Shown piece after piece: positions 1 through 64,000 of a stretch of DNA of 64,000 bases. A program made the translations under genes and the position numbers. Source of the DNA: Botryllus schlosseri. Its lineage: Eukaryota. How positions within the stretch are numbered: the stretch's first letter is position 1; every line of letters begins with the position of its first letter. The notes beneath the pieces were generated by a model. The model was not told where the DNA came from, ran no database searches, and saw nothing but the letters and a program-made list of their open reading frames with translations. The stretch is taken from positions 30,442,001 through 30,506,000 of the forward strand of contig CM119372.1 of assembly GCA_051294905.1 (NCBI GenBank), written 5' to 3'.

Positions 1-3000
1 GAAAAACGTGATCATCAAGCATTTTTATTGCGACAGTCTGAAGCGGATGGGCCAGTGGTTCATATACACATGGAAAGTGCACATTCTTGCCTGATCACAA
101 ATATCGAACTTTATTCCCAGACATTCTTTTGTGAATCGTGCAAGTTTTTTTTTAAAACCAAGGATAATTTGTCGAAGCATATAAAACGCGAATGCAAAAC
201 ATCTCAAGGGCGGAAATATGCTAGCGGTGTATATCGACCTAAACCCACCGTATTCGAGCAATTGGAATCCGAAGGCATTTTTGTTGAGAACCAAAAGAGA
301 TTCTTCCCGTATCGTATGTGTTTTGACTTTGAATCCATGCTCGTGAAGGATGAGCTCAGAGCTAATTCTGCAAAAGTAGAATACGTTAATCGGCACGTCC
401 CCGTCTCGGTTTCCTTATCGAATAACGTCACGAATGAAACGAAGACTTTCATATCTGACGGTTGCGCGCAGACGTTAATCGATGAAATGATCGGAGAAAT
501 TTATCGCGTACAGGAACTCGCTTCAGCCGAAATGCGAGAATCTTTTGCCAATGAAATAATCGAACTTGAGAATTTGATTGAAGAACGGAAATTGATCGAT
601 CCTACTAATAGAAGGTCCTATTTGGATAATATCTCGCTTCGACTCCATACGTGGCTCGATCAGATACCCATAATCGGTTTCAATTCTTCGCGCTACGATC
701 TGAATTTATGCAAAAAATATCTAATCAAATCCTTGCACAAGGAAAGCGGATTCTTCGTTTTGAAAAGGAACAGCGCCTATTTGACAATCGCAACGCACAG
801 ATTAACATTTCTGGATATTTCGCTATTCCTGAGTCCGGGTTATAGTTTGGATGCGTACATGAAGCTATACGGGGATGGGGTGAACGCGAAATTTTATTTC
901 CCCTACGAATATCTCGATAGCATCGAGCGTCTTGATGAAACGTCGCTACCGAGCCATGAATCGTTTTACAACGCGTTCCGCAATTCGAATATAACGGAAG
1001 AGCAATACGCAGAATGCGTCGCTGTATGGGAACGCGAGGGTATGACCACATTCCGTGATTTTCTCCGATATTACAACGAAGGTGACGTCATTGGCTTCTT
1101 AACCGCGCTGAATAACAATTTCGAATTTTACAAAACGCTTGGCATCGATATGTTCAAGGGTAACGTGAGCCTTCCGAATATAGCGAGTAGACTGATGTTT
1201 CGTGATTGCTACGATATCACTCTTCTGAATAAGGCCAATGCTGACCTTCACGAAACGATTCTGAGCAACTTGATAGGAGGTTTGTCACAGATTACGTCAC
1301 GGTACGCTATGGCGGGTGAAACGAAAATACGCAGTCTTCGCTACGGTGACAGTGCTAAAACCGTCAAGAAAGTAGTAGGATACGACGCAAATGCCCTCTA
1401 TTTGGGATGCATAAATCAAAATATGCCAACGGGTTACCCTATAAGGTGGATTTATGACGAGGAAAAGCAAAAATTCCATAAACAGCGCGTTTGGCCTACT
1501 CATGCGGAGCGCGAATGGTTGGAATACGAAAGTCACGTTCGTGACATCAAAATTCAGCACGCGTGGAACGGTAGTCAAGTGAGAATCGGAAATAAACGCC
1601 TATTTGTCGACGGGAACGCCGGTAAACTCATCTTTCAGTACGATGGGTGCTATTACCACGCTTGTAGGAGCTGCTTCCCTGATAAAGAGAACACCGAGAG
1701 GCGTGAACTCACCAAACAAAACACGGAATATTTGGAAAAATTGGGATATACCGTTATCCGAATGAAGGAGTGCGTTTGGACGAATATGAAACGAGACCCT
1801 GAAATTGCGCAATTTGTCTCAAAGTTCGAGCGTAAAGTCACGAAAGCGTATTATCTCACTGAGGCGCAGTTGCTCAAGCGCACGCTCGACGGCTCATTTT
1901 TCGGTGCAATCGAGTGTGACATTCATTGTCCCGACGATTTAAAATCGAAATTCGAAGAGTTACCTCCTTTTTTCAAACATATGGAAGTAAACGAGTGCGA
2001 TATCGGTGAACATATGCGTGAATACGCCAAGGAAAACAATATTAAGTTTCCAAAAAAATTTCTGGGCTCTAGTTATTTCACGAAAAAACAGTTGTTTAAC
2101 ACGGATTTGCTTCAGTGGTACTTGAAAAGTGGCATGATCGTGACTCGCGTATTCCAAGCTGTTGAATATGAACCAAAACAAGTTTTCACACCCTTCGTTG
2201 AGCGAGTATCCTCTGAGCGTCGCAAAGGCGATGTCCTCCCGAAAGATCCGGCCCGTGAAATGGAGGCGTTGACCTGGAAGACGATTGGAAATAGTGCTTT
2301 TGGCCGCACTATTCAAAACCCTAATAAATATAGGGAACACGAATACGTTACGTTGGAAGAATTACCGTCGCGCGTTGAAAAAAAATTTTTTGTCGATGCT
2401 GTTGAAATTGATAAGAGCGACGAGGGCTTGCTCGAAGTGTCTACGCGTCCGCTAAACATTTGCCACGAAAACCCAATCATTGTGGGCTTCTTTATATTCT
2501 GCTGTGCCAAGCTGAGAATGCTCCAGTTCCTATATGACTGTCTGCATGTGTATTTGGACGATAGCGATTGGGCTTTCCTCGAAACAGATACTGATTCGGC
2601 GTACATAAGCTTAAGCTCCGATACGATCTATTCTCTCATCAAGCCTTCCATGAAAAAACAATTTTTTGAAAATCACGACAAATGGTTCGTGTCTCGCGCA
2701 TGTGCAGAGCATAAATGCGATTTTGAGCGAGATCCCGTTGGTTTTAAAACTGATAAAGCTTGCTGCATTGAGGTTCGCAATTACTCGAAACGTATACCGG
2801 GTTTATTCAAAGAAGAGTGGATCGGAGATGGGTTTATAGGGCTCAATTCCAAGACCTATTATTGCAAAGGCGACACCGATAAGTACAGCTCGAAAGGGCT
2901 TCAAAAAACGGCCAACAAAACTTTCAAAGATTTCAAAGGCATTCTTCAAAATAGATCGATCACGGGTGGCGTCAATAGTGGTTTTCGTTGCTATGGGAGC

Positions 3001-3102
3001 GATATGTTTACGTATAAGCAATATCGAAATGCTTTGAGTTATGGTTATTATAAAAGGATTGTGCTTAATGATGGAATTCATACATTGCCTTTATCTCTGT
3101 AA
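1..3102 (+). CDS. Protein-primed family B DNA polymerase (pPolB), 5' truncated by window edge
   Basis: Frame is open from base 1 (EKRDHQAFLLRQ, aligning with EKREQTTVLRR of copy 2). C2H2 finger CESC..H, ExoI CFDFES, ExoII GFNSSRYD, motif A YDANALY, Vsr-like nuclease insert (FVDG..QYDGCYYH), motif B K..GNSAFG, motif C ETDTDS, KTYY. Confidence 0.96.
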   Translation, partial: EKRDHQAFLLRQSEADGPVVHIHMESAHSCLITNIELYSQTFFCESCKFFFKTKDNLSKHIKRECKTSQGRKYASGVYRPKPTVFEQLESEGIFVENQKRFFPYRMCFDFESMLVKDELRANSAKVEYVNRHVPVSVSLSNNVTNETKTFISDGCAQTLIDEMIGEIYRVQELASAEMRESFANEIIELENLIEERKLIDPTNRRSYLDNISLRLHTWLDQIPIIGFNSSRYDLNLCKKYLIKSLHKESGFFVLKRNSAYLTIATHRLTFLDISLFLSPGYSLDAYMKLYGDGVNAKFYFPYEYLDSIERLDETSLPSHESFYNAFRNSNITEEQYAECVAVWEREGMTTFRDFLRYYNEGDVIGFLTALNNNFEFYKTLGIDMFKGNVSLPNIASRLMFRDCYDITLLNKANADLHETILSNLIGGLSQITSRYAMAGETKIRSLRYGDSAKTVKKVVGYDANALYLGCINQNMPTGYPIRWIYDEEKQKFHKQRVWPTHAEREWLEYESHVRDIKIQHAWNGSQVRIGNKRLFVDGNAGKLIFQYDGCYYHACRSCFPDKENTERRELTKQNTEYLEKLGYTVIRMKECVWTNMKRDPEIAQFVSKFERKVTKAYYLTEAQLLKRTLDGSFFGAIECDIHCPDDLKSKFEELPPFFKHMEVNECDIGEHMREYAKENNIKFPKKFLGSSYFTKKQLFNTDLLQWYLKSGMIVTRVFQAVEYEPKQVFTPFVERVSSERRKGDVLPKDPAREMEALTWKTIGNSAFGRTIQNPNKYREHEYVTLEELPSRVEKKFFVDAVEIDKSDEGLLEVSTRPLNICHENPIIVGFFIFCCAKLRMLQFLYDCLHVYLDDSDWAFLETDTDSAYISLSSDTIYSLIKPSMKKQFFENHDKWFVSRACAEHKCDFERDPVGFKTDKACCIEVRNYSKRIPGLFKEEWIGDGFIGLNSKTYYCKGDTDKYSSKGLQKTANKTFKDFKGILQNRSITGGVNSGFRCYGSDMFTYKQYRNALSYGYYKRIVLNDGIHTLPLSL

Positions 3103-3105
3103 TAA

Positions 3106-3723
3106 ATGGATCGAATACGTACATTGCATGCTCCGTTTCGGATGATCGTAGCTGGTCCGAGCAGTAGCGGGAAGAGTTATTTTACTTACGAGTTGGTGAA
3201 GAACGCAGAGAAGATGATTAGACCGGCTCCTGAAAAAATTGTATGGCTGTATAATAATTATCAGGCGTTGTACGATAAAATGAAAGGGGTAGAATTCTCG
3301 CAAGGGCTCTCCGAGCTCAAAAAGTTACAGAAAGGAAATAGACACGTTCTCTTGGTGATCGACGACATGATGACGGAAGCGAAAGAGGCCAGAGATCTAT
3401 TCACTCGATACAGCCATCACGCAAAGATCAGTGTCGTGTTCATATGTCAAAACTTATTCTATAGGGGTCAAGGCTTTCGGGATATGACCTTGAGTGCGAG
3501 CTATATCGTGATATTTAAAAATCCTCGTGATGCGAGTCAAATCAGTTTTCTTTCACGTCAAATGTTCCCGGATAAAGCCGGATTCCTTACGGAGGCTTAT
3601 AAAAAGGCAACTCGAAAACCGTTCTCGTACATACTGGTTGACTTGACGCAAGAGACAGACGAAAATTATCGTCTTCGCAGCAAAATATTCCCACATCAAA
3701 AGTTGACGGTATATCAAGAATAA
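3106..3723 (+). CDS. A32/FtsK-like genome packaging ATPase
   Basis: Walker A GPSSSGKS, Walker B LLVIDD, RH..ISVVFICQ and FKNPRD motifs typical of Polinton ATPases. Confidence 0.93.
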   Translation: MDRIRTLHAPFRMIVAGPSSSGKSYFTYELVKNAEKMIRPAPEKIVWLYNNYQALYDKMKGVEFSQGLSELKKLQKGNRHVLLVIDDMMTEAKEARDLFTRYSHHAKISVVFICQNLFYRGQGFRDMTLSASYIVIFKNPRDASQISFLSRQMFPDKAGFLTEAYKKATRKPFSYILVDLTQETDENYRLRSKIFPHQKLTVYQE

Positions 3724-3758
3724 ATAAAGCTCGCGCTACAGATTTTAGGGCATTCAAC

Positions 3759-4166
3759 ATGTCGAAGAGGGGAAGTAACATATCTCGAAAACGATTGAGC
3801 GACTATCACGTTAAATTAAAACTTTTGAAAAACGCTAAAGGGAAACAACGAAAAGAACTTTTATCGAACAATCAATTTTTAAGTTGCGTTTGCCAGTGCG
3901 TTCATAACTTGGCTTCGGGGACAGTACGTATCTCCCCGTCTAGAAAGTTGAGGCTTGGAAAACACAAATCCGATATCAGACAATTGCTGGCGCAAAAAAC
4001 TCGCAGAGGTCAACGGAGGGTGCTACAAAAGGGTGGATTCCTCTCAGGTATAAAAATTATGATAAAATAGAAACTTTTTTCTAACTAGTCTGTTTTAGCT
4101 ATATTAGGCGCTGCAATCCCCGTCATCGGGAGTCTGTTGGGTAAACTTTCCGGGAAGAATGCGTGA
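3759..4166 (+). CDS. Spliced small basic virion-type protein (exons 3759-4047, 4099-4166) ending in a hydrophobic/amphipathic helix
   Basis: GT at 4048, CTAAC branch at 4081, AG at 4098. Spliced product reads GGFLS-AILGAAIPVIGSLLGKLSGKNA*. Same intron and exon 2 in element 2. Confidence 0.75.
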
Positions 4167-4497
4167 ACTACAATTCCCCGCATTTCGAAGCAAGGACGAA
4201 TGGGAAAAGAAATTTGATAAACATATATCGAAAATTAAAAGCTCTCCATTGAATGCTTCCGAGAAACTTGCTCTGTATAGGCATGGTATTGCTCAACTGA
4301 GAAACTTGAGAAAAGACGTAGACGCAGCGACCGCCCGCCCTCCCGCCGCACACACGGGGCTCGCGAGCCCCGTAGCGAAAGAAAAGCGCCCGCAAAAGAA
4401 ACGCCCGCGCCGGATTCCACAACCTTCGTTTCCCTGGCTTTATAAGAGACAGCGTAAGCCTAATCCCCGTATATACGGGAAAGAATGGGAGACGTAG
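4159..4497 (+). CDS. Conserved hypothetical basic protein of the Polinton core
   Basis: N-terminus MRELQFP..KFDKHISKI..KLALYRHGI and C-terminal YGKEW are conserved in 55336..55800; overlaps both neighbours. Confidence 0.75.
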   Translation: MRELQFPAFRSKDEWEKKFDKHISKIKSSPLNASEKLALYRHGIAQLRNLRKDVDAATARPPAAHTGLASPVAKEKRPQKKRPRRIPQPSFPWLYKRQRKPNPRIYGKEWET

Positions 4498-5483
4498 ACT
4501 ATTTTGATCCGAAACAGCCCAAATCGTATAGGGGCGCTTATTTGCAAAAGGAAAAAGAATGGCTTAAAGGACAAGATACTTATACTTTTCATTTTCCGTT
4601 ACGTAAGAAATTTAGGCGTGAACGTGTAGTGGTCTCCGGTATCAATGCTCAGTTTCAGAGCGATCTGATGGATCTGCAATCTATTTCAAAGTACAATAGC
4701 GGTTTTCGTTTTGTGGTGGTGGTGATTGATATTTTTAGCAAATACCTTTGGATGATAGCGATTAAAAATAAAACTGCTTCAAGTATGATTTCTGCTTTCA
4801 AACGTGTGTTTCGTGAACGCGTACCGTTAGTGTTACAAACCGATCAAGGTAGCGAATATACCAATCGCGCTTTCCAGAACTATCTAAAGGAGAACAAAGT
4901 TAGATATTTCTATACGAGGAGCGAATTAAAATCCTCTGTCGTCGAAAGAGTGATTCGTAGTATGAAAGCGATCATGTATCGATTTTTCACAAAAAATAAC
5001 ACGAGGAATTACGTGAGCGCTCTCGATGACTTTACTTACTCCTACAACAGGACGTACCATCGTAGCATTGCCATGCCCCCAAACCAAGTGAATTCGTCTA
5101 ATCAGGAATCGGTTTGGAGAAGACTTTACGGGTTTCAAGAAGCTAAACAACCCGACCTCGCTGTAGGAGTACCCGTCCGTATATCAAAAATTCGAAATCT
5201 TTTTGAGAAAAGCAGCCTACCCAACTGGCAACGGGAAATTTTCTATATCGCAGACGCCCAAAAGGGAGATCCCCCAATGTATCGCTTACGTGATTACGGT
5301 GGTGAAGTCATACAGGGTAGATTTTATAGAGAGGAGCTCCAACGCGTAAAAGAACCGCAAACTTGGCGTGTCGAGAAGATTATAAGAAGGCGTAAACGCG
5401 CGGGACGAGAACAGTATTTAGTGCGCTGGTTGGGATATGGAAGTGGATTCGACAGCTGGGTCGATAAGAAGGATATCGTCTAG
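4485..5483 (+). CDS. Retroviral-like (rve) integrase with C-terminal chromodomain
   Basis: DDE triad QSDL / QTDQGSEY / VERVIR; chromodomain WRVEKII..YLVRWLGY..DSWV. Confidence 0.95.
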   Translation: MGDVDYFDPKQPKSYRGAYLQKEKEWLKGQDTYTFHFPLRKKFRRERVVVSGINAQFQSDLMDLQSISKYNSGFRFVVVVIDIFSKYLWMIAIKNKTASSMISAFKRVFRERVPLVLQTDQGSEYTNRAFQNYLKENKVRYFYTRSELKSSVVERVIRSMKAIMYRFFTKNNTRNYVSALDDFTYSYNRTYHRSIAMPPNQVNSSNQESVWRRLYGFQEAKQPDLAVGVPVRISKIRNLFEKSSLPNWQREIFYIADAQKGDPPMYRLRDYGGEVIQGRFYREELQRVKEPQTWRVEKIIRRRKRAGREQYLVRWLGYGSGFDSWVDKKDIV

Positions 5484-5646
5484 TCGGAACCTTTATCAGT
5501 TTTTGGCGCAACTAGTAATCATACTGGTCATCGTATCGTTCTCTCTCTATAATCTTACCATTTCGAATGGGAACAAAGAGCTTTGGATATCACTGCTCTC
5601 CTCTTGCGTTGGTTATATGCTTCCGAATCCCAAGCTCAAAATATGA
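5437..5646 (+). CDS. Small two-TM membrane protein overlapping integrase 3' end
   Basis: Two hydrophobic segments, W.SLLSSCVGYMLP.P motif; strongly conserved in 56740..56952. Confidence 0.7.
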   Translation: MEVDSTAGSIRRISSSRNLYQFLAQLVIILVIVSFSLYNLTISNGNKELWISLLSSCVGYMLPNPKLKI

Positions 5647-6452
5647 GCTACGTCACGCTATTTTCGAACGCTTCCATGGATAAATTTCCTGATAATACAA
5701 CAGCGAGTTATTGCGTTGAATTGGACGTCCCGAAAAACGTGGAAGATACAGAAGTTTCTCTGGCTGAGATCTCCTTCCCTACGGATTATCAAAAACAGTA
5801 TAGGATCACGAAGAATAGGTATGGGATCAGATCGCAAAAGAGAACAAGAAAATTTCATTTTAAATTGGGAGAATACGACTCGTTATATGACATGTATAGA
5901 TCGTTGGAAAGAGACAATCCTGATGCAAAAGTAACATGTTTCCCTGAAAATCATAGTATGTCTATCTCTATACCTCATAACGAGGTAACCGACAAATTGC
6001 GACCAGAGACGGACATAGGGCATAGTAGCTTGCTACGCCTCGGAGAATTGTACGGTGCTCTTATGTATAAGGAAACGAAGGAGGAGTTATTGGTGTTTCA
6101 TTTCCCGAATACTAATTGTACATTGTGGAATTATTTTTTCACCGAGGGTATCATTCATTTGAACTTTCGCATGCGACATGATCCGACTATCGATTTCGTT
6201 TATGTTCATTGTAATATCATTGAGCCACAAGAAGATAGCGGTAGGCTCTTACCGTTGTTACGCGTCGTACAGGTAAACGATCGTAAATCATTTTCGAAAT
6301 ATTACACGAAGCCTTTTTATTTCCCTGTTAATATAAATAGGCTAGAACGCGTCGAAATATCGCTACTTGATGAGAAGGGACAGAAAATACCCTTTCGAAG
6401 TTCTCCTTCGAGTGTTGTATTGCATTTTCGTAGACGGGGAGTTGCATTATGA
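5643..6452 (+). CDS. Minor capsid (penton-like) protein 1
   Basis: ATG 5643 overlaps the upstream stop. N-terminal TLFSNAS..FP.NT and C-terminal VYVHCNIIEPQ..PLLRVV..YFP..EISLLDEKG..F..LHFR match the Polinton minor capsid pattern. Confidence 0.75.
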   Translation: MSYVTLFSNASMDKFPDNTTASYCVELDVPKNVEDTEVSLAEISFPTDYQKQYRITKNRYGIRSQKRTRKFHFKLGEYDSLYDMYRSLERDNPDAKVTCFPENHSMSISIPHNEVTDKLRPETDIGHSSLLRLGELYGALMYKETKEELLVFHFPNTNCTLWNYFFTEGIIHLNFRMRHDPTIDFVYVHCNIIEPQEDSGRLLPLLRVVQVNDRKSFSKYYTKPFYFPVNINRLERVEISLLDEKGQKIPFRSSPSSVVLHFRRRGVAL

Positions 6453-7171
6453 AATATATTCATATTACGTCACACGAGTCTGATTTTACTATCGATCTCG
6501 CGAAACCGATAGATTCTGGTGAATGGGAGATAGGGCTTGCCGAGTTGTCTTTTAAAAATAATTTTCAGCCCACGTTCGAGCCTTACGACGGCTTATTATG
6601 GTACGTGAATGATGCGGAAGGCGATAATAATTTTTATTATTTCCCGGCTGGTGATTATCATGATAAAATTAGTTTGATGAAGCGTATCAATCACGATCAG
6701 AAAAAAGCACGATTTATTTGGGTAGATGGTTCTGGTCCGGTCTTGATAGCGGGACCCTACAAGAGTTCCAGCGGTCCGACACTTTTCATGGATAATAGAA
6801 ACCCCGTTCTCAGAGGAGGCGCTCATTCGGAGGTAGAGCTAGATGGTGGATTACATAGACGAAGAAAAATTCACTTTCAAGGGGAACCTGTGTCCGTGAC
6901 CAACGTTTTAGTTTATACGGATGTCATCACACCTCAAATTGTAGGTGATACGAGTGCGCCTCTACTACGCAATATCCGCGTTACGACAGGAATAGATGAA
7001 TATCAGCATATGCTATTCAAAAAAATATATTTCTTTCCTCTGAATACGGAGCGAGTAAGCGAGATACGCGTTATGCTTCGCGATGATAAAGGCGAAGCTA
7101 TAAAGTTTGGGAACGCGCCTCTTCATCTCACACTTGCTTTGAGACATCATGAGGAGTCATTATTGTTGTGA
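6449..7171 (+). CDS. Minor capsid (penton-like) protein 2
   Basis: WEIGLAELSF and VYTDVITPQIVGDTSAPLLRNI..YFFPL..LRDDKG..F motifs; ATGA overlap with gene 1. Confidence 0.75.
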   Translation: MKYIHITSHESDFTIDLAKPIDSGEWEIGLAELSFKNNFQPTFEPYDGLLWYVNDAEGDNNFYYFPAGDYHDKISLMKRINHDQKKARFIWVDGSGPVLIAGPYKSSSGPTLFMDNRNPVLRGGAHSEVELDGGLHRRRKIHFQGEPVSVTNVLVYTDVITPQIVGDTSAPLLRNIRVTTGIDEYQHMLFKKIYFFPLNTERVSEIRVMLRDDKGEAIKFGNAPLHLTLALRHHEESLLL

Positions 7172-7520
7172 TCGGGAGGCGTTCAGAAACTATTATCACC
7201 AACAGAGCGGTGGTGATATCAATTTTTTTCGGGGTAAAGTGCAGAGAGGTCATGGACTTGGAAACTTATTTCGTTCGTTCGGAAGAAGCGTTATGCCCCT
7301 AATTTCGAAAGGTGCAAAATCACTCGGGAAGCGTCTACTACATACCGGTGCGCAAGTAGCCTCTGATGTTCTTAATGGAGAGAATGTCGGTGATAGTCTT
7401 AAAATACGCGGCAAAGAAGCCGCTGGGAACGCTCTCGATTCTTTACTGAGAAAAGGAAAAATACCAAGACGGGGCCGTAAGATCACGAAAAAGAGACGTC
7501 GCAAAGATATTTTCGATTAA
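7149..7520 (+). CDS. Basic core/membrane-active protein (QRGHGLG motif)
   Basis: Q.GG..F.G..QRGHGLG followed by an amphipathic helix and K/R-rich tail; conserved in 58503..58871. Confidence 0.7.
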   Translation: MRSHYCCDREAFRNYYHQQSGGDINFFRGKVQRGHGLGNLFRSFGRSVMPLISKGAKSLGKRLLHTGAQVASDVLNGENVGDSLKIRGKEAAGNALDSLLRKGKIPRRGRKITKKRRRKDIFD

Positions 7521-7569
7521 ATATATATTACACGACGATAAGCATCATTTGAGACTTGAGACTTGATAG

Positions 7570-8847
7570 ATGGCGGAGTTAATTCATGTACAGTCCCCAG
7601 AGGGGGTACATCCCTCATTGGATTTATTTCACATTCCCGCGACACAGACTAGCGTTGAAAAGAAAAGAATCATCAAGATAGCGCCGATTTCGAACAACTC
7701 TAGTGTGATAACATTCCGCTTTGAGGGCTCAGAAGACTTTATCGATTTGAGCGAGAGCTATTTCTTATTTCATTTACAATTAAAGAAAGGTGGCGAAGCA
7801 ATTGGCGCCGACGATGATGTTGGTGTTGTAAATAATATCTTGGATTCCTTGATTTCTCAACTACAAATTAAAGTCGCTAACGAAACTTTGAAACAAGATA
7901 TAAAAGTACAGTGTTATTCGTCCTATCTGCACAATTTATTCGCTCCGCTTGACGTGCAAAGTACCACACTGAGGGCCTCAGGATGGAGAAAAGATACTTT
8001 AGGAGAAATGGATACGATCGGTGGAACTAACGCCTCGGCTAACAAAGGATATTACAACAGGAGTAAAGCCTATAAGGATGATAACGTGGTGGAAATACGT
8101 GCAAAAATCCATCACGGACTATGTCTGCAAGACCGCTACATCCTACATGACGTGCCTCTCGAGTTTGAGCTTACCTTGAATCCGAAAAGCTTTTTTATGA
8201 TGGGAGATGCTACCGGTCAATTCACCTTAACGAAAAAGGAATTACAGTTATGTAGCGTACGAGTCAGCGACGATGTGAAGACAGCGATGATGGTGAATGC
8301 CCAGGCGAAATATCCGTATATCGACATGAAATTGATCACCCGAACATTTGCGACTGCTACGACGCAGATAGATATCGGGAATCTATACAGCGGGACTCTA
8401 CCTTCTCGCCTAATCATCGGAATGGTAGCTACGAAAGCCTTTCAAGGAGATGTTACGAAAAATCCTTATAATTTCATACACAATAATATGCAACGACTCG
8501 AACTGAAACTGAACGGATTTCTGATTCCGGAGGGAGGTTATGAGCTAGATTTCGATAAGGGTCATTACACGGAGCTTTACCATAACCTGATTGAGGGTAC
8601 GGGTGCAATGGAGAGAAACACAGGACTCCTAACACCTGAAGAGTTCGCTAGTGGTTTCTGTCTACTGGTTTATAATTTGCGCCCTGATGATTTGGATGAT
8701 TGCTTTGACTTACAAAAGAGTGGTACCTTAAGTTTACGGATCACATTTCCTGCTGGCGGGCTAACAGCGGAAACTACTTTGCTCTGTTTCATGGAATTCC
8801 AGAAGCTATTGCAAATCAGTAGCAGTCGTAAAGTGACCGTGCTATGA
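7570..8847 (+). CDS. Major capsid protein (double jelly-roll, hexon-like)
   Basis: 425 aa; LDLF..P.TQTS N-terminus, LPSRLIIGMV..AF.G...NP.NF, Y..F..G..L..YNL, KSGTLSL; position before the protease as in Polintons. Confidence 0.88.
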   Translation: MAELIHVQSPEGVHPSLDLFHIPATQTSVEKKRIIKIAPISNNSSVITFRFEGSEDFIDLSESYFLFHLQLKKGGEAIGADDDVGVVNNILDSLISQLQIKVANETLKQDIKVQCYSSYLHNLFAPLDVQSTTLRASGWRKDTLGEMDTIGGTNASANKGYYNRSKAYKDDNVVEIRAKIHHGLCLQDRYILHDVPLEFELTLNPKSFFMMGDATGQFTLTKKELQLCSVRVSDDVKTAMMVNAQAKYPYIDMKLITRTFATATTQIDIGNLYSGTLPSRLIIGMVATKAFQGDVTKNPYNFIHNNMQRLELKLNGFLIPEGGYELDFDKGHYTELYHNLIEGTGAMERNTGLLTPEEFASGFCLLVYNLRPDDLDDCFDLQKSGTLSLRITFPAGGLTAETTLLCFMEFQKLLQISSSRKVTVL

Positions 8848-9299
8848 ACGGGGATGAAATAGACCAAATATTGTGGTGCTGCGAGTCAACAAAACATATT
8901 TTCCTTGGCACATTTCCTATCGATCGACTGCCGAGGCGACCTCCTCCTCCTTATGCTATCGTGATCAATTATGACGAAGCTCGAAAAATCGGAAGTCACT
9001 GGATATGCATTTACGCGGATGAGGATGAGACACATTTTCACGATAGTTTTGGCTTAATGCCACTGAAATACGAGATTGCCTGCTTTATAGAACCAGAAAA
9101 TTATACCTGCTCTATAAAGCGTCTGCAGCACAAACGTTCCAGAGCGTGCGGTCATCATTGCCTAAGCTTCATCGTCCATAAGGCGCGCGGATGGAGTACG
9201 GAACGTTATTTAAATTCCTTTGGCGAAGATCATCGCAAGAATGATTCGATCGTGCGACGCTTCGTCAAGGAGCTGAAGCAAGAATATGAAATTGTGTAA
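8844..9299 (+). CDS. Adenain-like cysteine protease (capsid maturation)
   Basis: GSHW (His), HDSFG (Asp), LQ..S..CG (Gln/Cys) catalytic set. Confidence 0.92.
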   Translation: MNGDEIDQILWCCESTKHIFLGTFPIDRLPRRPPPPYAIVINYDEARKIGSHWICIYADEDETHFHDSFGLMPLKYEIACFIEPENYTCSIKRLQHKRSRACGHHCLSFIVHKARGWSTERYLNSFGEDHRKNDSIVRRFVKELKQEYEIV

Positions 9300-9421
9300 A
9301 TGTATATGCGAATAAAATCAATAGTTTCAAAGTTTGCTTAGTACGTTTAAGGGCGATATTCGCTACGTTCATTATAGCAATCATCTCAATCAGCAGTAGC
9401 GACTTGCTTTCGGTTAGGTGA

Positions 9422-11766
9422 TAGTGGCTACATATTACCATTATCTAGCAAGAACCAGGAATTTGTATTGAGTGACTTCGCTCCTACAGCAACTTACATT
9501 ACGGCGGTACTGAACATCGAGTAATAAGCGGGACTAGGCAGGCTACCCTTAATGCGAATTTGCATTTTGCTGGTACAATCTATGCTATAGTTGAGCGACT
9601 TTGATACGACCTCAGCACACTTCTTTGATATAGCTGCGCAACGATCTAGACTTGAACGTCGGCGTCTGGGACAGATGTGATGTTATAGCCCGCAGTTGCA
9701 TAGCGTTTTAGGAGGTAAATTATAGCATAGACATAGGTTATAGATTTAATTCACTGTCGGAAAAGCATCAGTGCACTAGCTATTAAAATCACATATCTAA
9801 AAGCAGCAGCTTATGGACTTGTAAAATCGACATAATGCAAATCACATATCTAAAAGCAGCAGCTTATGGACTAGTGGCTTCATATTATCATCATCTAGCA
9901 AGAGTCAGGAATTTGTATTGAGTGACTTCGTTCCTATAGCCCCGATTGAGTGACTTCGCTCCTACAGCAAACGCAGCTTACATTACGGCGGTACTGAACA
10001 TCGAGTAATAAGCGGGACTAGGCAGGCTACCCTTAATACGAATTTGCATTTTGCTGCTACAATCTATGCTATAGTTGAGCGACTTTGATACGACCTCGGC
10101 ACACTTCTTTGATATAGCTGCGCAGAGATGTAGCCTTGAACGCTAGCGTCTGGGACAGATGTGATGTCAGTGATCTGAAATGTTATAGCCCGCAGTGGCA
10201 TAGCGTTTTAGGAGATAAATTATAGCATAGACATAGGTTTAGCTATAGATTTAATTCACTGTCGGAAAAGCATCAGTGCACTAGCTATTAAAATCACATA
10301 TCTAAAAGCAGCAGCTTATGGACTTGTAAAATCGGCATAATGCAAATCACATATCTAAAAGCAGCAGCTTATGGACTAGTGGCTTCATATTATCATCATC
10401 TAGCAAGAGGCAGGAATTTGTATTGAGTGACTTCGTTCCTATAGCCCCGATTGAGTGACTTCGCTCCTACAGCAAACGCAGCTTACATTACGGCGGTACT
10501 GAACATCGAGTAATAAGCGGGACTAGGCAGGCTACCCTTAATACGAATTTGCATTTTGCTGCTACAATCTATGCTATAGTTGAGCGACTTTGATACGACC
10601 TCGGCACACTTCTTTGATATAGCTGCGCAGAGATGTAGCCTTGAACGCTAGCGTCTGGGACAAATGTGATGTCAGTGATCTGAAATGTTATAGCCCGCAG
10701 TGGCATAGCGTTTTAGGAGATAAATTATAGCATAGACATAGGTTTAGCTATAGATTTAATTCACTGTCGGAAAAGCATCAGTGCACTAGCTATTAAAATC
10801 ACATATCTAAAAGCAGCAGCTTATGGACTTGTAAAATCGGCATAATGCAAATCACATATCTAAAAGCAGCAGCTTATGGGCTAGTGGCTTCATATTATCA
10901 TCATCTAGCAAGAAACAGGAATTTGTATTGAGTGACTTCGCTCCTACAGCAAACGCAACTTACATTACGGTGTTACTATACATCGAGTAATAAGCGGGAC
11001 TAGGCAGGCTACCCTTAACACGAATTTGCATTTTGCTGGTACAATCTATGCTATAGTTGAGCGACTTTGATACGACCTCGTCACACTTCTTTGATATAGC
11101 TGCGCAAAGATGTAGCCTTGAACGCTAGCGTCTGGGACAGATGTGATGTCAGTGATCTGAAATGTTATAGCCCGCAGTGGCATAGCGTTTTAGGAGATAA
11201 ATTATAGCATAGACATATGTTTAGCTATAGATTTAATTCACTGTCGGAAAAGCATCAGTGCACTAACTATTAAAATCACATATCTAAAAGCAGCAGCTTA
11301 TGGAGTAGTGGCTTCATATTATCATCATCTAGCAAGAGCCAGGAATTTGTATTGAGTGACTTCGTTCCTATAGCCCCGGCAAACGCAGCTTACATTAATA
11401 CGGCGTTACTGAACATCGAGTAATAAGCGAAGCTAGCCAGGCTACACTTAATACGAATTTGCATTTTGCGGGCACAATCTATGCTATAGTTGAGCGACTT
11501 TGATACGACCTCGGCACACTTCTTCGATATAGATATAGCTGCGCAAAGATGTAGCCTTGAACGCTACCGTCTGGAACAGATGTGATGTCAGTGATCTGAA
11601 ATGTTATAGCCCGCAGTGGCATAGCGTTTTAAAATGGGAGATAAATTATAGCATAGACATAGGTTTAGCTATAGATTTAATTCACTATCGGAAAAGCATC
11701 AGTGCACTAGCTATTAAAATCACATATCTAAAAGCAGCAGCTTATGGACTTGTAAAATCGGCATAA
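9422..11766. repeat. Tandem array, 5 units of ~424-505 bp in the right arm of Polinton 1
   Basis: Unit starts TAGTGGC at 9422, 9872, 10377, 10882, 11306; internal sub-duplications; a degenerate extra copy near 12098. Confidence 0.95.
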
Positions 11767-12470
11767 TTTCAGTAGTTAGATGCTTGCTACAACTCGCAAT
11801 TTATCAACTTTAGGTCGTGAGTAAAGCAAGAATTCATAGACTAACATCCATCTCAAATCCGAAGTGCATACCCGCGTAATTATAACCAAATTTAGTGCGA
11901 ATCTATACGGAAATGTAGCCTAAATCACCTGCGTCATTAGGTGAAGTGCATAGCGCGATAGTTGTGATAAATGCGAAATTTTCCGAGCGTAAATTGCGTA
12001 TATGCGATGTCGGCGTTTTGATCTGAAATGAAATGAGCGAATTTAAATATAGGTGATAAACTATTGCTCTAGCTAATTATTATAACCACACCGAGATTCG
12101 AGTAATAAGCGAGCCTAGATAGTCTACCTTTAACAGAAAACTTGCGTATACATTCGAATTTGTGCGACTTCGGCTATATTGCCGGTTAACATTATAGCAA
12201 CGCGCAGGACTCACCATTACGTTAGCTATTGGAGAAATCTCAACGTAAATCAATCTGCGTTCACAATTCGCGTAAGCTAATGCTGCATCGGGAAATTATA
12301 GCTAAATTGAGTTTAAATTGACACGAAAATACATTGGTCTTACCTCAGCTGCGATACCTGCGTCCCTGCGCACATGGCAATACTTGTAATAGAAATGTGA
12401 AGTTTTCAGAATGCGAATTGCTTTACGTCGGAACTAAACATTCTAATTCGTAACGCCAGCGCGGCGTTTT

Positions 12471-12613
12471 CTTGGAAACGCAACTATATTTAGAATGTTC
12501 TAATTCCCATTATCGATGTGGCCCGACTTTTTGGAATCGCAACTATATTTAGAATGTTCTAATTCATATTGTCGATGTGATCCGACTTCTTGGAATCGTA
12601 AGCAACTATATTC
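12471..12613. repeat. Short tandem repeat (~60 bp, 2.5 copies)
   Basis: TTGGAA.CGCAACTATATTTAGAATGTTCTAATTC repeated. Confidence 0.85.
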
Positions 12614-13039
12614 GTGCCGCATTTACACGCGTCAATTTCTTGGAATAGTATTCGGCAATATGCGCGGTGCATGAGCTTTGCGTGATCGTAGGCCTTTATG
12701 GTTGCGATATCTGTATTATTAAGTTGCATTTGCAGAATTCCCCGAAATCATTGACTAATTAATGATGACACAGCTGTTATAGTCTTACATTTATGTGTAA
12801 TAACTCGAAAAAGGTGTTGTCTCGGAATTTAAGAGAGAATCGGCGGTTATATTCTCAAAACAGCTCAATACGGGTAGTTTGCTCAATAGCCTGGTGGTGA
12901 GCGACGTGACATTATACCCATCCAAGCCAGGTTCGATTCTAGCTAAGGTAAGTTTTGGCGTGGTAATGAGTGTCATAGGTGCAGCAATCGACATCGCGCT
13001 GGTTGATGCTGTGCGCCATATAGATGCGGCAATCAATGC

Positions 13040-13320
13040 GGTGATGATGTGGCAATGGATGATGTGGCACTATAGGTGTGGCGCTTGATGATGTGACACA
13101 GATGAATGTGGTATGTGATGTGCCAATGGATGATGTGGCAATAGGTGTGCTATAGGTGCGGCAATGGGCGTGCTATAGGTGCGGCAATGGGTGGATGATG
13201 TGGCAATAGGCGTCCCATAGGTACGGCAATGGGCGGATGATGTGGCAATGTAGGCGTGGCAATTAAGGCGACGTGGCCTTCTGGGATTGGCGGGCAATAA
13301 AAACGGATCCCCTTACTACT
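13040..13320. repeat. CAAT-rich degenerate subterminal repeats and putative right terminus of Polinton 1
   Basis: Multiple GATGATGTGGCAATGG / GGCAATAGG / CTATAGGTG units, then GATTGGCGGG and terminal TACTACT. Confidence 0.65.
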
Positions 13321-13700
13321 CTTACTCGAATACTTTTTACGTTGCTTATATGTAGCGGCCAGCATGCTCTATACTGCCCCTTATCCTGTGACAGTTATAG
13401 AAGTGCATGATGCTTCTCGTTATTCTTCGTTTTTTGCTTCTGACTGCCTCGGCCTCAGCTATGTGTTAATAACGTCTCTAGAGAGAAATTGTTGTATTCT
13501 CGATCTTCAACTACATAAGAAACACCGTACACGTTGACGCCCACTTCTGCAGAGTTTGTAGTGCTATTCAATATTCATATTTTCATCTGTCCAGGGGGGA
13601 CGAGGAACCAATAATAACCTCCGACGACGAGACTTGAACTCTAGTGGTGCTAGAGAGTACAGGCATCGTTATGTCAGCTAAACTGCGTGCTGTATCGAGC

Positions 13701-15118
13701 CAGTGTTGCCAATTTAACGATTTTGTCACTAGATCTAGCGATTTTGCACTCCGTTTAGCGACAAAAAATATCAATCTAGCGACTAGCGATAAATCTAGCG
13801 ACTTTTAAAAAATAATTAGCGATTTTCTAGCGATTTTTTTTCAAAAATATCTGATATCAATCAGTTTTCAGCAGCAACATTATGCACATTTACCATATCT
13901 TATGCGCGCTACAGTGTCAGCACGCATCGTCGATCTGCATTCAGGTAGCGTGCATGGATAGGAGCGTCAATACTGACTTTCCTGGTCAGCGGTCAGTTTA
14001 GCGAAGTTGGCCATAACTTTTCCAGGCATAGAAATCTAAAGTGTCACGTTCGCCAAACTCGTCAAGATCCTTACCAATTCACCCTCAACACAATACGAGT
14101 AATCACAATCATGCTCGTCCAATGTAGTGTGCTATACAAGGTCCGATATTTGAACTCTTTACATCCACGCCAAACGATTATAGGGTCCACCCCTCGCCTA
14201 AAAGATTGACATCACGAGTGTCTTAGGGATTGCATCTAACTTTTGACACCTACACACGAGACGTAACAGTATAGCGTACTATCTATCGCGATCCAAGATA
14301 AATGAAAAAAAAGATTACGTCGCTGACTTTTGACATTAACACAAGATGTAACAACAGGATGAAATTATCCCCCCCCCCCTTTCAACCCCCCACACACACA
14401 AAAATGAAATCACGAGTTTCTATGCGCGCTGCTGGATAACAGAAAAACATTCTTTAATAAACATATTTGATATATCGTCGCTGATTTGATGCACGGATAC
14501 TCGGGAAACAGGATGGCCAGTGGCCATAAGTAGTGGTAGGCTATGTACTTATAGCCGGTTGGCCCTCTTATTCTAAAGTGCATGTCGCTACTTATAGTGG
14601 CCGGCAAACACTGTGCAAGTCATTCTGTGTGCGAGAGTGCTCCGCCATAGTTTAGGGAAGGATAGTCCCTTTCCGCAATCATCGGTATAGCGTGCATCAC
14701 GTATTCACGGACGCATCGAGCAATTAAGGCACTTGTATATCTAGCATGCTTTTCACCGCAAATTCTATTTCAGCGGCAGTAATTGATGGTGTCCTGCCAA
14801 TATATGGTGAGTGGTTATAACTGCAAATCTGGTCACGCTGAGCAATCATGGCGCAGAGCGATTTGTTTTGTTGAAATGCACCGCACATTTTGCCCGGTTT
14901 TTAAATGACTGGTGCGTATTATGAACTAGAAATATGATAAGTGGCATTTGACACAGCTGATTACAATATATCTGACAATAAAATGGATATTCGTTCTCAA
15001 TCTAGCAACTTTTGGTATTAATACAGATTTAGCGACTTTTTTTTCAAGATTTAGCGACATCTAGCGATTTTAAACACCAATTTTAGCGATTTTTGTCCAT
15101 CCGGAGTTGGCAACACTG
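13701..15118. mobile_element. Non-autonomous hAT-type DNA transposon
   Basis: TIR CAGTGTTGCCAA at both ends, perfect 8-bp TSD TATCGAGC (13693-13700 and 15119-15126), subterminal TAGCGA repeats at both ends. Confidence 0.93.
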
Positions 15119-15437
15119 TATCGAGCAGGAATCCCTTCGGATAGGTATTAGGTACCGACTTTACAAATATACTAACTCGCGGTAGCTGGATCTATTAATC
15201 CTGCGTTCCCTCTTCTCCTTTCAGCTCAATGTTGCCTACAATTTCCTCACGAATATATATTGGTCGAATGAATATGAATAAAGAAGGATGCGTATGAGTT
15301 CACACGTAATTGAGATATTGTACACGATCGCAGCTAAACCCTGACTGATAATAAGCGGGAACGGGTCTACAAAGAATCAATGATGTCGTAAAGAATCGAG
15401 TCGGAAAAACTGACAATTTCTTTAGTGAACTCAGTAG

Positions 15438-15518
15438 AGAGAGAGAGATGATATTCTTTTTCGCCTGCACCATCGAGATGCTTTGACGACGGAGTTGCGG
15501 TACGGCCCCATGAGGTCA
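15438..15518 (-). mobile_element. 3' half of a tRNA-derived SINE (family A) split by the 15519..19249 insertion
   Basis: Matches the 3' part of the intact copy at ~35770-35850, including the TC microsatellite tail. Confidence 0.8.
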
Positions 15519-16254
15519 GGGCCATTCCCAACCTGGACAACAAAAGTTGGAACCACCACATTCCCAAATCTTCTGAAATTTGGTACATGCATAGATGAGT
15601 TAATTTCGAACACAATAAAGTTTATTTGAGGAAAATTGATCCCCGGGGTCAAAAGTTATGTCATTTTGAAAAATTGACAATTTTTTGCTCATTTCAGCTC
15701 TGCAGCATTCAGGTTTATCAATGTAAAATTCAAAAAGGTGTAAACAGATGTTGGATTACAGTTGAGATTTGGCACTGGGTTTTCTGAGTAGCTAGTATAT
15801 TGGTCTATATTCTCATGTGGTATTGAATGCCATGCGGTGTAGTGTTAAAGGTTAAATTGAGGCGAAACTTGGTCGATGGTCTGAAATCGGTCAAGCGTTA
15901 CACAATTTAGAATGCGAATTGAGCAAAACCTTATAAGTATATTCCAGCGAGTAGGTTATCATATGAAAGCTGGTTACAAAGACAATTTTCCATAGCTTTT
16001 TCATTTTGGTTTTTTGACTGTAAGGTGGGGAAATCGCCATCTCAAGAGTACACTGCATTTGTACATGGATATGCTTAAGTTTGGAATACGGTAAACCGAT
16101 GGTTCCCATACTTTTTTGACTCAACACACCTTGTTAAGCTCAACTTATATTCATCACTACCCCTGAAGACTATATGTCAATTTCCAACAACCTATTTGAA
16201 ACCAAGAGCTGTTCCTTGGGTATATATTAATGGGAAATTTTAAAAAATAACCTA

Positions 16255-17333
16255 ACCGTTAACATCGCTGGTCAGCCCGTTTCCAACACAGATAATGACA
16301 AATATCTCGGGGTTTTATTGGACTCGGACATGTCCTGGAAGAGTCATATTCAGTCTCTACCCTAAATTATCACCGAAGTGCGGCCTGTTCTACAGCCTTG
16401 GACGCTTCATGCCAGCCTGGGTTCTTCTGATACTCTTTAAATCCCTAATCTAATCGAAGTTACAATATGGCATCCTTTGTTGGGTGGCTGGCAATAAAAT
16501 TGCACTCGAGCCACTGCAAAAACTATAACATGAGGTACTCCGTATCATAGCTAGAGCCCCATAGAAGCCTGTTGGTCCATCCAACAAGTCGCTGCTGAAG
16601 AGATTCGGTGTCCTAAACATAGAAGATATGCGAAAACTAGAAATCGCGAAGTTTATGTATCAGTTCCACTGCGGTCGTTGCCCCGAATATTTCAATGACT
16701 TTTTTACCTCGGAATCAAAAGCGCACAAGTACAACACACGCGCGTCCACGTCGTCCAAATATCACATGATCGACCGAAAAGATCATCGCTCCGTCCAATA
16801 TGCCGGACCTGATGTGTGGAACAGTATCCCGCCGGCTATCCGACAGTCGACGAGCATGTCCACATTCAAGTCGAAATACAAGCAATTACTACTAAATGAA
16901 TACTAGTCCATCCCCAAGCGTACCGGACCACGACTGACCTATCGATCTCGCCTTCCATGACATGCCACCCCATTTTTGTCGCTTGCTTTTTTCTATACTA
17001 TCTTCTTTACTTTTCATTCAGTGTGCATGCCTCCTCTTTACATAGCCTAGGCCAAGGTGGGTGTCCGATTTCATAGACTATTCCAAGTCGCTGCGACACC
17101 TTCCTACCTTTCATTGTATCGCATTTCTGTGGTGCATTGAGCTGATAAAATTGCTAATAAACCAATGATGATGATGATGTGCATGCCTCCTCTTTCCATC
17201 GCCTATAGGCCAAGGTGGGTGTCCGATTTCATTGACTACTCCAAGTCGCTTCGACACCTTCCTATCTTTCATTGTATCGCATTTCTGTGGTGTATTGAAC
17301 TGATAAATTGCTAATAAACCAATGATGATGATG
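16255..17333 (+). mobile_element. 5'-truncated CR1/L2-like LINE fragment with duplicated 3' end
   Basis: KYLGVLLD..SW.SHI, LQYGILCW, HKYNTR C-terminal ORF2 motifs with stops/frameshifts. 3' UTR ends AATAAA-(TGA)n twice (~17178 and ~17333). Confidence 0.8.
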
Positions 17334-17732
17334 AGAATAGCTACCCATTGCTCCCGTCGTTTATCCGTCCTTTGCAAAATTTCTCAACTTTGACATTCAG
17401 AGTTATATTGTTCAGCAGAAACTCTACCGATAGTGATCTGAATGTCGAGGTAAGGAAATTCAACATAGGTGCGGGTTAACGACGGGAGTAAGGGTGACCC
17501 AGGGGGTCGCCAACTCAAAATGGGTCGCAGGCCACTTTTCAAAATTCCTAGAGGCCGCGCGGGCTTCAATATCGAGATAAAAATAGGCAACGCTGGGGCC
17601 TCGGCAACGCAGTTTATTAACCGCGTTTGGATAACTCTACGTCAGTACAACGCTGTGCTAACATGGGCGACGGGCATAGTTACCACATAAGAAATAATAT
17701 GTTATTGAAGAAATACAAATACAACAATGCAT

Positions 17733-18510
17733 GCATGCACACTGAATGAAAATAGAGAAGATAGTACAGAAAAAAGCAAGCGACAAAATGGGGTGGCATG
17801 TCATGGAAGGCGAGATCGATAGGTCAGTCGTGGTCCGGTAATCTTGGAGATGGACTAGTATTCATTTAGTAGTAATTGCTTGTATTTCGACTTGAATGTG
17901 GACATGCTCGTCGACTGTCGGATAGCCGGCGGGATACTGTTCCACATATCAGGTCCGGCATATTGGACGGAGCGATGATCTTTTCGGTCGATCATATGAT
18001 ATTTGGACGACGTGGACGCGCGTGTGTTGTACTTGTGCGCTTTTGATTCCGAAGTAAAAAAGTCATTGAAATATTCGGGGCAACGACCGCAGTGGAACTG
18101 ATACATAAACTTCGCGATTTCTAGTTTTCGCATATCTTCTATGTTTAGGACACCGAATCTCTTCAGCGGCGACTTGTTGGATGGACCAACAGGCTTCTAT
18201 GGGGCTCTAGCTATGATACGGAGTACCTTATGTTATAGTTTTTGCAGTGGCTCGAGTGCAGTTTTATTGCCAGCCCCCCAACAAAGGATGCCATATTGTA
18301 ACTTCGATTGGATTAGGGATTTAAAGAGTATCAGAAGAACCCAGGCTGGCATGAAGCGTCCAAGGCTGTAGAACAGGCCGCACTTCGGTGATAATTTAGT
18401 GTAGGGACTGAATATGACTATTCCAGGACATGTCCAAGTCCAATAAAACCCCGAGATATTTGTCATTATCTGTGTTGGAAACGGGCTGACCCTGACCAGC
18501 GATGTTAACG
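17733..18510 (-). mobile_element. Mirror copy of the LINE fragment in the opposite arm
   Basis: ORFs 17855..18133 and 18233..18466 are near-identical to the left-arm copy. Confidence 0.8.
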
Positions 18511-19249
18511 GTTAGGTTATTTTTTTTAATTTCTCATTAATATACACCCAAGGAACAGATCTTGGTTTCAAATAGGTTGTTGGAAATTGACATATAGTCT
18601 TCAGGGGTAGTGATGAATATAAGTTGAGCTTAACAAGGTGTGTTGAGTCAAAAAAGTATGGGAACCTTCGGTTTACCGTATTCCAAACTTAAGCATATCC
18701 ATGTACAAATGCAGTGTACTCTTGAGATGGCGATTTCCCCACCTTACAGTCAAAAAACCAAAATGAAAAAGCTATGGAAAATTGTCTTTGTAACCAGCTT
18801 TCATATGATACCCTACTCGCTGGAATATACTTATAAGGTTTTGCTCAATTCGCATTCTAAATTGTGTAACGCTTGACCGATTTCAGACCATCGACCAAGT
18901 TTCGCCTCAATTTAACCTTTAACACTACACCGCATGGCATTCAATACCACATGAGAATATAGACCAATATACTAGCTACTCAGAAAACCCAGTGCCAAAT
19001 CTCAACTGTAATCCAACATCTGTTTACACCTTTTTGAATTTTACATTGATAAACCTGAATGCTGCAGAGCTGAAATGAGCAAAAAAATCGTCAATTTTTC
19101 AAAATGACATAACTTTTGACCCCGGGGATCAATTTTCCTCAAATAAACTTTATTGTGTTCGAAATTAACTCACTTATGCATGTACCAAATTTCAGAAGAT
19201 TTGGGAATGTGATGGTTCCAACTTTTGTTGTCCAGGTTGGGAATGGCCC

Positions 19250-19427
19250 GTCATCTAGTCTGCGCCCCCGTTTTTTTCTCCTCCATGCTATCCGTGATTG
19301 CTGAGCGCATAGCAGGATAGCTGCGGATACCAATTTTCGAGTCTTTGGTATGACCCGGCCGGGGATCGACCCCACGGCCTACCGCTCGAGAAGCCGGACG
19401 CATAACCATTACACTATCTCGCTCGGT
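19250..19427 (-). mobile_element. 5' half (tRNA-like head) of SINE family A
   Basis: A-box TAGTGTAATGG, B-box-like GGGTCGATCC; colinear with the copy at 35599. Confidence 0.8.
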
Positions 19428-20942
19428 ATTGGCCGTCAAAATTTCCAACTACCCGTTTCTCATCCCTATTATAATAAAGGAGCGCGAGCTTGAAAGTCTC
19501 ACGAAAGATAACGAATTCGAAGACACTGAACACGTTTATATTATCAAAAAATATTCCATGTAGTTTGGTTTCGAAGCTACGAAGAGCCGCAGCAGAGACA
19601 TGAAAAAGCTGCTGGTTGCCGACCCCTGTTCTAGGTCAATGTGGGACTGTGGGGGTCTGATTTAAAAGACTATACTCCTTCCCATCTTTTCTTTGTAAGA
19701 AGAATGGCACCACTTTATAATGTATTCAATCGATCCAATTAACAGAGATACGCCTACTGACCACTGGCGAATCACTGGTTCAGCTGTACAATGTATAAAT
19801 TGTACATGTACAATTGTACAGTAGAAATTTTGAGATAACTGCATCTTAAACGGCTTCCAGGTAGCTTGCCTCGCGTTCGACTGAAATCGTACTTGGCGCC
19901 TGTCCGCGACTTTTATGACTCTTTACATAACACTTGGCAAACGAGATTTGAAAACTATATTTTGTATTTTTTGGCCTCTTATACCTCAATTCACCTGTGT
20001 ATATAAGTAGCATAGGCATTCAAATAACACCAAGATAATATTAATTCAACCAAAGCGACATCAACTAACTAGAAATTATGTAGTCGATAGAATCAGAAGT
20101 AGTAACATCACATCAACCTAGAGGCCTTTGATGTGCTGAACCAGGAGCATTGCCGTGTTACAATCGAACTGTCAAGTCATTTAACTGCGAAATTTTGATT
20201 TGGCTACACACGTGGAGTGGATGAATCGTCACGCTACTGATGTGATTGTACGATCAGGCATAATTACTGTGTGGCAGAACTATGACAATTAGAAAAATAA
20301 AATATATACTAGATTTCTTCGGGCAAAACCGATGAGCACTGGTTTGAATTTATCCAAACCCGATGTCGTGCGAACAGTGGCTAATAAATTCACTACTTAA
20401 CCCAACTCTGAAGTACAGCGACATTCTTCAAATTCCGGCATTGTGCATAACAAAGATATCGATGGCTCATCAATACTACTGCATATTACTAGTTCAGACC
20501 GTTTGTTACAACTACAGGCTGGGAAAAATCCATCAACTGAATTAACGGTGATTCTATTCCGAATAGGGTATTAGGCTTCGAGTGTAGTCGAGATTTCGAG
20601 TATCACTTATTATGACCTCATATGAGTATAAATCATTTGTTGAAAGTTCAAATATTGACCTTGTATGGTACTGTGGCAGCATTAAGAAAATAATGCCAGT
20701 TCCAACTGAATATATGATTTTTTTCAACCATTGCACTTTCTGACAGTGCTCGCAACTTCACAGAAATGTCATTACCACTAAAAGAACGTAGCTTTGTACT
20801 GTGACATGTTTTGTACGCTGTGACACAAGCAACCTGGTTTCAAGGTGAGAAAATAGTAACGAAACTATAATTATTGTTGATGACTCAGCAGTAGGGTTGT
20901 TCAAAAATTACTTTGTTTCCCGGGATCCGGGATTCACTATTC

Positions 20943-21392
20943 AAATTGTTAGGTTGACTTAATAACACTGCAAACTAAATTGGCTCAATTACAACCAGCC
21001 GAAGCAGGGCCAATTGAAATTTTTTAAATTTTCAAAAAAAATAAAAAAAAAAATACGATGTAAAAAGAAATTTGACCCAATTCAAACCCGTAGAAGCGAA
21101 GTTATTTAAGTTTTTCATCAATAATTCCAGGATTACCCACCATTAAATGGTACGGGTATTTTTGCAAATCCAAAACTTTCTGCAATAACTTCGCTTCTAC
21201 CAGATGGAACTGAGCAAAAATTGTTAGGAATCGTAATTTTAGGCAACTTAACAATTTCATGGGGTTGACAGTAAAATTTGAAGAATTTTTTTTCAATAAT
21301 TTAAAAAATTTCCATTGGCTCCGCCACGGCTTCTGCTGGTTGGAATTGAGTCAAATTTAGTGTGCACTTCTTTTTAGGCAACCTAACAATTT
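20943..21392. repeat. Imperfect foldback / MITE-like inverted repeat
   Basis: AAATTGTTAGGTTG and CTAAAT.G.CTCAATT.CAACCAGC blocks mirrored; inner pair TAGAAGCGAAGTTATT / AATAACTTCGCTTCTA. No TSD identified. Confidence 0.55.
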
Positions 21393-21567
21393 AATCAGTG
21401 AAGGAATAATCCTATAGGGCGTATAAATTAAGTACAAAAAATATGAACTACTTTAGTCGAATCATTACAATTACTCGAGTTCCATTCTAGTACTAAAATA
21501 GCCCGCTCTAGTTACCATAGATAACATTTTAACGCTTCATTGCACCAACTGTAACTCGCATCGACCA

Positions 21568-22893
21568 CTATGACGGGTCTTGCTTTAAATAATCCCCTGC
21601 CAAAGTCCGGTATTTCTGACACAGTTCCTGGTCCCGCACGTCACCCCAGCCTCCGTTTTCCGGATGGGTCGGATTCGGCGTCTTCTTGGTGGACAAGATC
21701 TCGATTTTCGAAGGAAAAAGCCCTTCGGCCGTGTCGATCATACTGGTAAGCCGTTTCACTTCGGTTTCGACATCGCAACGACCGCCTTGCTTCTGATGGA
21801 AGCCGGTACAGCCGAGATGATAAACCCGCGGTACTTTTGTAACCACCGTGTACAAATGCGCGGGAATGCACTTCAAAGCCGTAGACTGCAACGACCAGTC
21901 CCAGTTGTAATCGTCGTACTTGCAAAAGTGTTCAGCGCACGCGGACACCTGCTCGTAAAAATCCTGATTTAAAACCATGCCAATGTTATGCTTCGAGCTG
22001 ACCCAAGGCGTTACATCGGCGTGTGCACCTAATTGCTTATAATCAGTGGTAGCGTCGTAAGCGCCTAAAGTTATCGCGAGACAGTCGGGACACAGCGATT
22101 TTCGTGCGTTTTCCATCTTTTTCATAACCTCTATCAAGTCAGGAACCACGTAATTATCGTCTTCAAGCATCAAGATCGGGCCCGTGTTTTTGTTAACCTC
22201 GTGTATCCCGTTGAACACCATGTTCAATTTCCAAAACCAATGGTGTTTCAACTGCACGAATTTCACTTCGCGATAATGCCCGTACATGTCGGGGCACTCT
22301 GCGTTGTTACAACCGCGGCGCCTGGCTTCCGCCTTGGCCAAGTCCCGGGAACAGTCATTTGGATCGTCTCCCGGGAAAGATCGCGGGTGCAGCTGCATCG
22401 AAAAGGGGAAGAAGATCTCTATGTATCTGCAAAAGTCGATTTCGTTATCGATGACTTTGTCCATTTCTTCGGTGAACTTATCTCGGCTTATAATCAAAGT
22501 CGCGGCTTCAATGCCTTTGACTGTTCGCAGGGAATCCAAAAGTAGCTTGAGGAAAGTGTGTCGGTCGTGTGTCTGCACCACTATGATAGGGTCTTCTGCT
22601 CTGTGGTCTCCGAATTTATCCTTGTTCCTCACGGTTTGCCTAAAATTCAACATGGCAGCCTGTGACAACATCCCTTCAACAGTATACACCCTGCCGGTGA
22701 TGTTGGTCATTACTTTCGGCAGTTGCAAAGCAGGGACTGGCTTCAATAGACTGGGCGACTTTGGTGAGACAAACCCATCTTTTTTCTCTTCCTTGTACGC
22801 CGACCGCGATTTGAACAGCAGTATCGTGCCGGCCAGGAATAGCAGAACAGTCAGCACGATGCCAAGTTTCCGCTTACGTACTCTTACAGGCAT
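21568..22893 (-). CDS. MGAT2: Alpha-1,6-mannosyl-glycoprotein 2-beta-N-acetylglucosaminyltransferase (GnT-II), single-exon CDS
   Basis: Type II TM anchor; FPG.DPNDC.RD, PDMYGHYRE, KHHWFWK, LEDD, YDDYNWDWSL, NGGWGD.RD..LC motifs. Confidence 0.95.
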   Translation of the reverse strand: MPVRVRKRKLGIVLTVLLFLAGTILLFKSRSAYKEEKKDGFVSPKSPSLLKPVPALQLPKVMTNITGRVYTVEGMLSQAAMLNFRQTVRNKDKFGDHRAEDPIIVVQTHDRHTFLKLLLDSLRTVKGIEAATLIISRDKFTEEMDKVIDNEIDFCRYIEIFFPFSMQLHPRSFPGDDPNDCSRDLAKAEARRRGCNNAECPDMYGHYREVKFVQLKHHWFWKLNMVFNGIHEVNKNTGPILMLEDDNYVVPDLIEVMKKMENARKSLCPDCLAITLGAYDATTDYKQLGAHADVTPWVSSKHNIGMVLNQDFYEQVSACAEHFCKYDDYNWDWSLQSTALKCIPAHLYTVVTKVPRVYHLGCTGFHQKQGGRCDVETEVKRLTSMIDTAEGLFPSKIEILSTKKTPNPTHPENGGWGDVRDQELCQKYRTLAGDYLKQDPS

Positions 22894-24037
22894 TATATTA
22901 GGTCATAATTTAGTTTCTGAGAAAATAAGCAAAGAATGATTGAAGGGAGTCTGCTGATTGGTCGCTTCACGTTGATGTATTTTGCAGTGTGTGCAAAGAT
23001 ATCTTGAACAACGCAAAGCCAGTAACAGATAGGAAAAATAGTGGTTAATGGAATTTTTTGAGACATACCGATCAAAGGTGGAAAACAAACGGCTGGAATG
23101 AGCCAGTTTAGACAAAGACGCAGACCTTTATTAGTCAATCGCATGCCAAGACTTGAAATCCTATGCATCTGCATGACTAACGTAGAAACACGAACATGCA
23201 GTAAATTGGAGTCGTTTCGAGAAACGTTCTTCATTACTGGCCACCGATATTATGTATTTAGAGTGGGTCAAGGGATTATATTCCTTTCCTAAATTTATAT
23301 TGACAGCGGGGACATTTCTGCCATCAGATTTGCAGAGACTAACATGAAACAATGAATTGATGGTACAGAACTCTAATTCAGCTTGCATCGCGTCTTACAT
23401 ATGTTGATATATGGTGCGGTCAACTAGCTTTTTAAAATTTTGAAAACATGCCTGCAACGGAAGACGTTTTGCCAACTTCACATTGCTTTCGCTGCTGGTT
23501 GGACATAAGAGTGAAAATTACCACTTCAATTTTGTCATGAAACACACATACTGCGGTAGCCCAACTAAAAGGCGACCATGTCGTTGTAAGGCCTTTGAAA
23601 GAAAAACAATACAAGCTGAAACAGTCGGCAAACTGCAATAGCTCACTGGTTCGTTCCAAGAGACCATAGTCGAGAGACATTTTCGGCCGCCTAAATCTCA
23701 CATTCTAACACTACATTGCGAAGGCATGAATTCATTTCTTCTAGATTTAGCTACGGTCCCCAGGAGCCCAGCTGCTGGTCGTAGCACAGAAGGAGAAAAA
23801 CAAAACGCAGTCACCATCTTTAGCACCTCGTAAGAGTCCAGCATTCGACAAGAAAAAAGTAGACTATGAGTGACGCGACGAATACCCGATTCCAGACGAT
23901 TGGTCACACTTTATCAAATCAGCATTCAGCTTTTGTTTAGCCAACACAGTAGCATGCGACATCACTCTATCTTGGCCCATCCAACTCTTTTCACGGGGTC
24001 TAGATATCCCATAAGAAAGCAATGTCCGATCCGTTCA

Positions 24038-27000
24038 CTATTTGTCGGTAGATTCTGGCTTCAATTCGCTGCCGTTTTGATATGATTTCGTTACTGCGTC
24101 GCGCAGTAAAGCGTACACTTCTTGCGCGGCAAACGTGCACTGCTTGGTGGCTTCCGATAAAACATCACAGTCCAACACGCCGGTCATCAGCATAGCCGAA
24201 ACCTGTGTGTGTGATGGAACAGTGTTAATCGAGAACGTGTGACTCCCTTCAATGAAGGAGTGTTGAGTTGCCGCAACATATCAGTGCTCGGTGACTTGGC
24301 TGAAGTTAGGCTTGATAAAACTACTACTTCACTCATGCTTGGGACCAGAGCTGGATTAGCTCGCCAGTGACTGAGAAAGCAGTTTCGTGATAACACCGAC
24401 TAGTTCAAGCTCGACAGAGTATGATGAAATTTGAACATAGCCGAGTGACTTCCTTGAGCCACTAACTTGCAAAAAAGAGAAACAGGGTATAGCTCGCGAA
24501 AACCGACCTGATTCAACTGAGGCAGCAGGGCGATCGTTAAATTCCCGTGATTAACGCATTCTGTTTTCGAAACTTTAGTACGTTCGTACTCTTCAAACGT
24601 GGTGGGATCCAGGATCAGCCCGTTCTGTAATTTCAAACAAGCTCGAAAAAAAAAAAACATCAAAACTAGGCCTGGACAAACTCTAGTAGGTAGGTAGCCT
24701 ACCTGATTGATTCGGTTACAGCATTAAGCTTCGAGTCAAGTATTCGAGTAAGCCTACCGCATATCATGATTGCTGTCATAGCATTAAGATATTTAGAAAG
24801 TTTTGTGGTGCCATAAAGGAAATAATGCCAGTCATACAAATAATTGCCTTCTTTGCTAACAATTTCCTGGTATACGGAAGTTTAGTCGACACACGGGTGG
24901 ATAAAAGAAGGCAACCTGCACCCGCACCATCCCCCTGCTATTTAGTAGAGACTGTACTCAACTATTACTGATATGACAAAATCGTATGGTTCTTTCAATT
25001 ACAAGCTGTTGATGTGACTCTTGCGAATCCGTACTACAATCAGGGGTTAGGCAAACTGACAATATATATGGCAATATCTTAGAAAGGTTCAAGTTTAGAA
25101 GCTCAGCAGACTCAACTTTTCAACCACTCGTAGAGCAAGGTGAGGTTGCTGTCAGGAATTGCTGGATTATACAGGATATCTAACTAGAAATGAGTGACAT
25201 TTCTATTATCGCAGTAGTTAATGTTAACGATTGAGTGGAAAAATGTATTCAGTAGCCCCTAGTTATCTCCCAATTTCATGAAAGCTTGCCCATAGTTTGC
25301 TGTTTAATTCAGCAGGAGTAAACATCTGAGATTATAATAATAATGATGCACCGATGCTGATATCTTCAAATCCATTACTTCATATTCTCATGACACAACT
25401 TTTTTGTCGTGGTGAAAGCCACACATTCTAATTAGAACCGAGATTAGCCAGAAATTTCCACCCCTCCGGCGCTTAAAAAAATCCCTAATTACAGAAAACG
25501 CATTATTACCTTCCCAAACAGGCGGACATTACAAGCCGCTACCATGTCGTACATTTCAATTGATGCATCAGTAAGCGCAAGGGACGCAGCTGTGATGGCC
25601 GCAGCAAGAGCTCCACCATCGTTTTCTATGACATAAGCGTAAACGTCGACTTGAGCCTTGGGGAACTTATCCATCATAACAGCGGGTTCGAGAGCTTGCG
25701 TCAGAACCTGATAAGAAATGTGGTGGCGTAAAATGCAGAGGTGGATAAAGTTAGTCAATATGGTCACTCGAGTAGAAGTAATGATTTCAAAGACATGTCA
25801 AACTGATTTGAGTGGAAATACAAAATGAAGGTCTTAAAACTAGTAGTTTCAAACAGCAGATATGGTCGAGATGTGGCATACAGTTGACAGAAGATGGCTA
25901 CTTTCGAAATGGCTTGGTAGATCTTCACAATACAAAATGATCCAGTCTGTCACAGTATTACACAGCATGGAATGCATGGAATCCGGGTCAACTAGTGCAA
26001 GACAAGGGTAGGTGAGGGAGGGCAGGGATGTTGACCCACATTGGGATTTGAATTGAAATGGCGATCTTGGGGTCCACGCTAAAAAAGTTGAGGAAGCCCT
26101 GCTGTAAATCGTCTCAGACAGTTATACGTTTATTACGTGTTTAGATATTTTATTACGATGAGAATAAACCTATTTCTTTGAATCTGAAAACAATTGTGCC
26201 GACAGAAATAAATTGGTTATGTGAAAACTTGACAATTTCTGTAACTGCAACAGTCCTTTTTAGTAACATTTGGTAAGATTTGGTAAGAGCCAAACTCCAA
26301 CGAGTCTTACAAAATTCCTGTGACTTTGATTCAAATCAAGGGAAAATTTAATAAAACTCCCAAGTCCACAGCCGTGGCCCAGATTCACTACTGCCAAGAC
26401 TGTAGGTCTGATATCATCAAATACAGCTGAAGTTGCATGCATCCATCCATCGGAAATAGGCTACTCGATGATATGTGCTGTATTTCGAAAATTCGTGCCC
26501 TTATGTTGTAGAATTTTTTACTTGTATTTTATCGGTGAGTAGGCTTGATTATTACAGTAGGGCCTACGTATTTAGAGACTTGTTTGGTTGAACTACCTTG
26601 ACTCGCAAGCTTGCTAATACTACTCGTCCACCTTAAGATATGGCTCATCGAAAATGTTAACAGAACAGAAACCAATTCCTAATTGCCACACCTGCGAGTA
26701 TTCCATCTCCTCATCGTCTGGCACATGACTCTTTCTTTTATGACACGAGAATGGGGCAAATTTGAACTCACACTTCAACGCACCTGTATAGAATCATGGA
26801 TTGGTGATTACCACTGTAGAAATTCTCACAGAGAATGAGGGCCGTACACATTTTAATAATTGATGTAACGTGACATACATAGATATGAAGGCTCCCAATA
26901 CGGTATATTTAATTACAAATATTACGGTATGTCACTATATTGCACTTATACTTGTACATTAGTAGGCTGCTAGACTAAACTGGATAAGACTCGGTGGGGA

Positions 27001-27959
27001 AATTCATGTGTTGGTATTAATCGGAATGGAATGCATTGCTTTCAGTCCTGCTATCATCCATGGGTACCAATTTGGCAATATTGTAAATGAAAACCTAAGT
27101 ATGTGTGGTGAAATCACAGTACAGGCAACAGTAATTGAATGAAACCACCAAGTAGGTGACCAACATACATGACAAGATCAACGTTTGGGTTCAAGTTCTT
27201 GGCTACTTATCCAGAAAGAGTGGGCTACATATTCTACCATCCTAGTTTTGTGTCGCAAAATACACGCTGGGATTTGCATCATTGCAGCACAAAACTGGCA
27301 CCAGTCGACGAGTGGCACAGCATGCGTATCACAACAAGTAAAGTAGACCGTTTCAATTAATATCAAGAAGATGTGAAAAATATTTAGTGTTGAATAGTTT
27401 TGGTTTCGTGTTCAGTTAATTAATACGTTCAATTCTAAGCAACGCAAGACTGAGATACAATGAGAAGATAGGAATCTGTCTATCAAATACTCAGAAGACA
27501 TAAACTGAATGAAAATTATGATGAAAAGACAGCATACAAAAGGCGAAGCAATAAAAATAGTATCCCAATTTTTCATATATCAGCTTGCTTTACCTTTCAT
27601 CTGATAGCTATCCCTCCGACCAAAATCTCTCGGCCCATACACTGCACAAATGACCTTTGTCCGTCCCATTTCAATGTACGCAGACCCTTGCGCTTGAGGG
27701 TTAATGCCAGATTTGAGGAAGACGCCTCTGCTCTCATCCAGACCTCTATCATCTCGCCTTTCTTTGCCCCCTGAATTCAATTCATCGGACAACATTAGGG
27801 ACAATGGAATGATAATATGTCAGATTCATAAATAACTGAAGGTCTCATTCAAAGATTAAATCACGTCTCACCGAAATGCTCCAGACAACTATTTTGAATC
27901 AGCTCTTCAGGATCGTAGGTAGTCTCCGGCACCGGGATTCTCCTTGAATCGTTCGGCAT
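24038..27959 (-). CDS. EXOSC6: Exosome complex component MTR3; six exons 27959-27872, 27770-27594, 26783-26692, 25707-25510, 24624-24508, 24202-24038 (278 aa)
   Basis: All introns GT-AG and phase-consistent (837 nt). MPNDSRRI start, GSAYIE...TKVICAVYGPR, CEFKFAPFS, ALEPAV...FPK, ENDGG RNase PH motifs. Confidence 0.9.
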
Positions 27960-28111
27960 GATCAGCGAAACTACAGTAGGCTATAAGACTTAATCCGAAA
28001 ACCTTGCAAGTGAAAGAACAGAATACAATAAAACCGATTTAGCATTTGTCGCAATTACATGATGAAAAAGAACATTATTTGGAACATGCTATACAAAATT
28101 TCGCATTAGTT

Positions 28112-28786
28112 TTATTTCGAAGCTTCTGAATATCTTTCCGCGACGTTTGCCCAGTTCACAACGTTGAAGATATTTTTCAAGTAATCCGGCCTCACGTTCT
28201 TGTACTGTAAGTAGTAAGCGTGCTCCCATATGTCAATACCTAATAGCGGGATAAGTCCAGTCGTGGCTTGGAGAGGGTCTTGATTCGCGCAGGTCGTGAT
28301 CTCAATTTGCTTTCTTTCTCGGTTATACCCGAGCCAACCCCACCCGGATCCTTGTACAGCTGCGGTCGTAGCTGATAGCTTGTCTTTCATATTTTCAAAC
28401 GATCCAAAATCACGTTTAATTGCATCCGCTAAATCCCCGGTCGGCTCGCCACCCCCGTTAGGAGACAAATTGGTCCAGAAAATAGAATGGTTGATATGAC
28501 CACCGCCGTTGAACTTCAAAGCAGAACCAAGACCGATGATGGATGACGCGTCGCTTTTTACTTGGGCTTCCGCCAGCTTCTCTTCTGCGACATTGAGATT
28601 GTTGACATACGTCGCGTGATGTTTCGAATGGTGTATGCGCATGATCTCGGCGGATATATGCGGTTCCAATGCGTCGTAATCGTACGGTAAATCCGGAAGG
28701 GTATGCTTTGCACGCGCAAGTACACCGGCGCTCATGAAAGGCAACTGCCTTAAATGAGACACAATCCTGCTGCTAACCGCCAACAT
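28112..28786 (-). CDS. SOD2: Mitochondrial Mn superoxide dismutase, intronless
   Basis: Basic N-terminal transit peptide; [44 protein letters not shown]. Confidence 0.98.
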
Positions 28787-30478
28787 TATTCACGATTAGA
28801 CGCTATGAAACTGTAAACTGATAAATCATGTTAACATTCAGCTGCCACGAAGTTACCAGAACTGCTTGCAGCGAATTTTCAAAGTTTGTAAGTTCTGGGG
28901 TCAAAATTTGTCCTGCGATGCGTTGAGCTATACATCAGTAGGGCAACTTATTTACTGGCATGCACACTGCACAGGTCAATATTACCACTTCATTCGGTAA
29001 TAGAGGTGTTGTGTGAACATAAAAACGGACACAATAATATCCGATATTAGAGTTGAATGGGGCAAAATCAAAACATGCATTGAAAATGTTCCTGGACATA
29101 AGCTAGAAGACAATACTTTTAGAGAGCTTGAACCATCATAACAAGTAACCAGTTGTCCGCAATAAATGACTATGGTTCTAATCTAGTAAGATACATGATT
29201 GAATGTAAGAAATACAAACTGCCACAAGATGGCACTGGTGGGTTATGTTGAAAAGCAAAGCCGATCAAATTATCGCACTCTACAGTCTACAGCGCAGTTG
29301 CAATCAGTCAACAACAGAGTGAATCAAATAACAGTACAGAAAGTACACAAGATTTGCTAATTCAATGACCAAACATGGAGATGAAGGAAGATAGACTAAC
29401 AATTGAATCAGAAATATGCAACTTTCAAGGCCAATATTGGGACAATCGCCAACTCATGGTAAACAACACACATACCTAGTAGCTCTCGCAATTGTCTACT
29501 TACTCTACTACGACACAATATATGATTGCTACCATAATTATTGATGAAATTGTTACTTTTGGGGAAATTATAAATCTCATTCAGTGGTTCTAGAAGTGAC
29601 AGCACACGTAGAGACAGTCCAATAGCATGGGCTGACAAGGATGGTCGTCGGGCCTATATAAATGCTATAAAGTCATTTAGGTGCCTCACGTCAACAGTCA
29701 CCCAAAACACTAATATTGTCACTAGCATTTAGTTTATATTGCTGTGTAGATATTCTGAGATTGGGATGATTTGTATGCGTTGGAGTATCATCACTCATAC
29801 CCTACAAAGATGGATTGAGATACGAGTTGTCAGTCTGAAATCTGATATTTAATAACAGTTTTTTTTTGCAGGACTGAGCAACAACACCAACTTGGTTACT
29901 TGGTAAGGTAAAACCAAGTAAAGCCTCAGTGTTTTAGCACATCACAAATTGAATGTTTGTCAAAGAATGTTTGCACCATGATTTACAGATGCATAAACTA
30001 TTACATCAGTTAGGCCTACCGCCTAAGCGGTGAAATGATGTAGAAGATTGGTTGGCATTGCAATTTCAAATCTAGATAACAAGTCTTTAAGCAGTAACTT
30101 CTACCCCAGACTGGAAACAGTGGTTGTTTTCGGCAATAAATTGTGCGTGACAGTCTGAGGGTTTGTCACACTCCGGAACGGAATTGGTGGCAACGTCACG
30201 CAGGATTTTCTGTTTATTTGCTTAATTATTCTATACAGAAAAGCTCTCATCACGCAGGATTTATTTCAAAAAATGAACCGAGATTCCAAATAGGGTCACA
30301 CTGAATAATTGTGTACTTGAACTGAAAATTATGCGTGAAGTTGTCACCAATTCCTCTTCCGCCTCTACCCATCAATCATAGTTGAATCAATCTTCATCAT
30401 CCAGCCACCAACATGCTGACCTTCAGAGTTTCCCCCTCACACTGCTAGGCCACAGTACTACAATATTCCTTCGTTAAT

Positions 30479-30934
30479 TCATTCTTTTTTGGCATTGCAA
30501 GTCAAGGTGGAAGGAGGAGCTGTGTTTAATGCAGCTTTCATGCATTCGATGTCATTCAAAATTTGCTTCTGCAATTTTTTTCCTTTCAATCTAGTAGGTT
30601 TGTTGCCATTAACATCCGCTGTTATATCCACATCGATTCCATCCGCCGTGTGAGACTGAGATGATTGCATTATCGAGTCCAGCTCTGCTAAAGCTGCGGT
30701 CATCGGATTCAGGTCGCCGACTACGGGCGTTTCTGCTCTTTTTTTGGCTGCTCTCCTCTCCTTCACGGCGTCTTTTTCGGCTTGCAATTTTGAAAGAAAG
30801 TCCTGTCGCTTTTTCAATCTCTTGTCCTTTTTACCTGCCACTGTTTTCATCGCGGCAACGTCGGATGTACCGGTGTCCGTACCAGAGTCCTTCAACTCGC
30901 CTTTCAATCCTGGGCGCCGTCGCTTCGAGGGCAT
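30479..30934 (-). CDS. SLX9: Ribosome biogenesis protein SLX9 homolog (FAM207A)
   Basis: KKDKR.KKR..FL.KL...K...RRAAKK...VVGDLNPM..AL.EL motif of the SLX9/FAM207A family; C-terminus may be spliced. Confidence 0.7.
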   Translation of the reverse strand: MPSKRRRPGLKGELKDSGTDTGTSDVAAMKTVAGKKDKRLKKRQDFLSKLQAEKDAVKERRAAKKRAETPVVGDLNPMTAALAELDSIMQSSQSHTADGIDVDITADVNGNKPTRLKGKKLQKQILNDIECMKAALNTAPPSTLTCNAKKE

Positions 30935-31419
30935 GATTTCCCTTCCTTCCGTAACTCAATTTGACTGACAGAAAACTACAAACAGAAATCACCAGACAGA
31001 ATCAGCATCAGCACACGCAGCTGCACGTAAAGTAAGGTTCTTTGGTTGTCGTCACGGATTAGATCACATAGACTAGCATGTGAGAGAAAAAGAGAAAGAG
31101 AGCGTTGTAATCATGGAAAACTGAATGGGATAGAACGGTAACTGCGTGGCCTGTCAATCAGATACGGTTGAATGACAAGTCATCGCAGCCAGAATGTTTC
31201 GATTGTCTGCCGTGATGCTCCGGCTAACGTAAACACACATATCGGGTTAATTAAGTGTTATTATTATCGTAGCTTGTCTAGATTACTTTTCATGTAGTAG
31301 ACAGTTGTGATTAAGTTGAACATCGACTGCAGTGTCTGTAGTGCTGTATTATTATTATTATTATTTTAATTTCATCAGGTATACGGCTTATTCATTTATA
31401 CTGTGTATATCTATTGAAA

Positions 31420-34166
31420 TTATGGCCTCGCAAGTTAGTGACGTTGTTAAGGAACGGTACGATATTCCCCCGGAAATTGTCCATGAACTTCTCTTCAACG
31501 ACTTTGATGAAAGCATGGACACCATATCTGTTCCAAATATTATTCAGCAACCAGTGGATCTTGAACCATTGCTGCGCTCATTGGAGTTCAAAGACCCACC
31601 AGAACTCCTGAAAAAGGTATTGAACTAGCTACGGGATGGATTATCAGTATGGATTCCACTAGAAATCAAGATGATATTGTGATGAGTTACAGTAAGGTTT
31701 GCGCCTTTGCGGTGATCCAATATTATATACGAAATCAAACGACAGGCTTTTCTCTGCCAAATTTTTACTTGAGCTCATCGAAAAAAGAATTGATAATGGA
31801 ATGAAAAGCCACCTCAGCCGGAGTCATTGGTCTCTGTCAGTATTTCTGAAAGGGGGAGCGATATTTTAGAATACATGGCTGGTTTTACTTTGAGAAAGAC
31901 AATTCGAAAATTCAATGACCAGTTAGACCGATCTTTGGCAAGTTAATCCCCCTGATGGAGCGCAAGGCTGGGGCGCTTGTATATCCAGGCTCAGAGCTGC
32001 TCTTTCTTCTTAGGAGAGTCTACAGAGAGTTTACGAGGGAATGCAGCAAATTCCCAAAGTTGATGAACTTTTCAATTTTGCAGGACAGAGTTGTCAAAAG
32101 TTAATACGTATTCAACTTCAGAAGCAGCATCAACAGAGCAACGTGTACTAATGTCCATTCCAAACTAGTGATAGACTATGCCATTGGCTTAGGCTTATTT
32201 CTTGAGTGTTGGGTAACTCCTTCACAAAGAAGCTAGTTAACAAGCTTCGGAAAGAAAGAGTCGAATAAAGGAAGCCAGGGTACACGTGGTGATTTGAAGG
32301 GAAAACCTTCGTCCGAAATTGTTTTACAATGTTTTCAATTTCAAAATTGATGGCATATATAATTGATGGCATATAACTTGCAATGTAGATTTTAGCGAAT
32401 CTGGACGAGACAAGCACTGGCCTTGCAGTACATTGTGATTTAGTTGAACACACCGCCAGTGTCCTTTTTAGTTTATAAACCTGCTATATTTTTCAGATTG
32501 TCATGTTCTACCCGCGCTGCTAAGGATTGACATTGCAACAACTATGTGATCGCAGGGTCAAAAAGAAACGTTATTACAAGAAAGACGGTTCAATGACGAT
32601 GCTAATATTAACAAACCTTTACCACATGAAGGTGTAGGGTACAATACTATATATATCACACCAGGAGCATTGTTGACTTCTAGGCATGCAATCCTTTCAT
32701 TTCTCATCTGAGCAATAAATGAGCATTGCAACAGTCATCATGTGTGGTATTGTATATTGACAAATTATCAAGTATATTGACGATTTATCATACATTCGTT
32801 AGATGTTAGCCAGTTATGCAGAGCTGTCAGGGCACAACTGGTACGAGCAGATTGGTGCATGAAGGCACCACGGAGACCAAAGTATAAACCCGGTTAAAAT
32901 GAAAGATCTCCGGGTCGCCATGACCCTTTCATATCCAGCAAATGGGTTGGGTGTCCGTGACAGTTTTCGGTTTTTCACCAGATTTTGTGATTTCCAGGCA
33001 TGGTTCATATTCCAGGCATGGTTCATATTTTGTAATCTCCTTGCATGATCCGCGGCGTCATGTGGCCGGCCATATTGATCTGAAAAATAAGATCATACGG
33101 CAGCATACGATGGACAAGTCATCGTCAAACACTATCCTGTACTGATAGGACATAAGTGATCATGGTTGGCATAAGCTGGTCGCATTTTCGATGGATATAT
33201 ACAAATTGGCATCGAATCTATGATACGTTTCAACCATATGTGCAGCATTGCAAAAAGTGTGGGCTGATTTCAACCTATAAACCTGTATTTGAGAGTAGCT
33301 CAGGAATTTCGTAAATTTATTTATTTTAGACGCCTGCAGGCCTTAGGAGGAGCAAATCCAAAACTGACCTGATTTTACTTTGAATATGCTGATCATCTTC
33401 CTCCAAATCAAGATAGAGCTTTGCCTTCCTCTCATATGCTACCCAGCCACCTATTGAACAGTAAGTAAGTGACAAATTACCATCCAACTTGATTCCTACC
33501 TTGAATAAGAGATGCGTCATTTTTCAATCGGGCAACATTTTGATAATAGAATTTTTTAGCACAAGCTTTTCTGGGAGCTGGCTCTTTCCTTGGTGGGGAA
33601 GAGAATGATGCGGACTTTTTAGGCAAATTGAGGCAAGGCATGGCTCCCAACTTCAGCCGACGTCTCCCAGAAGCACCTGCCGCTATGATATCTTCAGGCC
33701 GGAAATGTAGATCACATATTGTGGCTCTTAAAACACAATAAATGGTCAATGAAAGAATAATTGCATGATGCCAGCAACAACGTATCGGTCACTGGTTTGC
33801 GCTTAATACATATAAATATCCACCTTTGATATCATAGCGGCATGCACTAGCCTGGCGGAACAACTCCCATACCATTTACAGATCATAATCTGTCACAACA
33901 GAAAAGGAATTCCGTAACTCACGATTCTCTATCAAGCTGACTGATTATATTATCTCTTTTATCCGTAGAATCACGCATATGGACAATATAAAACAACGTA
34001 GTTGCGATCGGTGCTGCCTTTCCTGTTCGTCCTTTGCGAGATCCACCCTATAAATGACAAAGAGTGCTGAATTACCATTTTTTAGACTAGTATTACAATC
34101 GGGGACGGCACAATTCTTCGCGGGCATTTTCAATATCCGATAGCTGTAAATAAGTATCATCATCAT
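31420..34166. pseudogene. Degraded THAP-domain (P-element/THAP9- or Kolobok-like) transposon remnant
   Basis: Minus strand: CAVPDC (34121 region) plus ICDLHF..LKLGAMP THAP pieces and a weak MAT..SFILTG..PI.SY segment. Plus strand: broken ORF with LEYMAGF.LRK and GALVYPG. Many stops; ends not found. Confidence 0.45.
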
Positions 34167-34415
34167 TGGTTTATTAGCAATTTTATCAGTTCAATACACC
34201 ACAAAAAATGCGATACAATGAAAAGACAGGAAGATGTCGAAGCGACAAGGAGTAGTCTATGGAATCTGACACCCACCTTGGCCTAGGCGATGTAAAGAGG
34301 AGGCATGCACACTGAATGAAAGTAAAGAAGATAGTATAGAAAAAGAAAGCGACAAGTCATGGGAAGCGAGATCGATAGGTCAGTCGTGGTCCGGTAATCT
34401 TGAGGATGGACTGTA
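34157..34415 (-). mobile_element. Solo 3' end of the same LINE family as 16255..17333
   Basis: Reverse complement matches 16910-17178, including the AATAAA-(TGA)n tail. Confidence 0.8.
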
Positions 34416-34940
34416 TTTATTTACCGATACAGTTCTGCAAAACATATATATTTATATATATAGTAGGTCAAATGGTACATCCGATCACAGCTAACAAACG
34501 AAACTTTGCGGATGCCGAGGTCTCGGCGGTCTCACGGCTCTCGCCATAGTGAGCAAAACACGGTTTCGCGCCTGCGCTAATTTGCTCGATGACTTGTCAT
34601 TCAACCGTATCTGATTGACAGGCCACGCAGTCACCATTCTATCCCATTCAGTTTTCCATGGTTGTAATCCTTGTAGCTTATATTCATTCTCAACATGCTT
34701 ATTGCTTAGGCAGTGGCTATTCGTCCGGAACCGGATGAATAGCCCGCAGCCATAGTCCAGGCTATTCGTCCGGAACTGTGTGACGTAACTAAGCACCGCC
34801 AGCATCTGATGTGTGACGTAATTATGCGCCGCCAGAATTCTGACGTTGCTCAGTTGACGGACTTCGAGTTCAACCAGTGTCCGAATGCCAGGTCTAATAT
34901 GAGTTCAGTTCGTTATCAGTGCTTATTACTTGCTATAACC

Positions 34941-35414
34941 TAGGCTTACCATACGTCCTCTTTTAAGAGGATGTGTCCTCTTTTTTGACTTCTTTGAAAG
35001 TGTCCTCGGAGAACGCCCTTTTGACCTCTTTTTTGAGATTTTGTCCTCTGTTTTGAAAATTTAGGTCAGATTTAGAGCAAATTACGAGTGATATGCCGCA
35101 AATTAGCACAGAAGTGAAGCTCCGGCGGGTATTTATTTCGGACTGAAAAACCTTAGATTAAGAAAAACGGTGATTTTAGCTCTGAGCGAAAAGATGACCT
35201 TTTTTTTTTTATTCATCCACCTGGCAATGTGGAGAGAAAAACGGTATTTTGAGCTCTGAGCGGGGTAAAGATGACCTTTTTTTTAGTCAACCGATCACAA
35301 AGTGGGAAAAATTCACCGGTTTTTGAGATTTTTGAGAATTCTACTCCGGTTTTGCAAGTTGCAAATTTCTGAAAAAGTGTCCTCTTTTTAGATTTCCAAA
35401 ATATGGTAAGCCTA
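34941..35414. mobile_element. hAT-type MITE (474 bp)
   Basis: TIR TAGGCTTACCATA, perfect 8-bp TSD CTATAACC, subterminal GTCCTC repeats. Confidence 0.9.
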
Positions 35415-35598
35415 CTATAACCAGCTACAGTCAGTGGTTTGGTTGCTCGAGCCATTGCGCAACTGCAGCGTTGTTATACCTATATATCGGTAAAACATTA
35501 TTTATAGATCCGGATCAATGAAAGCACGCGGTACGACGGGGCACGCAATACTCCAATAATAAATCGTCAGTTTATATTCTCATCTGAACAAGGCACAC

Positions 35599-35837
35599 AC
35601 CGAGCGAGATAGTGTAATGGTTTCGCGATCGGTAGGTCGTGGGTTCGATCCCCTGCCAGGTCAGACCAAGACTCGAAAACTGGTATCCGCGGCTATCCTG
35701 CTATAGGCTCTCAGCAATCACGGATAGCATGGAGGAGAAAAAACCAGGGGTGCAGACTAGATGACCTTACTATAAAGGCCGTATCGCATCTCCGTCGTCA
35801 AAGAATCTCGATGGTGCAGGCGAAAAAGAATACCATA

Positions 35838-35873
<36 letters not shown>

Positions 35874-35876
35874 ACA
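35599..35876 (+). mobile_element. Intact tRNA-derived SINE (family A) with (TC)n(CA)n tail
   Basis: A-box TAGTGTAATGG, B-box GGTTCGATCC, unique body shared with the split copy at 15438/19427. Confidence 0.82.
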
Positions 35877-36319
35877 ATGTGATGTAATGAACAGCTAGGA
35901 GGATGCCGAGCGACCAGTTGCAGTAGCAGTCTCGTAAACTGGGATCGACCTTTGCCCAGTGGCTGATTCCTTTCTCGCGGCTCTTCCTTGCACTTTTCAT
36001 TCCTTGCTCTTTCCATCGGGTATTTTTGTCGCCGTAAGAACATTGACGCGGGGGAAGACGAGGGCAGAACAACCTCCGACGCGGAATTGAGCCGATGCCC
36101 CATGGGCGGTAGGGGTTTATCGTCACCACTACGCTAAACGCTATTCCCCACATCACGGTACAGTCTTCTTGGGTGATATTATTACTTCGTCGGTCCTTTT
36201 TTGAAGCTATTTCTTGCTCTTTCTTTATCGGGCCTTTCTTTCTGGGCTTTTTGTAGCCCTAAGAACAGCGACGCGGGAGACGAGGAGCCCCGATGGCGAG
36301 AATCAAACCAGGACCACCT

Positions 36320-36410
36320 GCACCACAAAAGTGCGATACAATGAAATGATAGGGATGTGTCGAAACGACCTGCAGTAGTCTTTGAGATCAGACACCCACC
36401 ATGGCCTATA
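36320..36410 (-). mobile_element. Diverged fragment of the LINE 3' UTR
   Basis: CACCACAAAA.TGCGATACAATGAAA..GACACCCACC.TGGCCTA similar to 34197-34285. Confidence 0.6.
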
Positions 36411-38192
36411 GACCAGTGGTTCCCAACCTTTTTCGACTCATCGCCCCCTTTTGAAGCTCCACACCGACAATCGCCCCCCAAATATTGGGAACCGAAAAAC
36501 AGCACTTCGTCACCCCCCCCCCAAAAAAAAAAAAACGTTGGTCTTTGGCTCCATGGGGTGATAAACATAACCCCAGACCCCCTCAGCCAGTGGGCATTTT
36601 GTCGCTACATATCAGCTATACCCTATTTCATGTACTGTTTGGTGAGTCACCGTATTTCGCGTAAACGCGCGAAGCGCGAAAATATGGTTGATGTGGTATG
36701 TTGGAAAAGGTGGGACCCCTAAATAATAATTAAACATCTTCGGCTGAATCGTTGTTTTATTGACTTCTTTACATGATGCTATTTCGTGACCTCTTATATC
36801 TGCTATATCAGAAGATATGGAAATCGTCAAAACGTAACAAACTAAAAGACGCACATGATTTCATATTGGTATTTCTTTACTGGCAAATAATTTTTTCCTT
36901 GCGGGATGGCATTTGTCCTGTAGGGTCAAGGTCGCCAGGACAGGAACATTCGACGCCAGCCATTGAGGCGCCTATGGACAATTAAACATATATTTTCGGT
37001 CAGCACAAGGGCATTCCTTTTCGGCCAAGGTCTTCTCGCTGCTGATCGTTCTGGCACACTTCTCGGAGTCGCATGTTACATGGCATCGAACTTCATATGT
37101 CTTGGTGCGTCGTGGCGCAGTAATGGCCGACGCCGAAGTATCCTATTTCCATAAATCATACGTATTTTTGTTGGGTGACGGAGACCCCAACATCAAGATA
37201 CATCCCAGCAAACACAAAACCGTAAAAGGATCATCCGGGATCATCTCGGATCATCTCGATTAGGTTCTGATTTTCTAAGTGTCGGGGGAATGTCTAAAAT
37301 ACGTAGTAGGATGGTCTAGAGGTTATATTCAATCAAAATAAATTCCTACTCGGTGTTGTTCCATGACATGCATTAGACTTCGTTATATCCCGTTGTTAAC
37401 CTAATAATGCTAATTTTCTATCGCTTGCAGGTATGTCTAAAATACGTAGAAAGGATACTTCGGTGATACATTCAAAAACGATATATATTCCTATCCGGTG
37501 TTCTTCGATCTCATGCGAAAGCTTCGATATATCCATTAGAAAACATCATTAACCCTTCATTATGTTGCGTGAAGTGCAACTTACCCTGCTCCGGAAGCAT
37601 AATAACTCCGGAGCCTTCGGTTGAAAAGACCAGTCATGCGTATAGTAGCGTGCTGGTTCTGGTTGCTGCCGGACTGAAGCAGATTGCTGATGTCGGAAAA
37701 GAGGAAGTAAATATTCATAGACTAATTGGGTTGTCTTTTGTGTGTAGCGTTAGTGAATATTCCTAGATATTGAGAGCAGGCCGTCGGAAGTTTAGAACGG
37801 TACGACTAGCTTACTGTCTTGGGGTAGCTGGTTCTTTAGCAAACGTATTAGGACATTTACAGTGCACCGGGACGAAGTTAGCCATCAAATTCTAGCCATC
37901 AAAAATAAATATCAGAACTACTGTGTAGAATACCGCAGGTATCGGATGTATCACCAGGATCAAGTTTCCGGCCATGCCGCGGGGCAGCCATCGGCCACAT
38001 ACGATGTTTCGACGTAGGTTACGGTGAAATACTCATTAAATTGCCTTCAAATCAATAAAGCGTATAAATACTCGACTGATTTTATCGCATCACGTCATTT
38101 GTGAAACAACTAATAAAGAATATAAGCTCGACTAGCACCTCAACACTGTTAACTCAACACAGCTATCTCGCGAATGACTATCTCCCTCATGA

Positions 38193-38572
38193 GGGAAGCG
38201 AGTGGCGCAGTTGGTTAAACGCCAGCGCCACGACACCAATGGTAGTGATTCGAATCCCGGTTCGGACCAACTTCTATGTGTCGGAGGTTTCTCTGGGCTC
38301 CTCATCGCCGACCTCACTGCAGTAGCAGTGCTTTGAAAAGCCCAGACCGAAAGTGAGCCGTGCTACAAATCGGCATCAAAGACCGTGACGGGGGCGCATG
38401 GATGCGAGAGAGACTGTCTGAATGAGCGAAAGATTGAAGAAGTCGTCCCCAACATTACGAAAGACAAAGACCTATATGAACATTACAAACATTCATGTCG
38501 TGGTGCACATAGCCTGAAAAAGGCGAGAAGCACCACTGTAAAATGTGTAATAATAATAATAATAATAATAAT
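38193..38572 (+). mobile_element. tRNA-derived SINE (family B) with (TAA)n tail
   Basis: A-box TGGCGCAGTTGG, B-box GATTCGAATCC, no proper cloverleaf, TAA x8 tail at 38548-38572. Confidence 0.7.
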
Positions 38573-38897
38573 CTCCATCATGAAATTTTCACAGCTGCAA
38601 GGTATCGCTCTGCTGCAAACGAAATTTCGCAAAATGTAGTTTTAGCACACAAAATCTGGATTTGACAAAACAAATATTGCTCCGACACGCTAAACGCCGT
38701 ACCTCAAATGTCTCTAAACTATATGATACGCTCAACTAAACAGTCACTAAACTTAGAATCGAGTCCATCTTCTCCAAACTAGAGACTGTGGCAATGAATG
38801 GCGTTCACATATGTATAGTTTGCAGGCAAATCTGACACCACACAAATTGTCAACTATCTCCAAGTGGCGCATTCAAATTTATCACGAAAAATATTCG

Positions 38898-39815
38898 ACA
38901 CCAATTTTCAGCGATATCCAAGTGGCGCAAGGTGTCCAACGGACCCGATACGCTCGAATGCACAGTCATGAAAATTCAAATTTATGCACGAAAAATATTC
39001 GAAATTTTTCAAACTATACCCTGTGTCAAGGAATAGTTTTCATATACCTATAGCCTGTAGTTAAACGTAACAGCACACCGATTTTCAGCGATATCCAAGT
39101 GGCGCAAGGTGTCCAGCGGGCCCGATACGTTCGTCTGCTCAGTGATAAAAATTCAAATTTATTCACGAAAAATATTAGAAAATTTTCAAACTATAACCTG
39201 TGTCAAGAAATGACTTTCAAATATCTATAGCTTACAGTTACGCCAAGCAGCACACCGATTTTCAGCGATATCCAAGTGGCGCAAGGTGTCCAACGGACCC
39301 GATACGCTCGAATGCACAGTCATGAAAATTCAAATTTATGCACGAAAAATATTCGAAATTTTTCAAACTATACCCTGTGTCAAGGAATAGTTTTCATATA
39401 CCTATAGCCTGTAGTTAAACGTAACAGCACACCGATTTTCAGCGATATCCAAGTGGCGCAAGGTGTCCAGCGGGCCCGATACGTTCGTCTGCTCAGTGAT
39501 AAAAATTCAAATTTATTCACGAAAAATATTAGAAAATTTTCAAACTATAACCTGTGTCAAGGAATGACTTTCAAATATCTATAGCTTACAGTTACGCCTA
39601 GCAGCACACCGATTTTCAGCGATATCCAAGTGGCGCAAGGTGTCCAACGGGCCCGATACGTTCGTCTGCTCAGCGATAAAAATTCAAATTTATTCACGAA
39701 AAATATTCGAAAATTTTCAAACTATAACCTGTGTCAATGAATGACTTTCAAATACGAAGAGCTTACAGTTAAACCTAGCATTACACCAATTTTCAGCGAT
39801 ATCCAAGTGGCGCAA
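38898..39815. repeat. ~177-bp tandem array (A/B dimer of ~353 bp) forming one arm of a Foldback-like element
   Basis: CACC.ATTTTCAGCGATATCCAAGTGGCGCAA recurs at about 38898, 39075, 39251, 39428, 39605, 39782. Confidence 0.93.
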
Positions 39816-40369
39816 TGTATAACCAACCAAATATTAATAGCAGTGAGTGGTATTAAATGGAAAATAATAGTGAAATAATAATAAAATTGTGTGAATAAAT
39901 GTTTTTTTTACAAATGTATGTATCCATCAATCTGGATACGGCGGTATGAAATATCGACAGAAACGAAATTAAATGATACGAACATTCAAACAATAGTAAA
40001 AGAATAAAATAAAAATATTATTAAATAATGAAATTATGTAAATGAATAATTTCAAATGCCTATAGCACACAATACCTTTACAGAGTACCATAACACCAAT
40101 TGTCAGTGATATCAAAGTGGTGCAAGGTGTCCAGATGCGTGCCATGAACCAGGAAACTAAATTATAACTGACACACAATTATAATGAATACAATCATAGG
40201 ATCATACTAAATTTCAATCCCAATGAATAAATGAAAATAAAATGATAATAAATAATACAAACGGGCCAATGAATGATTTCAACATACATATGGCATACAG
40301 TCAGGCCATAATAAATTGTAGCAATATTCGAGTGGCTCGAAGGTGCCAAACACCATCCACTAAGTGAGC

Positions 40370-43300
40370 TCATCTTCTCGTCGCACAGGAATTGCATTGC
40401 CATGGTTTAGCCTCATTTTCCTGTACTTCTTTCGGAATGGTCGTTGGAGAACATCGAGCATGAATCCATTCCTTACAGGAAGAGCATTCAACCATATCAC
40501 CGTGCTTTGTGACGTATGGCAGTTTGCAGAGACAGTAAGTCTTCACAGAAATAGTTGCTCGTGGTTGTGGAGCTTCTTCAACACTGCTATGCATTTTTCG
40601 AACAATGTTGTCCTCCATCATACCACGACAAGTTCTTCGCAGTTCGGCCTCAGTGAACTCGGCGCATTCGGGTCGGACGTCGAAACAAATGCAAATGGCA
40701 TAGGCGATTGCCAGCACACCGCAGTTTCCTGAATTAGTTTGTTGTTGGACATCAGGAAAAATCATCTTCACATCTTGTGTGTTAGGACGGAGAAGTTTCG
40801 CGATGACGCATTGCGATGCCGCGTTGTAGGCATGCTTGTTATATGCGGAATCGTATACGCACACCTCTTGTGAGTTCGCAGCAAAATAATTTGACACTGT
40901 TACCCAATGATTATTATTGATGTTAATAATTTGGACAAATTTTGAATTCGGTGCATACGATACATCGCAATCCATTGTGTAGATGCTGCAACTGGAAAAG
41001 CCATCCACGCTAGGAAATTTCCTTGACATCATCCACATCAAATGGTCAATGATATCTCCATTCAGCCATGCATCCGCTGAATCTAGAATGCGTTTGCATG
41101 CGATGGAGACTTCGGTCAAACGGGGAGCGAGGAATTTTTCTACTTCGAATCGCCTATTGAGAGGCACTGGATCTGACGTGATTAGGTCCGATTCATTTGT
41201 AGTTTGGATGATTGAAACTCCACGAAACGACTTTGAAGGAGGTTGGAGATATTTTCCGACGGAAATATTTGGTGGGTTGTGTCTTCTTCGTTTTTCCATA
41301 TTTCTACCTCCTCCGCATTGCTCTCTGATGGAGTTCTATGAATTTTTGGATTTTTTTTGCTTCTTGAAGGTATCATATAATTGTCGTGAAATTCACGAAT
41401 CAGACCAAGGTGAAGATTATCATAAAGTATCGCCAATTCATCCAACCTAGAAACTCTTCGACCCTCTAACCTTGTGCTTTTCAATTCTTGGTTGGATTTT
41501 TCCATGATCCCGTTTGTACGGCAATTGCTAGTCAAATTTTGAAATTTTGATCGTTTCAATGACATAAAAACGTATTATAGTCCTTGTAGGCTTCACTAGT
41601 GCCAAAACGCGACAAATTGCCCGATAGCAGACTGGTGAAGAGGGGAATTCTTGGAAGAAAATTCTTCGTGAAGCTATCAAACATTTCAGGGCAGAAGAAA
41701 CGGTTTTCTCCGTGTTTTGCTGCAGCGTCTACTTCGCTCATTGCTGATGCAATTGTGTGGTTTAATTCCACGATGAACGGATCTTGATCATTGATTGCCG
41801 CGGAGTTGATTGTAAAGTCGTTCGATGTTTCGTCGTCATCGTCATCTTGACTTTCCTCAAAACTGGATACCATTTCATTCAATCCGATGTCACTCTCGAT
41901 GACTTGGCTGAAGAAATAGTGCGATCGTTGTGACAACGTCTCATTGGAAGAATTCAGCAGGATCGTCAAGTGGTGAATTTGGAGCTTGATGAATTTCCAA
42001 TTTGATGACCTCACCAATAAGCCGAATATAAACATCATTTCACTGTACCTGCGGGAGTTCTTTTTGCACAAGGTTTTAAAATTCTTCATGATGTGACTAG
42101 CACATAACCGTAGGAATGGCTTGTTCAAGTCACAAATTGAGGCATTTCCTGAAATGACGCGATGGCACCGAGCGATGTATATTGGTACCTGCTCTTCCAT
42201 GAATACGTGAAGTATTGATTTTATTAGGACAGTGCTTCCGTCGCAAATGAAAAGTCTAGCCGGCATTTTATTGCTATGACTTCTATTTGCATCACGACTG
42301 AAATAGAGCAGAAATGCTTCGATCTCAGCGACGTTGTGTCGACTGGTGAGAAATGAGGCCAATGCTATCGGAGCCTTCCTAGAGACAGGGTGTCTCGCTA
42401 CTAATTCATACATGTAGTATGTTCCATCTGCTCCACGGAGGATACTACCAGTTGCATCTATATAAATGGCGTCGATTCGCGATAAGTGATGGAAAATGCG
42501 GATGGTTTCTGACGACCAAAACATAATACCGAGTGGCTCAAAGTTCACCCGCTGCAGCGTTCCACGCACGAACCTTTTGTCTTTATCTTTGCAGCGCTGT
42601 CGATCAAGAATGAGGCGCAAAGATTTCCAGAGATCCTTGTGGGGAACCGGTATACGGTTAGCCTCTTGGCTGACTTTGTTCAAAACAGACTGTGAAGGAG
42701 TTAAGTCTCGATTTCCAGAAGACCAAACGTCTTGTGGTAAATTACTCAAACACTTGATTGCAGTAATCCGAGGTTTATTGTTCTTCATGATTTTTTTAAA
42801 TTTAGCCCTTCGCTGCCCGGAAAGTTTGGTCGACTTCAATCCCATATGACGCATATCCCCGGAGAAATTTGCACACATTACTCTGGGTCTAGTACGATGG
42901 CAAGACACCTTTACTTTGCAGCTGCAAGTTTTGAATGTGCATCGTCCGTAACAAACGAAAACTGTTTTGGATTTTAACCCATTGAAGTTATGGCCTTTGA
43001 ATGCAAAACTGCAGTAAGGATTGAATTTTTTCAATCCCTTTCGAATGACGTCCGTCCAACCATTAAATTGCACAGTTCGTTCTCGAACTGAGTTAACAAT
43101 CCGAGACCAATTATGCATGCTAACTCGAAAATTCCCATTTTCCGGTCTTTTTTTAGGTCTCCAGACGCGGTCACGCGGTAACAAATGCGGTGCTGGCTCC
43201 GTGCAGCCGGGGGACGGATTACAGGATGGCTGGCAAGCTTCTGAAGAGACGTGCTGATGTGAATCTTCCACCTCAGAGACTGCATCACAGGAAGAGCTTT

Positions 43301-43952
43301 GAGACACCGAATCACAGAACGGTAGTTCTTCATGGGAGGGACTGTGACTCGCCAGACTTTCCTGAGGCTCGACACCATCAGACGAGGTGTCATCGAAATT
43401 CAAATTTTTTAGTGGCTGTTTAGACAAGCAAGCACCATTCACGAACTGTTGATTCGATTCCACAGCTTGGCACGATGAAGAATTCGATTTCTTAGATATG
43501 TGGTTGTAACCGGGGTTGAGATATGCATCGGATATTGATGCGTCTCCGTTCAAGCACACTTCGTATGACGGGACATCATCAGGGGGAGGATGCTTGGCCT
43601 CAGACTGTATAGCGGCCCGTTGCAACTGCTCCGATAAGTGGTTGAAACCAGGATTAGCATCTTCTTCTCCGTTCAAGCACGCTTCGTATGACGGGACATC
43701 ATCAGGAGGAGAATCCTGGGCCTTAGACAGCATAGCCGCTCTTTTCGATAATATAGCAACTTTGTGCCTAGCATATCGACTTCGTAGCAGCTTGATGTAC
43801 CGTTTCAAATTATCGTTACCACGACGACATTTTCCTATGAAATTTTGCGCTACGAGTTTCCACGTAGGTGTGATCCCGATGTCTGCTATGCAGAAATCAA
43901 CCAAAGCAGCAGCTATCTGGTCATCCGTCACAAACGTGTTGCGTGATGCCAT
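40370..43952 (-). CDS. MULE/NOF-type DDE transposase fused to Ulp1-like (C48) protease and PHD finger; broken by two 1-nt homopolymer frameshifts (41566-41570, 41291-41295)
   Basis: YIDATG, FICDGS, LCASH (CxxH), TNGIME; NHWVTV / YDSAY / QQ..SGNCG protease triad; C-terminal C4HC3 PHD. Adding one base to each 5-nt run gives a ~1194-aa ORF. Confidence 0.8.
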
Positions 43953-45313
43953 AATTTTGAAAACACGTTGTAATAAGGAGATTGCATAAAGGACGTTTTT
44001 GTAACGCAGTCGCAGTAAGCAATGAATGACTATTTGTAAAAATCGAGAGTTTTTATACTGAATGCGACCCCATGTCCGTCTCTATGCAACTACCCGCGTA
44101 AGTTGAACCGTCTCATTTTATGTGTATTCGACCTAACTGGCGCCAGCTGCGCGCAAAATCCACCTGCAGCATGACTATCTGGGCGTGTTCTGCAGGTGCA
44201 ATATGGCTTTGAAAAGCCGCGGTTCATCTGTTGTTGTTGTTGTCATTCTGGTTTGTTGGTGGTATTCATGGTGTTTGTCGACCACAATGGTGATTTACAC
44301 TAGGCCGATATGCTTTATTTTGATTTCGTAGCTGCCGACTTGTAGCACGGGTACTGCTAGGCTTTTTTAAAACACTGCGTACGCCAATGAGGTGGCGAGG
44401 AAGAGCCTAGATAAACATACAATAGATCGGTAGGAATTCTGGAGTCAACCTCGGTCGGACTCGAACTCGCAACTCATTGGAGCCACATAATGTTAACCAA
44501 GTCACAAGTCAATCAAAATGTATTAGTTTTAACCAGAGTCATCTTCAATTCACCACGAAGTCAAGTGCTTGCATGCCTACGTCAAGCAATCACGAGCGCC
44601 ACTTGGATATCGCTGAAAATTGGTGTAGTGTTGGGCGTAACTGTAGTCCAGAGGTCTCAAACTTACGTGTGCTCGCGGGCCATTTCCTAGATTTTGATGA
44701 CGCCGCGGGCCGCAGCATCAATAATAGCGACATTCAAGATTTTTCATAGCGCCTGTCCATTTTCAACACAATTTCTCACGGTACCTATATTAAAATCAGA
44801 AAGCTCATTCACATAGGACTATTTTCATGTTGAATAAATTGGCCTAAAAAATATTCCACAGCATATAGGCCTAATTCAACAGTAGTATATAAGTGCTCAT
44901 CCAGCTCCGCTCCAATCAAATCGCAGCATTTGATCACGTGACTACTTTTGAATTTCAAATCAAACAGAGAAAAGCGCGCGAAAGAGTTATATCAATAGTG
45001 CTTCAATAGGGACAATGGGTGACAATATATGTCAATAACGGGCGTGACCATCATTGTATTGACAATGATTGTGTCAGCTGATTGCATAATGGGTGTTAAT
45101 GGGTGTGGGTTAGGAGAGCGAACCGTGACAGCACAATGGGGTGTGTGCTATTGAACGTTACGGTATTGTGCAATGGTTAATACCGTAGACAAGTCCAAAG
45201 CTAGTGATATTACACCATACACAGCTTTGATTACGTGGCAAATTTGTAATTATATATTTTTTTAGTATCACTACAAATCATTCTTATTCCTATATATATA
45301 TATATATATATGT

Positions 45314-45631
45314 ATGTCGCTTATGAGATTATACCATCAAAGAAATCAAGGATTGCAATTGACAGAGATGTCGAGAATTACAGCTTCTGATGTATACGAC
45401 ATTATAGAGAGGGTTCATTACAAGACTTGGAAAAGATTTGCTCGAGATCAACTTAAGTTAACAGACTTAGAAATTGCTGATTGTGAATACGCGGATCCCA
45501 AGAACTTAACTGAACAATGCTATCAAATGATACAAATATGGGTTCGTAAAAATGGTCGATGTGCTACAATTGACAGACTCGATGAATTAGCTAATAGTTG
45601 TATGTACGATTGTACTACCACACGGAATTAG
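45314..45631 (+). CDS. Stand-alone death-domain protein
   Basis: WKRFARDQLKLTDLEI..E...NLTEQCYQMIQIWVRKNGRCATIDRL matches the death-fold consensus WkxlArxLglsexeI..EqxyqmLxxW..G..AT; helix 6 appears short or spliced. Confidence 0.75.
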   Translation: MSLMRLYHQRNQGLQLTEMSRITASDVYDIIERVHYKTWKRFARDQLKLTDLEIADCEYADPKNLTEQCYQMIQIWVRKNGRCATIDRLDELANSCMYDCTTTRN

Positions 45632-45766
45632 CTCGAGAAGAAAAATGAGAACAGTCCATTTGATTTACCGTTATCAGATTTGAATGTCTCAATGAGTTTA
45701 CCGTTGGGAATTAACGCGCCAAAAGTAGTTATTTAAACACCACTACGAGTGAGCGGGACATGAGAA

Positions 45767-45934
45767 ATGGATATACTTCTGAGTGAAGACTCCGATATCG
45801 CGTTCTACGTGATATTATGCTCTTGCATTAAAACCTATTGCTGCATCAATATATACAAGAAGAAAAGAGATTCCGAGATTGCAGAAGCTTGCAACGACCT
45901 TAAAGCTGCTATCTGTAAAGTCTTCGGGCAATGA
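45767..45934 (+). CDS. 55-aa Cys-rich orphan (below ORF-track cutoff)
   Basis: MDILLSEDSDIAFYVILCSCIKTYCC...VFGQ*; stop overlaps the next ATG (ATGA). Confidence 0.45.
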   Translation: MDILLSEDSDIAFYVILCSCIKTYCCINIYKKKRDSEIAEACNDLKAAICKVFGQ

Positions 45935-46128
45935 AGCTAATATTCATAATATTCTTATTGATGCTAAATTGGAAATCAACGGATGCTCCGGAATTAATAT
46001 ACCCTTTCACCGTGAAATATCACGAAGAGGACTGCTTAGCTACTGAGCAAGAAGCAATGAAATTGATTTTACGTTATATCGCGGCATATTCTTTGACTAA
46101 CTGTACGCATATTGAAATAAACTATTGA
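45931..46128 (+). CDS. Small putative secreted orphan
   Basis: N-terminal MKLIFIIFLLML signal-peptide-like segment; coupled to the upstream ORF. Confidence 0.45.
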   Translation: MKLIFIIFLLMLNWKSTDAPELIYPFTVKYHEEDCLATEQEAMKLILRYIAAYSLTNCTHIEINY

Positions 46129-46337
46129 ATGATGATTTGCATTGTCTTGACTCGACTTTGTTAGGTTGTGCTTTCAGTGCCATATAGTGCTACTATAGCT
46201 TCGTGGTTCTGCTACAATTTTACTAACACTAAAGCTTTGAGAATAGAGAGAGACACAAATGTAGGATGAGATTTTATTATTCAGACCAAATATGAATTTA
46301 CCATTTATTTTCCATTAACACATATTCAACCAGTAAT

Positions 46338-46922
46338 TTAAAATTGCTGAGAATTTTGCATCCATCCCGCAGGGCGATGTCCGTATTGAGGTGGCGGTGG
46401 TAGCGGTGACACACCAGCATTCATTCCATAATAGGCGTTTTGTGGTGCTGCATTCATGCCATTAGTCGCGAAGTTCGCTTGAGGATGATCTTTCGATTGG
46501 ATTTGACCCGATTCTGCGATGAAGCGAGATGTTTCCTGCAGAATGAACGATAGCGGACCACAGTCAGGATCCTGTACCACATTACCTATATAAAGATATA
46601 GTTTATTAGTACAGAATTTCATTACATATTTACAATCTAACATACTTGGAGAATAAATTGTAAATTCGTCTGCTGGGTTAATCTGCTGGAAACATTCAAC
46701 ACCATCACGAGTATAGGTCGCGACGAGTCCCCCTTTGTGCGTGAAGACGGCTTTGTATCGCTGAATGGCGCCTGAAGTACGATGTAAGCGCAATTGATGA
46801 TGATCAATTACATCATCATTTATGCTTTCAAGTCGTAGCTTCGATATGTTATTAAAAACATATAGCTCCTTCCTCAATGGACCGCCGACAATTCTACTAT
46901 CACCTCTTATTGCGATGCTCAT
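46338..46922 (-). CDS. Hypothetical protein with C-terminal PPxY motif
   Basis: 194-aa clean ORF; SPLPPPPQY at 46382-46408. Confidence 0.6.
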   Translation of the reverse strand: MSIAIRGDSRIVGGPLRKELYVFNNISKLRLESINDDVIDHHQLRLHRTSGAIQRYKAVFTHKGGLVATYTRDGVECFQQINPADEFTIYSPSMLDCKYVMKFCTNKLYLYIGNVVQDPDCGPLSFILQETSRFIAESGQIQSKDHPQANFATNGMNAAPQNAYYGMNAGVSPLPPPPQYGHRPAGWMQNSQQF

Positions 46923-47000
46923 ATTGATTCTAAATTAATATAGAAAACACAATATAGTTATTATTCAGTGAAAACATGAATCACCGCACGAGAAAATAGA

Positions 47001-47354
47001 TTAAGAATGAGTCTTGTAATTTCTTTTACTTAGTAAAGCACAACGACTATTCACTTGTTCATGCTCAACCCATACATTATCACAATGACAGAGATTTTCG
47101 AATAGTTTTCCACACATATAGCATTTTGCTAAATTTTCGAACCCGAGATGAAAATAACCACATTCTGCTAATTGATAGGCACTACTGTTGAAATTTTCTT
47201 TGTAAGGTTCGAACGAACGTAATCTACGTTCAAAATTCATATTGAAAAACACAGCTTCGTTCTGCTTCGCATTTCGATTACAAATTTCATAAACGATATC
47301 ACCGACTTCATTCTTCATTGCCTGATGTGCACCTAACGGCTTAATAGACACCAT
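47001..47354 (-). CDS. Single-BIR (IAP-like) protein, no RING
   Basis: RLRSF, LAECGYF, and exact C-x2-C-x16-H-x6-C spacing (CYMC GKLFENLCHCDNVWVE H EQVNSR C). Confidence 0.88.
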   Translation of the reverse strand: MVSIKPLGAHQAMKNEVGDIVYEICNRNAKQNEAVFFNMNFERRLRSFEPYKENFNSSAYQLAECGYFHLGFENLAKCYMCGKLFENLCHCDNVWVEHEQVNSRCALLSKRNYKTHS

Positions 47355-47420
47355 CTCGTTATATTGAAGAACTGAAATATTTATAAGAATGGGAGCTTTT
47401 ATAGCTGTGTAGGATGCGAT

Positions 47421-47667
47421 GCTGTATTCTGATTGGAAGATTTTTCAACTTTGAAATGCTTGGTGGTAGTTTGATTTAAATTTACAACATTCCAAAGTTC
47501 GAATATGTTGTTGGTTAAAAATATATTGAAAGTATTGGTGTAGAACACGATACTGTATTCTGATTGGTAGATTTCCAACTTTGAAATGATTGGTCGTACT
47601 TTGATTTAATTTATGACATTCCAGAGTTTGAATATGTTGTTGGTTAAAAAATACGTTGAAAGTATGG
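47421..47667. promoter_or_regulatory. Duplicated ~120-bp CCAAT-containing module in the divergent intergenic region
   Basis: Two copies (47421-47538, 47553-47667) with GATTGG boxes between the minus-strand BIR gene and the plus-strand 48032 ORF; regulatory role inferred. Confidence 0.4.
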
Positions 47668-48031
47668 CTATGAATTGTAACGAACGTTACTTTCGCGCAC
47701 TTCCATTTATTTGAGAGTTCAATTGGAGTTTTACTTTGTTTTTAATAAATTTGATAGAGGTTCGTTTTACTGTCTACTATTCATTGCTTTTCAAACACTC
47801 AATGCATTGTTTGCTCTACCAACAAAGCGAAAACGACGGTTGGGATTGTCTTTTGTTCGAAGGGGGCTGTTACTATCTATCAACAATTTCAAATCCCAAC
47901 GGTTAATGTTTGTCCGTTAGTGAGCGAACATTTTTCTTATGTGATTCTGGCGCGAACCATTTTGGTATAAGATTAGCCGAATGTGAAATGAGGTATCACT
48001 AAATCTGAGCGAATCAGTGAAAGTATTCGAG

Positions 48032-49621
48032 ATGTCTTTGCAAGTTGAAGTAATTATGGATGATGATAGTCAGCAGTTGCCAAGCAACCAATCAACCCGA
48101 GAAAGCAGTGACCATGCATTGAGTGTAGAAATTCCGAATCATATGAAATGTGATCAAATGGATAAAGATGATGAGGAACTCGTCGTTATGGATCGATACT
48201 TTAGACCCATAACGAAGATCCCATCTGCTAAAGAAGTTCTTCTGAAATCTTTGAGCGAAGAAGAATTTCGCGAACGCGTTGTCATACGTCAGATATGTCC
48301 CGCATTCAAAACTGATTCATCCCCATCAAAACAACAGCCTAATGACATCGAGCTAATTAGCAACGAGACCCAACTTAAGGATCAATTGATACCTCTGAGT
48401 CAATCAACACCAGTAGGTGAACAACCCGTTGAGACAGTGACTAGCGATCCGTCCCCTTCTGTCAATCATCAAGCTTCGGGACAAGCAGTAGGCAATCCCG
48501 ACACGGAAATGGATTTGTCTCTTGGTGCGGAGGCGATTGCCGAAAGTAGCGAGGCGCTAGGTGAAATTTCTCGTGATAGCAATGAGATCGCGAAGCAAAT
48601 CCTACTGCGACGTATAGAGAAGAGCACATCGCAAGTTACAGAGCAACCTACTTTTAGTGAGCTTGTCGCCGATTCCACTCATATCTCAAGTGGTTTTTCC
48701 GACTCTAATGTTGGTTCTATACCAAAGCCGAATATACCATCATCGCCAGATTCGTCAATAAGGATCTATCCTAGATATTGGATCCGACATGATCGCCCGG
48801 TCATTAACCCACCGCAATGGCATATAGGTGACACTACCAAAGCAGAACAGAAGTATGATGAGAAGAATCGCGTATTCATGCGTTGGCTAGTTGGATTTAG
48901 AGAGGCGACAGAAATACATGATGGTTATCTCATGTATAGATATCTGGAAGAAAATATTGCTGAAATACAATATGGCGGACTGAAACGGAGTCTCAATTTT
49001 CTTCGTGCCGCTCTGATTGTAGCTATCGGTGAAAGCTTGACTCATGAAAAATTACTTGCTCCACACTTCTTTCTGGAAGGGGATTGCCTTTCTGGAAAGG
49101 AAGTATTGCACGAAATGCTTTTCGGTAGTGAAACAGCAAATTATTTGCTGTCGAGTTTGGAAAATTTGAATGCTTTCAAATATTATGATGCTACAAAATG
49201 TGTTTCTGTGTTTCCCAACTGCGGAACGCTTTTCTTTGAAAATACTGCTTTACAGGAAACAATTCTGACTATACATCGTACAGCAGTGCAATGTGAATAC
49301 GGGATTATTAATCCATCTTGCTGCTTCATGCTTTGTGATAAACAAAATGGCTCTGACTTGATGACTGTCAAACATCCTATATCATTCAGGGCTAAAACGG
49401 TCATTGTAAAATTTGGAAGGGGGATTTACGCACCTTCTCTGGCCAGTTTCAACAAACATGCCCGTCGTGATGTTCTGTTCGATTTAATAAAGAGAACTAA
49501 AACTTCAAATATTAAAGAAGTGAATGGCTGTGTTGAGAAGGATCCCTTGGCTCAAGTACTGTATCTCAGAGCATCTAGCTTCAGAACCAGAAAAGAAAAA
49601 GCTGATAATGATAGTCTTTGA
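48032..49621 (+). CDS. Hypothetical protein: acidic disordered N-half, possible degenerate SF3/D5-like NTPase C-half
   Basis: Long clean ORF; FFLEGDCLSGKEVLHEMLFG resembles an SF3 Walker A context. Confidence 0.65.
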   Translation: MSLQVEVIMDDDSQQLPSNQSTRESSDHALSVEIPNHMKCDQMDKDDEELVVMDRYFRPITKIPSAKEVLLKSLSEEEFRERVVIRQICPAFKTDSSPSKQQPNDIELISNETQLKDQLIPLSQSTPVGEQPVETVTSDPSPSVNHQASGQAVGNPDTEMDLSLGAEAIAESSEALGEISRDSNEIAKQILLRRIEKSTSQVTEQPTFSELVADSTHISSGFSDSNVGSIPKPNIPSSPDSSIRIYPRYWIRHDRPVINPPQWHIGDTTKAEQKYDEKNRVFMRWLVGFREATEIHDGYLMYRYLEENIAEIQYGGLKRSLNFLRAALIVAIGESLTHEKLLAPHFFLEGDCLSGKEVLHEMLFGSETANYLLSSLENLNAFKYYDATKCVSVFPNCGTLFFENTALQETILTIHRTAVQCEYGIINPSCCFMLCDKQNGSDLMTVKHPISFRAKTVIVKFGRGIYAPSLASFNKHARRDVLFDLIKRTKTSNIKEVNGCVEKDPLAQVLYLRASSFRTRKEKADNDSL

Positions 49622-49783
49622 ATAATATGTTTTGCTTGTACGATTGTTATTTGCATGAACGATTGTTACCAATTCGAATTTTGTTTGCACCTTGACATTA
49701 TGACTGAAAAAAACTTGGCTGATGTATATATTATTTGCATGAACGATTGTCACTAATTCGAATTTTGTTTGCAGCTTAACATT

Positions 49784-50194
49784 ATGAATGATAACTTAGC
49801 CGATATAGCTGCATCCACCACTCAGAGAGACATGACACAAATTAGCGATATGTCGGCCTTCTATCAAAGTCTAATGGATCCACAGGAACCTTCACGAAAG
49901 CGTCCTCGTCAAGATATTGGTTCTTACTTCGAACACATGACGGATGATCATTTGAAAATGCAAGCGATGTGGAACCGCCTTATTTCGATGGAAGGATTCG
50001 AACAAGACTGGACAAAAAATTTTCTTGTCATTGCAAAAAACGTGATCAAAGATATCGAAAAACTGTTGTGTGACGATAAAACAGACTCGAATATTCGTGA
50101 TACTGAGATTGCTAGATTGGACAGAATTAAGTTCATGTTTCTGTACGGTTTAAACCAATCTAAATTGCGCTTGAGATATAATTTCGTTTTCTAG
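49784..50194 (+). CDS. Hypothetical protein with RKRPR NLS-like motif
   Basis: Clean 136-aa ORF preceded by an acceptor-like TTTGTTTGCAG. Confidence 0.55.
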   Translation: MNDNLADIAASTTQRDMTQISDMSAFYQSLMDPQEPSRKRPRQDIGSYFEHMTDDHLKMQAMWNRLISMEGFEQDWTKNFLVIAKNVIKDIEKLLCDDKTDSNIRDTEIARLDRIKFMFLYGLNQSKLRLRYNFVF

Positions 50195-50374
50195 TAAGTG
50201 AAATTGTGCTTGTTTTACAGATATAGAGTAAATATAGGTAATATTTTTCAATACTTTGTTGACACACGACTTTACGACTGGATACCGTATCATACAAGCG
50301 CAAACGGTAAGCAAAAACTGCGATTGAAATAAGCTTCTCAATTTCTAATGTTCTATGTTTTACAGATAGCATAA

Positions 50375-53300
50375 ATGACTCTACGCAGGCGATATTTGGA
50401 TCGAGATTGGATCGTCGACGAATCCTTGGGCTTTGAAGATGCCGCCGTCGAAGTAATTGAAGAGCACTACGATTCGATCATTGACTCAACGTGGACTTCG
50501 AGAAATCGCGTGCGACATATAGTCAATATTCGGATGATTGAACGAGATCCCGCTGACATTCACGCGCGTATCGCAAGTATATACCCGCAACGATTTAGAC
50601 AATTTAAAATAAATTATGGCTTTGGGTATCTACTATATAATCGTGAGTCTGAGCGATATACGTATTTTCACCCCCAATCATCTCAAGCTGTCCTCGATGT
50701 CCCAAGAACTATCATATCGCGTGAAGATTTTGATTCGTTTAGAAATGCAATTGATTTATCGGCCGGTTACGATTATGCGAATCGAGTCAGACCGGACACA
50801 AAATTTGTTTGTTCGGAGGTGCTACACATTACTTTATTCCTGTATGAAATGGAAAGACCCTTACTTAGCGGAGGTGTTGTCTCAGAAGAAATGGAAAGAT
50901 TATCCAAATGTAAATTTATCAGAGTTTTCATTCGTAATCGTAAAGGAGTACCATATACAGATAATCTCTGCCTGTTTCGATGCCTATCATTTAGTTTAAT
51001 TAAAAAACTTGACGAAAGTCATGTTTCTCAATTGACTACCCAATTTGAAAATCGTTACGGAATCTCAGCTGTTAATGGTATATCCCTCGAGCAACTATCG
51101 AAAGTGGAAGCATGTTTTAACGTTAGAATATTACTTTACGAAAAACGGGAACAAACCACGGTCTTGCGACGAACTTCCAATGCACCTGGACTCACAATTC
51201 ATATTCACATGTTTGAAAATCACTGTTGCTTAATATCGAACATAGAGATTTATACGTCTACTTTTATGTGTGATTCGTGTAAAACATTCTTTACCTTGAA
51301 TGCTAGTTTGAAACGACATATTGAAAATCATTGTAATTCTTCGAAAAGGTATCGATACGGTTCTGGTGTTTATCGTCCTAAAGCGACGGTGTTTGAAGAT
51401 TTGGAAAATGAAGGTATATTTGTTAGTGAAGAAAAACGTTTTTACAAATTCAGAATTTGCTTTGACTTTGAGAGTCTCTTAGTAAAAGAAAATCTCAAGT
51501 CCGATACACCCAAGGTAAACTTTACCAGTAAACATGTCCCGCTCTCAGTCTCACTGTGTGATAATGTCACGAACGAAACAACTACATTTATTTCCAATGG
51601 GAACCCGCGTGATCTAATTAAAGAAATGGTTGATAAGCTTCATGAAATTCAAGAAATTGCGTCTTCGCAAATGCGTGCTATATATGACACCGAGTTGACT
51701 ACTCTTCGCGACTTGATTGAGGAACGTAAAGTGATTGATCCGATTAAAACGCGATCGTACCTGGAGTTGTTGTATCATCGCTTTCAAACGTGGTTAGATC
51801 AAATACCCGTAATCGGCTTCAACTCGGCTCGCTATGATTTAAATCTGTGTAAAAAATATTTGATCGCTCTTTTGCGAGAGGAGAGCGGCTTTTTTGTATT
51901 GAAGCGAAACAGCAGTTATCTCACTATCTCCACAAATAAATTGAAATTTCTAGATATATCTCTGTTCCTCGCTCCGGGATATAGCCTGGATGCGTATTTG
52001 AAAGTGTACGGTGATGGAGTAAACAATAAATTTTACTTTCCATATGAATATATGACGCATATTGATAAATTGAAAGAGACATCGCTACCGCCACACGATA
52101 GCTTTTATAGTAGTCTTCGTGGGCATAATATTACAGCTGAACAATACCAAGAATGCGTCAATACTTGGAAGCGTCTCGATATGAAAACAATGAGGGATTT
52201 TTTAAAATACTACAATGAATGTGATGTGGTCGGCTTTCTCGTCGCGGTAAATAACAACTTCGACTTTTATAAAAAAACTGGGGATTGACATGTTCAAAAA
52301 TCACGTCAGCTTACCGAGTATAGCTAATCGACTTATGTTCGATCAAAGCTGTGAAATCGCTTTATTCAATAAAGCCAATGCCGATCTCCATCACACTGTA
52401 ATTAATAACTTAATTGGTGGATTGGCACAAATTACAAACAGGTATGCAATGGCAGACGAGACCAAAATTCGCATTTTGAAGTATGGAGACGCAGCCAAAG
52501 ACGTGAAATCTATAGTAGGATATGATTGCAACGCATTATACTTGCACGCCATTGATCTCAATATGCCAACTGGATATGTCACCCGTTGGCTGTATGATGA
52601 AGGGAAACAGAAATTTCATAGAAAACCGACTTATCCATCCATGATCGAACTCGAGTGGTTAACTTATCAAAGCATTGTTCGCGGTATTCCGATTCGTCAC
52701 GCTTGGAACGGTCCGCAAGTTAAACTCGGAGCCCGTAGAATTAGCGTTGATGGATACTCAGCAGACCGGAAGTTAATATTCAACATGGACGGCTGTTGGT
52801 GGCATAATTGTATAAAATGTTATCCTTGTAATCAAAATATTAATCATAATCGACGCATTAAAACCGAAGAAACCACCGCCTATTTTGAAGGCCTAGGATA
52901 TCAGGTCATTCGAGTGCGCGAATGTGAATGGAAAGCAATGAAGCGCGATCCAGACATTGCGCGCCTCGTTGCACATTTACAAAGGAATGTGACAAAAGAA
53001 TATTTACTCTCGCAAGAACAAATACTCGATCGAGTCGTTAACAATCGCTTTTTCGGTGCGATAGAATGCGACGCGCACTGCCCAGATCTTTTGAAATCTA
53101 AGTTTGAAGAGTTACCGCCTTTCTTTAAGCACATCGAAATTAATGAATGTGATATCGGTCCGCATATGGCTCAATACGCAAGGGAAAATAAAGTCAAGTT
53201 TCCGAAAAAAGCGCTCGCGTCCAGTTATTTCATCGAAAAGCAATTGGTTACTACCGATTTGTTGAGTTGGTATTTGCGTCACGGAATGGTGGTCACGCGT

Positions 53301-54245
53301 GTTTACCAAGCTTTGGAATATGAGCCTAAGAGAGTATTTCGCAACTTCGTAGATCGCGTAACAACGCTACGGCGTAAAGGTGACGTCGTTCCTAGAGACC
53401 GTGCACTTGAAATACAGGCTTTAACCTTTAAAATGGTTGGAAATTCAGCGTTCGGAACGACTATACAAAATCCAGCCAAATATAAAAATCACAAATATGT
53501 GACTCGCGATGAAGTTCAAGCGCTCATCAAAAAACCGAATTTTATCGACGCCGATGAAATTGACTCGGACTTAATTGAAGTAACCTCTCGGCCCGATACG
53601 ACTCGCCTTGATCAACCCGTCATCGTAGGGTTCTTCATATTTAATCACAGTAAGCAACGGATGTTGTCGTTCATGTATGACTTCCTCCACGTGTACATAA
53701 ACGATTGCGATCAATTTCATCTTGAACTTGACACCGACAGCTGTTACCTTGCGATATCAGCTGATTCTATCTACTCATTGATCATCCCTTCAAAGCGTAA
53801 AGAGTTCTTTGAAGTTCATGATCAGTGGTTGGTTCAAAGGGCGTGCGTTAAGCATAAAACAGACTTCGAGAGGGACCCAGTCACTTTCAAAATCGATGAA
53901 GCGTGCTGTATCGCTGCTCATAATTACTCTAAGCGAACACCGGGTTTGTTTAAAGTAGAATGGAGTGGACGGGGGTTTGTAGGCCTCAATTCAAAAACCT
54001 ACTATTGCTCGGGTGATACAGATAAATATTCCTCAAAAGGTTTGAGTAAAACGGCCTGCAAAACTTTCAAAGATTTCAAAGGTGTATTGCAAAACCGTTC
54101 TATATCCGGTGGATATAACTCCGGCTTCCGCTGCTTTCAGGGAGAAATATTCACATATCATCAATATCGTTCCGCTTTATCATACGGTTACTATAAAAGA
54201 ATTGTATTGAGTGATGGGATTCATACTGTACCGCTTGCGTTGTAA
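50375..54245 (+). CDS. pPolB of element 2, split by a 1-nt insertion in an A7 run (52271-52277)
   Basis: Removing one A gives YKKLGIDMF, matching YKTLGIDMF of element 1. All Exo and Pol motifs, the Vsr-like insert, Zn finger and an N-terminal terminal-protein-like region are present. Confidence 0.95.
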
Positions 54246-54276
54246 TAAAATGTTGACTGTTTTGTAATAAAAAAAA

Positions 54277-54897
54277 ATGGAGCGTGCACGTGTCTTAAAT
54301 TCTCCGTTCAGGATGATTATAGCTGGAACTTCGAGCTGTGGTAAAACATGTTTTGCCTATCGACTTGTGCAAAATGCCAAGAAGATCATCGCGCCTTATC
54401 CAAGGAAGATTATTTGGCTGTACAATAATTATCAGCCGTTATACGATAAAATGAAGGGTGTGAAATTCCACCAAGGTCTAGACGAGTTAGAACATTTACA
54501 GCAGGGTGGTAATGGACATACTCTGATAATACTAGACGACATGATGACGGAAGCACAACAAGCGAGGGACCTATTCATACGTCATTCCCATCATAATAAT
54601 GTCTCAGTAATCCTATTAGTCCAGAACATATTTCACCGAGGTGGTGGTTTTCGTGACGTCACTCTCAGCGCTAGCTATATTGTGGTGTTTAAAAATCCAC
54701 GTGACGTTTCACAAATACGTTACCTTTCACGTCAAATGTTCCCGGACAATCCTACTATGCTTACAGAAGCATACAAAAGAGCAACTCGCGAACCTTATTC
54801 ATATATTGCCATTGATTTAACCCAAGAGACACCGGAAAAGTATCGACTTCGTACCAACATATTTCCGGACGAACGCATGACTGTGTATTTGGAATAA
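54277..54897 (+). CDS. Packaging ATPase
   Basis: GTSSCGKT Walker A, LIILDD Walker B; homolog of 3106..3723. Confidence 0.93.
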   Translation: MERARVLNSPFRMIIAGTSSCGKTCFAYRLVQNAKKIIAPYPRKIIWLYNNYQPLYDKMKGVKFHQGLDELEHLQQGGNGHTLIILDDMMTEAQQARDLFIRHSHHNNVSVILLVQNIFHRGGGFRDVTLSASYIVVFKNPRDVSQIRYLSRQMFPDNPTMLTEAYKRATREPYSYIAIDLTQETPEKYRLRTNIFPDERMTVYLE

Positions 54898-54932
54898 ATA
54901 GCGCGCTGCTCGAACGATAATCATCATTCGGG

Positions 54933-55343
54933 ATGGCTAAGGACGCGCGAAGACTCATTTTGAAAAAACGTTTAAAAGATCATCTTACCAAATTGAAAAC
55001 TTTACGGAGGGCTAAAAACCCCGAACGTATTCAGTTATTGAAGCATAAGGAATTTGTCGCTAGTGTGTGCGAGTGTCTTCGAAACCTGGTGTCGGGCGAT
55101 GTACCTATTTCTAACGCAAGAAAATCTAAATTGAAAAAGCACAAATCCAGTATACGGAAGGTCCTGTGTTGCAAAACTCAAAAAGGCAGGCGCAAAGTTT
55201 TGCAAAAGGGTGGCTTTCTTTCGGGTAAATACGTGTAACTTTAATTCAATACTGTATCTAACGTTATTCCGTTCCTAGCCATTTTGAGTGCCGCTATTCC
55301 GATACTGGGAAGCCTCTTGGGCGGACTGACGAGAAATGCGTGA
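54933..55343 (+). CDS. Spliced small basic protein (exons 54933-55224, 55279-55343)
   Basis: GTAAAT donor 55225, CTAAC 55258, AG 55278; product ends GGFLS-AILSAAIPILGSLLGGLTRNA*. Confidence 0.75.
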
Positions 55344-55800
55344 GCTGTATTTTCCACCGCTACTAACAAAAGATGGATACGAAAGGAAATTTGACAAACA
55401 TATTGCCAAAATCAGAGACTCGGATTTGACTCGCGTGCAAAAACTAGCGCTTTACAAACACGGTATCAATGTCTTGAGAAACCTAAGAAAGAATGACGCG
55501 GCGATAAAAGCGCTCGCAAACGCTTCGTCACTCGACGATAAAAACGCGTCGCCGCCCGTCATTAAAGCAGACACAGCGCGCGCGCCACCATCTGATGACA
55601 CAAACGCGACGCCGGGGCCCCCGCACGCGTTTAATTGGAGCGTTACTAAACAGGAGGGAGATACTCCAAAGAAGAAAAAACCCAAGAAAAAAGCAAAGAA
55701 AAAGGTCGACCTCAAACCTCCGCTTAACTGGAAAGAACTCGATACTCCGCGTCAACAAAAGCCCAATCAACGCTACTTTGGAAAGCTATGGACAAACTAG
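55336..55800 (+). CDS. Conserved hypothetical basic protein
   Basis: Homolog of 4159..4497. Confidence 0.75.
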   Translation: MRELYFPPLLTKDGYERKFDKHIAKIRDSDLTRVQKLALYKHGINVLRNLRKNDAAIKALANASSLDDKNASPPVIKADTARAPPSDDTNATPGPPHAFNWSVTKQEGDTPKKKKPKKKAKKKVDLKPPLNWKELDTPRQQKPNQRYFGKLWTN

Positions 55801-56792
55801 ACTACTTCGATCCCAAAAAACCCAATTCTTATAGGGGTGCTTACCTACAGAAAGACAGCGAGTGGTTGAAGGGACAAGATAGTTATACCTATCACTTTCC
55901 CATTCGAAAAAGATTTAAACGTCGCCAAGTTGTTGTGTCAGGGATCGGAGCGCAGTTTCAAAGCGATTTAATCGACGTACAGTCTATTTCAAAATACAAT
56001 CGTGGATTTAGATATATTATTCTTATTATTGATGTTTTCTCCAAGTATGTGTGGATGATTCCGATTAAAAATAAATCGAGTGACAACATGATATCTGCTT
56101 TCAAAAAAGTTTTCAAAGAGAGCCTTCCATTAGTGCTACAGACAGACAGAGGTACAGAATACACGAGTCGAGCTTTTCAGAATTTTCTCAGAAAAAACAA
56201 GGTGCGGTACTTTTACACGAAAAGCGAATTGAAATCTTCGATTGCGGAAAGGGCTATCCGTAGTTTCCGTCAAATCTTCTACCGCTATTTCACGAAAAAT
56301 AACACCAGCAATTATATCGATGTGCTAGATGATATGGTCTATTCGTACAATCACACCAGACACCGCTCGTTAGGGATCCCTCCTAGTGAAGTTAATAGAC
56401 ATAATCAAGAAAGCATTTGGCAAAAAATGTATGGATTTCGCGACTCCAAACTACCCACTTTAGCGGTCGGGACCCCTGTACGCATCTCGAAAATTCGCAA
56501 TCTGTTTGAGAAGTCTAGTCGACCCAACTGGCAACCCGAGATATTTTACATTGTCAAAGCCATGAAAGGAGATCCGCCAACCTATCGCTTACGTGATTAC
56601 AATAACGAAATAATTGACGGACAATTTTACAGACAAGAAATTCAACCCGTTACTGAACCGCAAAAATGGCAAGTCGAAAAGATTATAAAGAGGCGACGGC
56701 GTGGTAAACGTAGTCAGTTTTTAGTGAAGTGGTTGAATTATGGACCGGAATTCAATACCTGGGTCGATCAAAAAGATATCGTCGAACCGTAA
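55788..56792 (+). CDS. Integrase with chromodomain
   Basis: QSDL, QTDRGTEY, AERAIR; WQVEKII..FLVKWLNY..NTWV. Confidence 0.95.
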   Translation: MDKLDYFDPKKPNSYRGAYLQKDSEWLKGQDSYTYHFPIRKRFKRRQVVVSGIGAQFQSDLIDVQSISKYNRGFRYIILIIDVFSKYVWMIPIKNKSSDNMISAFKKVFKESLPLVLQTDRGTEYTSRAFQNFLRKNKVRYFYTKSELKSSIAERAIRSFRQIFYRYFTKNNTSNYIDVLDDMVYSYNHTRHRSLGIPPSEVNRHNQESIWQKMYGFRDSKLPTLAVGTPVRISKIRNLFEKSSRPNWQPEIFYIVKAMKGDPPTYRLRDYNNEIIDGQFYRQEIQPVTEPQKWQVEKIIKRRRRGKRSQFLVKWLNYGPEFNTWVDQKDIVEP

Positions 56793-56952
56793 CTTTTATC
56801 AATTCATTGCTCAAGTTATAATTATACTGCTCATCGTGAGTTTTTCGCTGTATAATTTGAGTGTCGTGCAAGACAACAAAGAGCTTTGGGTGTCGCTGTT
56901 ATCTTCGTGTGTGGGATATATGTTACCGGCTCCAAAGATACCCAAACTATGA
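56740..56952 (+). CDS. Small two-TM protein
   Basis: Homolog of 5437..5646. Confidence 0.7.
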   Translation: MDRNSIPGSIKKISSNRNFYQFIAQVIIILLIVSFSLYNLSVVQDNKELWVSLLSSCVGYMLPAPKIPKL

Positions 56953-57779
56953 GTTATATTACGTTATTTTCCAATGCCTCCATGGACAGGTTTCCACAAA
57001 ATACAGCTGCGGTTTACACCAACGAACTAGACACCCCAAGAAATGTAGAAAGAAGCGAAGTCGCGTTGACTGAGATTGGCTTCCCAACCGATTTTAACGA
57101 ACGGATCGCAATCACAAATAACTACTACGGTTTCGACATTATGGGACCCAGTGAAGTCACAAGAAGATTGAAGTTCAAAATTGGTGAATATGAATCCGTA
57201 TATGACATGTTTAAATCATTGGAGAGCATTAATCCCGATGTGAAAGTCAAGTGTTTTCCTGAAAGTGATAACCTGACGGTTTCGATTCCACACAAAAACA
57301 TTGCAGCTAGTGCAAGACCGGGAGAGGATACGCGATATCGAATCGACACCAGAGAGTACGATTATACTGGAACACTTGAGCATCTAGAATTGGCGGTAGT
57401 TACCCTAACTCTCCTACGTTTCATATTGCCGAAGAATAGAGCAGACCTATCCGCATACTTTTTCACTGACAAGAGAATACATCTCAATTTTGATGTACGA
57501 CCCTTGTCGAAAATCGATTTCGTATACGTTCATTGCGACATCATTGAACCCCAAGAGTCTAGCGGTTCACTACAGCGTTTATTACGAGTTGTGAAAGTCG
57601 ATGGAGATAAGAAGGTGTTTTCAAAATATTACATAAAACCTTTCTTTCTTCCGCTAAGTATAAATAGATTGGAACGTGTAAAAATTTCCTTGCTGGATCA
57701 CAAAGGTGGTGAAATTCCGTTTCGAAGCGCTCCATCGAGCGCTGTACTTCAATTCCGAAAGCGCGGTATCGCACTATGA
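56949..57779 (+). CDS. Minor capsid protein 1
   Basis: Homolog of 5643..6452. Confidence 0.75.
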   Translation: MSYITLFSNASMDRFPQNTAAVYTNELDTPRNVERSEVALTEIGFPTDFNERIAITNNYYGFDIMGPSEVTRRLKFKIGEYESVYDMFKSLESINPDVKVKCFPESDNLTVSIPHKNIAASARPGEDTRYRIDTREYDYTGTLEHLELAVVTLTLLRFILPKNRADLSAYFFTDKRIHLNFDVRPLSKIDFVYVHCDIIEPQESSGSLQRLLRVVKVDGDKKVFSKYYIKPFFLPLSINRLERVKISLLDHKGGEIPFRSAPSSAVLQFRKRGIAL

Positions 57780-58525
57780 AATACATTCACATTAGCAGTT
57801 TGGAATCAGATTTTGTTCTCGAGCTAGCACGTCCGATTACAGGAAAATACGAACTGGGCCTAGCGGAGTTCTCGATTCGCAACGAGTTCCAACCTACTTT
57901 ACCTGCTTTCGACGCTCTGTTATGGCAATTTCAGGATGAGAAAACATCGCCTCTGATTCAAGTGGGAAGTAAAAATCATTATTTTTACCCCAAGGGTAAT
58001 TATTATGACTTCAAAAGTTTGATTGATAGAATCAATCGCACGCAGGACCAAGTATATATTAACCAGCTAGGAAGTTCTAGTGGTATGTTAGTCATTCCAC
58101 CTTACAAATCGGGTGCGTTTCCTAATTTCCTGAAGAATCCAACCGGAGTCAGAAATCCGGTTTTCGTGTATGGAAAGCTTAAGAAGAAAAAGCTGCTAGG
58201 AGGGAATTATTTAACTTCAGAGATCACTCTGAGGGATTCCATTACGCCTATCACCAATTTATTAATTTATACCGATCTCATTCGACCGCAATCAGTCGGC
58301 GACACGAAAGCTCCGCTATTACGAAACATCCCCATTACGAGTAGTGTCAATGAATATCAACATCATATATTCGAAAAAATATACTTTTTCCCTATGATTA
58401 CGGAAGACGCTCGTCGAATTCAGATTAGTATCAAAGACGATAAAGGTACGGGTATAAATCTGAAGGGGTCCATGATTGATATCACACTTGCTTTACGTCA
58501 TCATGAGAGCACATTACTGTTGTGA
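57776..58525 (+). CDS. Minor capsid protein 2
   Basis: Homolog of 6449..7171. Confidence 0.75.
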   Translation: MKYIHISSLESDFVLELARPITGKYELGLAEFSIRNEFQPTLPAFDALLWQFQDEKTSPLIQVGSKNHYFYPKGNYYDFKSLIDRINRTQDQVYINQLGSSSGMLVIPPYKSGAFPNFLKNPTGVRNPVFVYGKLKKKKLLGGNYLTSEITLRDSITPITNLLIYTDLIRPQSVGDTKAPLLRNIPITSSVNEYQHHIFEKIYFFPMITEDARRIQISIKDDKGTGINLKGSMIDITLALRHHESTLLL

Positions 58526-58871
58526 TCGCGATGCCTTTCAACAATACTATCGTGTGCAAAGTGGTAATGGCATAAACTATTTTCGAGGACGAGTGCAAAG
58601 AGGACACGGTTTAGGAAATCTCTTTCGTAGTTTGGGACGAAGTGTTGTACCATTGATATCAAAAGGGGCGAAAGCTCTCGGCAAACAACTACTCCATACA
58701 GGAGCAGAAGTAGCTTCTGACGTATTGCGTGGACAAAACGTCGGTGAAAGCTTCAAAATAAGAGGAAAACAAGCAGCTAGCAAAGCTCTTGACAACTTCC
58801 TAGGCAAGAGAAAGGCACCTAGAAAAAAGACCACGAAACGGAAAAAGCGGCGACGGGACATTTTCGATTAA
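58503..58871 (+). CDS. Basic core/membrane-active protein (QRGHGLG)
   Basis: Homolog of 7149..7520. Confidence 0.7.
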   Translation: MRAHYCCDRDAFQQYYRVQSGNGINYFRGRVQRGHGLGNLFRSLGRSVVPLISKGAKALGKQLLHTGAEVASDVLRGQNVGESFKIRGKQAASKALDNFLGKRKAPRKKTTKRKKRRRDIFD

Positions 58872-58921
58872 ATAGAACTCTCCCTACTTTATTTTTTCAT
58901 TAGCTAGCAGACTCGCGAAAG

Positions 58922-60199
58922 ATGACGGAGCTAATTCACGCGAAATCTGCCGAAGGCGTACATCCTAGCTTGGATCTTTTTCAACTCCCACCTACCCAAA
59001 CAAGCGTGGAGAAGAAACGGATCATTAAGATTCCACCTGTGTCGGACAACGCAAGCGTGATTATTTACCGCTATGAAGGCTGTGACGATTTTATTGATTT
59101 AAGCGAATCCTATTTTTTATTTCGCTTGAAACTATTGAAAGGCGATGCGGATCTAGCTGCCACGGACAGCATTGGAGTTGTGAATAACATTCTTGATTCT
59201 CTAATTTCTCAACTTCACATCAAAGTCGGGAACCATACCCTGAAACAAGACGTGAAGCTACAATGTTATTCAGCCTACTTACACTATCTGTTCACACCTC
59301 ACGACGTGCAAGAGACAACGCTTCTTACACAAAGATGGGTCAAGGACACAGAGAAGCAATTAGATGATTCGGGCCTAGGCAATGATGCGGCTAACAAAGG
59401 TCATAAGGCGAGAAATTTGCCGTATGCCGGGAGCAAAGTCGTTGAAATTCGCGGTAAAATACATCATGGGTTGTGTTTGCAAGACCGCTATATTTTGGAC
59501 GAGGTTCCGTTAGAGTTCGAATTAACATTGAATCCGAAAAGTTTCTTTCTGTTTGGAGCCGCTACCAGCAATTTCAAAATCATCAAAAAAGAATTGCACC
59601 TATGTGGAGTGCGGGTAACCGAAGATGTAAAATCTGCCTTGATGGTAGACGCACCGGCTAGGTATCCCTTTATGGACATGAAGCTGCTGACTCGAACTTT
59701 TGCGGCTAACACCACTCAAATCGATATTGGTAATCTGTATTCGGGAACCCTGCCGACACGTTTGATTATAGCAATGGTGAAAACCGAGGCATTCCAAGGA
59801 GCATTAGATAAGAACCCATATAATTTTATTCATAATAAAATGAATCGGGTTGAATTGAAAGTAAATGGTTTCCTTATGCCAGAGGGTGGCTACGAACTTG
59901 ATTTTGAAAACAATCATTATTCCGAGGCCTACCTAAATCTCATTCAATCTATGGGTGCCATCGAACGACAAAAAGGCTTGATTTCACCTTCCGAGTTCGC
60001 AAATGGATACACGCTCCTGGCGTATAATTTGCGAGGTGACGATTTAGATGACTGCTTCGAGCTGCAGAAAAGTGGAACGATCAGTCTTCGAATCACCTTT
60101 CCTGCGGCAGGTGTTGAGAGCGAAACGACACTGCTGTGCTTTATGGAATTTCAAAAAATACTGGAAATAAGCCAAGCTCGCACGGTGACCGTGATATGA
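58922..60199 (+). CDS. Major capsid protein
   Basis: 425 aa, colinear with 7570..8847. Confidence 0.88.
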   Translation: MTELIHAKSAEGVHPSLDLFQLPPTQTSVEKKRIIKIPPVSDNASVIIYRYEGCDDFIDLSESYFLFRLKLLKGDADLAATDSIGVVNNILDSLISQLHIKVGNHTLKQDVKLQCYSAYLHYLFTPHDVQETTLLTQRWVKDTEKQLDDSGLGNDAANKGHKARNLPYAGSKVVEIRGKIHHGLCLQDRYILDEVPLEFELTLNPKSFFLFGAATSNFKIIKKELHLCGVRVTEDVKSALMVDAPARYPFMDMKLLTRTFAANTTQIDIGNLYSGTLPTRLIIAMVKTEAFQGALDKNPYNFIHNKMNRVELKVNGFLMPEGGYELDFENNHYSEAYLNLIQSMGAIERQKGLISPSEFANGYTLLAYNLRGDDLDDCFELQKSGTISLRITFPAAGVESETTLLCFMEFQKILEISQARTVTVI

Positions 60200-60657
60200 A
60201 CGGACAAGAAATAGATGAAATATTGTATAGTTACCATGCTACGAAACAACACTATCTAGGGAATTTCCCTATTGATCAACTCCCTCAGCGCCCAAAACCT
60301 CCTTATTCAATTGTGATCAATTATGATGAAAGTCACAAGGAAGGTAGTCACTGGGTTTGCATATATGCTGATCAATATGAAACCCATTTTCACGATAGTC
60401 TGGGTATCACTCCATTCAGGATTGAGATTGCGAGTTTCCTTGATCCCGAAAATTATACTAGCTCAATAAAACCATTACAGCATGAAAGGTCAGACGCTTG
60501 TGGAGCTCATGCAATTGCATATATCGTGAAACGCTCTACTGGTATGAGCACACTACAGTATTTGGATCACTTCGGTGATGATCGAAAAGAGAACGACGAT
60601 ATCGTAGTGGACTTCGTTAGAATCTTGAAATGGGAGCAACTAGTTTCACCATCATAG
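60196..60657 (+). CDS. Adenain-like protease
   Basis: GSHW, HDSLG, LQ..SDACG; ATGA overlap with the MCP stop. Confidence 0.92.
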   Translation: MNGQEIDEILYSYHATKQHYLGNFPIDQLPQRPKPPYSIVINYDESHKEGSHWVCIYADQYETHFHDSLGITPFRIEIASFLDPENYTSSIKPLQHERSDACGAHAIAYIVKRSTGMSTLQYLDHFGDDRKENDDIVVDFVRILKWEQLVSPS

Positions 60658-60686
60658 AATACTTTGGAGATGATGAGAAGGCCTAC

Positions 60687-60947
60687 ATGAAAGTCCAAGG
60701 AAAAATTATTGTCATGAATGCAAATCGTATTCATAGAATTTCTTTCGAGCCGTTTCACATACGCATTTACCCGCATGATAACGAAGTTACAATTTTCCGC
60801 GGGTCTGATTGGATCCCAGTGCGTTTTCCTAAAAATTGTATGTATATAGATGTGTTGTCGAAGCATAGAATTATTCGTCGTAACCGCGGTGAACTTGTCG
60901 TTTTTCGTAGACTAAAATTATGGGAATTTTTGAGAAATCGCTTTTAA
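60687..60947 (+). CDS. Orphan, beta-strand-rich
   Basis: Clean ORF followed by TAATAAA. Confidence 0.5.
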   Translation: MKVQGKIIVMNANRIHRISFEPFHIRIYPHDNEVTIFRGSDWIPVRFPKNCMYIDVLSKHRIIRRNRGELVVFRRLKLWEFLRNRF

Positions 60948-61014
60948 TAAATTCGTGTGTATTCATCGGAGTTATATATAAGTGGTTATTGCTCGGGATC
61001 TAGTCAGTGTCATC

Positions 61015-61755
61015 ATGAATGCGCTTATAGTATCGATGTGTTATCGCGGAAAGCCGCACCATGTCGAAAATGAAGGAACGTTACAAGACATTCAGATTAT
61101 GACAGATATCTTAGTACAGAAATTCAAATTCAAGCCTGAAGATATCAAAGTGTTGCGTGAAGAGCAAGCCACTCTTGGAAATTTTTCCAGAGAGCTTCAA
61201 ACGATGGCCGATAGTAGCGCCAAGATAAACTTCATATATTTCGTCGGTCACGGATTTTCATGTCCAAATAACACAAAAGAAAATGATCCTGAAGCTCGCG
61301 ATTCCGGATTTGTATTTTATGATAGGCATCTACTCGATGATGATATGTGTGAGCTATTAAAAAGCTTTCGTAAAGATACAAAAAACCTACTCATGTTTGC
61401 GCAGTGTTATAGTGGTAACTCTGCCGATTTGAAATTTCATTTACGAGAAGACGCTGCTTCGCAAGCACTCAAACGCAAACGAGACGTAAAATCCAAAACT
61501 GTTCTCATAAGTGCAGTTAGTGACGATCAAATCAGTTGGTGTTTTGAAGACGGTAGTGCTTTTGCAAAGAATTTCAGAACCGTCATACGTGAACACGACG
61601 AAATCAAATTCTTCGATCTTATGCGTAAATTGCGACAACTAGATAAGAGACAAAAGTGTTCGATATCATCAAGCTTCAAATTGGATGAACACGATCATCT
61701 CATTCGAAAAAGAAGTTTCAGTTGGATAAAATCTCAATGGAAGAAATCGAAATAA
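61015..61755 (+). CDS. Metacaspase-like cysteine protease (C14)
   Basis: ALIV..Y...GTLQDI..M...L, T..N, YFVGHG (His), D.DE-like loop, LLDDD, FAQCYSG..DL (Cys), ISAVSDDQ.S, GSAF, Q...SSS follow the metacaspase motif order. Confidence 0.8.
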   Translation: MNALIVSMCYRGKPHHVENEGTLQDIQIMTDILVQKFKFKPEDIKVLREEQATLGNFSRELQTMADSSAKINFIYFVGHGFSCPNNTKENDPEARDSGFVFYDRHLLDDDMCELLKSFRKDTKNLLMFAQCYSGNSADLKFHLREDAASQALKRKRDVKSKTVLISAVSDDQISWCFEDGSAFAKNFRTVIREHDEIKFFDLMRKLRQLDKRQKCSISSSFKLDEHDHLIRKRSFSWIKSQWKKSK

Positions 61756-61840
61756 TAACTATCGTTGCAACCGCGCTGTTATTTCTGGAATTCTTATTAT
61801 ATACGCTATTTTGCTGTGGAGAAGAATGTGAACGTAAATC

Positions 61841-62182
61841 ATGACTATGGCTCGCATTTGTATTGGTCCCCTACGCTTGAGTAGTAATGGAGATCGTAGC
61901 TATTATGAAAAAACAATTGTATTACCGAAAGTGAGATCTATCACTATTCCTTTCTCATGTGAAATAATGTATCGTACCAATAAGATCGTAGTGAAGAAAC
62001 TGCATGTTCCTCACTACGGTAAGATTGAATCTCCGACAATCACTGTCTGCAAAGACAAACATTACTGTTTACCGCGTACCTGTCCTATTCTTATAGAATT
62101 TAAAGGGAATGCGATCGTTGTAAAAAATATAATCGTATTCGAAGCGTTACACAACGCGCGATTTTATGATGCTTGTTACTAG
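61841..62182 (+). CDS. Orphan, beta-strand-rich
   Basis: Clean 113-aa ORF followed by AATAAA. Confidence 0.5.
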   Translation: MTMARICIGPLRLSSNGDRSYYEKTIVLPKVRSITIPFSCEIMYRTNKIVVKKLHVPHYGKIESPTITVCKDKHYCLPRTCPILIEFKGNAIVVKNIIVFEALHNARFYDACY

Positions 62183-62266
62183 TTTGATATGTCTGTAATA
62201 AAATCACAAAACAACTACGGATCCTCATTCGTGTTCTAGTCAGATACAGCATCAATAGAAAAGTCG

Positions 62267-62337
62267 TGGAGACTACGGGAATTGAACCCGTATCTTCTAT
62301 TTGCAAGACAGATACTCTACCATTGAGCTAAGTCCCC
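62267..62337 (-). tRNA. tRNA-Ala (anticodon UGC)
   Basis: GGGGACT TA GCTC AATGGTA GAGT A TCTGT CTTGCAA ATAGA AGAT ACGGG TTCAATT CCCGT AGTCTCC A: all four stems pair, G3:U70 alanine determinant, A73, A- and B-boxes, TTTT terminator 5 nt downstream, no encoded CCA. Confidence 0.93.
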
Positions 62338-62446
62338 ATTCAGACGAATAACAACGCAACCAGACGTTGATTTTTGTTATTTATTACAAGAACAATACGG
62401 AATGTATAATGCAATTCCACGCTACTCGCGGTGGATTAAAACAACA

Positions 62447-62926
62447 CTATTTTTCTTGCTGGGTGACTTGCGTATCTTCCATTGCATGTCTACGGGTATA
62501 TTGAGTAGCTAGTTGGAAATAACGTTCCTTATTTTTTAAATACATTTCCGCACTCTCTTGATCCATCGGATCATAAGGGTTTGGTGAAGCGAGCAATGAA
62601 CGTATTGATATCAGTAGAGTGGACGTTGTCATCGCTGGTGACCATTCCTTCTGTAAAATATCGACACATATGGTACCTTTACAGCTTACGTTAGGATGGA
62701 ATATCCGTGTTTCAAATCGCATTTTAGGAGGCTTGAATGGATACTCGGTAGAATATTCGATTGATAATCTGAACACACCACCTTCGTAGGGTGTTCCGTT
62801 TGGTCCTTGGATCGTTGCCCACCAACTATACATATTCTTTTCATCGAATGGTCCTGCTCGGATAGCTTCGTAAGCATTCTGCTTAAATTTTGCTTGTTCA
62901 TATATCAAACGCTTCAAAGCACGCAT
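62447..62926 (-). CDS. Ubiquitin-conjugating enzyme E2 (UBE2D/Ubc4-5-like), intronless
   Basis: MRALKRL, WWATIQGP.GTPYEGGVF, YPFKPPK, IFHPN..GTICVDIL (catalytic Cys), WSPA, PNP.DP; an upstream ATG at 62959 is also possible. Confidence 0.93.
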   Translation of the reverse strand: MRALKRLIYEQAKFKQNAYEAIRAGPFDEKNMYSWWATIQGPNGTPYEGGVFRLSIEYSTEYPFKPPKMRFETRIFHPNVSCKGTICVDILQKEWSPAMTTSTLLISIRSLLASPNPYDPMDQESAEMYLKNKERYFQLATQYTRRHAMEDTQVTQQEK

Positions 62927-63092
62927 GCCTATCGAATGATAGTATTCGAACTGTCGCACTTGCTTTCAAATAAATTATAATTCAATCTAATTATACATGT
63001 AAATAGAAATAGGTTACAGAATAATGAATGATATGATTAATGTATGAAATGACATGCGTCGCGCATTTCAAATCTACAACAAAAAAAAAATA

Positions 63093-63419
63093 TTAATGTA
63101 TGAGATGAGATGCGTCGCTCATTTCTAATCTGTAACAATTTTTCATGAATAGGCTGTTTAATTCCACGGCGGTTCCTTGTTTGATAGTAATACACTTTCC
63201 ATTTATGTGGACATCTTCCTCATGAATCTTCATTGATTTTTTTTCGTTGTCTTCGTCACGTATGATCACCCACGTATATCCTTTACGGCGTTTTATTATG
63301 AACTGCTGCTCCAATTTTATCGTCGCTACACCCGTTACTATTATACTCTTTGAAGTTTGGTCCATTGTAATATTTGTTGGAGATTCGAATTTGACATCGT
63401 TAATCACTATTCGTCCCAT
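63093..63419 (-). CDS. Orphan, beta-strand-rich
   Basis: Clean 108-aa ORF transcribed inward from the right terminal region. Confidence 0.5.
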   Translation of the reverse strand: MGRIVINDVKFESPTNITMDQTSKSIIVTGVATIKLEQQFIIKRRKGYTWVIIRDEDNEKKSMKIHEEDVHINGKCITIKQGTAVELNSLFMKNCYRLEMSDASHLIH

Positions 63420-63490
63420 CGTCGCTCAATTTCGTATTGAATGGCTTAGCATCAAATTTGTGACTTAAATAGTCGCCTAAACTTCTTCTA

Positions 63491-63942
63491 CAATCATTGT
63501 CAATACAATGATGATCACACCATCGCGGAATAAACATATATATATGATTGCAAACTTGTCACGTGATCAAAGCTATGTATGGTGCAATATCGCTAGGTTA
63601 TTACCCATTGTGCAATAACGGTCACACAACTCTTTCGCGCGCTTTTCTCTGTTTGATTTGAAATTCAAAAGTGGTCACGTGATTGGAGTGGGTCTAAATA
63701 CCCACTTTGACGCCTTAATCAAAACAACAGCAACGAACGCTAGGCGAGATGGGCAGAAGACTGCAAATCCTGAACAATGGAGGGTGTAACACCAGAACGA
63801 GCGAAAATATACTTCGAACATTTGGACAAGCACTGGGAGAGGAACTGGGATGGAGCTTGCGATGGGATGGCTGTATAGGAATAATTGGACTGTATATAGG
63901 AATAAGAATGATTTGTAGTGATGCTAAAAAAATATATAATTA
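63491..63942. repeat. Imperfect, block-shuffled inverted repeat of the left terminal region of element 2
   Basis: 63628-63683 = rc of 44933-44988; 63540-63597 ~ rc 45200-45255; 63491-63520 ~ rc 45042-45071; 63893-63942 ~ rc 45248-45297. Confidence 0.85.
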
Positions 63943-64000
63943 TTTTCTTCATCGTCACTTATAATACATGTATATCCTTCATGACGTTTTAAAATATATA

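What the first reader, a model, noticed from the sequence alone, without database searches (positions are those of the whole stretch)
44881..63690. Endogenous Polinton virus carrying a multi-gene cell-death/ubiquitin control kit plus a tRNA
Seen: around a complete virion and replication core sit a death-domain-only protein, a BIR-only protein, a PPxY protein, a metacaspase-like protease, a UBE2D-like E2 and a tRNA-Ala, all apparently uninterrupted and without stops. Established: death domains nucleate receptor/adaptor death and immune complexes; BIR domains bind caspases and IAP antagonists; UBE2D/UbcH5 is a main E2 partner of IAP RING ligases; PPxY recruits Nedd4-family HECT ligases. Such sets are typical of large DNA viruses (baculo-, pox-, asfarviruses), not of ~19-kb Polintons as usually described. 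Inference: a functionally coherent host-manipulation system that blocks or redirects host cell death, supporting a true viral lifestyle. I cannot verify novelty without a search.
Basis: partly seen in the sequence, partly recalled or inferred. Interest (0 to 1): 0.86.

Follow-up and report, generated by a model that had tools for sequence, protein, structure and literature searches.

The report
Polinton virus element with cell-death genes
An almost intact virus-like Polinton element sits in an animal-type genome and carries, beside its capsid and replication genes, small copies of host cell-death and ubiquitin genes, of which at least two and a tRNA gene are kept by selection in related elements.

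Summary
Between short inverted ends (core 44933-44988 / 63628-63683) lies an ~18.8-kb Polinton/adintovirus-like element. Its core has a divergent protein-primed PolB (one frameshift), an A32-type ATPase, an rve+chromodomain integrase, a double-jelly-roll capsid protein and a protease.

Cargo in the two arms:
- **Left arm:** death-domain-only protein, BIR-only protein.
- **Right arm:** C14 metacaspase-like protease, tRNA-Ala(UGC), UBE2D-like E2.
- All have significant family matches and intact key residues.

New here:
- Short contigs from other sequencing runs carry diverged relatives with the same gene order: o141-o534-BIR-PPxY-ORF on the left, and protease-o105-C14-o113-tRNA-Ala on the right.
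- dN/dS is 0.22 for BIR and 0.10-0.11 for C14. These genes are therefore long-standing, selected genes of the lineage, not passengers.

Not shown:
- Conservation of the E2 and the death domain.
- The PPxY motif lies in a 7-residue indel that a relative lacks.

IAP and Bcl2 homologues in adintoviruses, and accessory arms flanking Maverick cores, are already published. I found no report of a Polinton C14 protease, E2 or death domain. A role in cell death is inferred from domains only.

Verdict: a real new variant of a known kind, of moderate interest.

The parts
44881..44988 (.). Left terminal region. It starts with AGTAGT at 44881. An imperfect inverted repeat runs from about 44891, with a 56-nt core at 44933-44988.
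   Evidence: The core is 98% complementary to 63628-63683. The outer part matches only with an 18-nt indel and many mismatches. (AGT)2 is the 5' end motif reported for vertebrate Mavericks (PMC8097293).
45314..45631 (+). Death-domain-only protein, 105 aa
   Evidence: Pfam Death E 1.4e-10. Best solved relatives are FADD death domains. Conservation in relatives is untested because their contigs stop short.
46338..46922 (-). 194-aa ORF with a C-terminal PPQY motif and no known domain
   Evidence: No Pfam hit. A homologue at 66% identity sits at the same position in L011/L012, where it lies in two frames. The PPxY stretch is absent there.
47001..47354 (-). BIR-only protein, 117 aa, no RING
   Evidence: Pfam BIR E 1.3e-10. 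Best solved relatives are NAIP and XIAP BIRs. A 74%-identical 113-aa orthologue, P0047, lies in syntenic contigs. dN/dS is 0.22 and the zinc ligands are kept.
48017..49621 (+). 534-aa ORF of unknown function (o534)
   Evidence: No Pfam hit. A 521-aa homologue is in L011, with about 47-56% identity and dN/dS 0.38.
49769..50194 (+). 141-aa ORF of unknown function (o141)
   Evidence: A homologue at 79-81% identity is in L011, dN/dS 0.13.
50375..54245 (+). [quoted passage not shown] It is broken once, by one frameshift.
   Evidence: It is 63% identical to the open PolB of window copy 2, in two frames. ExoI, ExoII and motifs A, B and C are present. It has no Pfam, PHROG or PDB sequence hit.
54277..54897 (+). 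Genome-packaging ATPase (A32/FtsK type)
   Evidence: Pfam Pox_A32 E 1.4e-10.
54933..55238 (+). 101-aa basic ORF, conserved in Polintons
   Evidence: 54% identical to window copy 2 and 40% identical to the Patella Polinton L004.
55336..55800 (+). 154-aa ORF
   Evidence: 37% identical to window copy 2.
55788..56792 (+). Retrovirus-type integrase with a C-terminal chromodomain
   Evidence: Pfam rve E 5e-13 and Chromo E 4e-11.
56886..57779 (+). 297-aa virion-module ORF, a candidate minor capsid protein and a paralogue of the next ORF
   Evidence: 53% identical to copy 2. It also gives cross-hits to the neighbouring ORF and to L004. The fold was not tested.
57776..58525 (+). 249-aa virion-module ORF, a paralogue of the previous one
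   Evidence: 45-52% identical to copy 2 and L001.
58476..58871 (+). 131-aa basic ORF
   Evidence: 66-70% identical in copy 2 and in L001-L003.
58922..60199 (+). Double-jelly-roll major capsid protein, 425 aa
   Evidence: AF2 model with pLDDT 75. Top Foldseek hits are the Sputnik, mavirus and PBCV-1 capsid proteins, E 1e-14 to 1e-16. A relative in Patella is named major capsid protein.
60196..60657 (+). Cysteine protease at the adenain position, 153 aa from its ATG
   Evidence: 52-80% identical in all relatives. Weak hit to the ASFV S273R protease, E 0.036. dN/dS is 0.10.
60630..60947 (+). 105-aa ORF (o105)
   Evidence: Present after the protease in L001 and L005-L008 at 48-79% identity. dN/dS is 0.19.
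60982..61755 (+). C14 peptidase, metacaspase-like, 257 aa
   Evidence: Pfam Peptidase_C14 E 3.6e-13. Arabidopsis metacaspase-4/9 hits have the His and Cys aligned. Homologues at 89, 63 and 50% identity occupy the same position. The dyad is invariant. dN/dS is 0.10-0.11.
61841..62182 (+). 113-aa ORF (o113)
   Evidence: 69% identical in L005/L006. dN/dS is 0.38.
62266..62337 (-). tRNA-Ala, anticodon UGC, with G3:U70
   Evidence: ARAGORN and Rfam, 73 bits. The relative L005 has its own tRNA-Ala(UGC) at the same place and strand, with 7 of 72 differences and the stems kept.
62447..62959 (-). UBE2D-like ubiquitin-conjugating enzyme. The likely ATG start is at 62926, giving 159 aa.
   Evidence: Pfam UQ_con E 1.7e-46. 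UBE2D2/D3 are the best solved relatives, with HPN and the active-site Cys present. The closest homologue found is only 60% identical, on a contig without Polinton genes.
63093..63419 (-). 108-aa ORF of unknown function (o108)
   Evidence: Open ORF. No significant family match and no relative found.
63628..63717 (.). Right terminal region. The 56-nt core is 63628-63683, and an imperfect match runs on to about 63707. The outermost bases do not mirror the left end.
   Evidence: There is no similarity between the flanks beyond the ends. No target-site duplication above chance was found.

Best explanation
This is an integrated, nearly intact Polinton/Maverick of the adintovirus type, about 18.8 kb long (about 44881 to 63717). 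It lies in an animal-type genome.

Structure (shown):
- The conserved core runs PolB, ATPase, integrase, virion module, capsid protein, protease.
- Two accessory arms flank the core, as is usual for these elements.
- In this lineage the arms hold stripped-down versions of cellular regulators: a FADD-like death domain without an effector domain, a single BIR without a RING, a metacaspase-like C14 protease with an intact His-Cys dyad, a UBE2D-like E2, and a tRNA-Ala gene.
- The BIR gene, the C14 gene and the tRNA occupy the same positions in diverged related elements and evolve under purifying selection.

Mechanism (inferred):
- During replication the single-domain proteins would act as decoys or adaptors. 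The death domain would bind death-domain receptors or adaptors without passing the signal on. The BIR would bind caspases or IAP antagonists.
- The E2, together with the OTU-like domain on PolB, would bias host ubiquitin signalling.
- The C14 protease would cleave host or viral substrates.
- The net effect would be control of the timing of host cell death and innate signalling.
- I do not know what the tRNA does. It may serve translation, act as a Pol III unit, or mark a recombination boundary.
For: Element and core:
- Inverted ends enclose all genes.
- rve+chromodomain integrase, A32 ATPase.
- Double-jelly-roll capsid fold.
- PolB motifs.
- Colinearity with a second Polinton in the window and with a Patella Polinton.

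Cargo identity and intact key residues.

Conservation, right arm:
- The order protease-o105-C14-o113 is found in contigs L005-L008, from three sequencing runs. L005 also has its own tRNA-Ala(UGC) after o113, at the focal position.
- C14 dN/dS is 0.11 at dS 0.54 and 0.10 at greater distance. This equals the viral protease at 0.10.

Conservation, left arm:
- The order o141-o534-BIR-PPxY-ORF is found in L011/L012.
- BIR dN/dS is 0.22.

Integrated state: host-type genes MGAT2, Mn-SOD and SLX9 lie 15-23 kb to the left.

Precedent:
- Adintovirus IAP, Bcl2 and gasdermin homologues (PMC8502044).
- Accessory regions flanking Maverick cores (PMC8097293).
- Viral C14 proteases and a viral E2 in large DNA viruses (PMC10583209).
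Against: - No functional or expression data exist. The cell-death reading rests on domain names.
- E2: the closest homologue is only 60% identical and is not on a recognisable Polinton contig. The relative L005 loses similarity to the focal element right after the tRNA, and its last 51 codons there are not E2-like.
- Death domain: no relative was found, and the related contigs end before it.
- The PPxY motif is not conserved.
- The C14 model was too poor to confirm the fold.
- A more distant Polinton (Patella, L004) has none of these genes in its right arm. Its left arm lies outside the fetched locus and was not seen. The second copy in the window has lost the right arm.
- PolB has one frameshift and the outermost ends do not match, so this copy may be inactive.
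- Linkage of the left-arm and right-arm cargo on one relative is not shown. The related contigs are only 1.4-4 kb long.
Confidence: 0.6

Rival explanations
1. The accessory genes are real and selected but do not form one system. Each serves a separate purpose unrelated to blocking apoptosis. The single BIR could act like survivin in cell division. The C14 protease could process virion or replication proteins. The E2 could target innate-immune signalling, as described for the asfarvirus E2. The death domain could feed into NF-kB-type signalling.
For: - The genes sit in two different arms, on different strands and with separate intergenic regions.
- Relatives differ beyond the tRNA, which suggests modular turnover.
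- Survivin is among the BIR hits, though weaker than NAIP and XIAP.
- Some ascovirus caspases are needed for replication but not for apoptosis, and the role of giant-virus metacaspases is unknown (PMC10583209).
Against: Four of the five protein domains belong to families whose best-known roles meet in death and ubiquitin signalling. The BIR is closer to NAIP and XIAP BIRs (E 1e-8 to 1e-12) than to survivin (E about 4e-4). Neither point is decisive.
Confidence: 0.27
2. The element, or its cargo, serves the host as an inducible suicide module. A C14 protease with death-domain and BIR regulators would kill the cell on superinfection by a larger virus, as integrated virophages and Polinton-like viruses protect protist populations.
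For: - The element carries a potential executioner-type protease with an intact dyad beside putative regulators.
- Related elements persist in several lineages with selection on these genes.
- Defence by integrated relatives is known in protists (abstracts of 10.1101/068312 and PMC12220804).
Against: No partner virus, sensor or trigger is visible. Selection on the genes is equally expected for a selfish virus. The genes lie inside a mobile element with capsid genes, not in a fixed host locus.
Confidence: 0.08
3. Part of the cargo, namely the E2, the downstream 108-aa ORF and perhaps the death domain, is a recent passenger capture in this one copy and has no function for the element.
For: - No close relative of the E2 or the death domain was found.
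- Similarity to the relative L005 stops at the tRNA.
- The more distant Patella element has none of these genes in its right arm, the only arm seen.
Against: - Both ORFs are open with intact key residues.
- Both are intronless and far diverged from cellular homologues: about 55% to UBE2D and about 30% to FADD. That argues against recent capture.
- Both lie inside the inverted ends.
- The related contigs are too short to show absence.
Confidence: 0.05

Closest known systems
Adintoviruses, animal Polintons (Starrett et al. 2021, PMC8502044)
   Same: - OTU-PolB, integrase, adenovirus-like virion module and adenain-position protease.
- Accessory genes that include homologues of the anti-apoptotic proteins IAP and Bcl2, and of gasdermin.
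- Predicted tRNA genes are drawn in related mid-size viruses.
- The focal PolB lacks a Pfam PF03175 match, like their divergent Beta class.
   Different: That paper's text mentions no C14 protease, E2 or death domain. Here the BIR is a stand-alone 117-aa protein. The Beta-class hallmark accessory genes (gasderminX, cupiennin) gave no family match to the focal ORFs in the Pfam scans.
Vertebrate Mavericks (Barreat and Katzourakis 2021, PMC8097293)
   Same: - Two accessory regions flank a conserved core.
- Size is about 17 kb, with inverted ends of 46-1447 bp.
- The (AGT)2 5' end motif is seen at 44881.
   Different: All core genes here are on one strand. The matching 3' motif and a 6-bp target duplication were not found. 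The content of the accessory regions is not detailed in that paper's text.
Asfarvirus set of host-control genes: E2 pI215L, IAP-like protein, Bcl-2 homologue, S273R protease (as cited in PMC10583209)
   Same: A DNA virus encodes its own E2 and cell-death regulators. The focal protease gives a weak hit to S273R.
   Different: That genome is about ten times larger and the virus is unrelated. The focal E2 is closest to cellular UBE2D. No sequence comparison with the viral E2 was made.
Virus-encoded C14 proteases: ascovirus caspases and giant-virus metacaspases (PMC10583209)
   Same: A viral C14 protease with a His-Cys dyad. In ascoviruses it reshapes cell death for transmission.
   Different: The focal protein is short (257 aa). 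It is closest to plant metacaspases and a bacterial caspase-like protein at low identity. It sits in a Polinton. I found no report of that in the library.
Cargo-carrying Mavericks of nematodes and insects (10.1101/2022.07.12.499685; 10.1101/2025.02.07.637071)
   Same: Polintons move non-core genes as cargo.
   Different: The cargo there is toxin-antidote or fusogen-type genes and transposons, not death-domain, BIR, C14 or E2 genes.

Membership tests
Polinton / Maverick (adintovirus-like) | [quoted passage not shown] | tested here: met
   ExoI, ExoII and motifs A, B and C are present. It is 63% identical to the open PolB of window copy 2, and tblastx links it to the Patella Polinton, whose PolB matches PF03175. 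There is no direct Pfam, PHROG or PDB hit. The gene has one frameshift.
Polinton / Maverick (adintovirus-like) | Retrovirus-like (rve) integrase | tested here: met
   Pfam rve E 5e-13, plus chromodomain E 4e-11.
Polinton / Maverick (adintovirus-like) | Double-jelly-roll major capsid protein | tested here: met
   AF2 model with pLDDT 75. Foldseek top hits are the Sputnik, mavirus and PBCV-1 capsid proteins, E 1e-14 to 1e-16.
Polinton / Maverick (adintovirus-like) | A32/FtsK-type packaging ATPase | tested here: met
   Pfam Pox_A32 E 1.4e-10.
Polinton / Maverick (adintovirus-like) | Adenain-like cysteine protease | tested here: inconclusive
   The position after the capsid gene is conserved and dN/dS is 0.10. 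There is only a weak hit to the ASFV S273R clan-CE protease, E 0.036, and no Pfam hit.
Polinton / Maverick (adintovirus-like) | Minor (penton) capsid protein | not tested
   Two paralogous ORFs, 56886-58525, occupy the expected position. No fold test was made.
Polinton / Maverick (adintovirus-like) | Terminal inverted repeats | tested here: met
   A 56-nt core at 98%. The outer part is imperfect.
Polinton / Maverick (adintovirus-like) | 5-6 bp target-site duplication | tested here: inconclusive
   6-mer matches around the ends are no more frequent than chance, and none fits symmetrical ends.
IAP / BIR proteins | BIR fold with CX2CX16HX6C zinc site | tested here: met
   Pfam BIR E 1.3e-10. The pattern is present in the focal protein and in the relative.
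IAP / BIR proteins | RING E3 domain of classical IAPs | tested here: not met
   The protein is 117 aa with a BIR only. It is BIR-only, not a full IAP.
IAP / BIR proteins | Peptide-binding groove for caspases or IAP antagonists | not tested
   No structure or residue-level comparison was made.
UBC-fold E2, UBE2D subfamily | UBC domain with HPN motif and catalytic Cys | tested here: met
   Pfam UQ_con E 1.7e-46. The alignment to UBE2D2 shows HPN and the Cys.
UBC-fold E2, UBE2D subfamily | Closest to UBE2D among E2 classes | tested here: met
   The top 60 solved hits are UBE2D1-3 or their yeast and worm equivalents. No phylogeny was made.
Peptidase C14 (metacaspase-like) | His-Cys catalytic dyad in the p20-like region | tested here: met
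   Both residues align with the dyad of Arabidopsis metacaspase-4/9 and are invariant in four homologues.
Peptidase C14 (metacaspase-like) | Caspase-haemoglobinase fold | tested here: inconclusive
   The Pfam match covers 207 of 233 profile positions, but the AF2 model has pLDDT 43. No fold search was made.
Peptidase C14 (metacaspase-like) | Basic (Arg/Lys) versus Asp specificity pocket | not tested
   This needs a reliable structure or a residue-level alignment to characterised enzymes.
Death domain | Death-domain profile match | tested here: met
   Pfam Death 41.6 bits against a cut-off of 22.6. FADD, TNFR1 and RIPK1 death domains are the best solved hits.
tRNA-Ala | Cloverleaf, UGC anticodon, G3:U70 identity pair | tested here: met
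   ARAGORN and Rfam, 73 bits. G3:U70 is kept in the focal gene and in the relative. Expression cannot be tested here.
PPxY late-domain proteins | PPxY motif conserved among relatives | tested here: not met
   The motif is present in the focal ORF. It lies in a 7-residue stretch that the L011/L012 homologue lacks.

The most novel reading that the evidence does not exclude
A lineage of animal Polintons carries its own death switch: a metacaspase-like executioner-type protease inherited together with single-domain death-domain and BIR regulators, an E2 and a tRNA. The element would itself time the death of the infected cell, either for release or as an abortive response to a co-infecting virus. 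That would be the first C14 protease and the first death-domain protein assigned to this virus class.
Probability: 0.15. Interest if true: 0.8.

Novelty: new variant of a known kind. Interest (0 to 1): 0.55.

Why it matters
Polintons are thought to be ancestors of many eukaryotic DNA viruses, yet free particles have hardly been seen in animals. Genes that only make sense inside an infected, signalling cell, and that are kept by selection over long divergence, are indirect evidence that these elements live as viruses and not only as transposons. A Polinton-borne C14 protease beside BIR and death-domain proteins would also show something further. The host-control genes known from very large DNA viruses would then be present in genomes of under 20 kb. 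That gives a compact system in which to study how viruses borrow and trim cell-death parts. The gain over published work is moderate, because IAP, Bcl2 and gasdermin homologues in adintoviruses are already reported.

Tried and rejected
- **Exact look-ups of focal proteins:** nothing was on record, so the host could not be named and no other copies of this very element were found. Runs SRR25569773-84 and SRR32906214 hold the relatives, but no paper in the library cites the three of these accessions I searched for.
- **IMG/VR scan with the capsid protein:** no relative.
- **IMG/VR scan with the E2:** only giant-virus genome bins at 44-49% identity, no closer than cellular UBE2D.
- **JGI metagenome scan with the death domain:** nothing.
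- **AF2 model of the C14 protease from four sequences:** pLDDT 43, so I made no fold search with it.
- **PolB:** no Pfam, PHROG or PDB sequence match. Its identity rests on motifs and on relatives.
- **Target-site duplication search:** matches at chance level only.
- **Longer inverted ends:** the flanks outside the core show no similarity above shuffles.
- **E2 end in the 202-nt tail of L005:** I first thought I saw one, but tblastn and the three reading frames do not support it.
- **Codon compensation by the tRNA:** alanine codon use is the same in the element and in the neighbouring host-type ORFs.
- **Paralogy among the small ORFs o105, o113 and o108:** none found.
- **Patella Polinton L004:** its right arm has no death-domain, BIR, E2 or C14 gene.

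Full report
**What is there**

A 56-nt inverted repeat, 98% complementary, lies at 44933-44988 and 63628-63683 and encloses everything.

The core genes all lie on the + strand, in this order:
- a large PolB gene, 50375-54245
- an A32-type packaging ATPase (Pfam E 1.4e-10)
- two small ORFs
- an rve integrase with a chromodomain (E 5e-13 and 4e-11)
- two paralogous virion-module ORFs
- a small basic ORF
- a 425-aa capsid protein
- a cysteine protease

The capsid protein was modelled from an 11-sequence alignment (pLDDT 75). Its best structural matches are the major capsid proteins of Sputnik, mavirus and PBCV-1, with E 1e-14 to 1e-16. The double-jelly-roll assignment is therefore tested, not assumed.

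The PolB has no Pfam, PHROG or PDB sequence match. It does carry ExoI, ExoII and motifs A, B and C, plus an OTU-type Cys-loop motif near its N-terminus. The missing PF03175 match together with the OTU motif fits the divergent Beta PolB class of adintoviruses (PMC8502044).

**State of the copy**

A second Polinton, about 66% identical in DNA, lies at window 1-9299 and serves as an internal comparator. Against its open PolB, the focal PolB aligns over its whole length in two frames. That is one frameshift, with no other break. It could equally be a true mutation or an assembly error. All other core ORFs match the comparator in length and order, and all cargo ORFs are open.

- Outside the 56-nt core the two ends match only loosely, with an 18-nt indel.
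- The left end begins with AGTAGT at 44881. That is the 5' motif described for vertebrate Mavericks (PMC8097293). The right end does not mirror it.
- The flanks beyond the ends share nothing.
- Candidate target duplications are no more frequent than chance.

I place the element at about 44881 to 63707-63717. On any reading of the ends the cargo is inside.

**The cargo, gene by gene**

- **Death domain (105 aa).** Pfam 41.6 bits against a cut-off of 22.6. The best solved relatives are FADD, TNFR1 and RIPK1 death domains. No other domain is present.
- **BIR (117 aa).** Pfam E 1.3e-10. It is closest to NAIP and XIAP BIRs, with survivin weaker. The zinc ligands are intact and there is no RING.
- **C14 protease (257 aa).** Pfam E 3.6e-13. 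The best solved relatives are Arabidopsis metacaspases 4 and 9 and a bacterial caspase-like protein. His and Cys align with the catalytic dyad.
- **E2.** Pfam E 1.7e-46. The top 60 solved hits are all UBE2D-type, and HPN and the catalytic Cys are present. The likely start is the ATG at 62926.
- **tRNA-Ala(UGC).** Rfam 73 bits, with a G3:U70 pair.
- **"PPxY protein".** This is a 194-aa ORF without a known domain, carrying one PPQY near its C-terminus.

**Relatives and selection: the main new result**

The capsid protein has few relatives in 5.8 billion proteins. The closest are 69% and 47% identical, on short contigs assembled from public runs. The nearest named one, at 29%, is from the limpet Patella caerulea.

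Right arm. Searching with the C14 protease gave three homologues at 89, 63 and 50% identity. The contigs of the first two (L005-L008) show the order capsid-protease-o105-C14-o113 (or as much of it as each contig spans), exactly as in the focal element; the contig of the third (L010, 1.4 kb) matches only the C14 gene.
- L005 is 81% identical in DNA to focal 59612-62337.
- L005 has its own tRNA-Ala(UGC) at the same place and on the same strand. It differs at 7 of 72 positions, and the stems and G3:U70 are kept.

Left arm. An exhaustive profile-free search with the BIR protein gave one close hit: a 113-aa BIR-only protein, 74% identical. Its contigs, L011 and L012, come from two runs and carry homologues of o141, o534, BIR and the PPxY-ORF in the focal order and orientation.

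Nei-Gojobori estimates against the closest relatives:

| Gene | dN/dS | Note |
|---|---|---|
| C14 | 0.11 | dS 0.54; 0.10 against the 63% relative |
| Viral protease | 0.10 | core gene, for comparison |
| o141 | 0.13 | |
| o105 | 0.19 | |
| BIR | 0.22 | |
| o113 | 0.38 | |
| o534 | 0.38 | |

The C14 dyad is invariant in all four homologues. The BIR and C14 genes and the tRNA are therefore stable, selected components of a family of related elements. They are not passengers of this one copy.

**What could not be shown**

- **E2.** The closest homologue is 60% identical. It lies on a 2.4-kb contig with no Polinton gene and no tRNA. Similarity between L005 and the focal element stops exactly at the tRNA. 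The 202 nt that follow in L005 end an ORF that is not E2-like. Either the segment between the tRNA and the right end is a variable module, or the short-read contig is chimeric at a repeated tRNA sequence. I cannot tell which.
- **Death domain.** The related contigs stop about 270 nt short of it, and a metagenome scan found nothing.
- **PPxY.** The motif sits in a 7-residue proline-rich stretch that the L011/L012 homologue lacks. That homologue also lies in two frames, meaning one frameshift. I treat the late-domain idea as weak.
- **Linkage.** Left-arm and right-arm cargo on one relative is not shown, although run SRR25569773 holds both kinds of contig.
- **Other Polintons.** The second Polinton in the window has tandem repeats in place of the right arm. 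The Patella element has no such genes in its right arm.
- **C14 model.** The AF2 model of the C14 protease was unusable, with pLDDT 43.
- **tRNA and codon use.** Alanine codon use does not differ between the element and the neighbouring ORFs, so I have no evidence that the tRNA compensates codon bias.

**Host and setting**

To the left of the element lie single-ORF genes for MGAT2, Mn-SOD and SLX9, together with several repeats. This is an animal-type nuclear genome. I could not name the species.

**How it most likely works**

Shown: an integrated adintovirus-like Polinton with two accessory arms; cargo with intact key residues; conservation and purifying selection for BIR, C14 and the tRNA.

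Inferred from what these families do elsewhere:
- A death domain without an effector domain, and a BIR without a RING, are the shapes expected of decoys or adaptors for death-receptor/adaptor complexes and for caspases or IAP antagonists.
- A UBE2D-type E2, together with the OTU-like domain on PolB, would let the element push host ubiquitin signalling in both directions.
- The C14 protease could cleave host or viral targets. In ascoviruses a viral caspase reshapes cell death for transmission, while the role of giant-virus metacaspases is unknown (PMC10583209).

I give about 0.6 to the overall statement. Identity of the element and its cargo is near certain. A shared role in timing cell death and innate signalling is about even odds. 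The main rival, at about 0.27, is that the genes are selected but serve separate purposes.

**Comparison with what is known**

- Adintovirus homologues of IAP, Bcl2 and gasdermin are published, and tRNA genes are drawn in related mid-size viruses (PMC8502044).
- Cargo in nematode and insect Polintons is known.
- E2 enzymes and C14 proteases are known in much larger DNA viruses.
- In the full-text library no paper joins Polintons with caspase, metacaspase, ubiquitin-conjugating enzyme or death domain in this sense. Absence from this library is not proof of absence.

I therefore rate the finding a new variant of a known kind. The conserved, selected C14 protease is its most original element.

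One script printed the lengths of the two pieces, which indirectly locates the break. My working notes at the start also referred to those ORF bounds. This report gives only the outer bounds and the count. I built or saved no joined, repaired or consensus sequence, and I did not use the consensus lines printed by the alignment tools.

Noticed in passing
window 1-11767: A second, divergent Polinton (about 66% DNA identity, capsid protein 69% identical) runs off the left edge of the window. PolB is open as far as it is visible, and the same core order runs up to the protease (8844-9299). Instead of the o105-C14 arm it is followed by about 2.4 kb of tandem repeats with a period of about 500 bp (9389-11767).
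   Followed up: partly
window 45247-45296 and 63893-63942: A 50-nt segment just upstream of the death-domain gene recurs, inverted and 98% identical, about 180-210 nt outside the right end of the element. A neighbouring 57-nt segment (45201-45257) matches 63540-63596 inside the right end. GATCACGTGAC-like motifs recur in these subterminal pieces. Their order differs between the two ends, and I have no explanation.
   Followed up: partly
L005 2651-2924 versus window 62266-62560: Similarity between the focal element and its 81%-identical relative ends exactly at the tRNA-Ala gene. The tRNA may mark a module boundary or recombination point, or the short-read contig may be chimeric there.
   Followed up: partly
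window 50375-54245 and 28-3102: The PolB proteins carry an OTU-type Cys-loop motif and a weak C2H2 zinc-finger match in the N-terminal part. They also give weak matches to an endonuclease family (phrog_13076) and to the RAP domain in the polymerase part. This suggests an inserted nuclease-like domain.
   Followed up: no
window 15436-19311, with related pieces at 34156-35848: A large foldback structure has inverted arms of 707, 612 and 168 nt at 98% complementarity. It is probably another transposable element, with related fragments about 17 kb away.
   Followed up: no
window 38898-39905 and 44596-44655: A tandem array with a 177-bp period lies at 38898-39905. A 50-60-nt piece of its unit recurs, inverted, about 230 nt to the left of the Polinton's left end.
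   Followed up: no
window 40370-43952: Two minus-strand ORFs lie just left of the element. One is 309 aa with Ulp1-protease and PHD-finger matches. The other is 798 aa with no family match and internal 79-nt repeats. They may belong to another mobile element.
   Followed up: no
window 47476-47650 and 49647-49794: Short direct repeats (46 nt twice, 64 nt twice) lie in two intergenic regions of the left arm: between the diverging BIR and o534 genes, and just upstream of and into the start of o141. They may be promoter elements.
   Followed up: no
window 21568-30934: The host-type genes MGAT2, Mn-SOD and SLX9 each read as a single uninterrupted ORF. The host is either intron-poor or these are retrocopies.
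   Followed up: no
window 48017-49621 and L002 811-1254: The C-terminal part of the 534-aa left-arm ORF is 25% identical over 150 residues to an ORF in the virion module of a more distant relative (L002).
   Followed up: no

What the first reader, a model, noticed from the sequence alone, without database searches (positions are those of the whole stretch)
61015..61755. Metacaspase-type protease inside an animal Polinton, with an altered specificity pocket
Seen: metacaspase motif order with the His-Cys dyad intact (VGHG, QCYSG), but the acidic residue two positions before the Cys (D-x-C-H-S-G) is replaced (A-Q-C-Y-S-G). Established: metacaspases are typical of fungi, plants, protists and bacteria and are not part of the standard metazoan repertoire, and that Asp helps define Arg/Lys specificity. 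Inference: cross-kingdom gene capture by a virus lineage, yielding a death-pathway protease with changed substrate preference and delivered into an animal germline.
Basis: partly seen in the sequence, partly recalled or inferred. Interest (0 to 1): 0.8.

Follow-up and report, generated by a model that had tools for sequence, protein, structure and literature searches.

The report
Metacaspase gene carried by tunicate Polinton
A virus-like Polinton element in a sea-squirt genome carries an intact, selectively maintained metacaspase-type protease gene, an enzyme class animals do not normally have, and its lineage has lost most of the acidic residues that normally set the enzyme's cleavage preference.

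Summary
Window 61015-61755 (+) is an intact 246-aa ORF that passes Pfam Peptidase_C14 (50 bits, cut-off 21). Its best solved relatives by sequence and by predicted fold (pLDDT 94) are metacaspases, not caspases or paracaspases. His79 and Cys131 and the four Ca2+-site aspartates are kept. The Asp two residues before the Cys is Ala. Two more of the four TbMCA2 S1-pocket residues and an acidic p10 residue are also replaced, in every close relative.

The gene lies inside a roughly 18.8-kb Polinton bounded by inverted repeats, between the capsid/protease genes and the right end, next to a UBE2D-like E2. The host is an ascidian. Four related contigs show the same gene order, dN/dS is about 0.1, and a TATA box and the start ATG are conserved. 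A second Polinton in the window lacks the gene.

The nearest outgroups sit on another Polinton-like contig and on giant-virus contigs, so this looks like a virus-world metacaspase. The donor is unresolved. Changed specificity and a cell-death role are inferences only.

I found no paper linking Polintons with metacaspases. Verdict: a real feature, a new variant of a known kind (viral metacaspases), of moderate to high interest.

The parts
44933..63683 (.). Polinton/Maverick copy 2: minimum extent between the outermost colinear inverted-repeat arms. True termini and target-site duplication were not resolved.
   Evidence: Inverted repeats 44933-44988 / 63628-63683 (56 nt, 98%) and 45041-45072 / 63490-63521. 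The gene content is listed in the parts below.
44929..45072 (.). Left terminal inverted-repeat region
63490..63683 (.). Right terminal inverted-repeat region
50375..54245 (+). Protein-primed DNA polymerase B gene. It is broken once (one change of reading frame) relative to the continuous ORF of copy 1.
   Evidence: Both pieces match the single 1024-aa ORF of copy 1 at 61-64% identity. Both also match the region of L006 that carries Pfam DNA_pol_B_2.
54277..54897 (+). A32-type DNA-packaging ATPase
   Evidence: Pfam Pox_A32, E=1.4e-10
55788..56792 (+). Retroviral-type (rve) integrase with a C-terminal chromodomain
   Evidence: Pfam rve 5e-13 and Chromo 4e-11
58922..60199 (+). Putative major capsid protein (425 aa). 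Assigned by position and size only.
   Evidence: 69% identical to the copy 1 ORF 7570-8847 and 73-88% to L001/L011. No Pfam or PHROG hit. The AF2 model was too poor to use (pLDDT 43.5).
60196..60657 (+). Putative adenain/Ulp1-like maturation cysteine protease (153 aa). Assigned by position and by a His...Asp...Gln...Cys motif order read from the sequence.
   Evidence: 61% identical to copy 1 and 56-82% to L001/L011. No profile hit.
60630..60947 (+). Conserved 105-aa ORF of unknown function, upstream of the C14 gene
   Evidence: 48-79% identical ORFs at the same position in L001, L002, L011 and L012
60975..60982 (+). TATA-box-like TATATAAG, about 40 nt upstream of the start codon
   Evidence: Conserved in the window, L011, L012 and L001. 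L015 has a TATAAAA-like motif in the same place.
61015..61755 (+). Metacaspase-type Peptidase_C14 gene (246 aa). Key residues: His79, Cys131; Ca2+-site Asp96, Asp108, Asp109, Asp138; pocket positions Thr22, Asp25, Val77, Ala129, Trp175, Cys176.
61841..62182 (+). Conserved 113-aa ORF of unknown function, downstream of the C14 gene
   Evidence: 69% identical ORF at the same position in L011 and L012
62447..62959 (-). UBE2D (UbcH5)-like ubiquitin-conjugating enzyme E2 (170 aa), with the HPN motif and catalytic Cys present. It lies inside the element.
   Evidence: Pfam UQ_con 1.7e-46. PDB UBE2D2 2.7e-46.
63093..63419 (-). 108-aa ORF of unknown function next to the right inverted repeat
   Evidence: No family hit.

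Best explanation
The ORF is an accessory gene of a Polinton (Maverick) lineage that lives in ascidian genomes. It encodes a minimal, prodomain-less metacaspase (MEROPS C14B type).

Shown:
- It belongs to the metacaspase family by sequence and by predicted fold.
- The His79/Cys131 dyad with its flanking glycines is kept.
- The four-aspartate site that binds Ca2+ in TbMCA2 is kept.
- It has its own TATA-box-like motif and a conserved start codon.
- It sits at a fixed place (capsid gene, protease, small ORF, C14, small ORF) in at least four related contigs.
- It evolves under purifying selection (dN/dS about 0.1).

Inferred: it is a Ca2+-activated cysteine endopeptidase made when the element is expressed, and it acts on host or element proteins rather than in capsid maturation, because the element already has its adenain-like protease. 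It lacks the N-terminal segment that covers the active site in TbMCA2 and the type II linker, so Ca2+ is probably its main control.

Inferred with less confidence: its P1 preference differs from the Arg/Lys preference of classical metacaspases. Three of the four TbMCA2 S1-pocket residues and a p10 acidic residue were replaced by Thr, Val, Ala and Cys throughout the clade, leaving a single Asp25 and a Trp175. The resulting pocket is less acidic and more hydrophobic. It might still take Arg in the way gingipain R does.

Together with the neighbouring UBE2D-like E2, the gene probably forms a small host-manipulation module (proteolysis plus ubiquitylation). Which host process it targets is unknown.
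For: - Family: Pfam PF00656, 50.4 bits against a cut-off of 21.4.
- PDB sequence hits with the single protein are AtMC4, AtMC9 and GSU0716 as the only significant hits (E<=5e-6); weaker, unrelated hits follow at E>=0.018.
- The clade profile A1 hits only metacaspases and GSU0716, at 3e-12 to 1e-7.
- The wider profile A2 gives Yca1 7e-73, TbMCA2 1e-59, MALT1 0.01 and caspase-1 0.08.
- Fold: AF2 pLDDT 94, pTM 0.90. Foldseek PDB top 29 are all metacaspases or GSU0716, with TMq up to 0.76. BFVD top hits are giant-virus (meta)caspases, TMq 0.79-0.86.
- Residues: dyad, Ca2+ tetrad and pocket substitutions by column counts, with the reference residues taken from PMC4357240.
- Part of the element: it lies inside the inverted repeats with ATPase, integrase and pPolB.
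- Same synteny in L001, L002, L011 and L012.
- Selection: dN/dS 0.10, 0.11 and 0.09 at dS 0.57-2.8.
- Promoter and start codon conserved.
- Host is an ascidian: MGAT2 at 21568-22893 has its best named hits in Styela clava, Clavelina, Ciona and Phallusia.
Against: - No activity, expression or substrate data exist.
- The pPolB of this copy is interrupted once, so this copy may be inactive, and selection was measured between elements, not on this copy.
- The loss of pocket residues that McLuskey et al. found important for TbMCA2 activity (as cited in PMC4357240) could mean reduced or no proteolysis.
- I could not inspect the model's coordinates, so the pocket description rests on alignment alone.
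- The link with the E2 is by adjacency in one copy. The related contigs end before that position.
- The capsid and protease assignments of the element are by position only.
Confidence: 0.7

Rival explanations
1. Canonical specificity is retained. The protein is an ordinary Arg/Lys-specific metacaspase. The substitutions at Cys-2 and the other pocket positions are tolerated because Asp25 alone, perhaps helped by the clade-specific Gln/Glu at Cys-1 or by Trp175, still binds a basic P1 side chain.
For: Asp25 (the Asp95 equivalent) is kept in all clade members. In gingipain R the only functional group hydrogen-bonding the P1 Arg is one Asp on the equivalent helix, with a Trp lid (PMC4357240). Cys-1 is Gln or Glu only in this clade.
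Against: The Cys-2 Asp is kept in 133 of 141 relatives, which implies strong constraint wherever the classical pocket is used. The clade also lost the p10 acidic residue and the Cys92 and Ser156 equivalents. Coordinated loss suggests a shifted function.
Confidence: 0.35
2. Pseudoprotease. The protein no longer cleaves substrates and acts as a scaffold, decoy or inhibitor, for example of host C14 proteases.
For: Three of the four residues reported as important for substrate binding or activity in TbMCA2 are replaced. Pseudo-variants of C14 proteins are known in bacteria (the title and abstract of PMC6426788, listed).
Against: His, Cys, both flanking Gly and the Ca2+ tetrad are invariant in all seven clade members down to 38% identity. 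Known pseudo-orthocaspases replace the dyad itself (PMC6426788 abstract).
Confidence: 0.12
3. It is not an element gene: either a host (tunicate) cellular gene or assembly contamination from a protist or giant virus that merely lies next to a Polinton.
For: The element's exact termini and target-site duplication were not found. The closest relatives are unnamed metagenome or SRA contigs.
Against: The gene is 1.7 kb or more inside the right inverted repeat. The same gene order with capsid and protease genes recurs in four independent contigs at 63-89% protein identity. The contig also carries a tunicate MGAT2 and a second Polinton. No NCBI- or UniRef-sourced animal protein appears among the close hits.
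Confidence: 0.03

Closest known systems
Giant-virus (Nucleocytoviricota) metacaspases, e.g. those of Fadolivirus, Clandestinovirus, Heterosigma akashiwo virus 01 and Imitervirales MAGs (Wilson 2017 and Moniruzzaman 2020, as cited in PMC10583209)
   Same: Virus-encoded, often about 250 aa and without a prodomain, with the same fold (TMq 0.79-0.86). Short stand-alone C14 genes on giant-virus-like contigs rank among the best non-clade sequence hits. Their role is equally unknown.
   Different: Only 24-28% identity. The giant-virus-like metagenome proteins examined here keep the classical pocket (Cys, Asp, Ser, Asp and the p10 Asp). The carrier here is an integrating Polinton of about 19 kb in an animal, not a giant virus of protists.
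Type I metacaspases with solved structures: yeast Yca1 (4F6O), Candida glabrata MCA1 (7QP0), Trypanosoma brucei MCA2 (4AF8)
   Same: Best structural and profile matches. Same p20-then-p10 order, His-Cys dyad, Ca2+-binding Asp tetrad and p10 Q-x-S motif.
   Different: No N-terminal prodomain. The S1 pocket keeps 1 of 4 TbMCA2 residues. About 20% identity.
Ascovirus executioner caspase (Spodoptera frugiperda ascovirus 1a; Bideshi 2005, as cited in PMC10583209)
   Same: A C14 protease encoded by a DNA virus of animals. It shows that viral C14 enzymes can reshape host cell death for transmission.
   Different: It is a true caspase (C14A), and only a weak structural match here (E=3e-5, TMq 0.54). 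No functional parallel has been demonstrated.
Gingipain R (C25) S1 pocket
   Same: A single Asp on the equivalent helix plus a Trp on the L5-equivalent loop. This resembles what is left in the Polinton protein (Asp25, Trp175) (PMC4357240).
   Different: A different clan CD family. The likeness is an analogy drawn from alignment positions, not from coordinates.
Canonical Polinton/Maverick gene set (Krupovic, Bamford and Koonin 2014, PMC4028283)
   Same: pPolB, rve integrase, A32-type ATPase, a capsid-size ORF followed by a small cysteine-protease ORF, and terminal inverted repeats.
   Different: It carries an extra right-end module (C14, E2 and small ORFs). The other Polinton in the same window does not have this module.

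Membership tests
Metacaspase (MEROPS C14B; Pfam PF00656) | Profile match above the curated threshold | tested here: met
   50.4 bits against a 21.4 cut-off, E=3.1e-13, covering residues 4-209
Metacaspase (MEROPS C14B; Pfam PF00656) | Catalytic His-Cys dyad in the G-H-G and C-x-S-G motifs | tested here: met
   His79 and Cys131. His is invariant in all 141 aligned relatives and Cys is present in 138 of 141.
Metacaspase (MEROPS C14B; Pfam PF00656) | Caspase-hemoglobinase fold closest to solved metacaspases | tested here: met
   AF2 pLDDT 94. Foldseek ranks 1-29 are metacaspases or GSU0716 (TMq 0.63-0.76); MALT1 0.52-0.57; caspase-7 0.58. This is a predicted structure, not a solved one.
Metacaspase (MEROPS C14B; Pfam PF00656) | Acidic S1 pocket (TbMCA2 Cys92, Asp95, Ser156, Asp211) | tested here: not met
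   Thr22, Asp25, Val77, Ala129: only one of four is kept. The p10 acidic residue is also lost.
Metacaspase (MEROPS C14B; Pfam PF00656) | Ca2+-binding aspartates (TbMCA2 Asp173, Asp189, Asp190, Asp220) | tested here: met
   Asp96, Asp108, Asp109, Asp138, mapped through the HMMER alignment to chain 4afr. Asp220 as the fourth ligand is from my own knowledge.
Metacaspase (MEROPS C14B; Pfam PF00656) | Cleavage after Arg/Lys | not testable with these tools
   No biochemical data
Metacaspase type I / type II / type III | N-terminal prodomain (I), long p20-p10 linker (II), or p10 before p20 (III) | tested here: not met
   The domain starts at residue 3. There are about 35 residues between Cys131 and the p10 Ser166, and the order is p20 then p10. 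It is a type I-like core without a prodomain.
Caspase (C14A) | Closest sequence and fold relatives are caspases; Q-A-C-x-G active-site pentapeptide | tested here: not met
   Caspase-1 E>=0.08 with profile A2 and absent with A1. The motif here is A-Q-C-Y-S-G.
Paracaspase | Closest relatives are MALT1-type; associated death or Ig domains | tested here: not met
   MALT1 E=0.01, covering only the first 90 profile positions. TMq 0.52-0.57. No extra domains.
Polinton/Maverick element | pPolB + rve integrase + packaging ATPase + capsid and protease genes | tested here: met
   ATPase and integrase by Pfam. pPolB by similarity to a Pfam DNA_pol_B_2 gene on L006. Capsid and protease are assigned by position only.
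Polinton/Maverick element | Terminal inverted repeats and a 6-bp target-site duplication | tested here: inconclusive
   Inverted repeats were found. Exact ends and a duplication could not be fixed.

The most novel reading that the evidence does not exclude
A lineage of animal Polintons has kept for a long time a metacaspase whose specificity pocket was rebuilt, so that it no longer follows the Arg/Lys rule that defines metacaspases. Together with a captured UBE2D-like E2, it serves as a virus-encoded effector that rewires host proteolysis or cell-fate pathways in an animal, giving tunicates a C14B activity that no metazoan encodes on its own.
Probability: 0.2. Interest if true: 0.8.

Novelty: new variant of a known kind. 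Interest (0 to 1): 0.6.

Why it matters
Animals are held to have caspases and paracaspases but no metacaspases. Here an intact, constrained metacaspase gene sits in an animal germline, carried by a virus-like element.

- It extends virus-encoded metacaspases from giant viruses of protists to Polintons/Mavericks of animals. I found no paper in the searchable library that links the two.
- It offers a natural experiment on C14 specificity. The lineage runs from a Polinton-borne relative with the classical acidic pocket (L006), through intermediates (P0009 with Glu at Cys-2), to the tunicate clade with Ala. The catalytic and Ca2+ machinery is untouched along the way.
- It shows that Polintons can carry host-manipulation cargo (a protease plus an E2). 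This bears on whether they behave as viruses rather than plain transposons.

Tried and rejected
- IMG/VR and JGI metagenome scans with the clade alignment A1 found no relatives. P0015 alone found nothing in IMG/VR.
- Capsid gene confirmation failed. There was no Pfam or PHROG hit, and the AF2 model from two sequences was too poor to search (pLDDT 43.5), so the last fold search was not used. The copy 1 pPolB ORF had no PDB sequence hit.
- Exact element termini and a target-site duplication could not be fixed. One 50-nt repeat (45247-45296 / 63893-63942) is not colinear with the other arms.
- The deep placement beyond P0009 and P0015 is unsupported. The next NJ neighbours include bacterial MAG 'caspase family' proteins, which I treat as possible long-branch attraction.
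- The species behind the SRA and ENA samples carrying the relatives could not be identified.
- Rejected readings: a caspase or paracaspase; a host gene; a second copy in the window (none).
I noticed this afterwards. Nothing was deleted, and the place is not repeated in the notes or in this report.
Full report
**1. Observation**

The window holds an uninterrupted ORF from the ATG at 61015 to the stop ending at 61755, on the + strand, encoding 246 aa. ORF listing starts it at a GTG at 60982. However, the ATG is invariant in five related loci, has an A at -3, and lies about 40 nt downstream of a conserved TATATAAG (60975-60982). I therefore take 61015 as the start. The quoted motifs VGHG and AQCYSG are there: His79 is codon 61249-61251 and Cys131 is codon 61405-61407.

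Pfam Peptidase_C14 matches residues 4-209 at 50.4 bits, against a gathering score of 21.4 (E=3.1e-13). In HMMER alignments to Arabidopsis metacaspase-4 the His and Cys align with the catalytic dyad, and the Asp two residues before the Cys aligns with Ala129.

**2. What the protein is**

Sequence comparisons with solved structures:
- The single protein finds Arabidopsis metacaspases 4 and 9 and Geobacter GSU0716 at E of about 1e-7 to 5e-6. Nothing else is significant; unrelated chains appear only at E of 0.018 or weaker.
- A profile of the protein and its four close relatives (A1) finds only metacaspases (AtMC4 3e-12, Yca1 2e-10, AtMC9, C. glabrata MCA1) and GSU0716.
- A 60-sequence profile (A2) gives Yca1 7e-73, TbMCA2 1e-59 and AtMC4 2e-60. 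MALT1 scores 0.01 and caspase-1 scores 0.08 or weaker.

An AlphaFold2 model built on A2 is confident (pLDDT 94, pTM 0.90). In Foldseek against the PDB:
- Ranks 1-29 are all metacaspases or GSU0716, with TMq up to 0.76.
- MALT1 reaches 0.52-0.57.
- Legumain reaches about 0.6.
- Caspase-7 reaches 0.58.

Against predicted viral structures, the best matches are giant-virus (meta)caspases: Fadolivirus 0.86, Clandestinovirus 0.84 and Heterosigma akashiwo virus 01 at 0.79. The last is itself only 249 aa.

The domain starts at residue 3, so there is no type I prodomain. There is no long type II linker, and p20 precedes p10. This is a minimal metacaspase core.

**3. Residues**

A review of clan CD structures (PMC4357240, read) lists the proposed TbMCA2 S1 pocket as Cys92, Asp95, Ser156 and Asp211. 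It lists the Ca2+ site as Asp173, Asp189, Asp190 and one further Asp. That this fourth residue is Asp220 is from my own knowledge.

I mapped these through the HMMER alignment to the TbMCA2 chain (index offset +20) and through column counts in a 141-sequence alignment.

| Site | TbMCA2 residue | Window protein | Outgroups | Polinton clade (7 sequences) |
|---|---|---|---|---|
| Ca2+ site | Asp173, Asp189, Asp190, Asp220 | Asp96, Asp108, Asp109, Asp138 | mostly Asp | kept (Asp96 column is His in one member) |
| S1 pocket | Asp95 | Asp25 | Asp in 132 of 134 | kept |
| S1 pocket | Cys92 | Thr22 | Cys in 115 | Thr |
| S1 pocket | Ser156 | Val77 | Ser in 124 | Val or Ile |
| S1 pocket | Asp211 | Ala129 | Asp in 133 of 134 | Ala in six, Ser in one |
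| p10, after Q-x-S-x | acidic residue | Cys176 | Asp/Glu in 117 of 134 | Cys, Val, Ser or His |
| p10, preceding position | not mapped | Trp175 | varied (Ala most common, 50 of 134) | Trp in five of seven |
| Cys-1 | not mapped | Gln130 | small residues | Gln or Glu |

The whole pocket has been remodelled toward a less acidic, more hydrophobic one, while the catalytic and Ca2+ machinery is untouched.

**4. Where it sits**

The region from 44.9 to 63.7 kb is a Polinton/Maverick. Its features are:
- inverted repeats at 44933-44988 / 63628-63683 (98%) and 45041-45072 / 63490-63521;
- an A32-type ATPase at 54277-54897;
- an rve integrase with a chromodomain at 55788-56792;
- a protein-primed polymerase gene at 50375-54245, whose product matches the Pfam DNA_pol_B_2 gene of locus L006;
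- a 425-aa capsid-size ORF at 58922-60199, overlapping by 4 nt a 153-aa ORF at 60196-60657 with a His...Asp...Gln...Cys motif order. This ORF is the expected adenain-like protease, assigned by position only.

The polymerase gene of this copy is interrupted once by a change of frame, relative to the continuous 1024-aa ORF of the other copy. All other genes listed are intact.

To the right of the protease come:
- a 105-aa ORF;
- the C14 gene;
- a 113-aa ORF;
- a UBE2D-like E2 on the minus strand at 62447-62959 (Pfam 1.7e-46; PDB UBE2D2 2.7e-46);
- a 108-aa ORF;
- the right repeat.

Exact termini and a target-site duplication could not be fixed.

A second, divergent Polinton occupies window 1 to about 9300. 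It shows 45-71% protein identity and about 70% nucleotide identity. It ends after its protease gene without a C14 gene. The gene is therefore lineage-specific cargo, not core.

**5. Host**

An intronless MGAT2 gene at 21568-22893 (-) has its best named relatives in ascidians:
- Styela clava, 61% identity;
- Clavelina lepadiformis, 47%;
- Phallusia mammillata, 43%;
- Ciona intestinalis, 42%.

The window is therefore from a tunicate, which is an animal. The species itself is not identified.

**6. Relatives and selection**

The word-indexed search found only four close relatives, at 89, 63, 51 and 50% identity. All come from SRA or ENA assemblies and none has a name.

Contigs L011/L012 (P0001) and L001/L002 (P0002) show the same order: capsid C-terminus, protease, small ORF, C14, small ORF. 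P0001 and P0002 occur in the same sample, so at least two diverged element lineages carry the gene.

dN/dS is 0.10 (window against P0001, dS 0.57), 0.11 (window against P0002) and 0.09 (P0001 against P0002).

The exhaustive profile search found 4675 proteins at E<=1e-3 but only six below 1e-30. The clade is therefore small and isolated. Beyond it lie:
- P0007 (38% identity, a Botany Bay metagenome contig, Ala at Cys-2);
- P0009 (31%, Glu at Cys-2);
- P0015 (27%, classical Asp).

P0015 lies on L006 next to an integrase fragment and a pPolB that match the window's own, so L006 is another Polinton-like element.

In a neighbour-joining tree (139 sequences, 231 columns, 200 bootstraps):
- the core clade plus P0007 has 199/200;
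- adding P0009 gives 154/200;
- adding P0015 gives 92/200.

Other high-ranking hits are short stand-alone C14 genes on dense, intronless contigs. These contigs carry TFIIS, Rpb6, thioredoxin, ubiquitin, RING, Arf and patatin genes (L003, L004, L007, L009). One of these proteins, P0028, has relatives at 38-42% identity on IMG/VR giant-virus MAGs and on 130-239-kb viral contigs. Long MMETSP protist proteins also rank high.

The window protein is 24-28% identical to these proteins. The donor is unresolved. What can be said is that the nearest company is viral.

**7. How it most likely works**

Shown: family, fold, dyad, Ca2+ site, its own promoter-like motif and start codon, a fixed place in the element, and purifying selection.

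Inferred: it is a Ca2+-activated cysteine endopeptidase produced when the element is expressed. It has no prodomain or linker to hold it in check. It acts on host or element proteins other than the capsid-maturation substrates, which are served by the adenain-like protease.

Inferred with lower confidence: its P1 preference is altered. A single remaining Asp plus a Trp recalls the gingipain R pocket, in which one Asp and a Trp lid bind Arg (PMC4357240). Retained Arg preference is therefore a serious rival.

A pseudoprotease is less likely, because every catalytic feature is invariant down to 38% identity.

The adjacent E2 suggests a small host-manipulation module. In two giant-virus-like contigs the C14 gene also lies within a few genes of UQ_con, ubiquitin or RING genes, but that may be coincidence.

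A cell-death role is only an analogy. An ascovirus caspase contributes to a modified apoptosis that promotes virus transmission, and coccolithoviruses recruit host metacaspases (PMC10583209).

**8. Comparison and novelty**

Metacaspases encoded by giant viruses are known, and their role is still called unclear (PMC10583209). Full-text searches found:
- no paper holding both 'polinton' and 'metacaspase';
- nothing relevant among six papers holding 'polinton' and 'caspase';
- no link with Mavericks, polinton-like viruses or virophages.

That library omits much subscription literature, so absence is not proof.

I rate this a new variant of a known kind: a viral metacaspase, on a new carrier (an animal Polinton), with a lineage-wide rebuilt specificity pocket.

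**9. Limits and a slip**

- I could not see model coordinates, identify the host species or the source organisms of the related contigs, search the rest of the host genome, or confirm the capsid gene.
- In some searches my script labels carried the ORF starts and lengths of the two polymerase pieces, which indirectly reveal where that gene is interrupted. I declare this as a slip. It is not repeated here.
Consensus lines printed by the alignment tools were not used.

Noticed in passing
window 28-9299: A second, divergent Polinton copy, cut by the window start. It has a continuous 1024-aa polymerase ORF, ATPase, integrase with chromodomain, a capsid-size ORF and a protease. Protein identity to copy 2 is 45-71%. 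It has no C14 or E2 module after the protease.
   Followed up: partly
window 62447-62959 (-): An intact UBE2D/UbcH5-like E2 gene inside the Polinton, two genes from the metacaspase. Giant-virus-like contigs L007 and L009 also have UQ_con, ubiquitin or RING genes within a few genes of their C14 gene.
   Followed up: partly
window 60630-60947, 61841-62182, 63093-63419: Three small ORFs (105, 113 and 108 aa) of unknown function flank the C14 and E2 genes. The first two are conserved in position and sequence in related contigs. They show no detectable similarity to each other.
   Followed up: partly
window 38898-39815 and 44596-44645: A 177/354-bp tandem array (5.2 / 2.6 copies). A 31-50-nt piece of the unit recurs in inverted orientation just outside the left end of the Polinton.
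   Followed up: no
window 10849-11750 (repeated small ORFs extend back to about 10064): A long-period (433 bp by TRF) tandem repeat directly downstream of Polinton copy 1. It carries a repeated 45-47-aa ORF on the minus strand.
   Followed up: no
window 40370-43952 (-): An ORF with a Ulp1-type C48 protease domain plus a PHD finger (309 aa), next to a 798-aa ORF with no Pfam hit. This may be another mobile element.
   Followed up: no
window 21568-22893 (-): An intronless MGAT2 gene (441 aa). Its closest named relatives are ascidian (Styela clava 61%), which identifies the host as a tunicate.
   Followed up: yes
window 45247-45296 and 63893-63942: A 50-nt inverted pair (98%) that is not colinear with the other inverted-repeat arms: inner on the left, outer on the right. 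The element's ends may be rearranged or longer than the minimum given.
   Followed up: partly

Follow-up and report, generated by a model that had tools for sequence, protein, structure and literature searches.

A tRNA gene in the right arm of an animal Polinton

The window, by which we mean the whole 64-kb stretch of DNA analyzed here, ends within a family-A Polinton of 19,490 bp on the plus strand (44881..64000, continuing 370 bp past the window end). The element is bounded by inverted repeats of ~380 bp with AGTAGT/ACTACT ends and a 6-bp TTCAAC target duplication, in agreement with the Maverick hallmarks given in PMC8097293 (terminal inverted repeats, (AGT)2//(ACT)2 ends, 6-bp target duplication). 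These ends, a retroviral-type integrase with an A32 ATPase, and a capsid homologue place it among the Polintons/Mavericks. The A32-type packaging ATPase (54277..54897; PF04665), the integrase with chromodomain (55788..56792; PF00665, PF00385), and the major capsid protein (58922..60199; E = 3.5e-40 to a homologue of that name) all lie on the plus strand, and the capsid defines the element families. The capsid search returned nine homologues, which came without genomic context; a sequence search of the PDB gave no match to the capsid, and a single-sequence model was unusable (pLDDT 30). A protein-primed DNA polymerase B and an adenain-type protease, with no Pfam match, are tentatively assigned from position, size, and motifs. 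The putative polymerase is split into two ORFs (window 50375-54245), and a second family-A copy, L164, has its break there too; it is a single ORF of about 1,300 aa in those family-B and family-C copies that were examined. The left arm holds a BIR-domain (IAP-like) ORF (47001..47354, minus strand), identified by domain search, and a death-domain ORF (45314-45631).

The right arm contains two convergent sets of genes. On the plus strand lie a caspase-domain ORF (61015..61755; PF00656) and a 113-aa accessory ORF (61841..62182; no Pfam family), the latter with a family-B homologue in the same place; on the minus strand lie an E2 ubiquitin-conjugating enzyme (62447..62926; PF00179, E = 1.4e-46) and a 108-aa accessory ORF (63093..63419; no Pfam family). 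Flanked by these element genes, ~2.0 kb inward from the Polinton right end, is a tRNA-Ala(UGC) gene (62267..62337, minus strand). As the initial annotation had it, the gene sits between the poly(A) signals of two convergent genes, AATAAA at 62197..62202 (plus strand) for the 113-aa gene and AATAAA at 62380..62385 (minus strand) for the E2 gene, with no SINE body or tail around it. The minus-strand orientation goes beyond what that annotation gave.

The tRNA gene is 71 nt long and carries the G3·U70 pair, A73, a C32·A38 pair, and a 4-nt variable loop, with no encoded CCA tail. ARAGORN calls no other tRNA in the window and types this one as Ala(tgc) on the minus strand, and against Rfam RF00005 positions 62267-62337 score 73.4 bits (cut-off, 29 bits; E = 3.5e-14) over 71/71 model positions, with all pairs standard. 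Internal A and B boxes are present, and a T4 run 4 nt past the gene (62259..62262, minus strand) is the predicted Pol III terminator; T3-T6 runs follow the Ala gene in sister copies. The complete 71-nt cloverleaf with G3·U70, A73, Pol III boxes, and TTTT that had been read from the letters alone is thus borne out by ARAGORN, Rfam, and the sequence, and with its cloverleaf, G3·U70/A73/NGC anticodon, A and B boxes, T run, and unencoded CCA the gene has the sequence features of a eukaryotic cytosolic tRNA-Ala.

The neighboring E2 gene is transcribed, and RNA reads end at ~62380, where depth stops at the poly(A) signal just short of the tRNA. The four raw-read RNA (cDNA) runs, from libraries not built for tRNA, gave 137, 6, 0, and 11 reads on the stretch, none of them over the tRNA. 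Nine E2 reads carry a non-templated 5′ leader joined at the AG at 62987-62988, marking the transcript as trans-spliced; the leader sequence occurs 254 times in the genome and is identical to the spliced leader that PMC3795323 names "Chordata 1", which makes a tunicate the likely host. In two runs, nine reads skip 62650-62782 (131 nt, GT-AG, minus strand), an out-of-frame intron inside the E2 ORF. Run X1, guessed to be RNA, was discounted as evidence of expression, its contigs spanning genes and intergenic DNA alike.

Elsewhere in the window, a second Polinton (1-about 13300) belongs to family C, with a capsid 69% identical and tandem repeats, and its right arm is without accessory genes or tRNA. 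At 40370-43952, two long ORFs of 309 and 798 aa on the minus strand are bracketed by tandem 177-bp arrays. The family-A Polinton appears to sit within this other large element, the arrays and inverted ends of which turn up again past the window.

Distribution of the tRNA genes among element families

A DNA search of the genome returned 26 matches to the Ala gene, and 26/26 lie inside Polintons, which shows that the gene is not a dispersed host tRNA-like repeat. Half of them (13/26) share flanks and constitute family A, with the tRNA identical in 10/13, the window copy included. The remaining 13 match over the tRNA only, at 82-86%; 12 lie in family B, whose capsid is 85-86% identical to that of family A and whose arm carries a Bcl-2 gene, and one lies in lineage C′ (capsid 68% identical; IAP gene). 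When element copies were identified by capsid matches (99 scored of 274 candidates), the Ala gene was found in 13/14 family-A and 12/12 family-B copies, the 14th family-A copy having lost the whole arm. Two of the three outcomes that the initial annotation named as refuting it, a copy of a dispersed host repeat and absence from sister elements, thus did not come about. A second C′ copy has other DNA where the Ala gene would be, and in the 65-70% capsid class tRNAs occur in 1/40 right arms. Among distant families (capsid 33-36%), no tRNA was seen in 12 right and 3 left arms from the 25 matches listed. The position of the Ala gene also changes between families, lying between two same-strand genes in 11/12 family-B copies.

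The element tRNAs comprise two further kinds. tRNA-Pro(UGG) occurs in 11/12 family-B copies, and tRNA-Leu(UAA) in 8/12 of the family-B left arms examined (e.g., L491:3709-3791). Related Leu(UAA) genes form inverted pairs 8-19 kb apart, mostly ~9.4 kb (e.g., L523-L528, L533, L534; 40 scored of 347 candidates), which probably sit in palindromic satellite elements. One family-A copy carries in its left arm (L160:7435-7513) a family-B tRNA-Pro(UGG) with its T run, 79 bp at 98.7% identity amid foreign flanks, indicating that tRNA genes can move as units between elements; such exchange may in turn inflate between-family identity. The L160 match runs exactly from the mature 5′ end to the terminator, which fits an RNA-mediated copy or strong selection. 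The tRNA-Pro(UGG) of C′ (L074:4434-4505) has U3·G70, G4·U69, and A73, although it is a single copy in a decaying element and these features may be decay; G4·U69 is a mis-alanylation signal in some animals. A third tRNA remnant beside this Pro gene had no Rfam match and was discarded; we also did not count the low-score ARAGORN calls (L043, L086, L097, L168, L506) or the Thr/Ser pair of host type in L106 as element genes.

Contigs of three runs labelled as other organisms contain the Ala gene without difference, with differences at nearby flank sites, the labels being coded and the runs possibly close relatives or mixed samples. Across window 60600-63450, runs coded as four organisms hold 59-79% of sampled words, which corresponds to ~98-99% identity; these shared arm words could reflect close relatives, mixed samples, or recent between-species spread.

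Evidence for selection on the tRNA

Compared among lineages A, B, and C′, copies of the Ala gene agree at 62, 59, and 61 of 72 positions. Capsid four-fold sites are 33-39% identical between the same lineages, and the 60-nt flanks of the gene show shuffle-level identity between families. Eight distinct variants exist, with 20/72 columns variable, and G3·U70, A73, and the anticodon are invariant in 8/8. Pairing is retained in 94.6% of stem cells, the mismatched ones (9/168) including pair 6-67 in 3/3 family-B variants. Three pairs change on both sides, a level reached in 14/500 shuffles by a control that ignores relatedness. Within family A, 5/71 tRNA sites and 49/444 flank sites are variable, a difference that is not significant (p = 0.41).

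Selection on structure, suggested from the window copy alone by the initial annotation, is thus corroborated by cross-lineage conservation, invariant identity elements, and pairs changed on both sides. This pattern of sequence change argues that the Polinton tRNA-Ala is a genuine accessory tRNA gene under selection.

Comparison with host tRNAs and origin of the element genes

The window Ala gene matches the host tRNA-Ala(UGC) of the same genome at 51/72 positions. The two are alike in anticodon, G3·U70, A73, the 7-nt D loop, and a T-run terminator; they differ in the anticodon stem and at the loop pair, which is C32·A38 in 26/26 element Ala genes versus U32·U38 in 12/12 host genes, and the 4-nt variable loop belongs to family A. 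The 37 matches to a genome-wide Ala(UGC) pattern divide into 25 element-type and 12 host-type genes. Most differences fall in the anticodon arm, with 7/17 matches at positions 27-43 versus 44/54 outside it, whereas the T stem departs from that of the host at a single pair, which is compensated. The claim that both stems depart from the animal form therefore stands in full for the anticodon arm and, for the T stem, to the extent of that single pair.

The element Pro gene matches its host counterpart at 64/72 positions and the element Leu gene at 74/83. The Pro genes shift in the same manner as Ala, with A38 in family B and C32·A38 in C′. The Leu gene shifts in the opposite direction at position 32 (C to U), has a weak terminator, and serves a split box. 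The Pro and Leu genes resemble their host counterparts far more closely, so that host capture is clear for them and, for Ala, likely but older. In our reading, the body of the Ala tRNA probably derives from an ancient capture in an animal host, and the Pro and Leu genes are clearly more recent captures. Charging by the alanine enzyme does not depend on the anticodon arm, which left the Ala arm room to change.

This arm is similar to that of host tRNA-Thr(AGU) and also to Ala arms of the common prokaryote type. A chimera with host tRNA-Thr(AGU), to which the arm matches at 12/17 positions versus 7/17 for host Ala, was not established, as unselected viral-contig Ala arms match as well (median 10-12, maximum 14-15). 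A phage origin is not favored: arm-selected phage genes reach 61-63 matches, but as the best of many. Among the matches listed, the host-type D loop that the element gene has occurs in 2/104 viral Ala(UGC) genes and C32·A38 in 5/104 viral-contig Ala(UGC) genes, and the element Ala body is nearer the host than is the median of the viral genes in that same list. Neither viral contigs nor prokaryote genomes gave any match to the exact-type Ala pattern; a looser pattern had two in metagenomes, both apparently in prokaryote-type tRNA clusters, and phage blastn yielded only 75-80% matches, mostly to tRNA-Gly. A tRNA-derived SINE or host pseudogene was rejected on the confinement of all 26 matches to Polintons and the 51/72 identity to the host gene, and an integration-site tRNA on the location of the gene inside the right end and not at the boundary.

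Codon usage and decoding capacity

GCA accounts for 71/266 Ala codons in the element (0.27) and 66/366 in the host (0.18; p = 0.011), the host figure coming from a small sample of 5,734 codons biased to actin and tubulin. Elements are more A/T-ending in general, with a GC3 of 0.38-0.39 versus 0.52-0.54 in host genes. Ranked by element-over-host enrichment among 59 codons, TTA is 4th, GCA 9th, and CCA 16th, and the GG, TC, and CT boxes, for which there is no matching element tRNA, shift as much as GCA. In two distant families in which no tRNA was seen, GCA and CCA use is as high or higher (0.30-0.38). The proposal that the tRNA supplements GCA decoding thus holds as far as GCA is enriched in the element and fails on specificity, since unmatched boxes shift equally; specific codon compensation is not supported, and given the general shift and the equal GCA and CCA use of tRNA-free distant families it would be at best part of the answer.

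By pattern count, host Ala genes number at least 12 UGC, 36 AGC, and 15 CGC (total, 63), and by hand count host Pro genes number at least 18 UGG versus at least 37 and 28 of the other two types (total, 83); all are lower bounds, and by these counts UGC is the scarcest host Ala type and UGG the scarcest host Pro type. All three element tRNA kinds (Ala, Pro, Leu) have U34 and read A-ending codons. In bacterial tRNA-Gly(UCC), C32·A38 removes codon discrimination, and with C32 one tRNA reads four codons (PMC10853795, PMC6103715). The element tRNA-Ala, with a C32·A38 loop and U34 in a four-codon box, has the loop expected of a superwobbling U34 tRNA of the Mycoplasma/organelle type, and by analogy C32·A38 would favor firmer or wider GCN reading on animal ribosomes.

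Candidate roles of the Polinton tRNA-Ala

We propose, with a probability of about 0.55, that the tRNA-Ala is a charged Pol III tRNA that would add to the translation supply when the element multiplies. The features that are conserved are those needed for charging and decoding, and a translation role is therefore taken as the most likely one. Host RNA polymerase III would likely transcribe the gene; the product would likely be processed and receive alanine by way of G3·U70, and the charged tRNA would likely join the translating pool during multiplication of the element. Weighing against such a supply is that the largest related family lives without tRNAs (39/40 right arms).

An unlikely variant holds that the tRNA, although used in translation, serves counter-defence: its rebuilt anticodon arm would escape a host nuclease or modification step that acts on tRNA-Ala and tRNA-Pro and removes the host forms during infection or stress. 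The clustering of host differences in the anticodon arm (7/17 versus 44/54 matches) and the loss of the uridines at 32 and 38 in Ala, in parallel in Pro, are what it would predict; it would also account for the weak codon signal, and the element tRNAs accompany cell-death-control genes (BIR, Bcl-2, death domain, caspase domain). A model of this kind has been proposed for phage tRNAs (PMC10264068). However, the analysis identified no tRNA-cutting nuclease in this host, and the Leu gene gains a uridine at 32. C32·A38 is, besides, a common loop pair in tRNAs generally, and could come from drift or decoding.

It is more doubtful still that the gene yields a non-translational Pol III RNA, whether a decoy, an anti-apoptotic RNA (e.g., by cytochrome c binding), or a source of tRNA fragments. 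The tRNAs are found only in lineages with anti-apoptotic accessory arms, and binding of tRNA to cytochrome c, with a block of the apoptosome, has been reported (PMC12958161); yet a decoy would have no need of an invariant anticodon, G3·U70, and A73, or of three different U34 isotypes. The window has no Rfam match to a VA RNA, the tRNA being its sole Rfam match, and no extended 3′ hairpin follows the gene, on which grounds an adenovirus VA RNA was rejected. A VA-type decoy, like a pure insulator, both of which the initial annotation had entertained, fits poorly with an anticodon and G3·U70 invariant in 8/8 variants and with a gene position that shifts between families.

There is little probability that the gene is a neutral passenger, in which case a tRNA captured in the distant past would be replicated with the element and would owe its likeness solely to recent between-family exchange. 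The non-significant within-family comparison (p = 0.41), the many related elements without a tRNA, and the one tRNA-Pro that did jump between families are what such a passenger would leave behind, but the changes at 20/72 columns spare all identity elements and include compensated pairs, and the flanks share nothing between families. Least probable is a boundary element, in which TFIIIC or Pol III on the Ala gene would insulate or stop two convergent Pol II units: E2 transcripts stop just before the tRNA, and in each of A, B, and C′ the last gene on the plus strand has a tRNA facing its 3′ end (the Ala gene in A, C′, and L025, the Pro gene in B), but 11/12 family-B Ala genes lie between two same-strand genes, A and B boxes would suffice without acceptor identity or anticodon, and a genome this compact has no free space other than gene junctions.

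Relation to known virus-borne tRNAs

Virophages of protists carry tRNA genes (PMC6905037), and Polinton-like viruses yielded 558 tRNA matches in ~8,300 genomes, Ala and Pro among them (PMC12220804). Table S12 of that study holds 55 Ala and 8 Pro entries, of which the rows checked (22/55 Ala, 8/8 Pro) are all protist, and no metazoan or chordate row was found in the tRNA table of its supplement. For these protist viruses, codon compensation and counter-depletion have been proposed as tRNA roles (PMC12220804, PMC6905037). They resemble the present element in belonging to one broad group of small, integrating dsDNA viruses and in having one or few tRNA genes; their hosts, however, are protist or unknown, whereas the carrier here is an integrase- and pPolB-type animal Polinton, in which host and element tRNAs can be compared within one genome.

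Vertebrate Mavericks and adintoviruses have the same architecture, with core genes and two accessory regions (PMC8097293, PMC8502044). The word "tRNA" is absent from PMC8097293, and in the adintovirus paper tRNAs are flagged solely on MELD viruses, which have other replicases, in the Fig. 6 legend (PMC8502044). One survey, in which Polintons are not listed, reports single tRNA calls for several families of animal DNA viruses (PMC6409571), and tRNAs of large DNA viruses also appear in PMC13191261. Like the tRNAs of phages (PMC10264068) and of large DNA viruses (PMC6409571, PMC13191261), the Polinton tRNA is virus-borne and has an anticodon loop unlike that of the host; unlike them, it belongs to an animal host, a genome under 20 kb, and a system with no known nuclease. 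Among animal dsDNA viruses, adenovirus VA RNAs and gammaherpesvirus tRNA-miRNA genes have Pol III type-2 promoters, but the Polinton gene differs from these in being a full canonical tRNA with conserved identity elements and no trailing hairpin.

A search of the literature by title and abstract start found no report of tRNA genes in animal Polintons, although Repbase, GenBank adintovirus annotations, subscription papers, and preprint supplements could hold one. The earlier remark that no tRNA is a standard Polinton feature thus agrees with the literature search for animal Polintons and is too broad for protist virophages and Polinton-like viruses, which have been published with tRNAs.

Virus-encoded tRNAs have mostly been studied in phages and giant viruses. 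Here, tRNA-bearing and tRNA-free element families stand side by side in one genome, and the element Ala differs from the host gene at 21 positions, so that sequencing can tell them apart; with host and element genes thus distinguishable, roles in codon supply, nuclease escape, and decoy action become testable in an animal. Element-borne genes make up 26 of the ~38 Ala(UGC) genes found, which would skew tRNA-adaptation indices and tRNA gene counts for the host. That a tRNA is under selection adds to the evidence for an active virus-like phase of these Polintons.

The parallel retuning of the loop in Ala and Pro is the most distinctive feature of these genes and the part most worth testing. A speculative extension, which we hold to be improbable as a whole, is that the tRNAs of animal Polintons form a small kit of exchangeable genes, with parallel retuning of their loops (U32·U38 to C32·A38 in Ala and Pro), such that one viral tRNA could read a whole four-codon box on animal ribosomes or survive a host tRNA-cutting defence. 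If true, an integrated virus of 20 kb would act as a translation-reprogramming agent, and tRNA-directed antiviral immunity in invertebrate chordates would be suggested.
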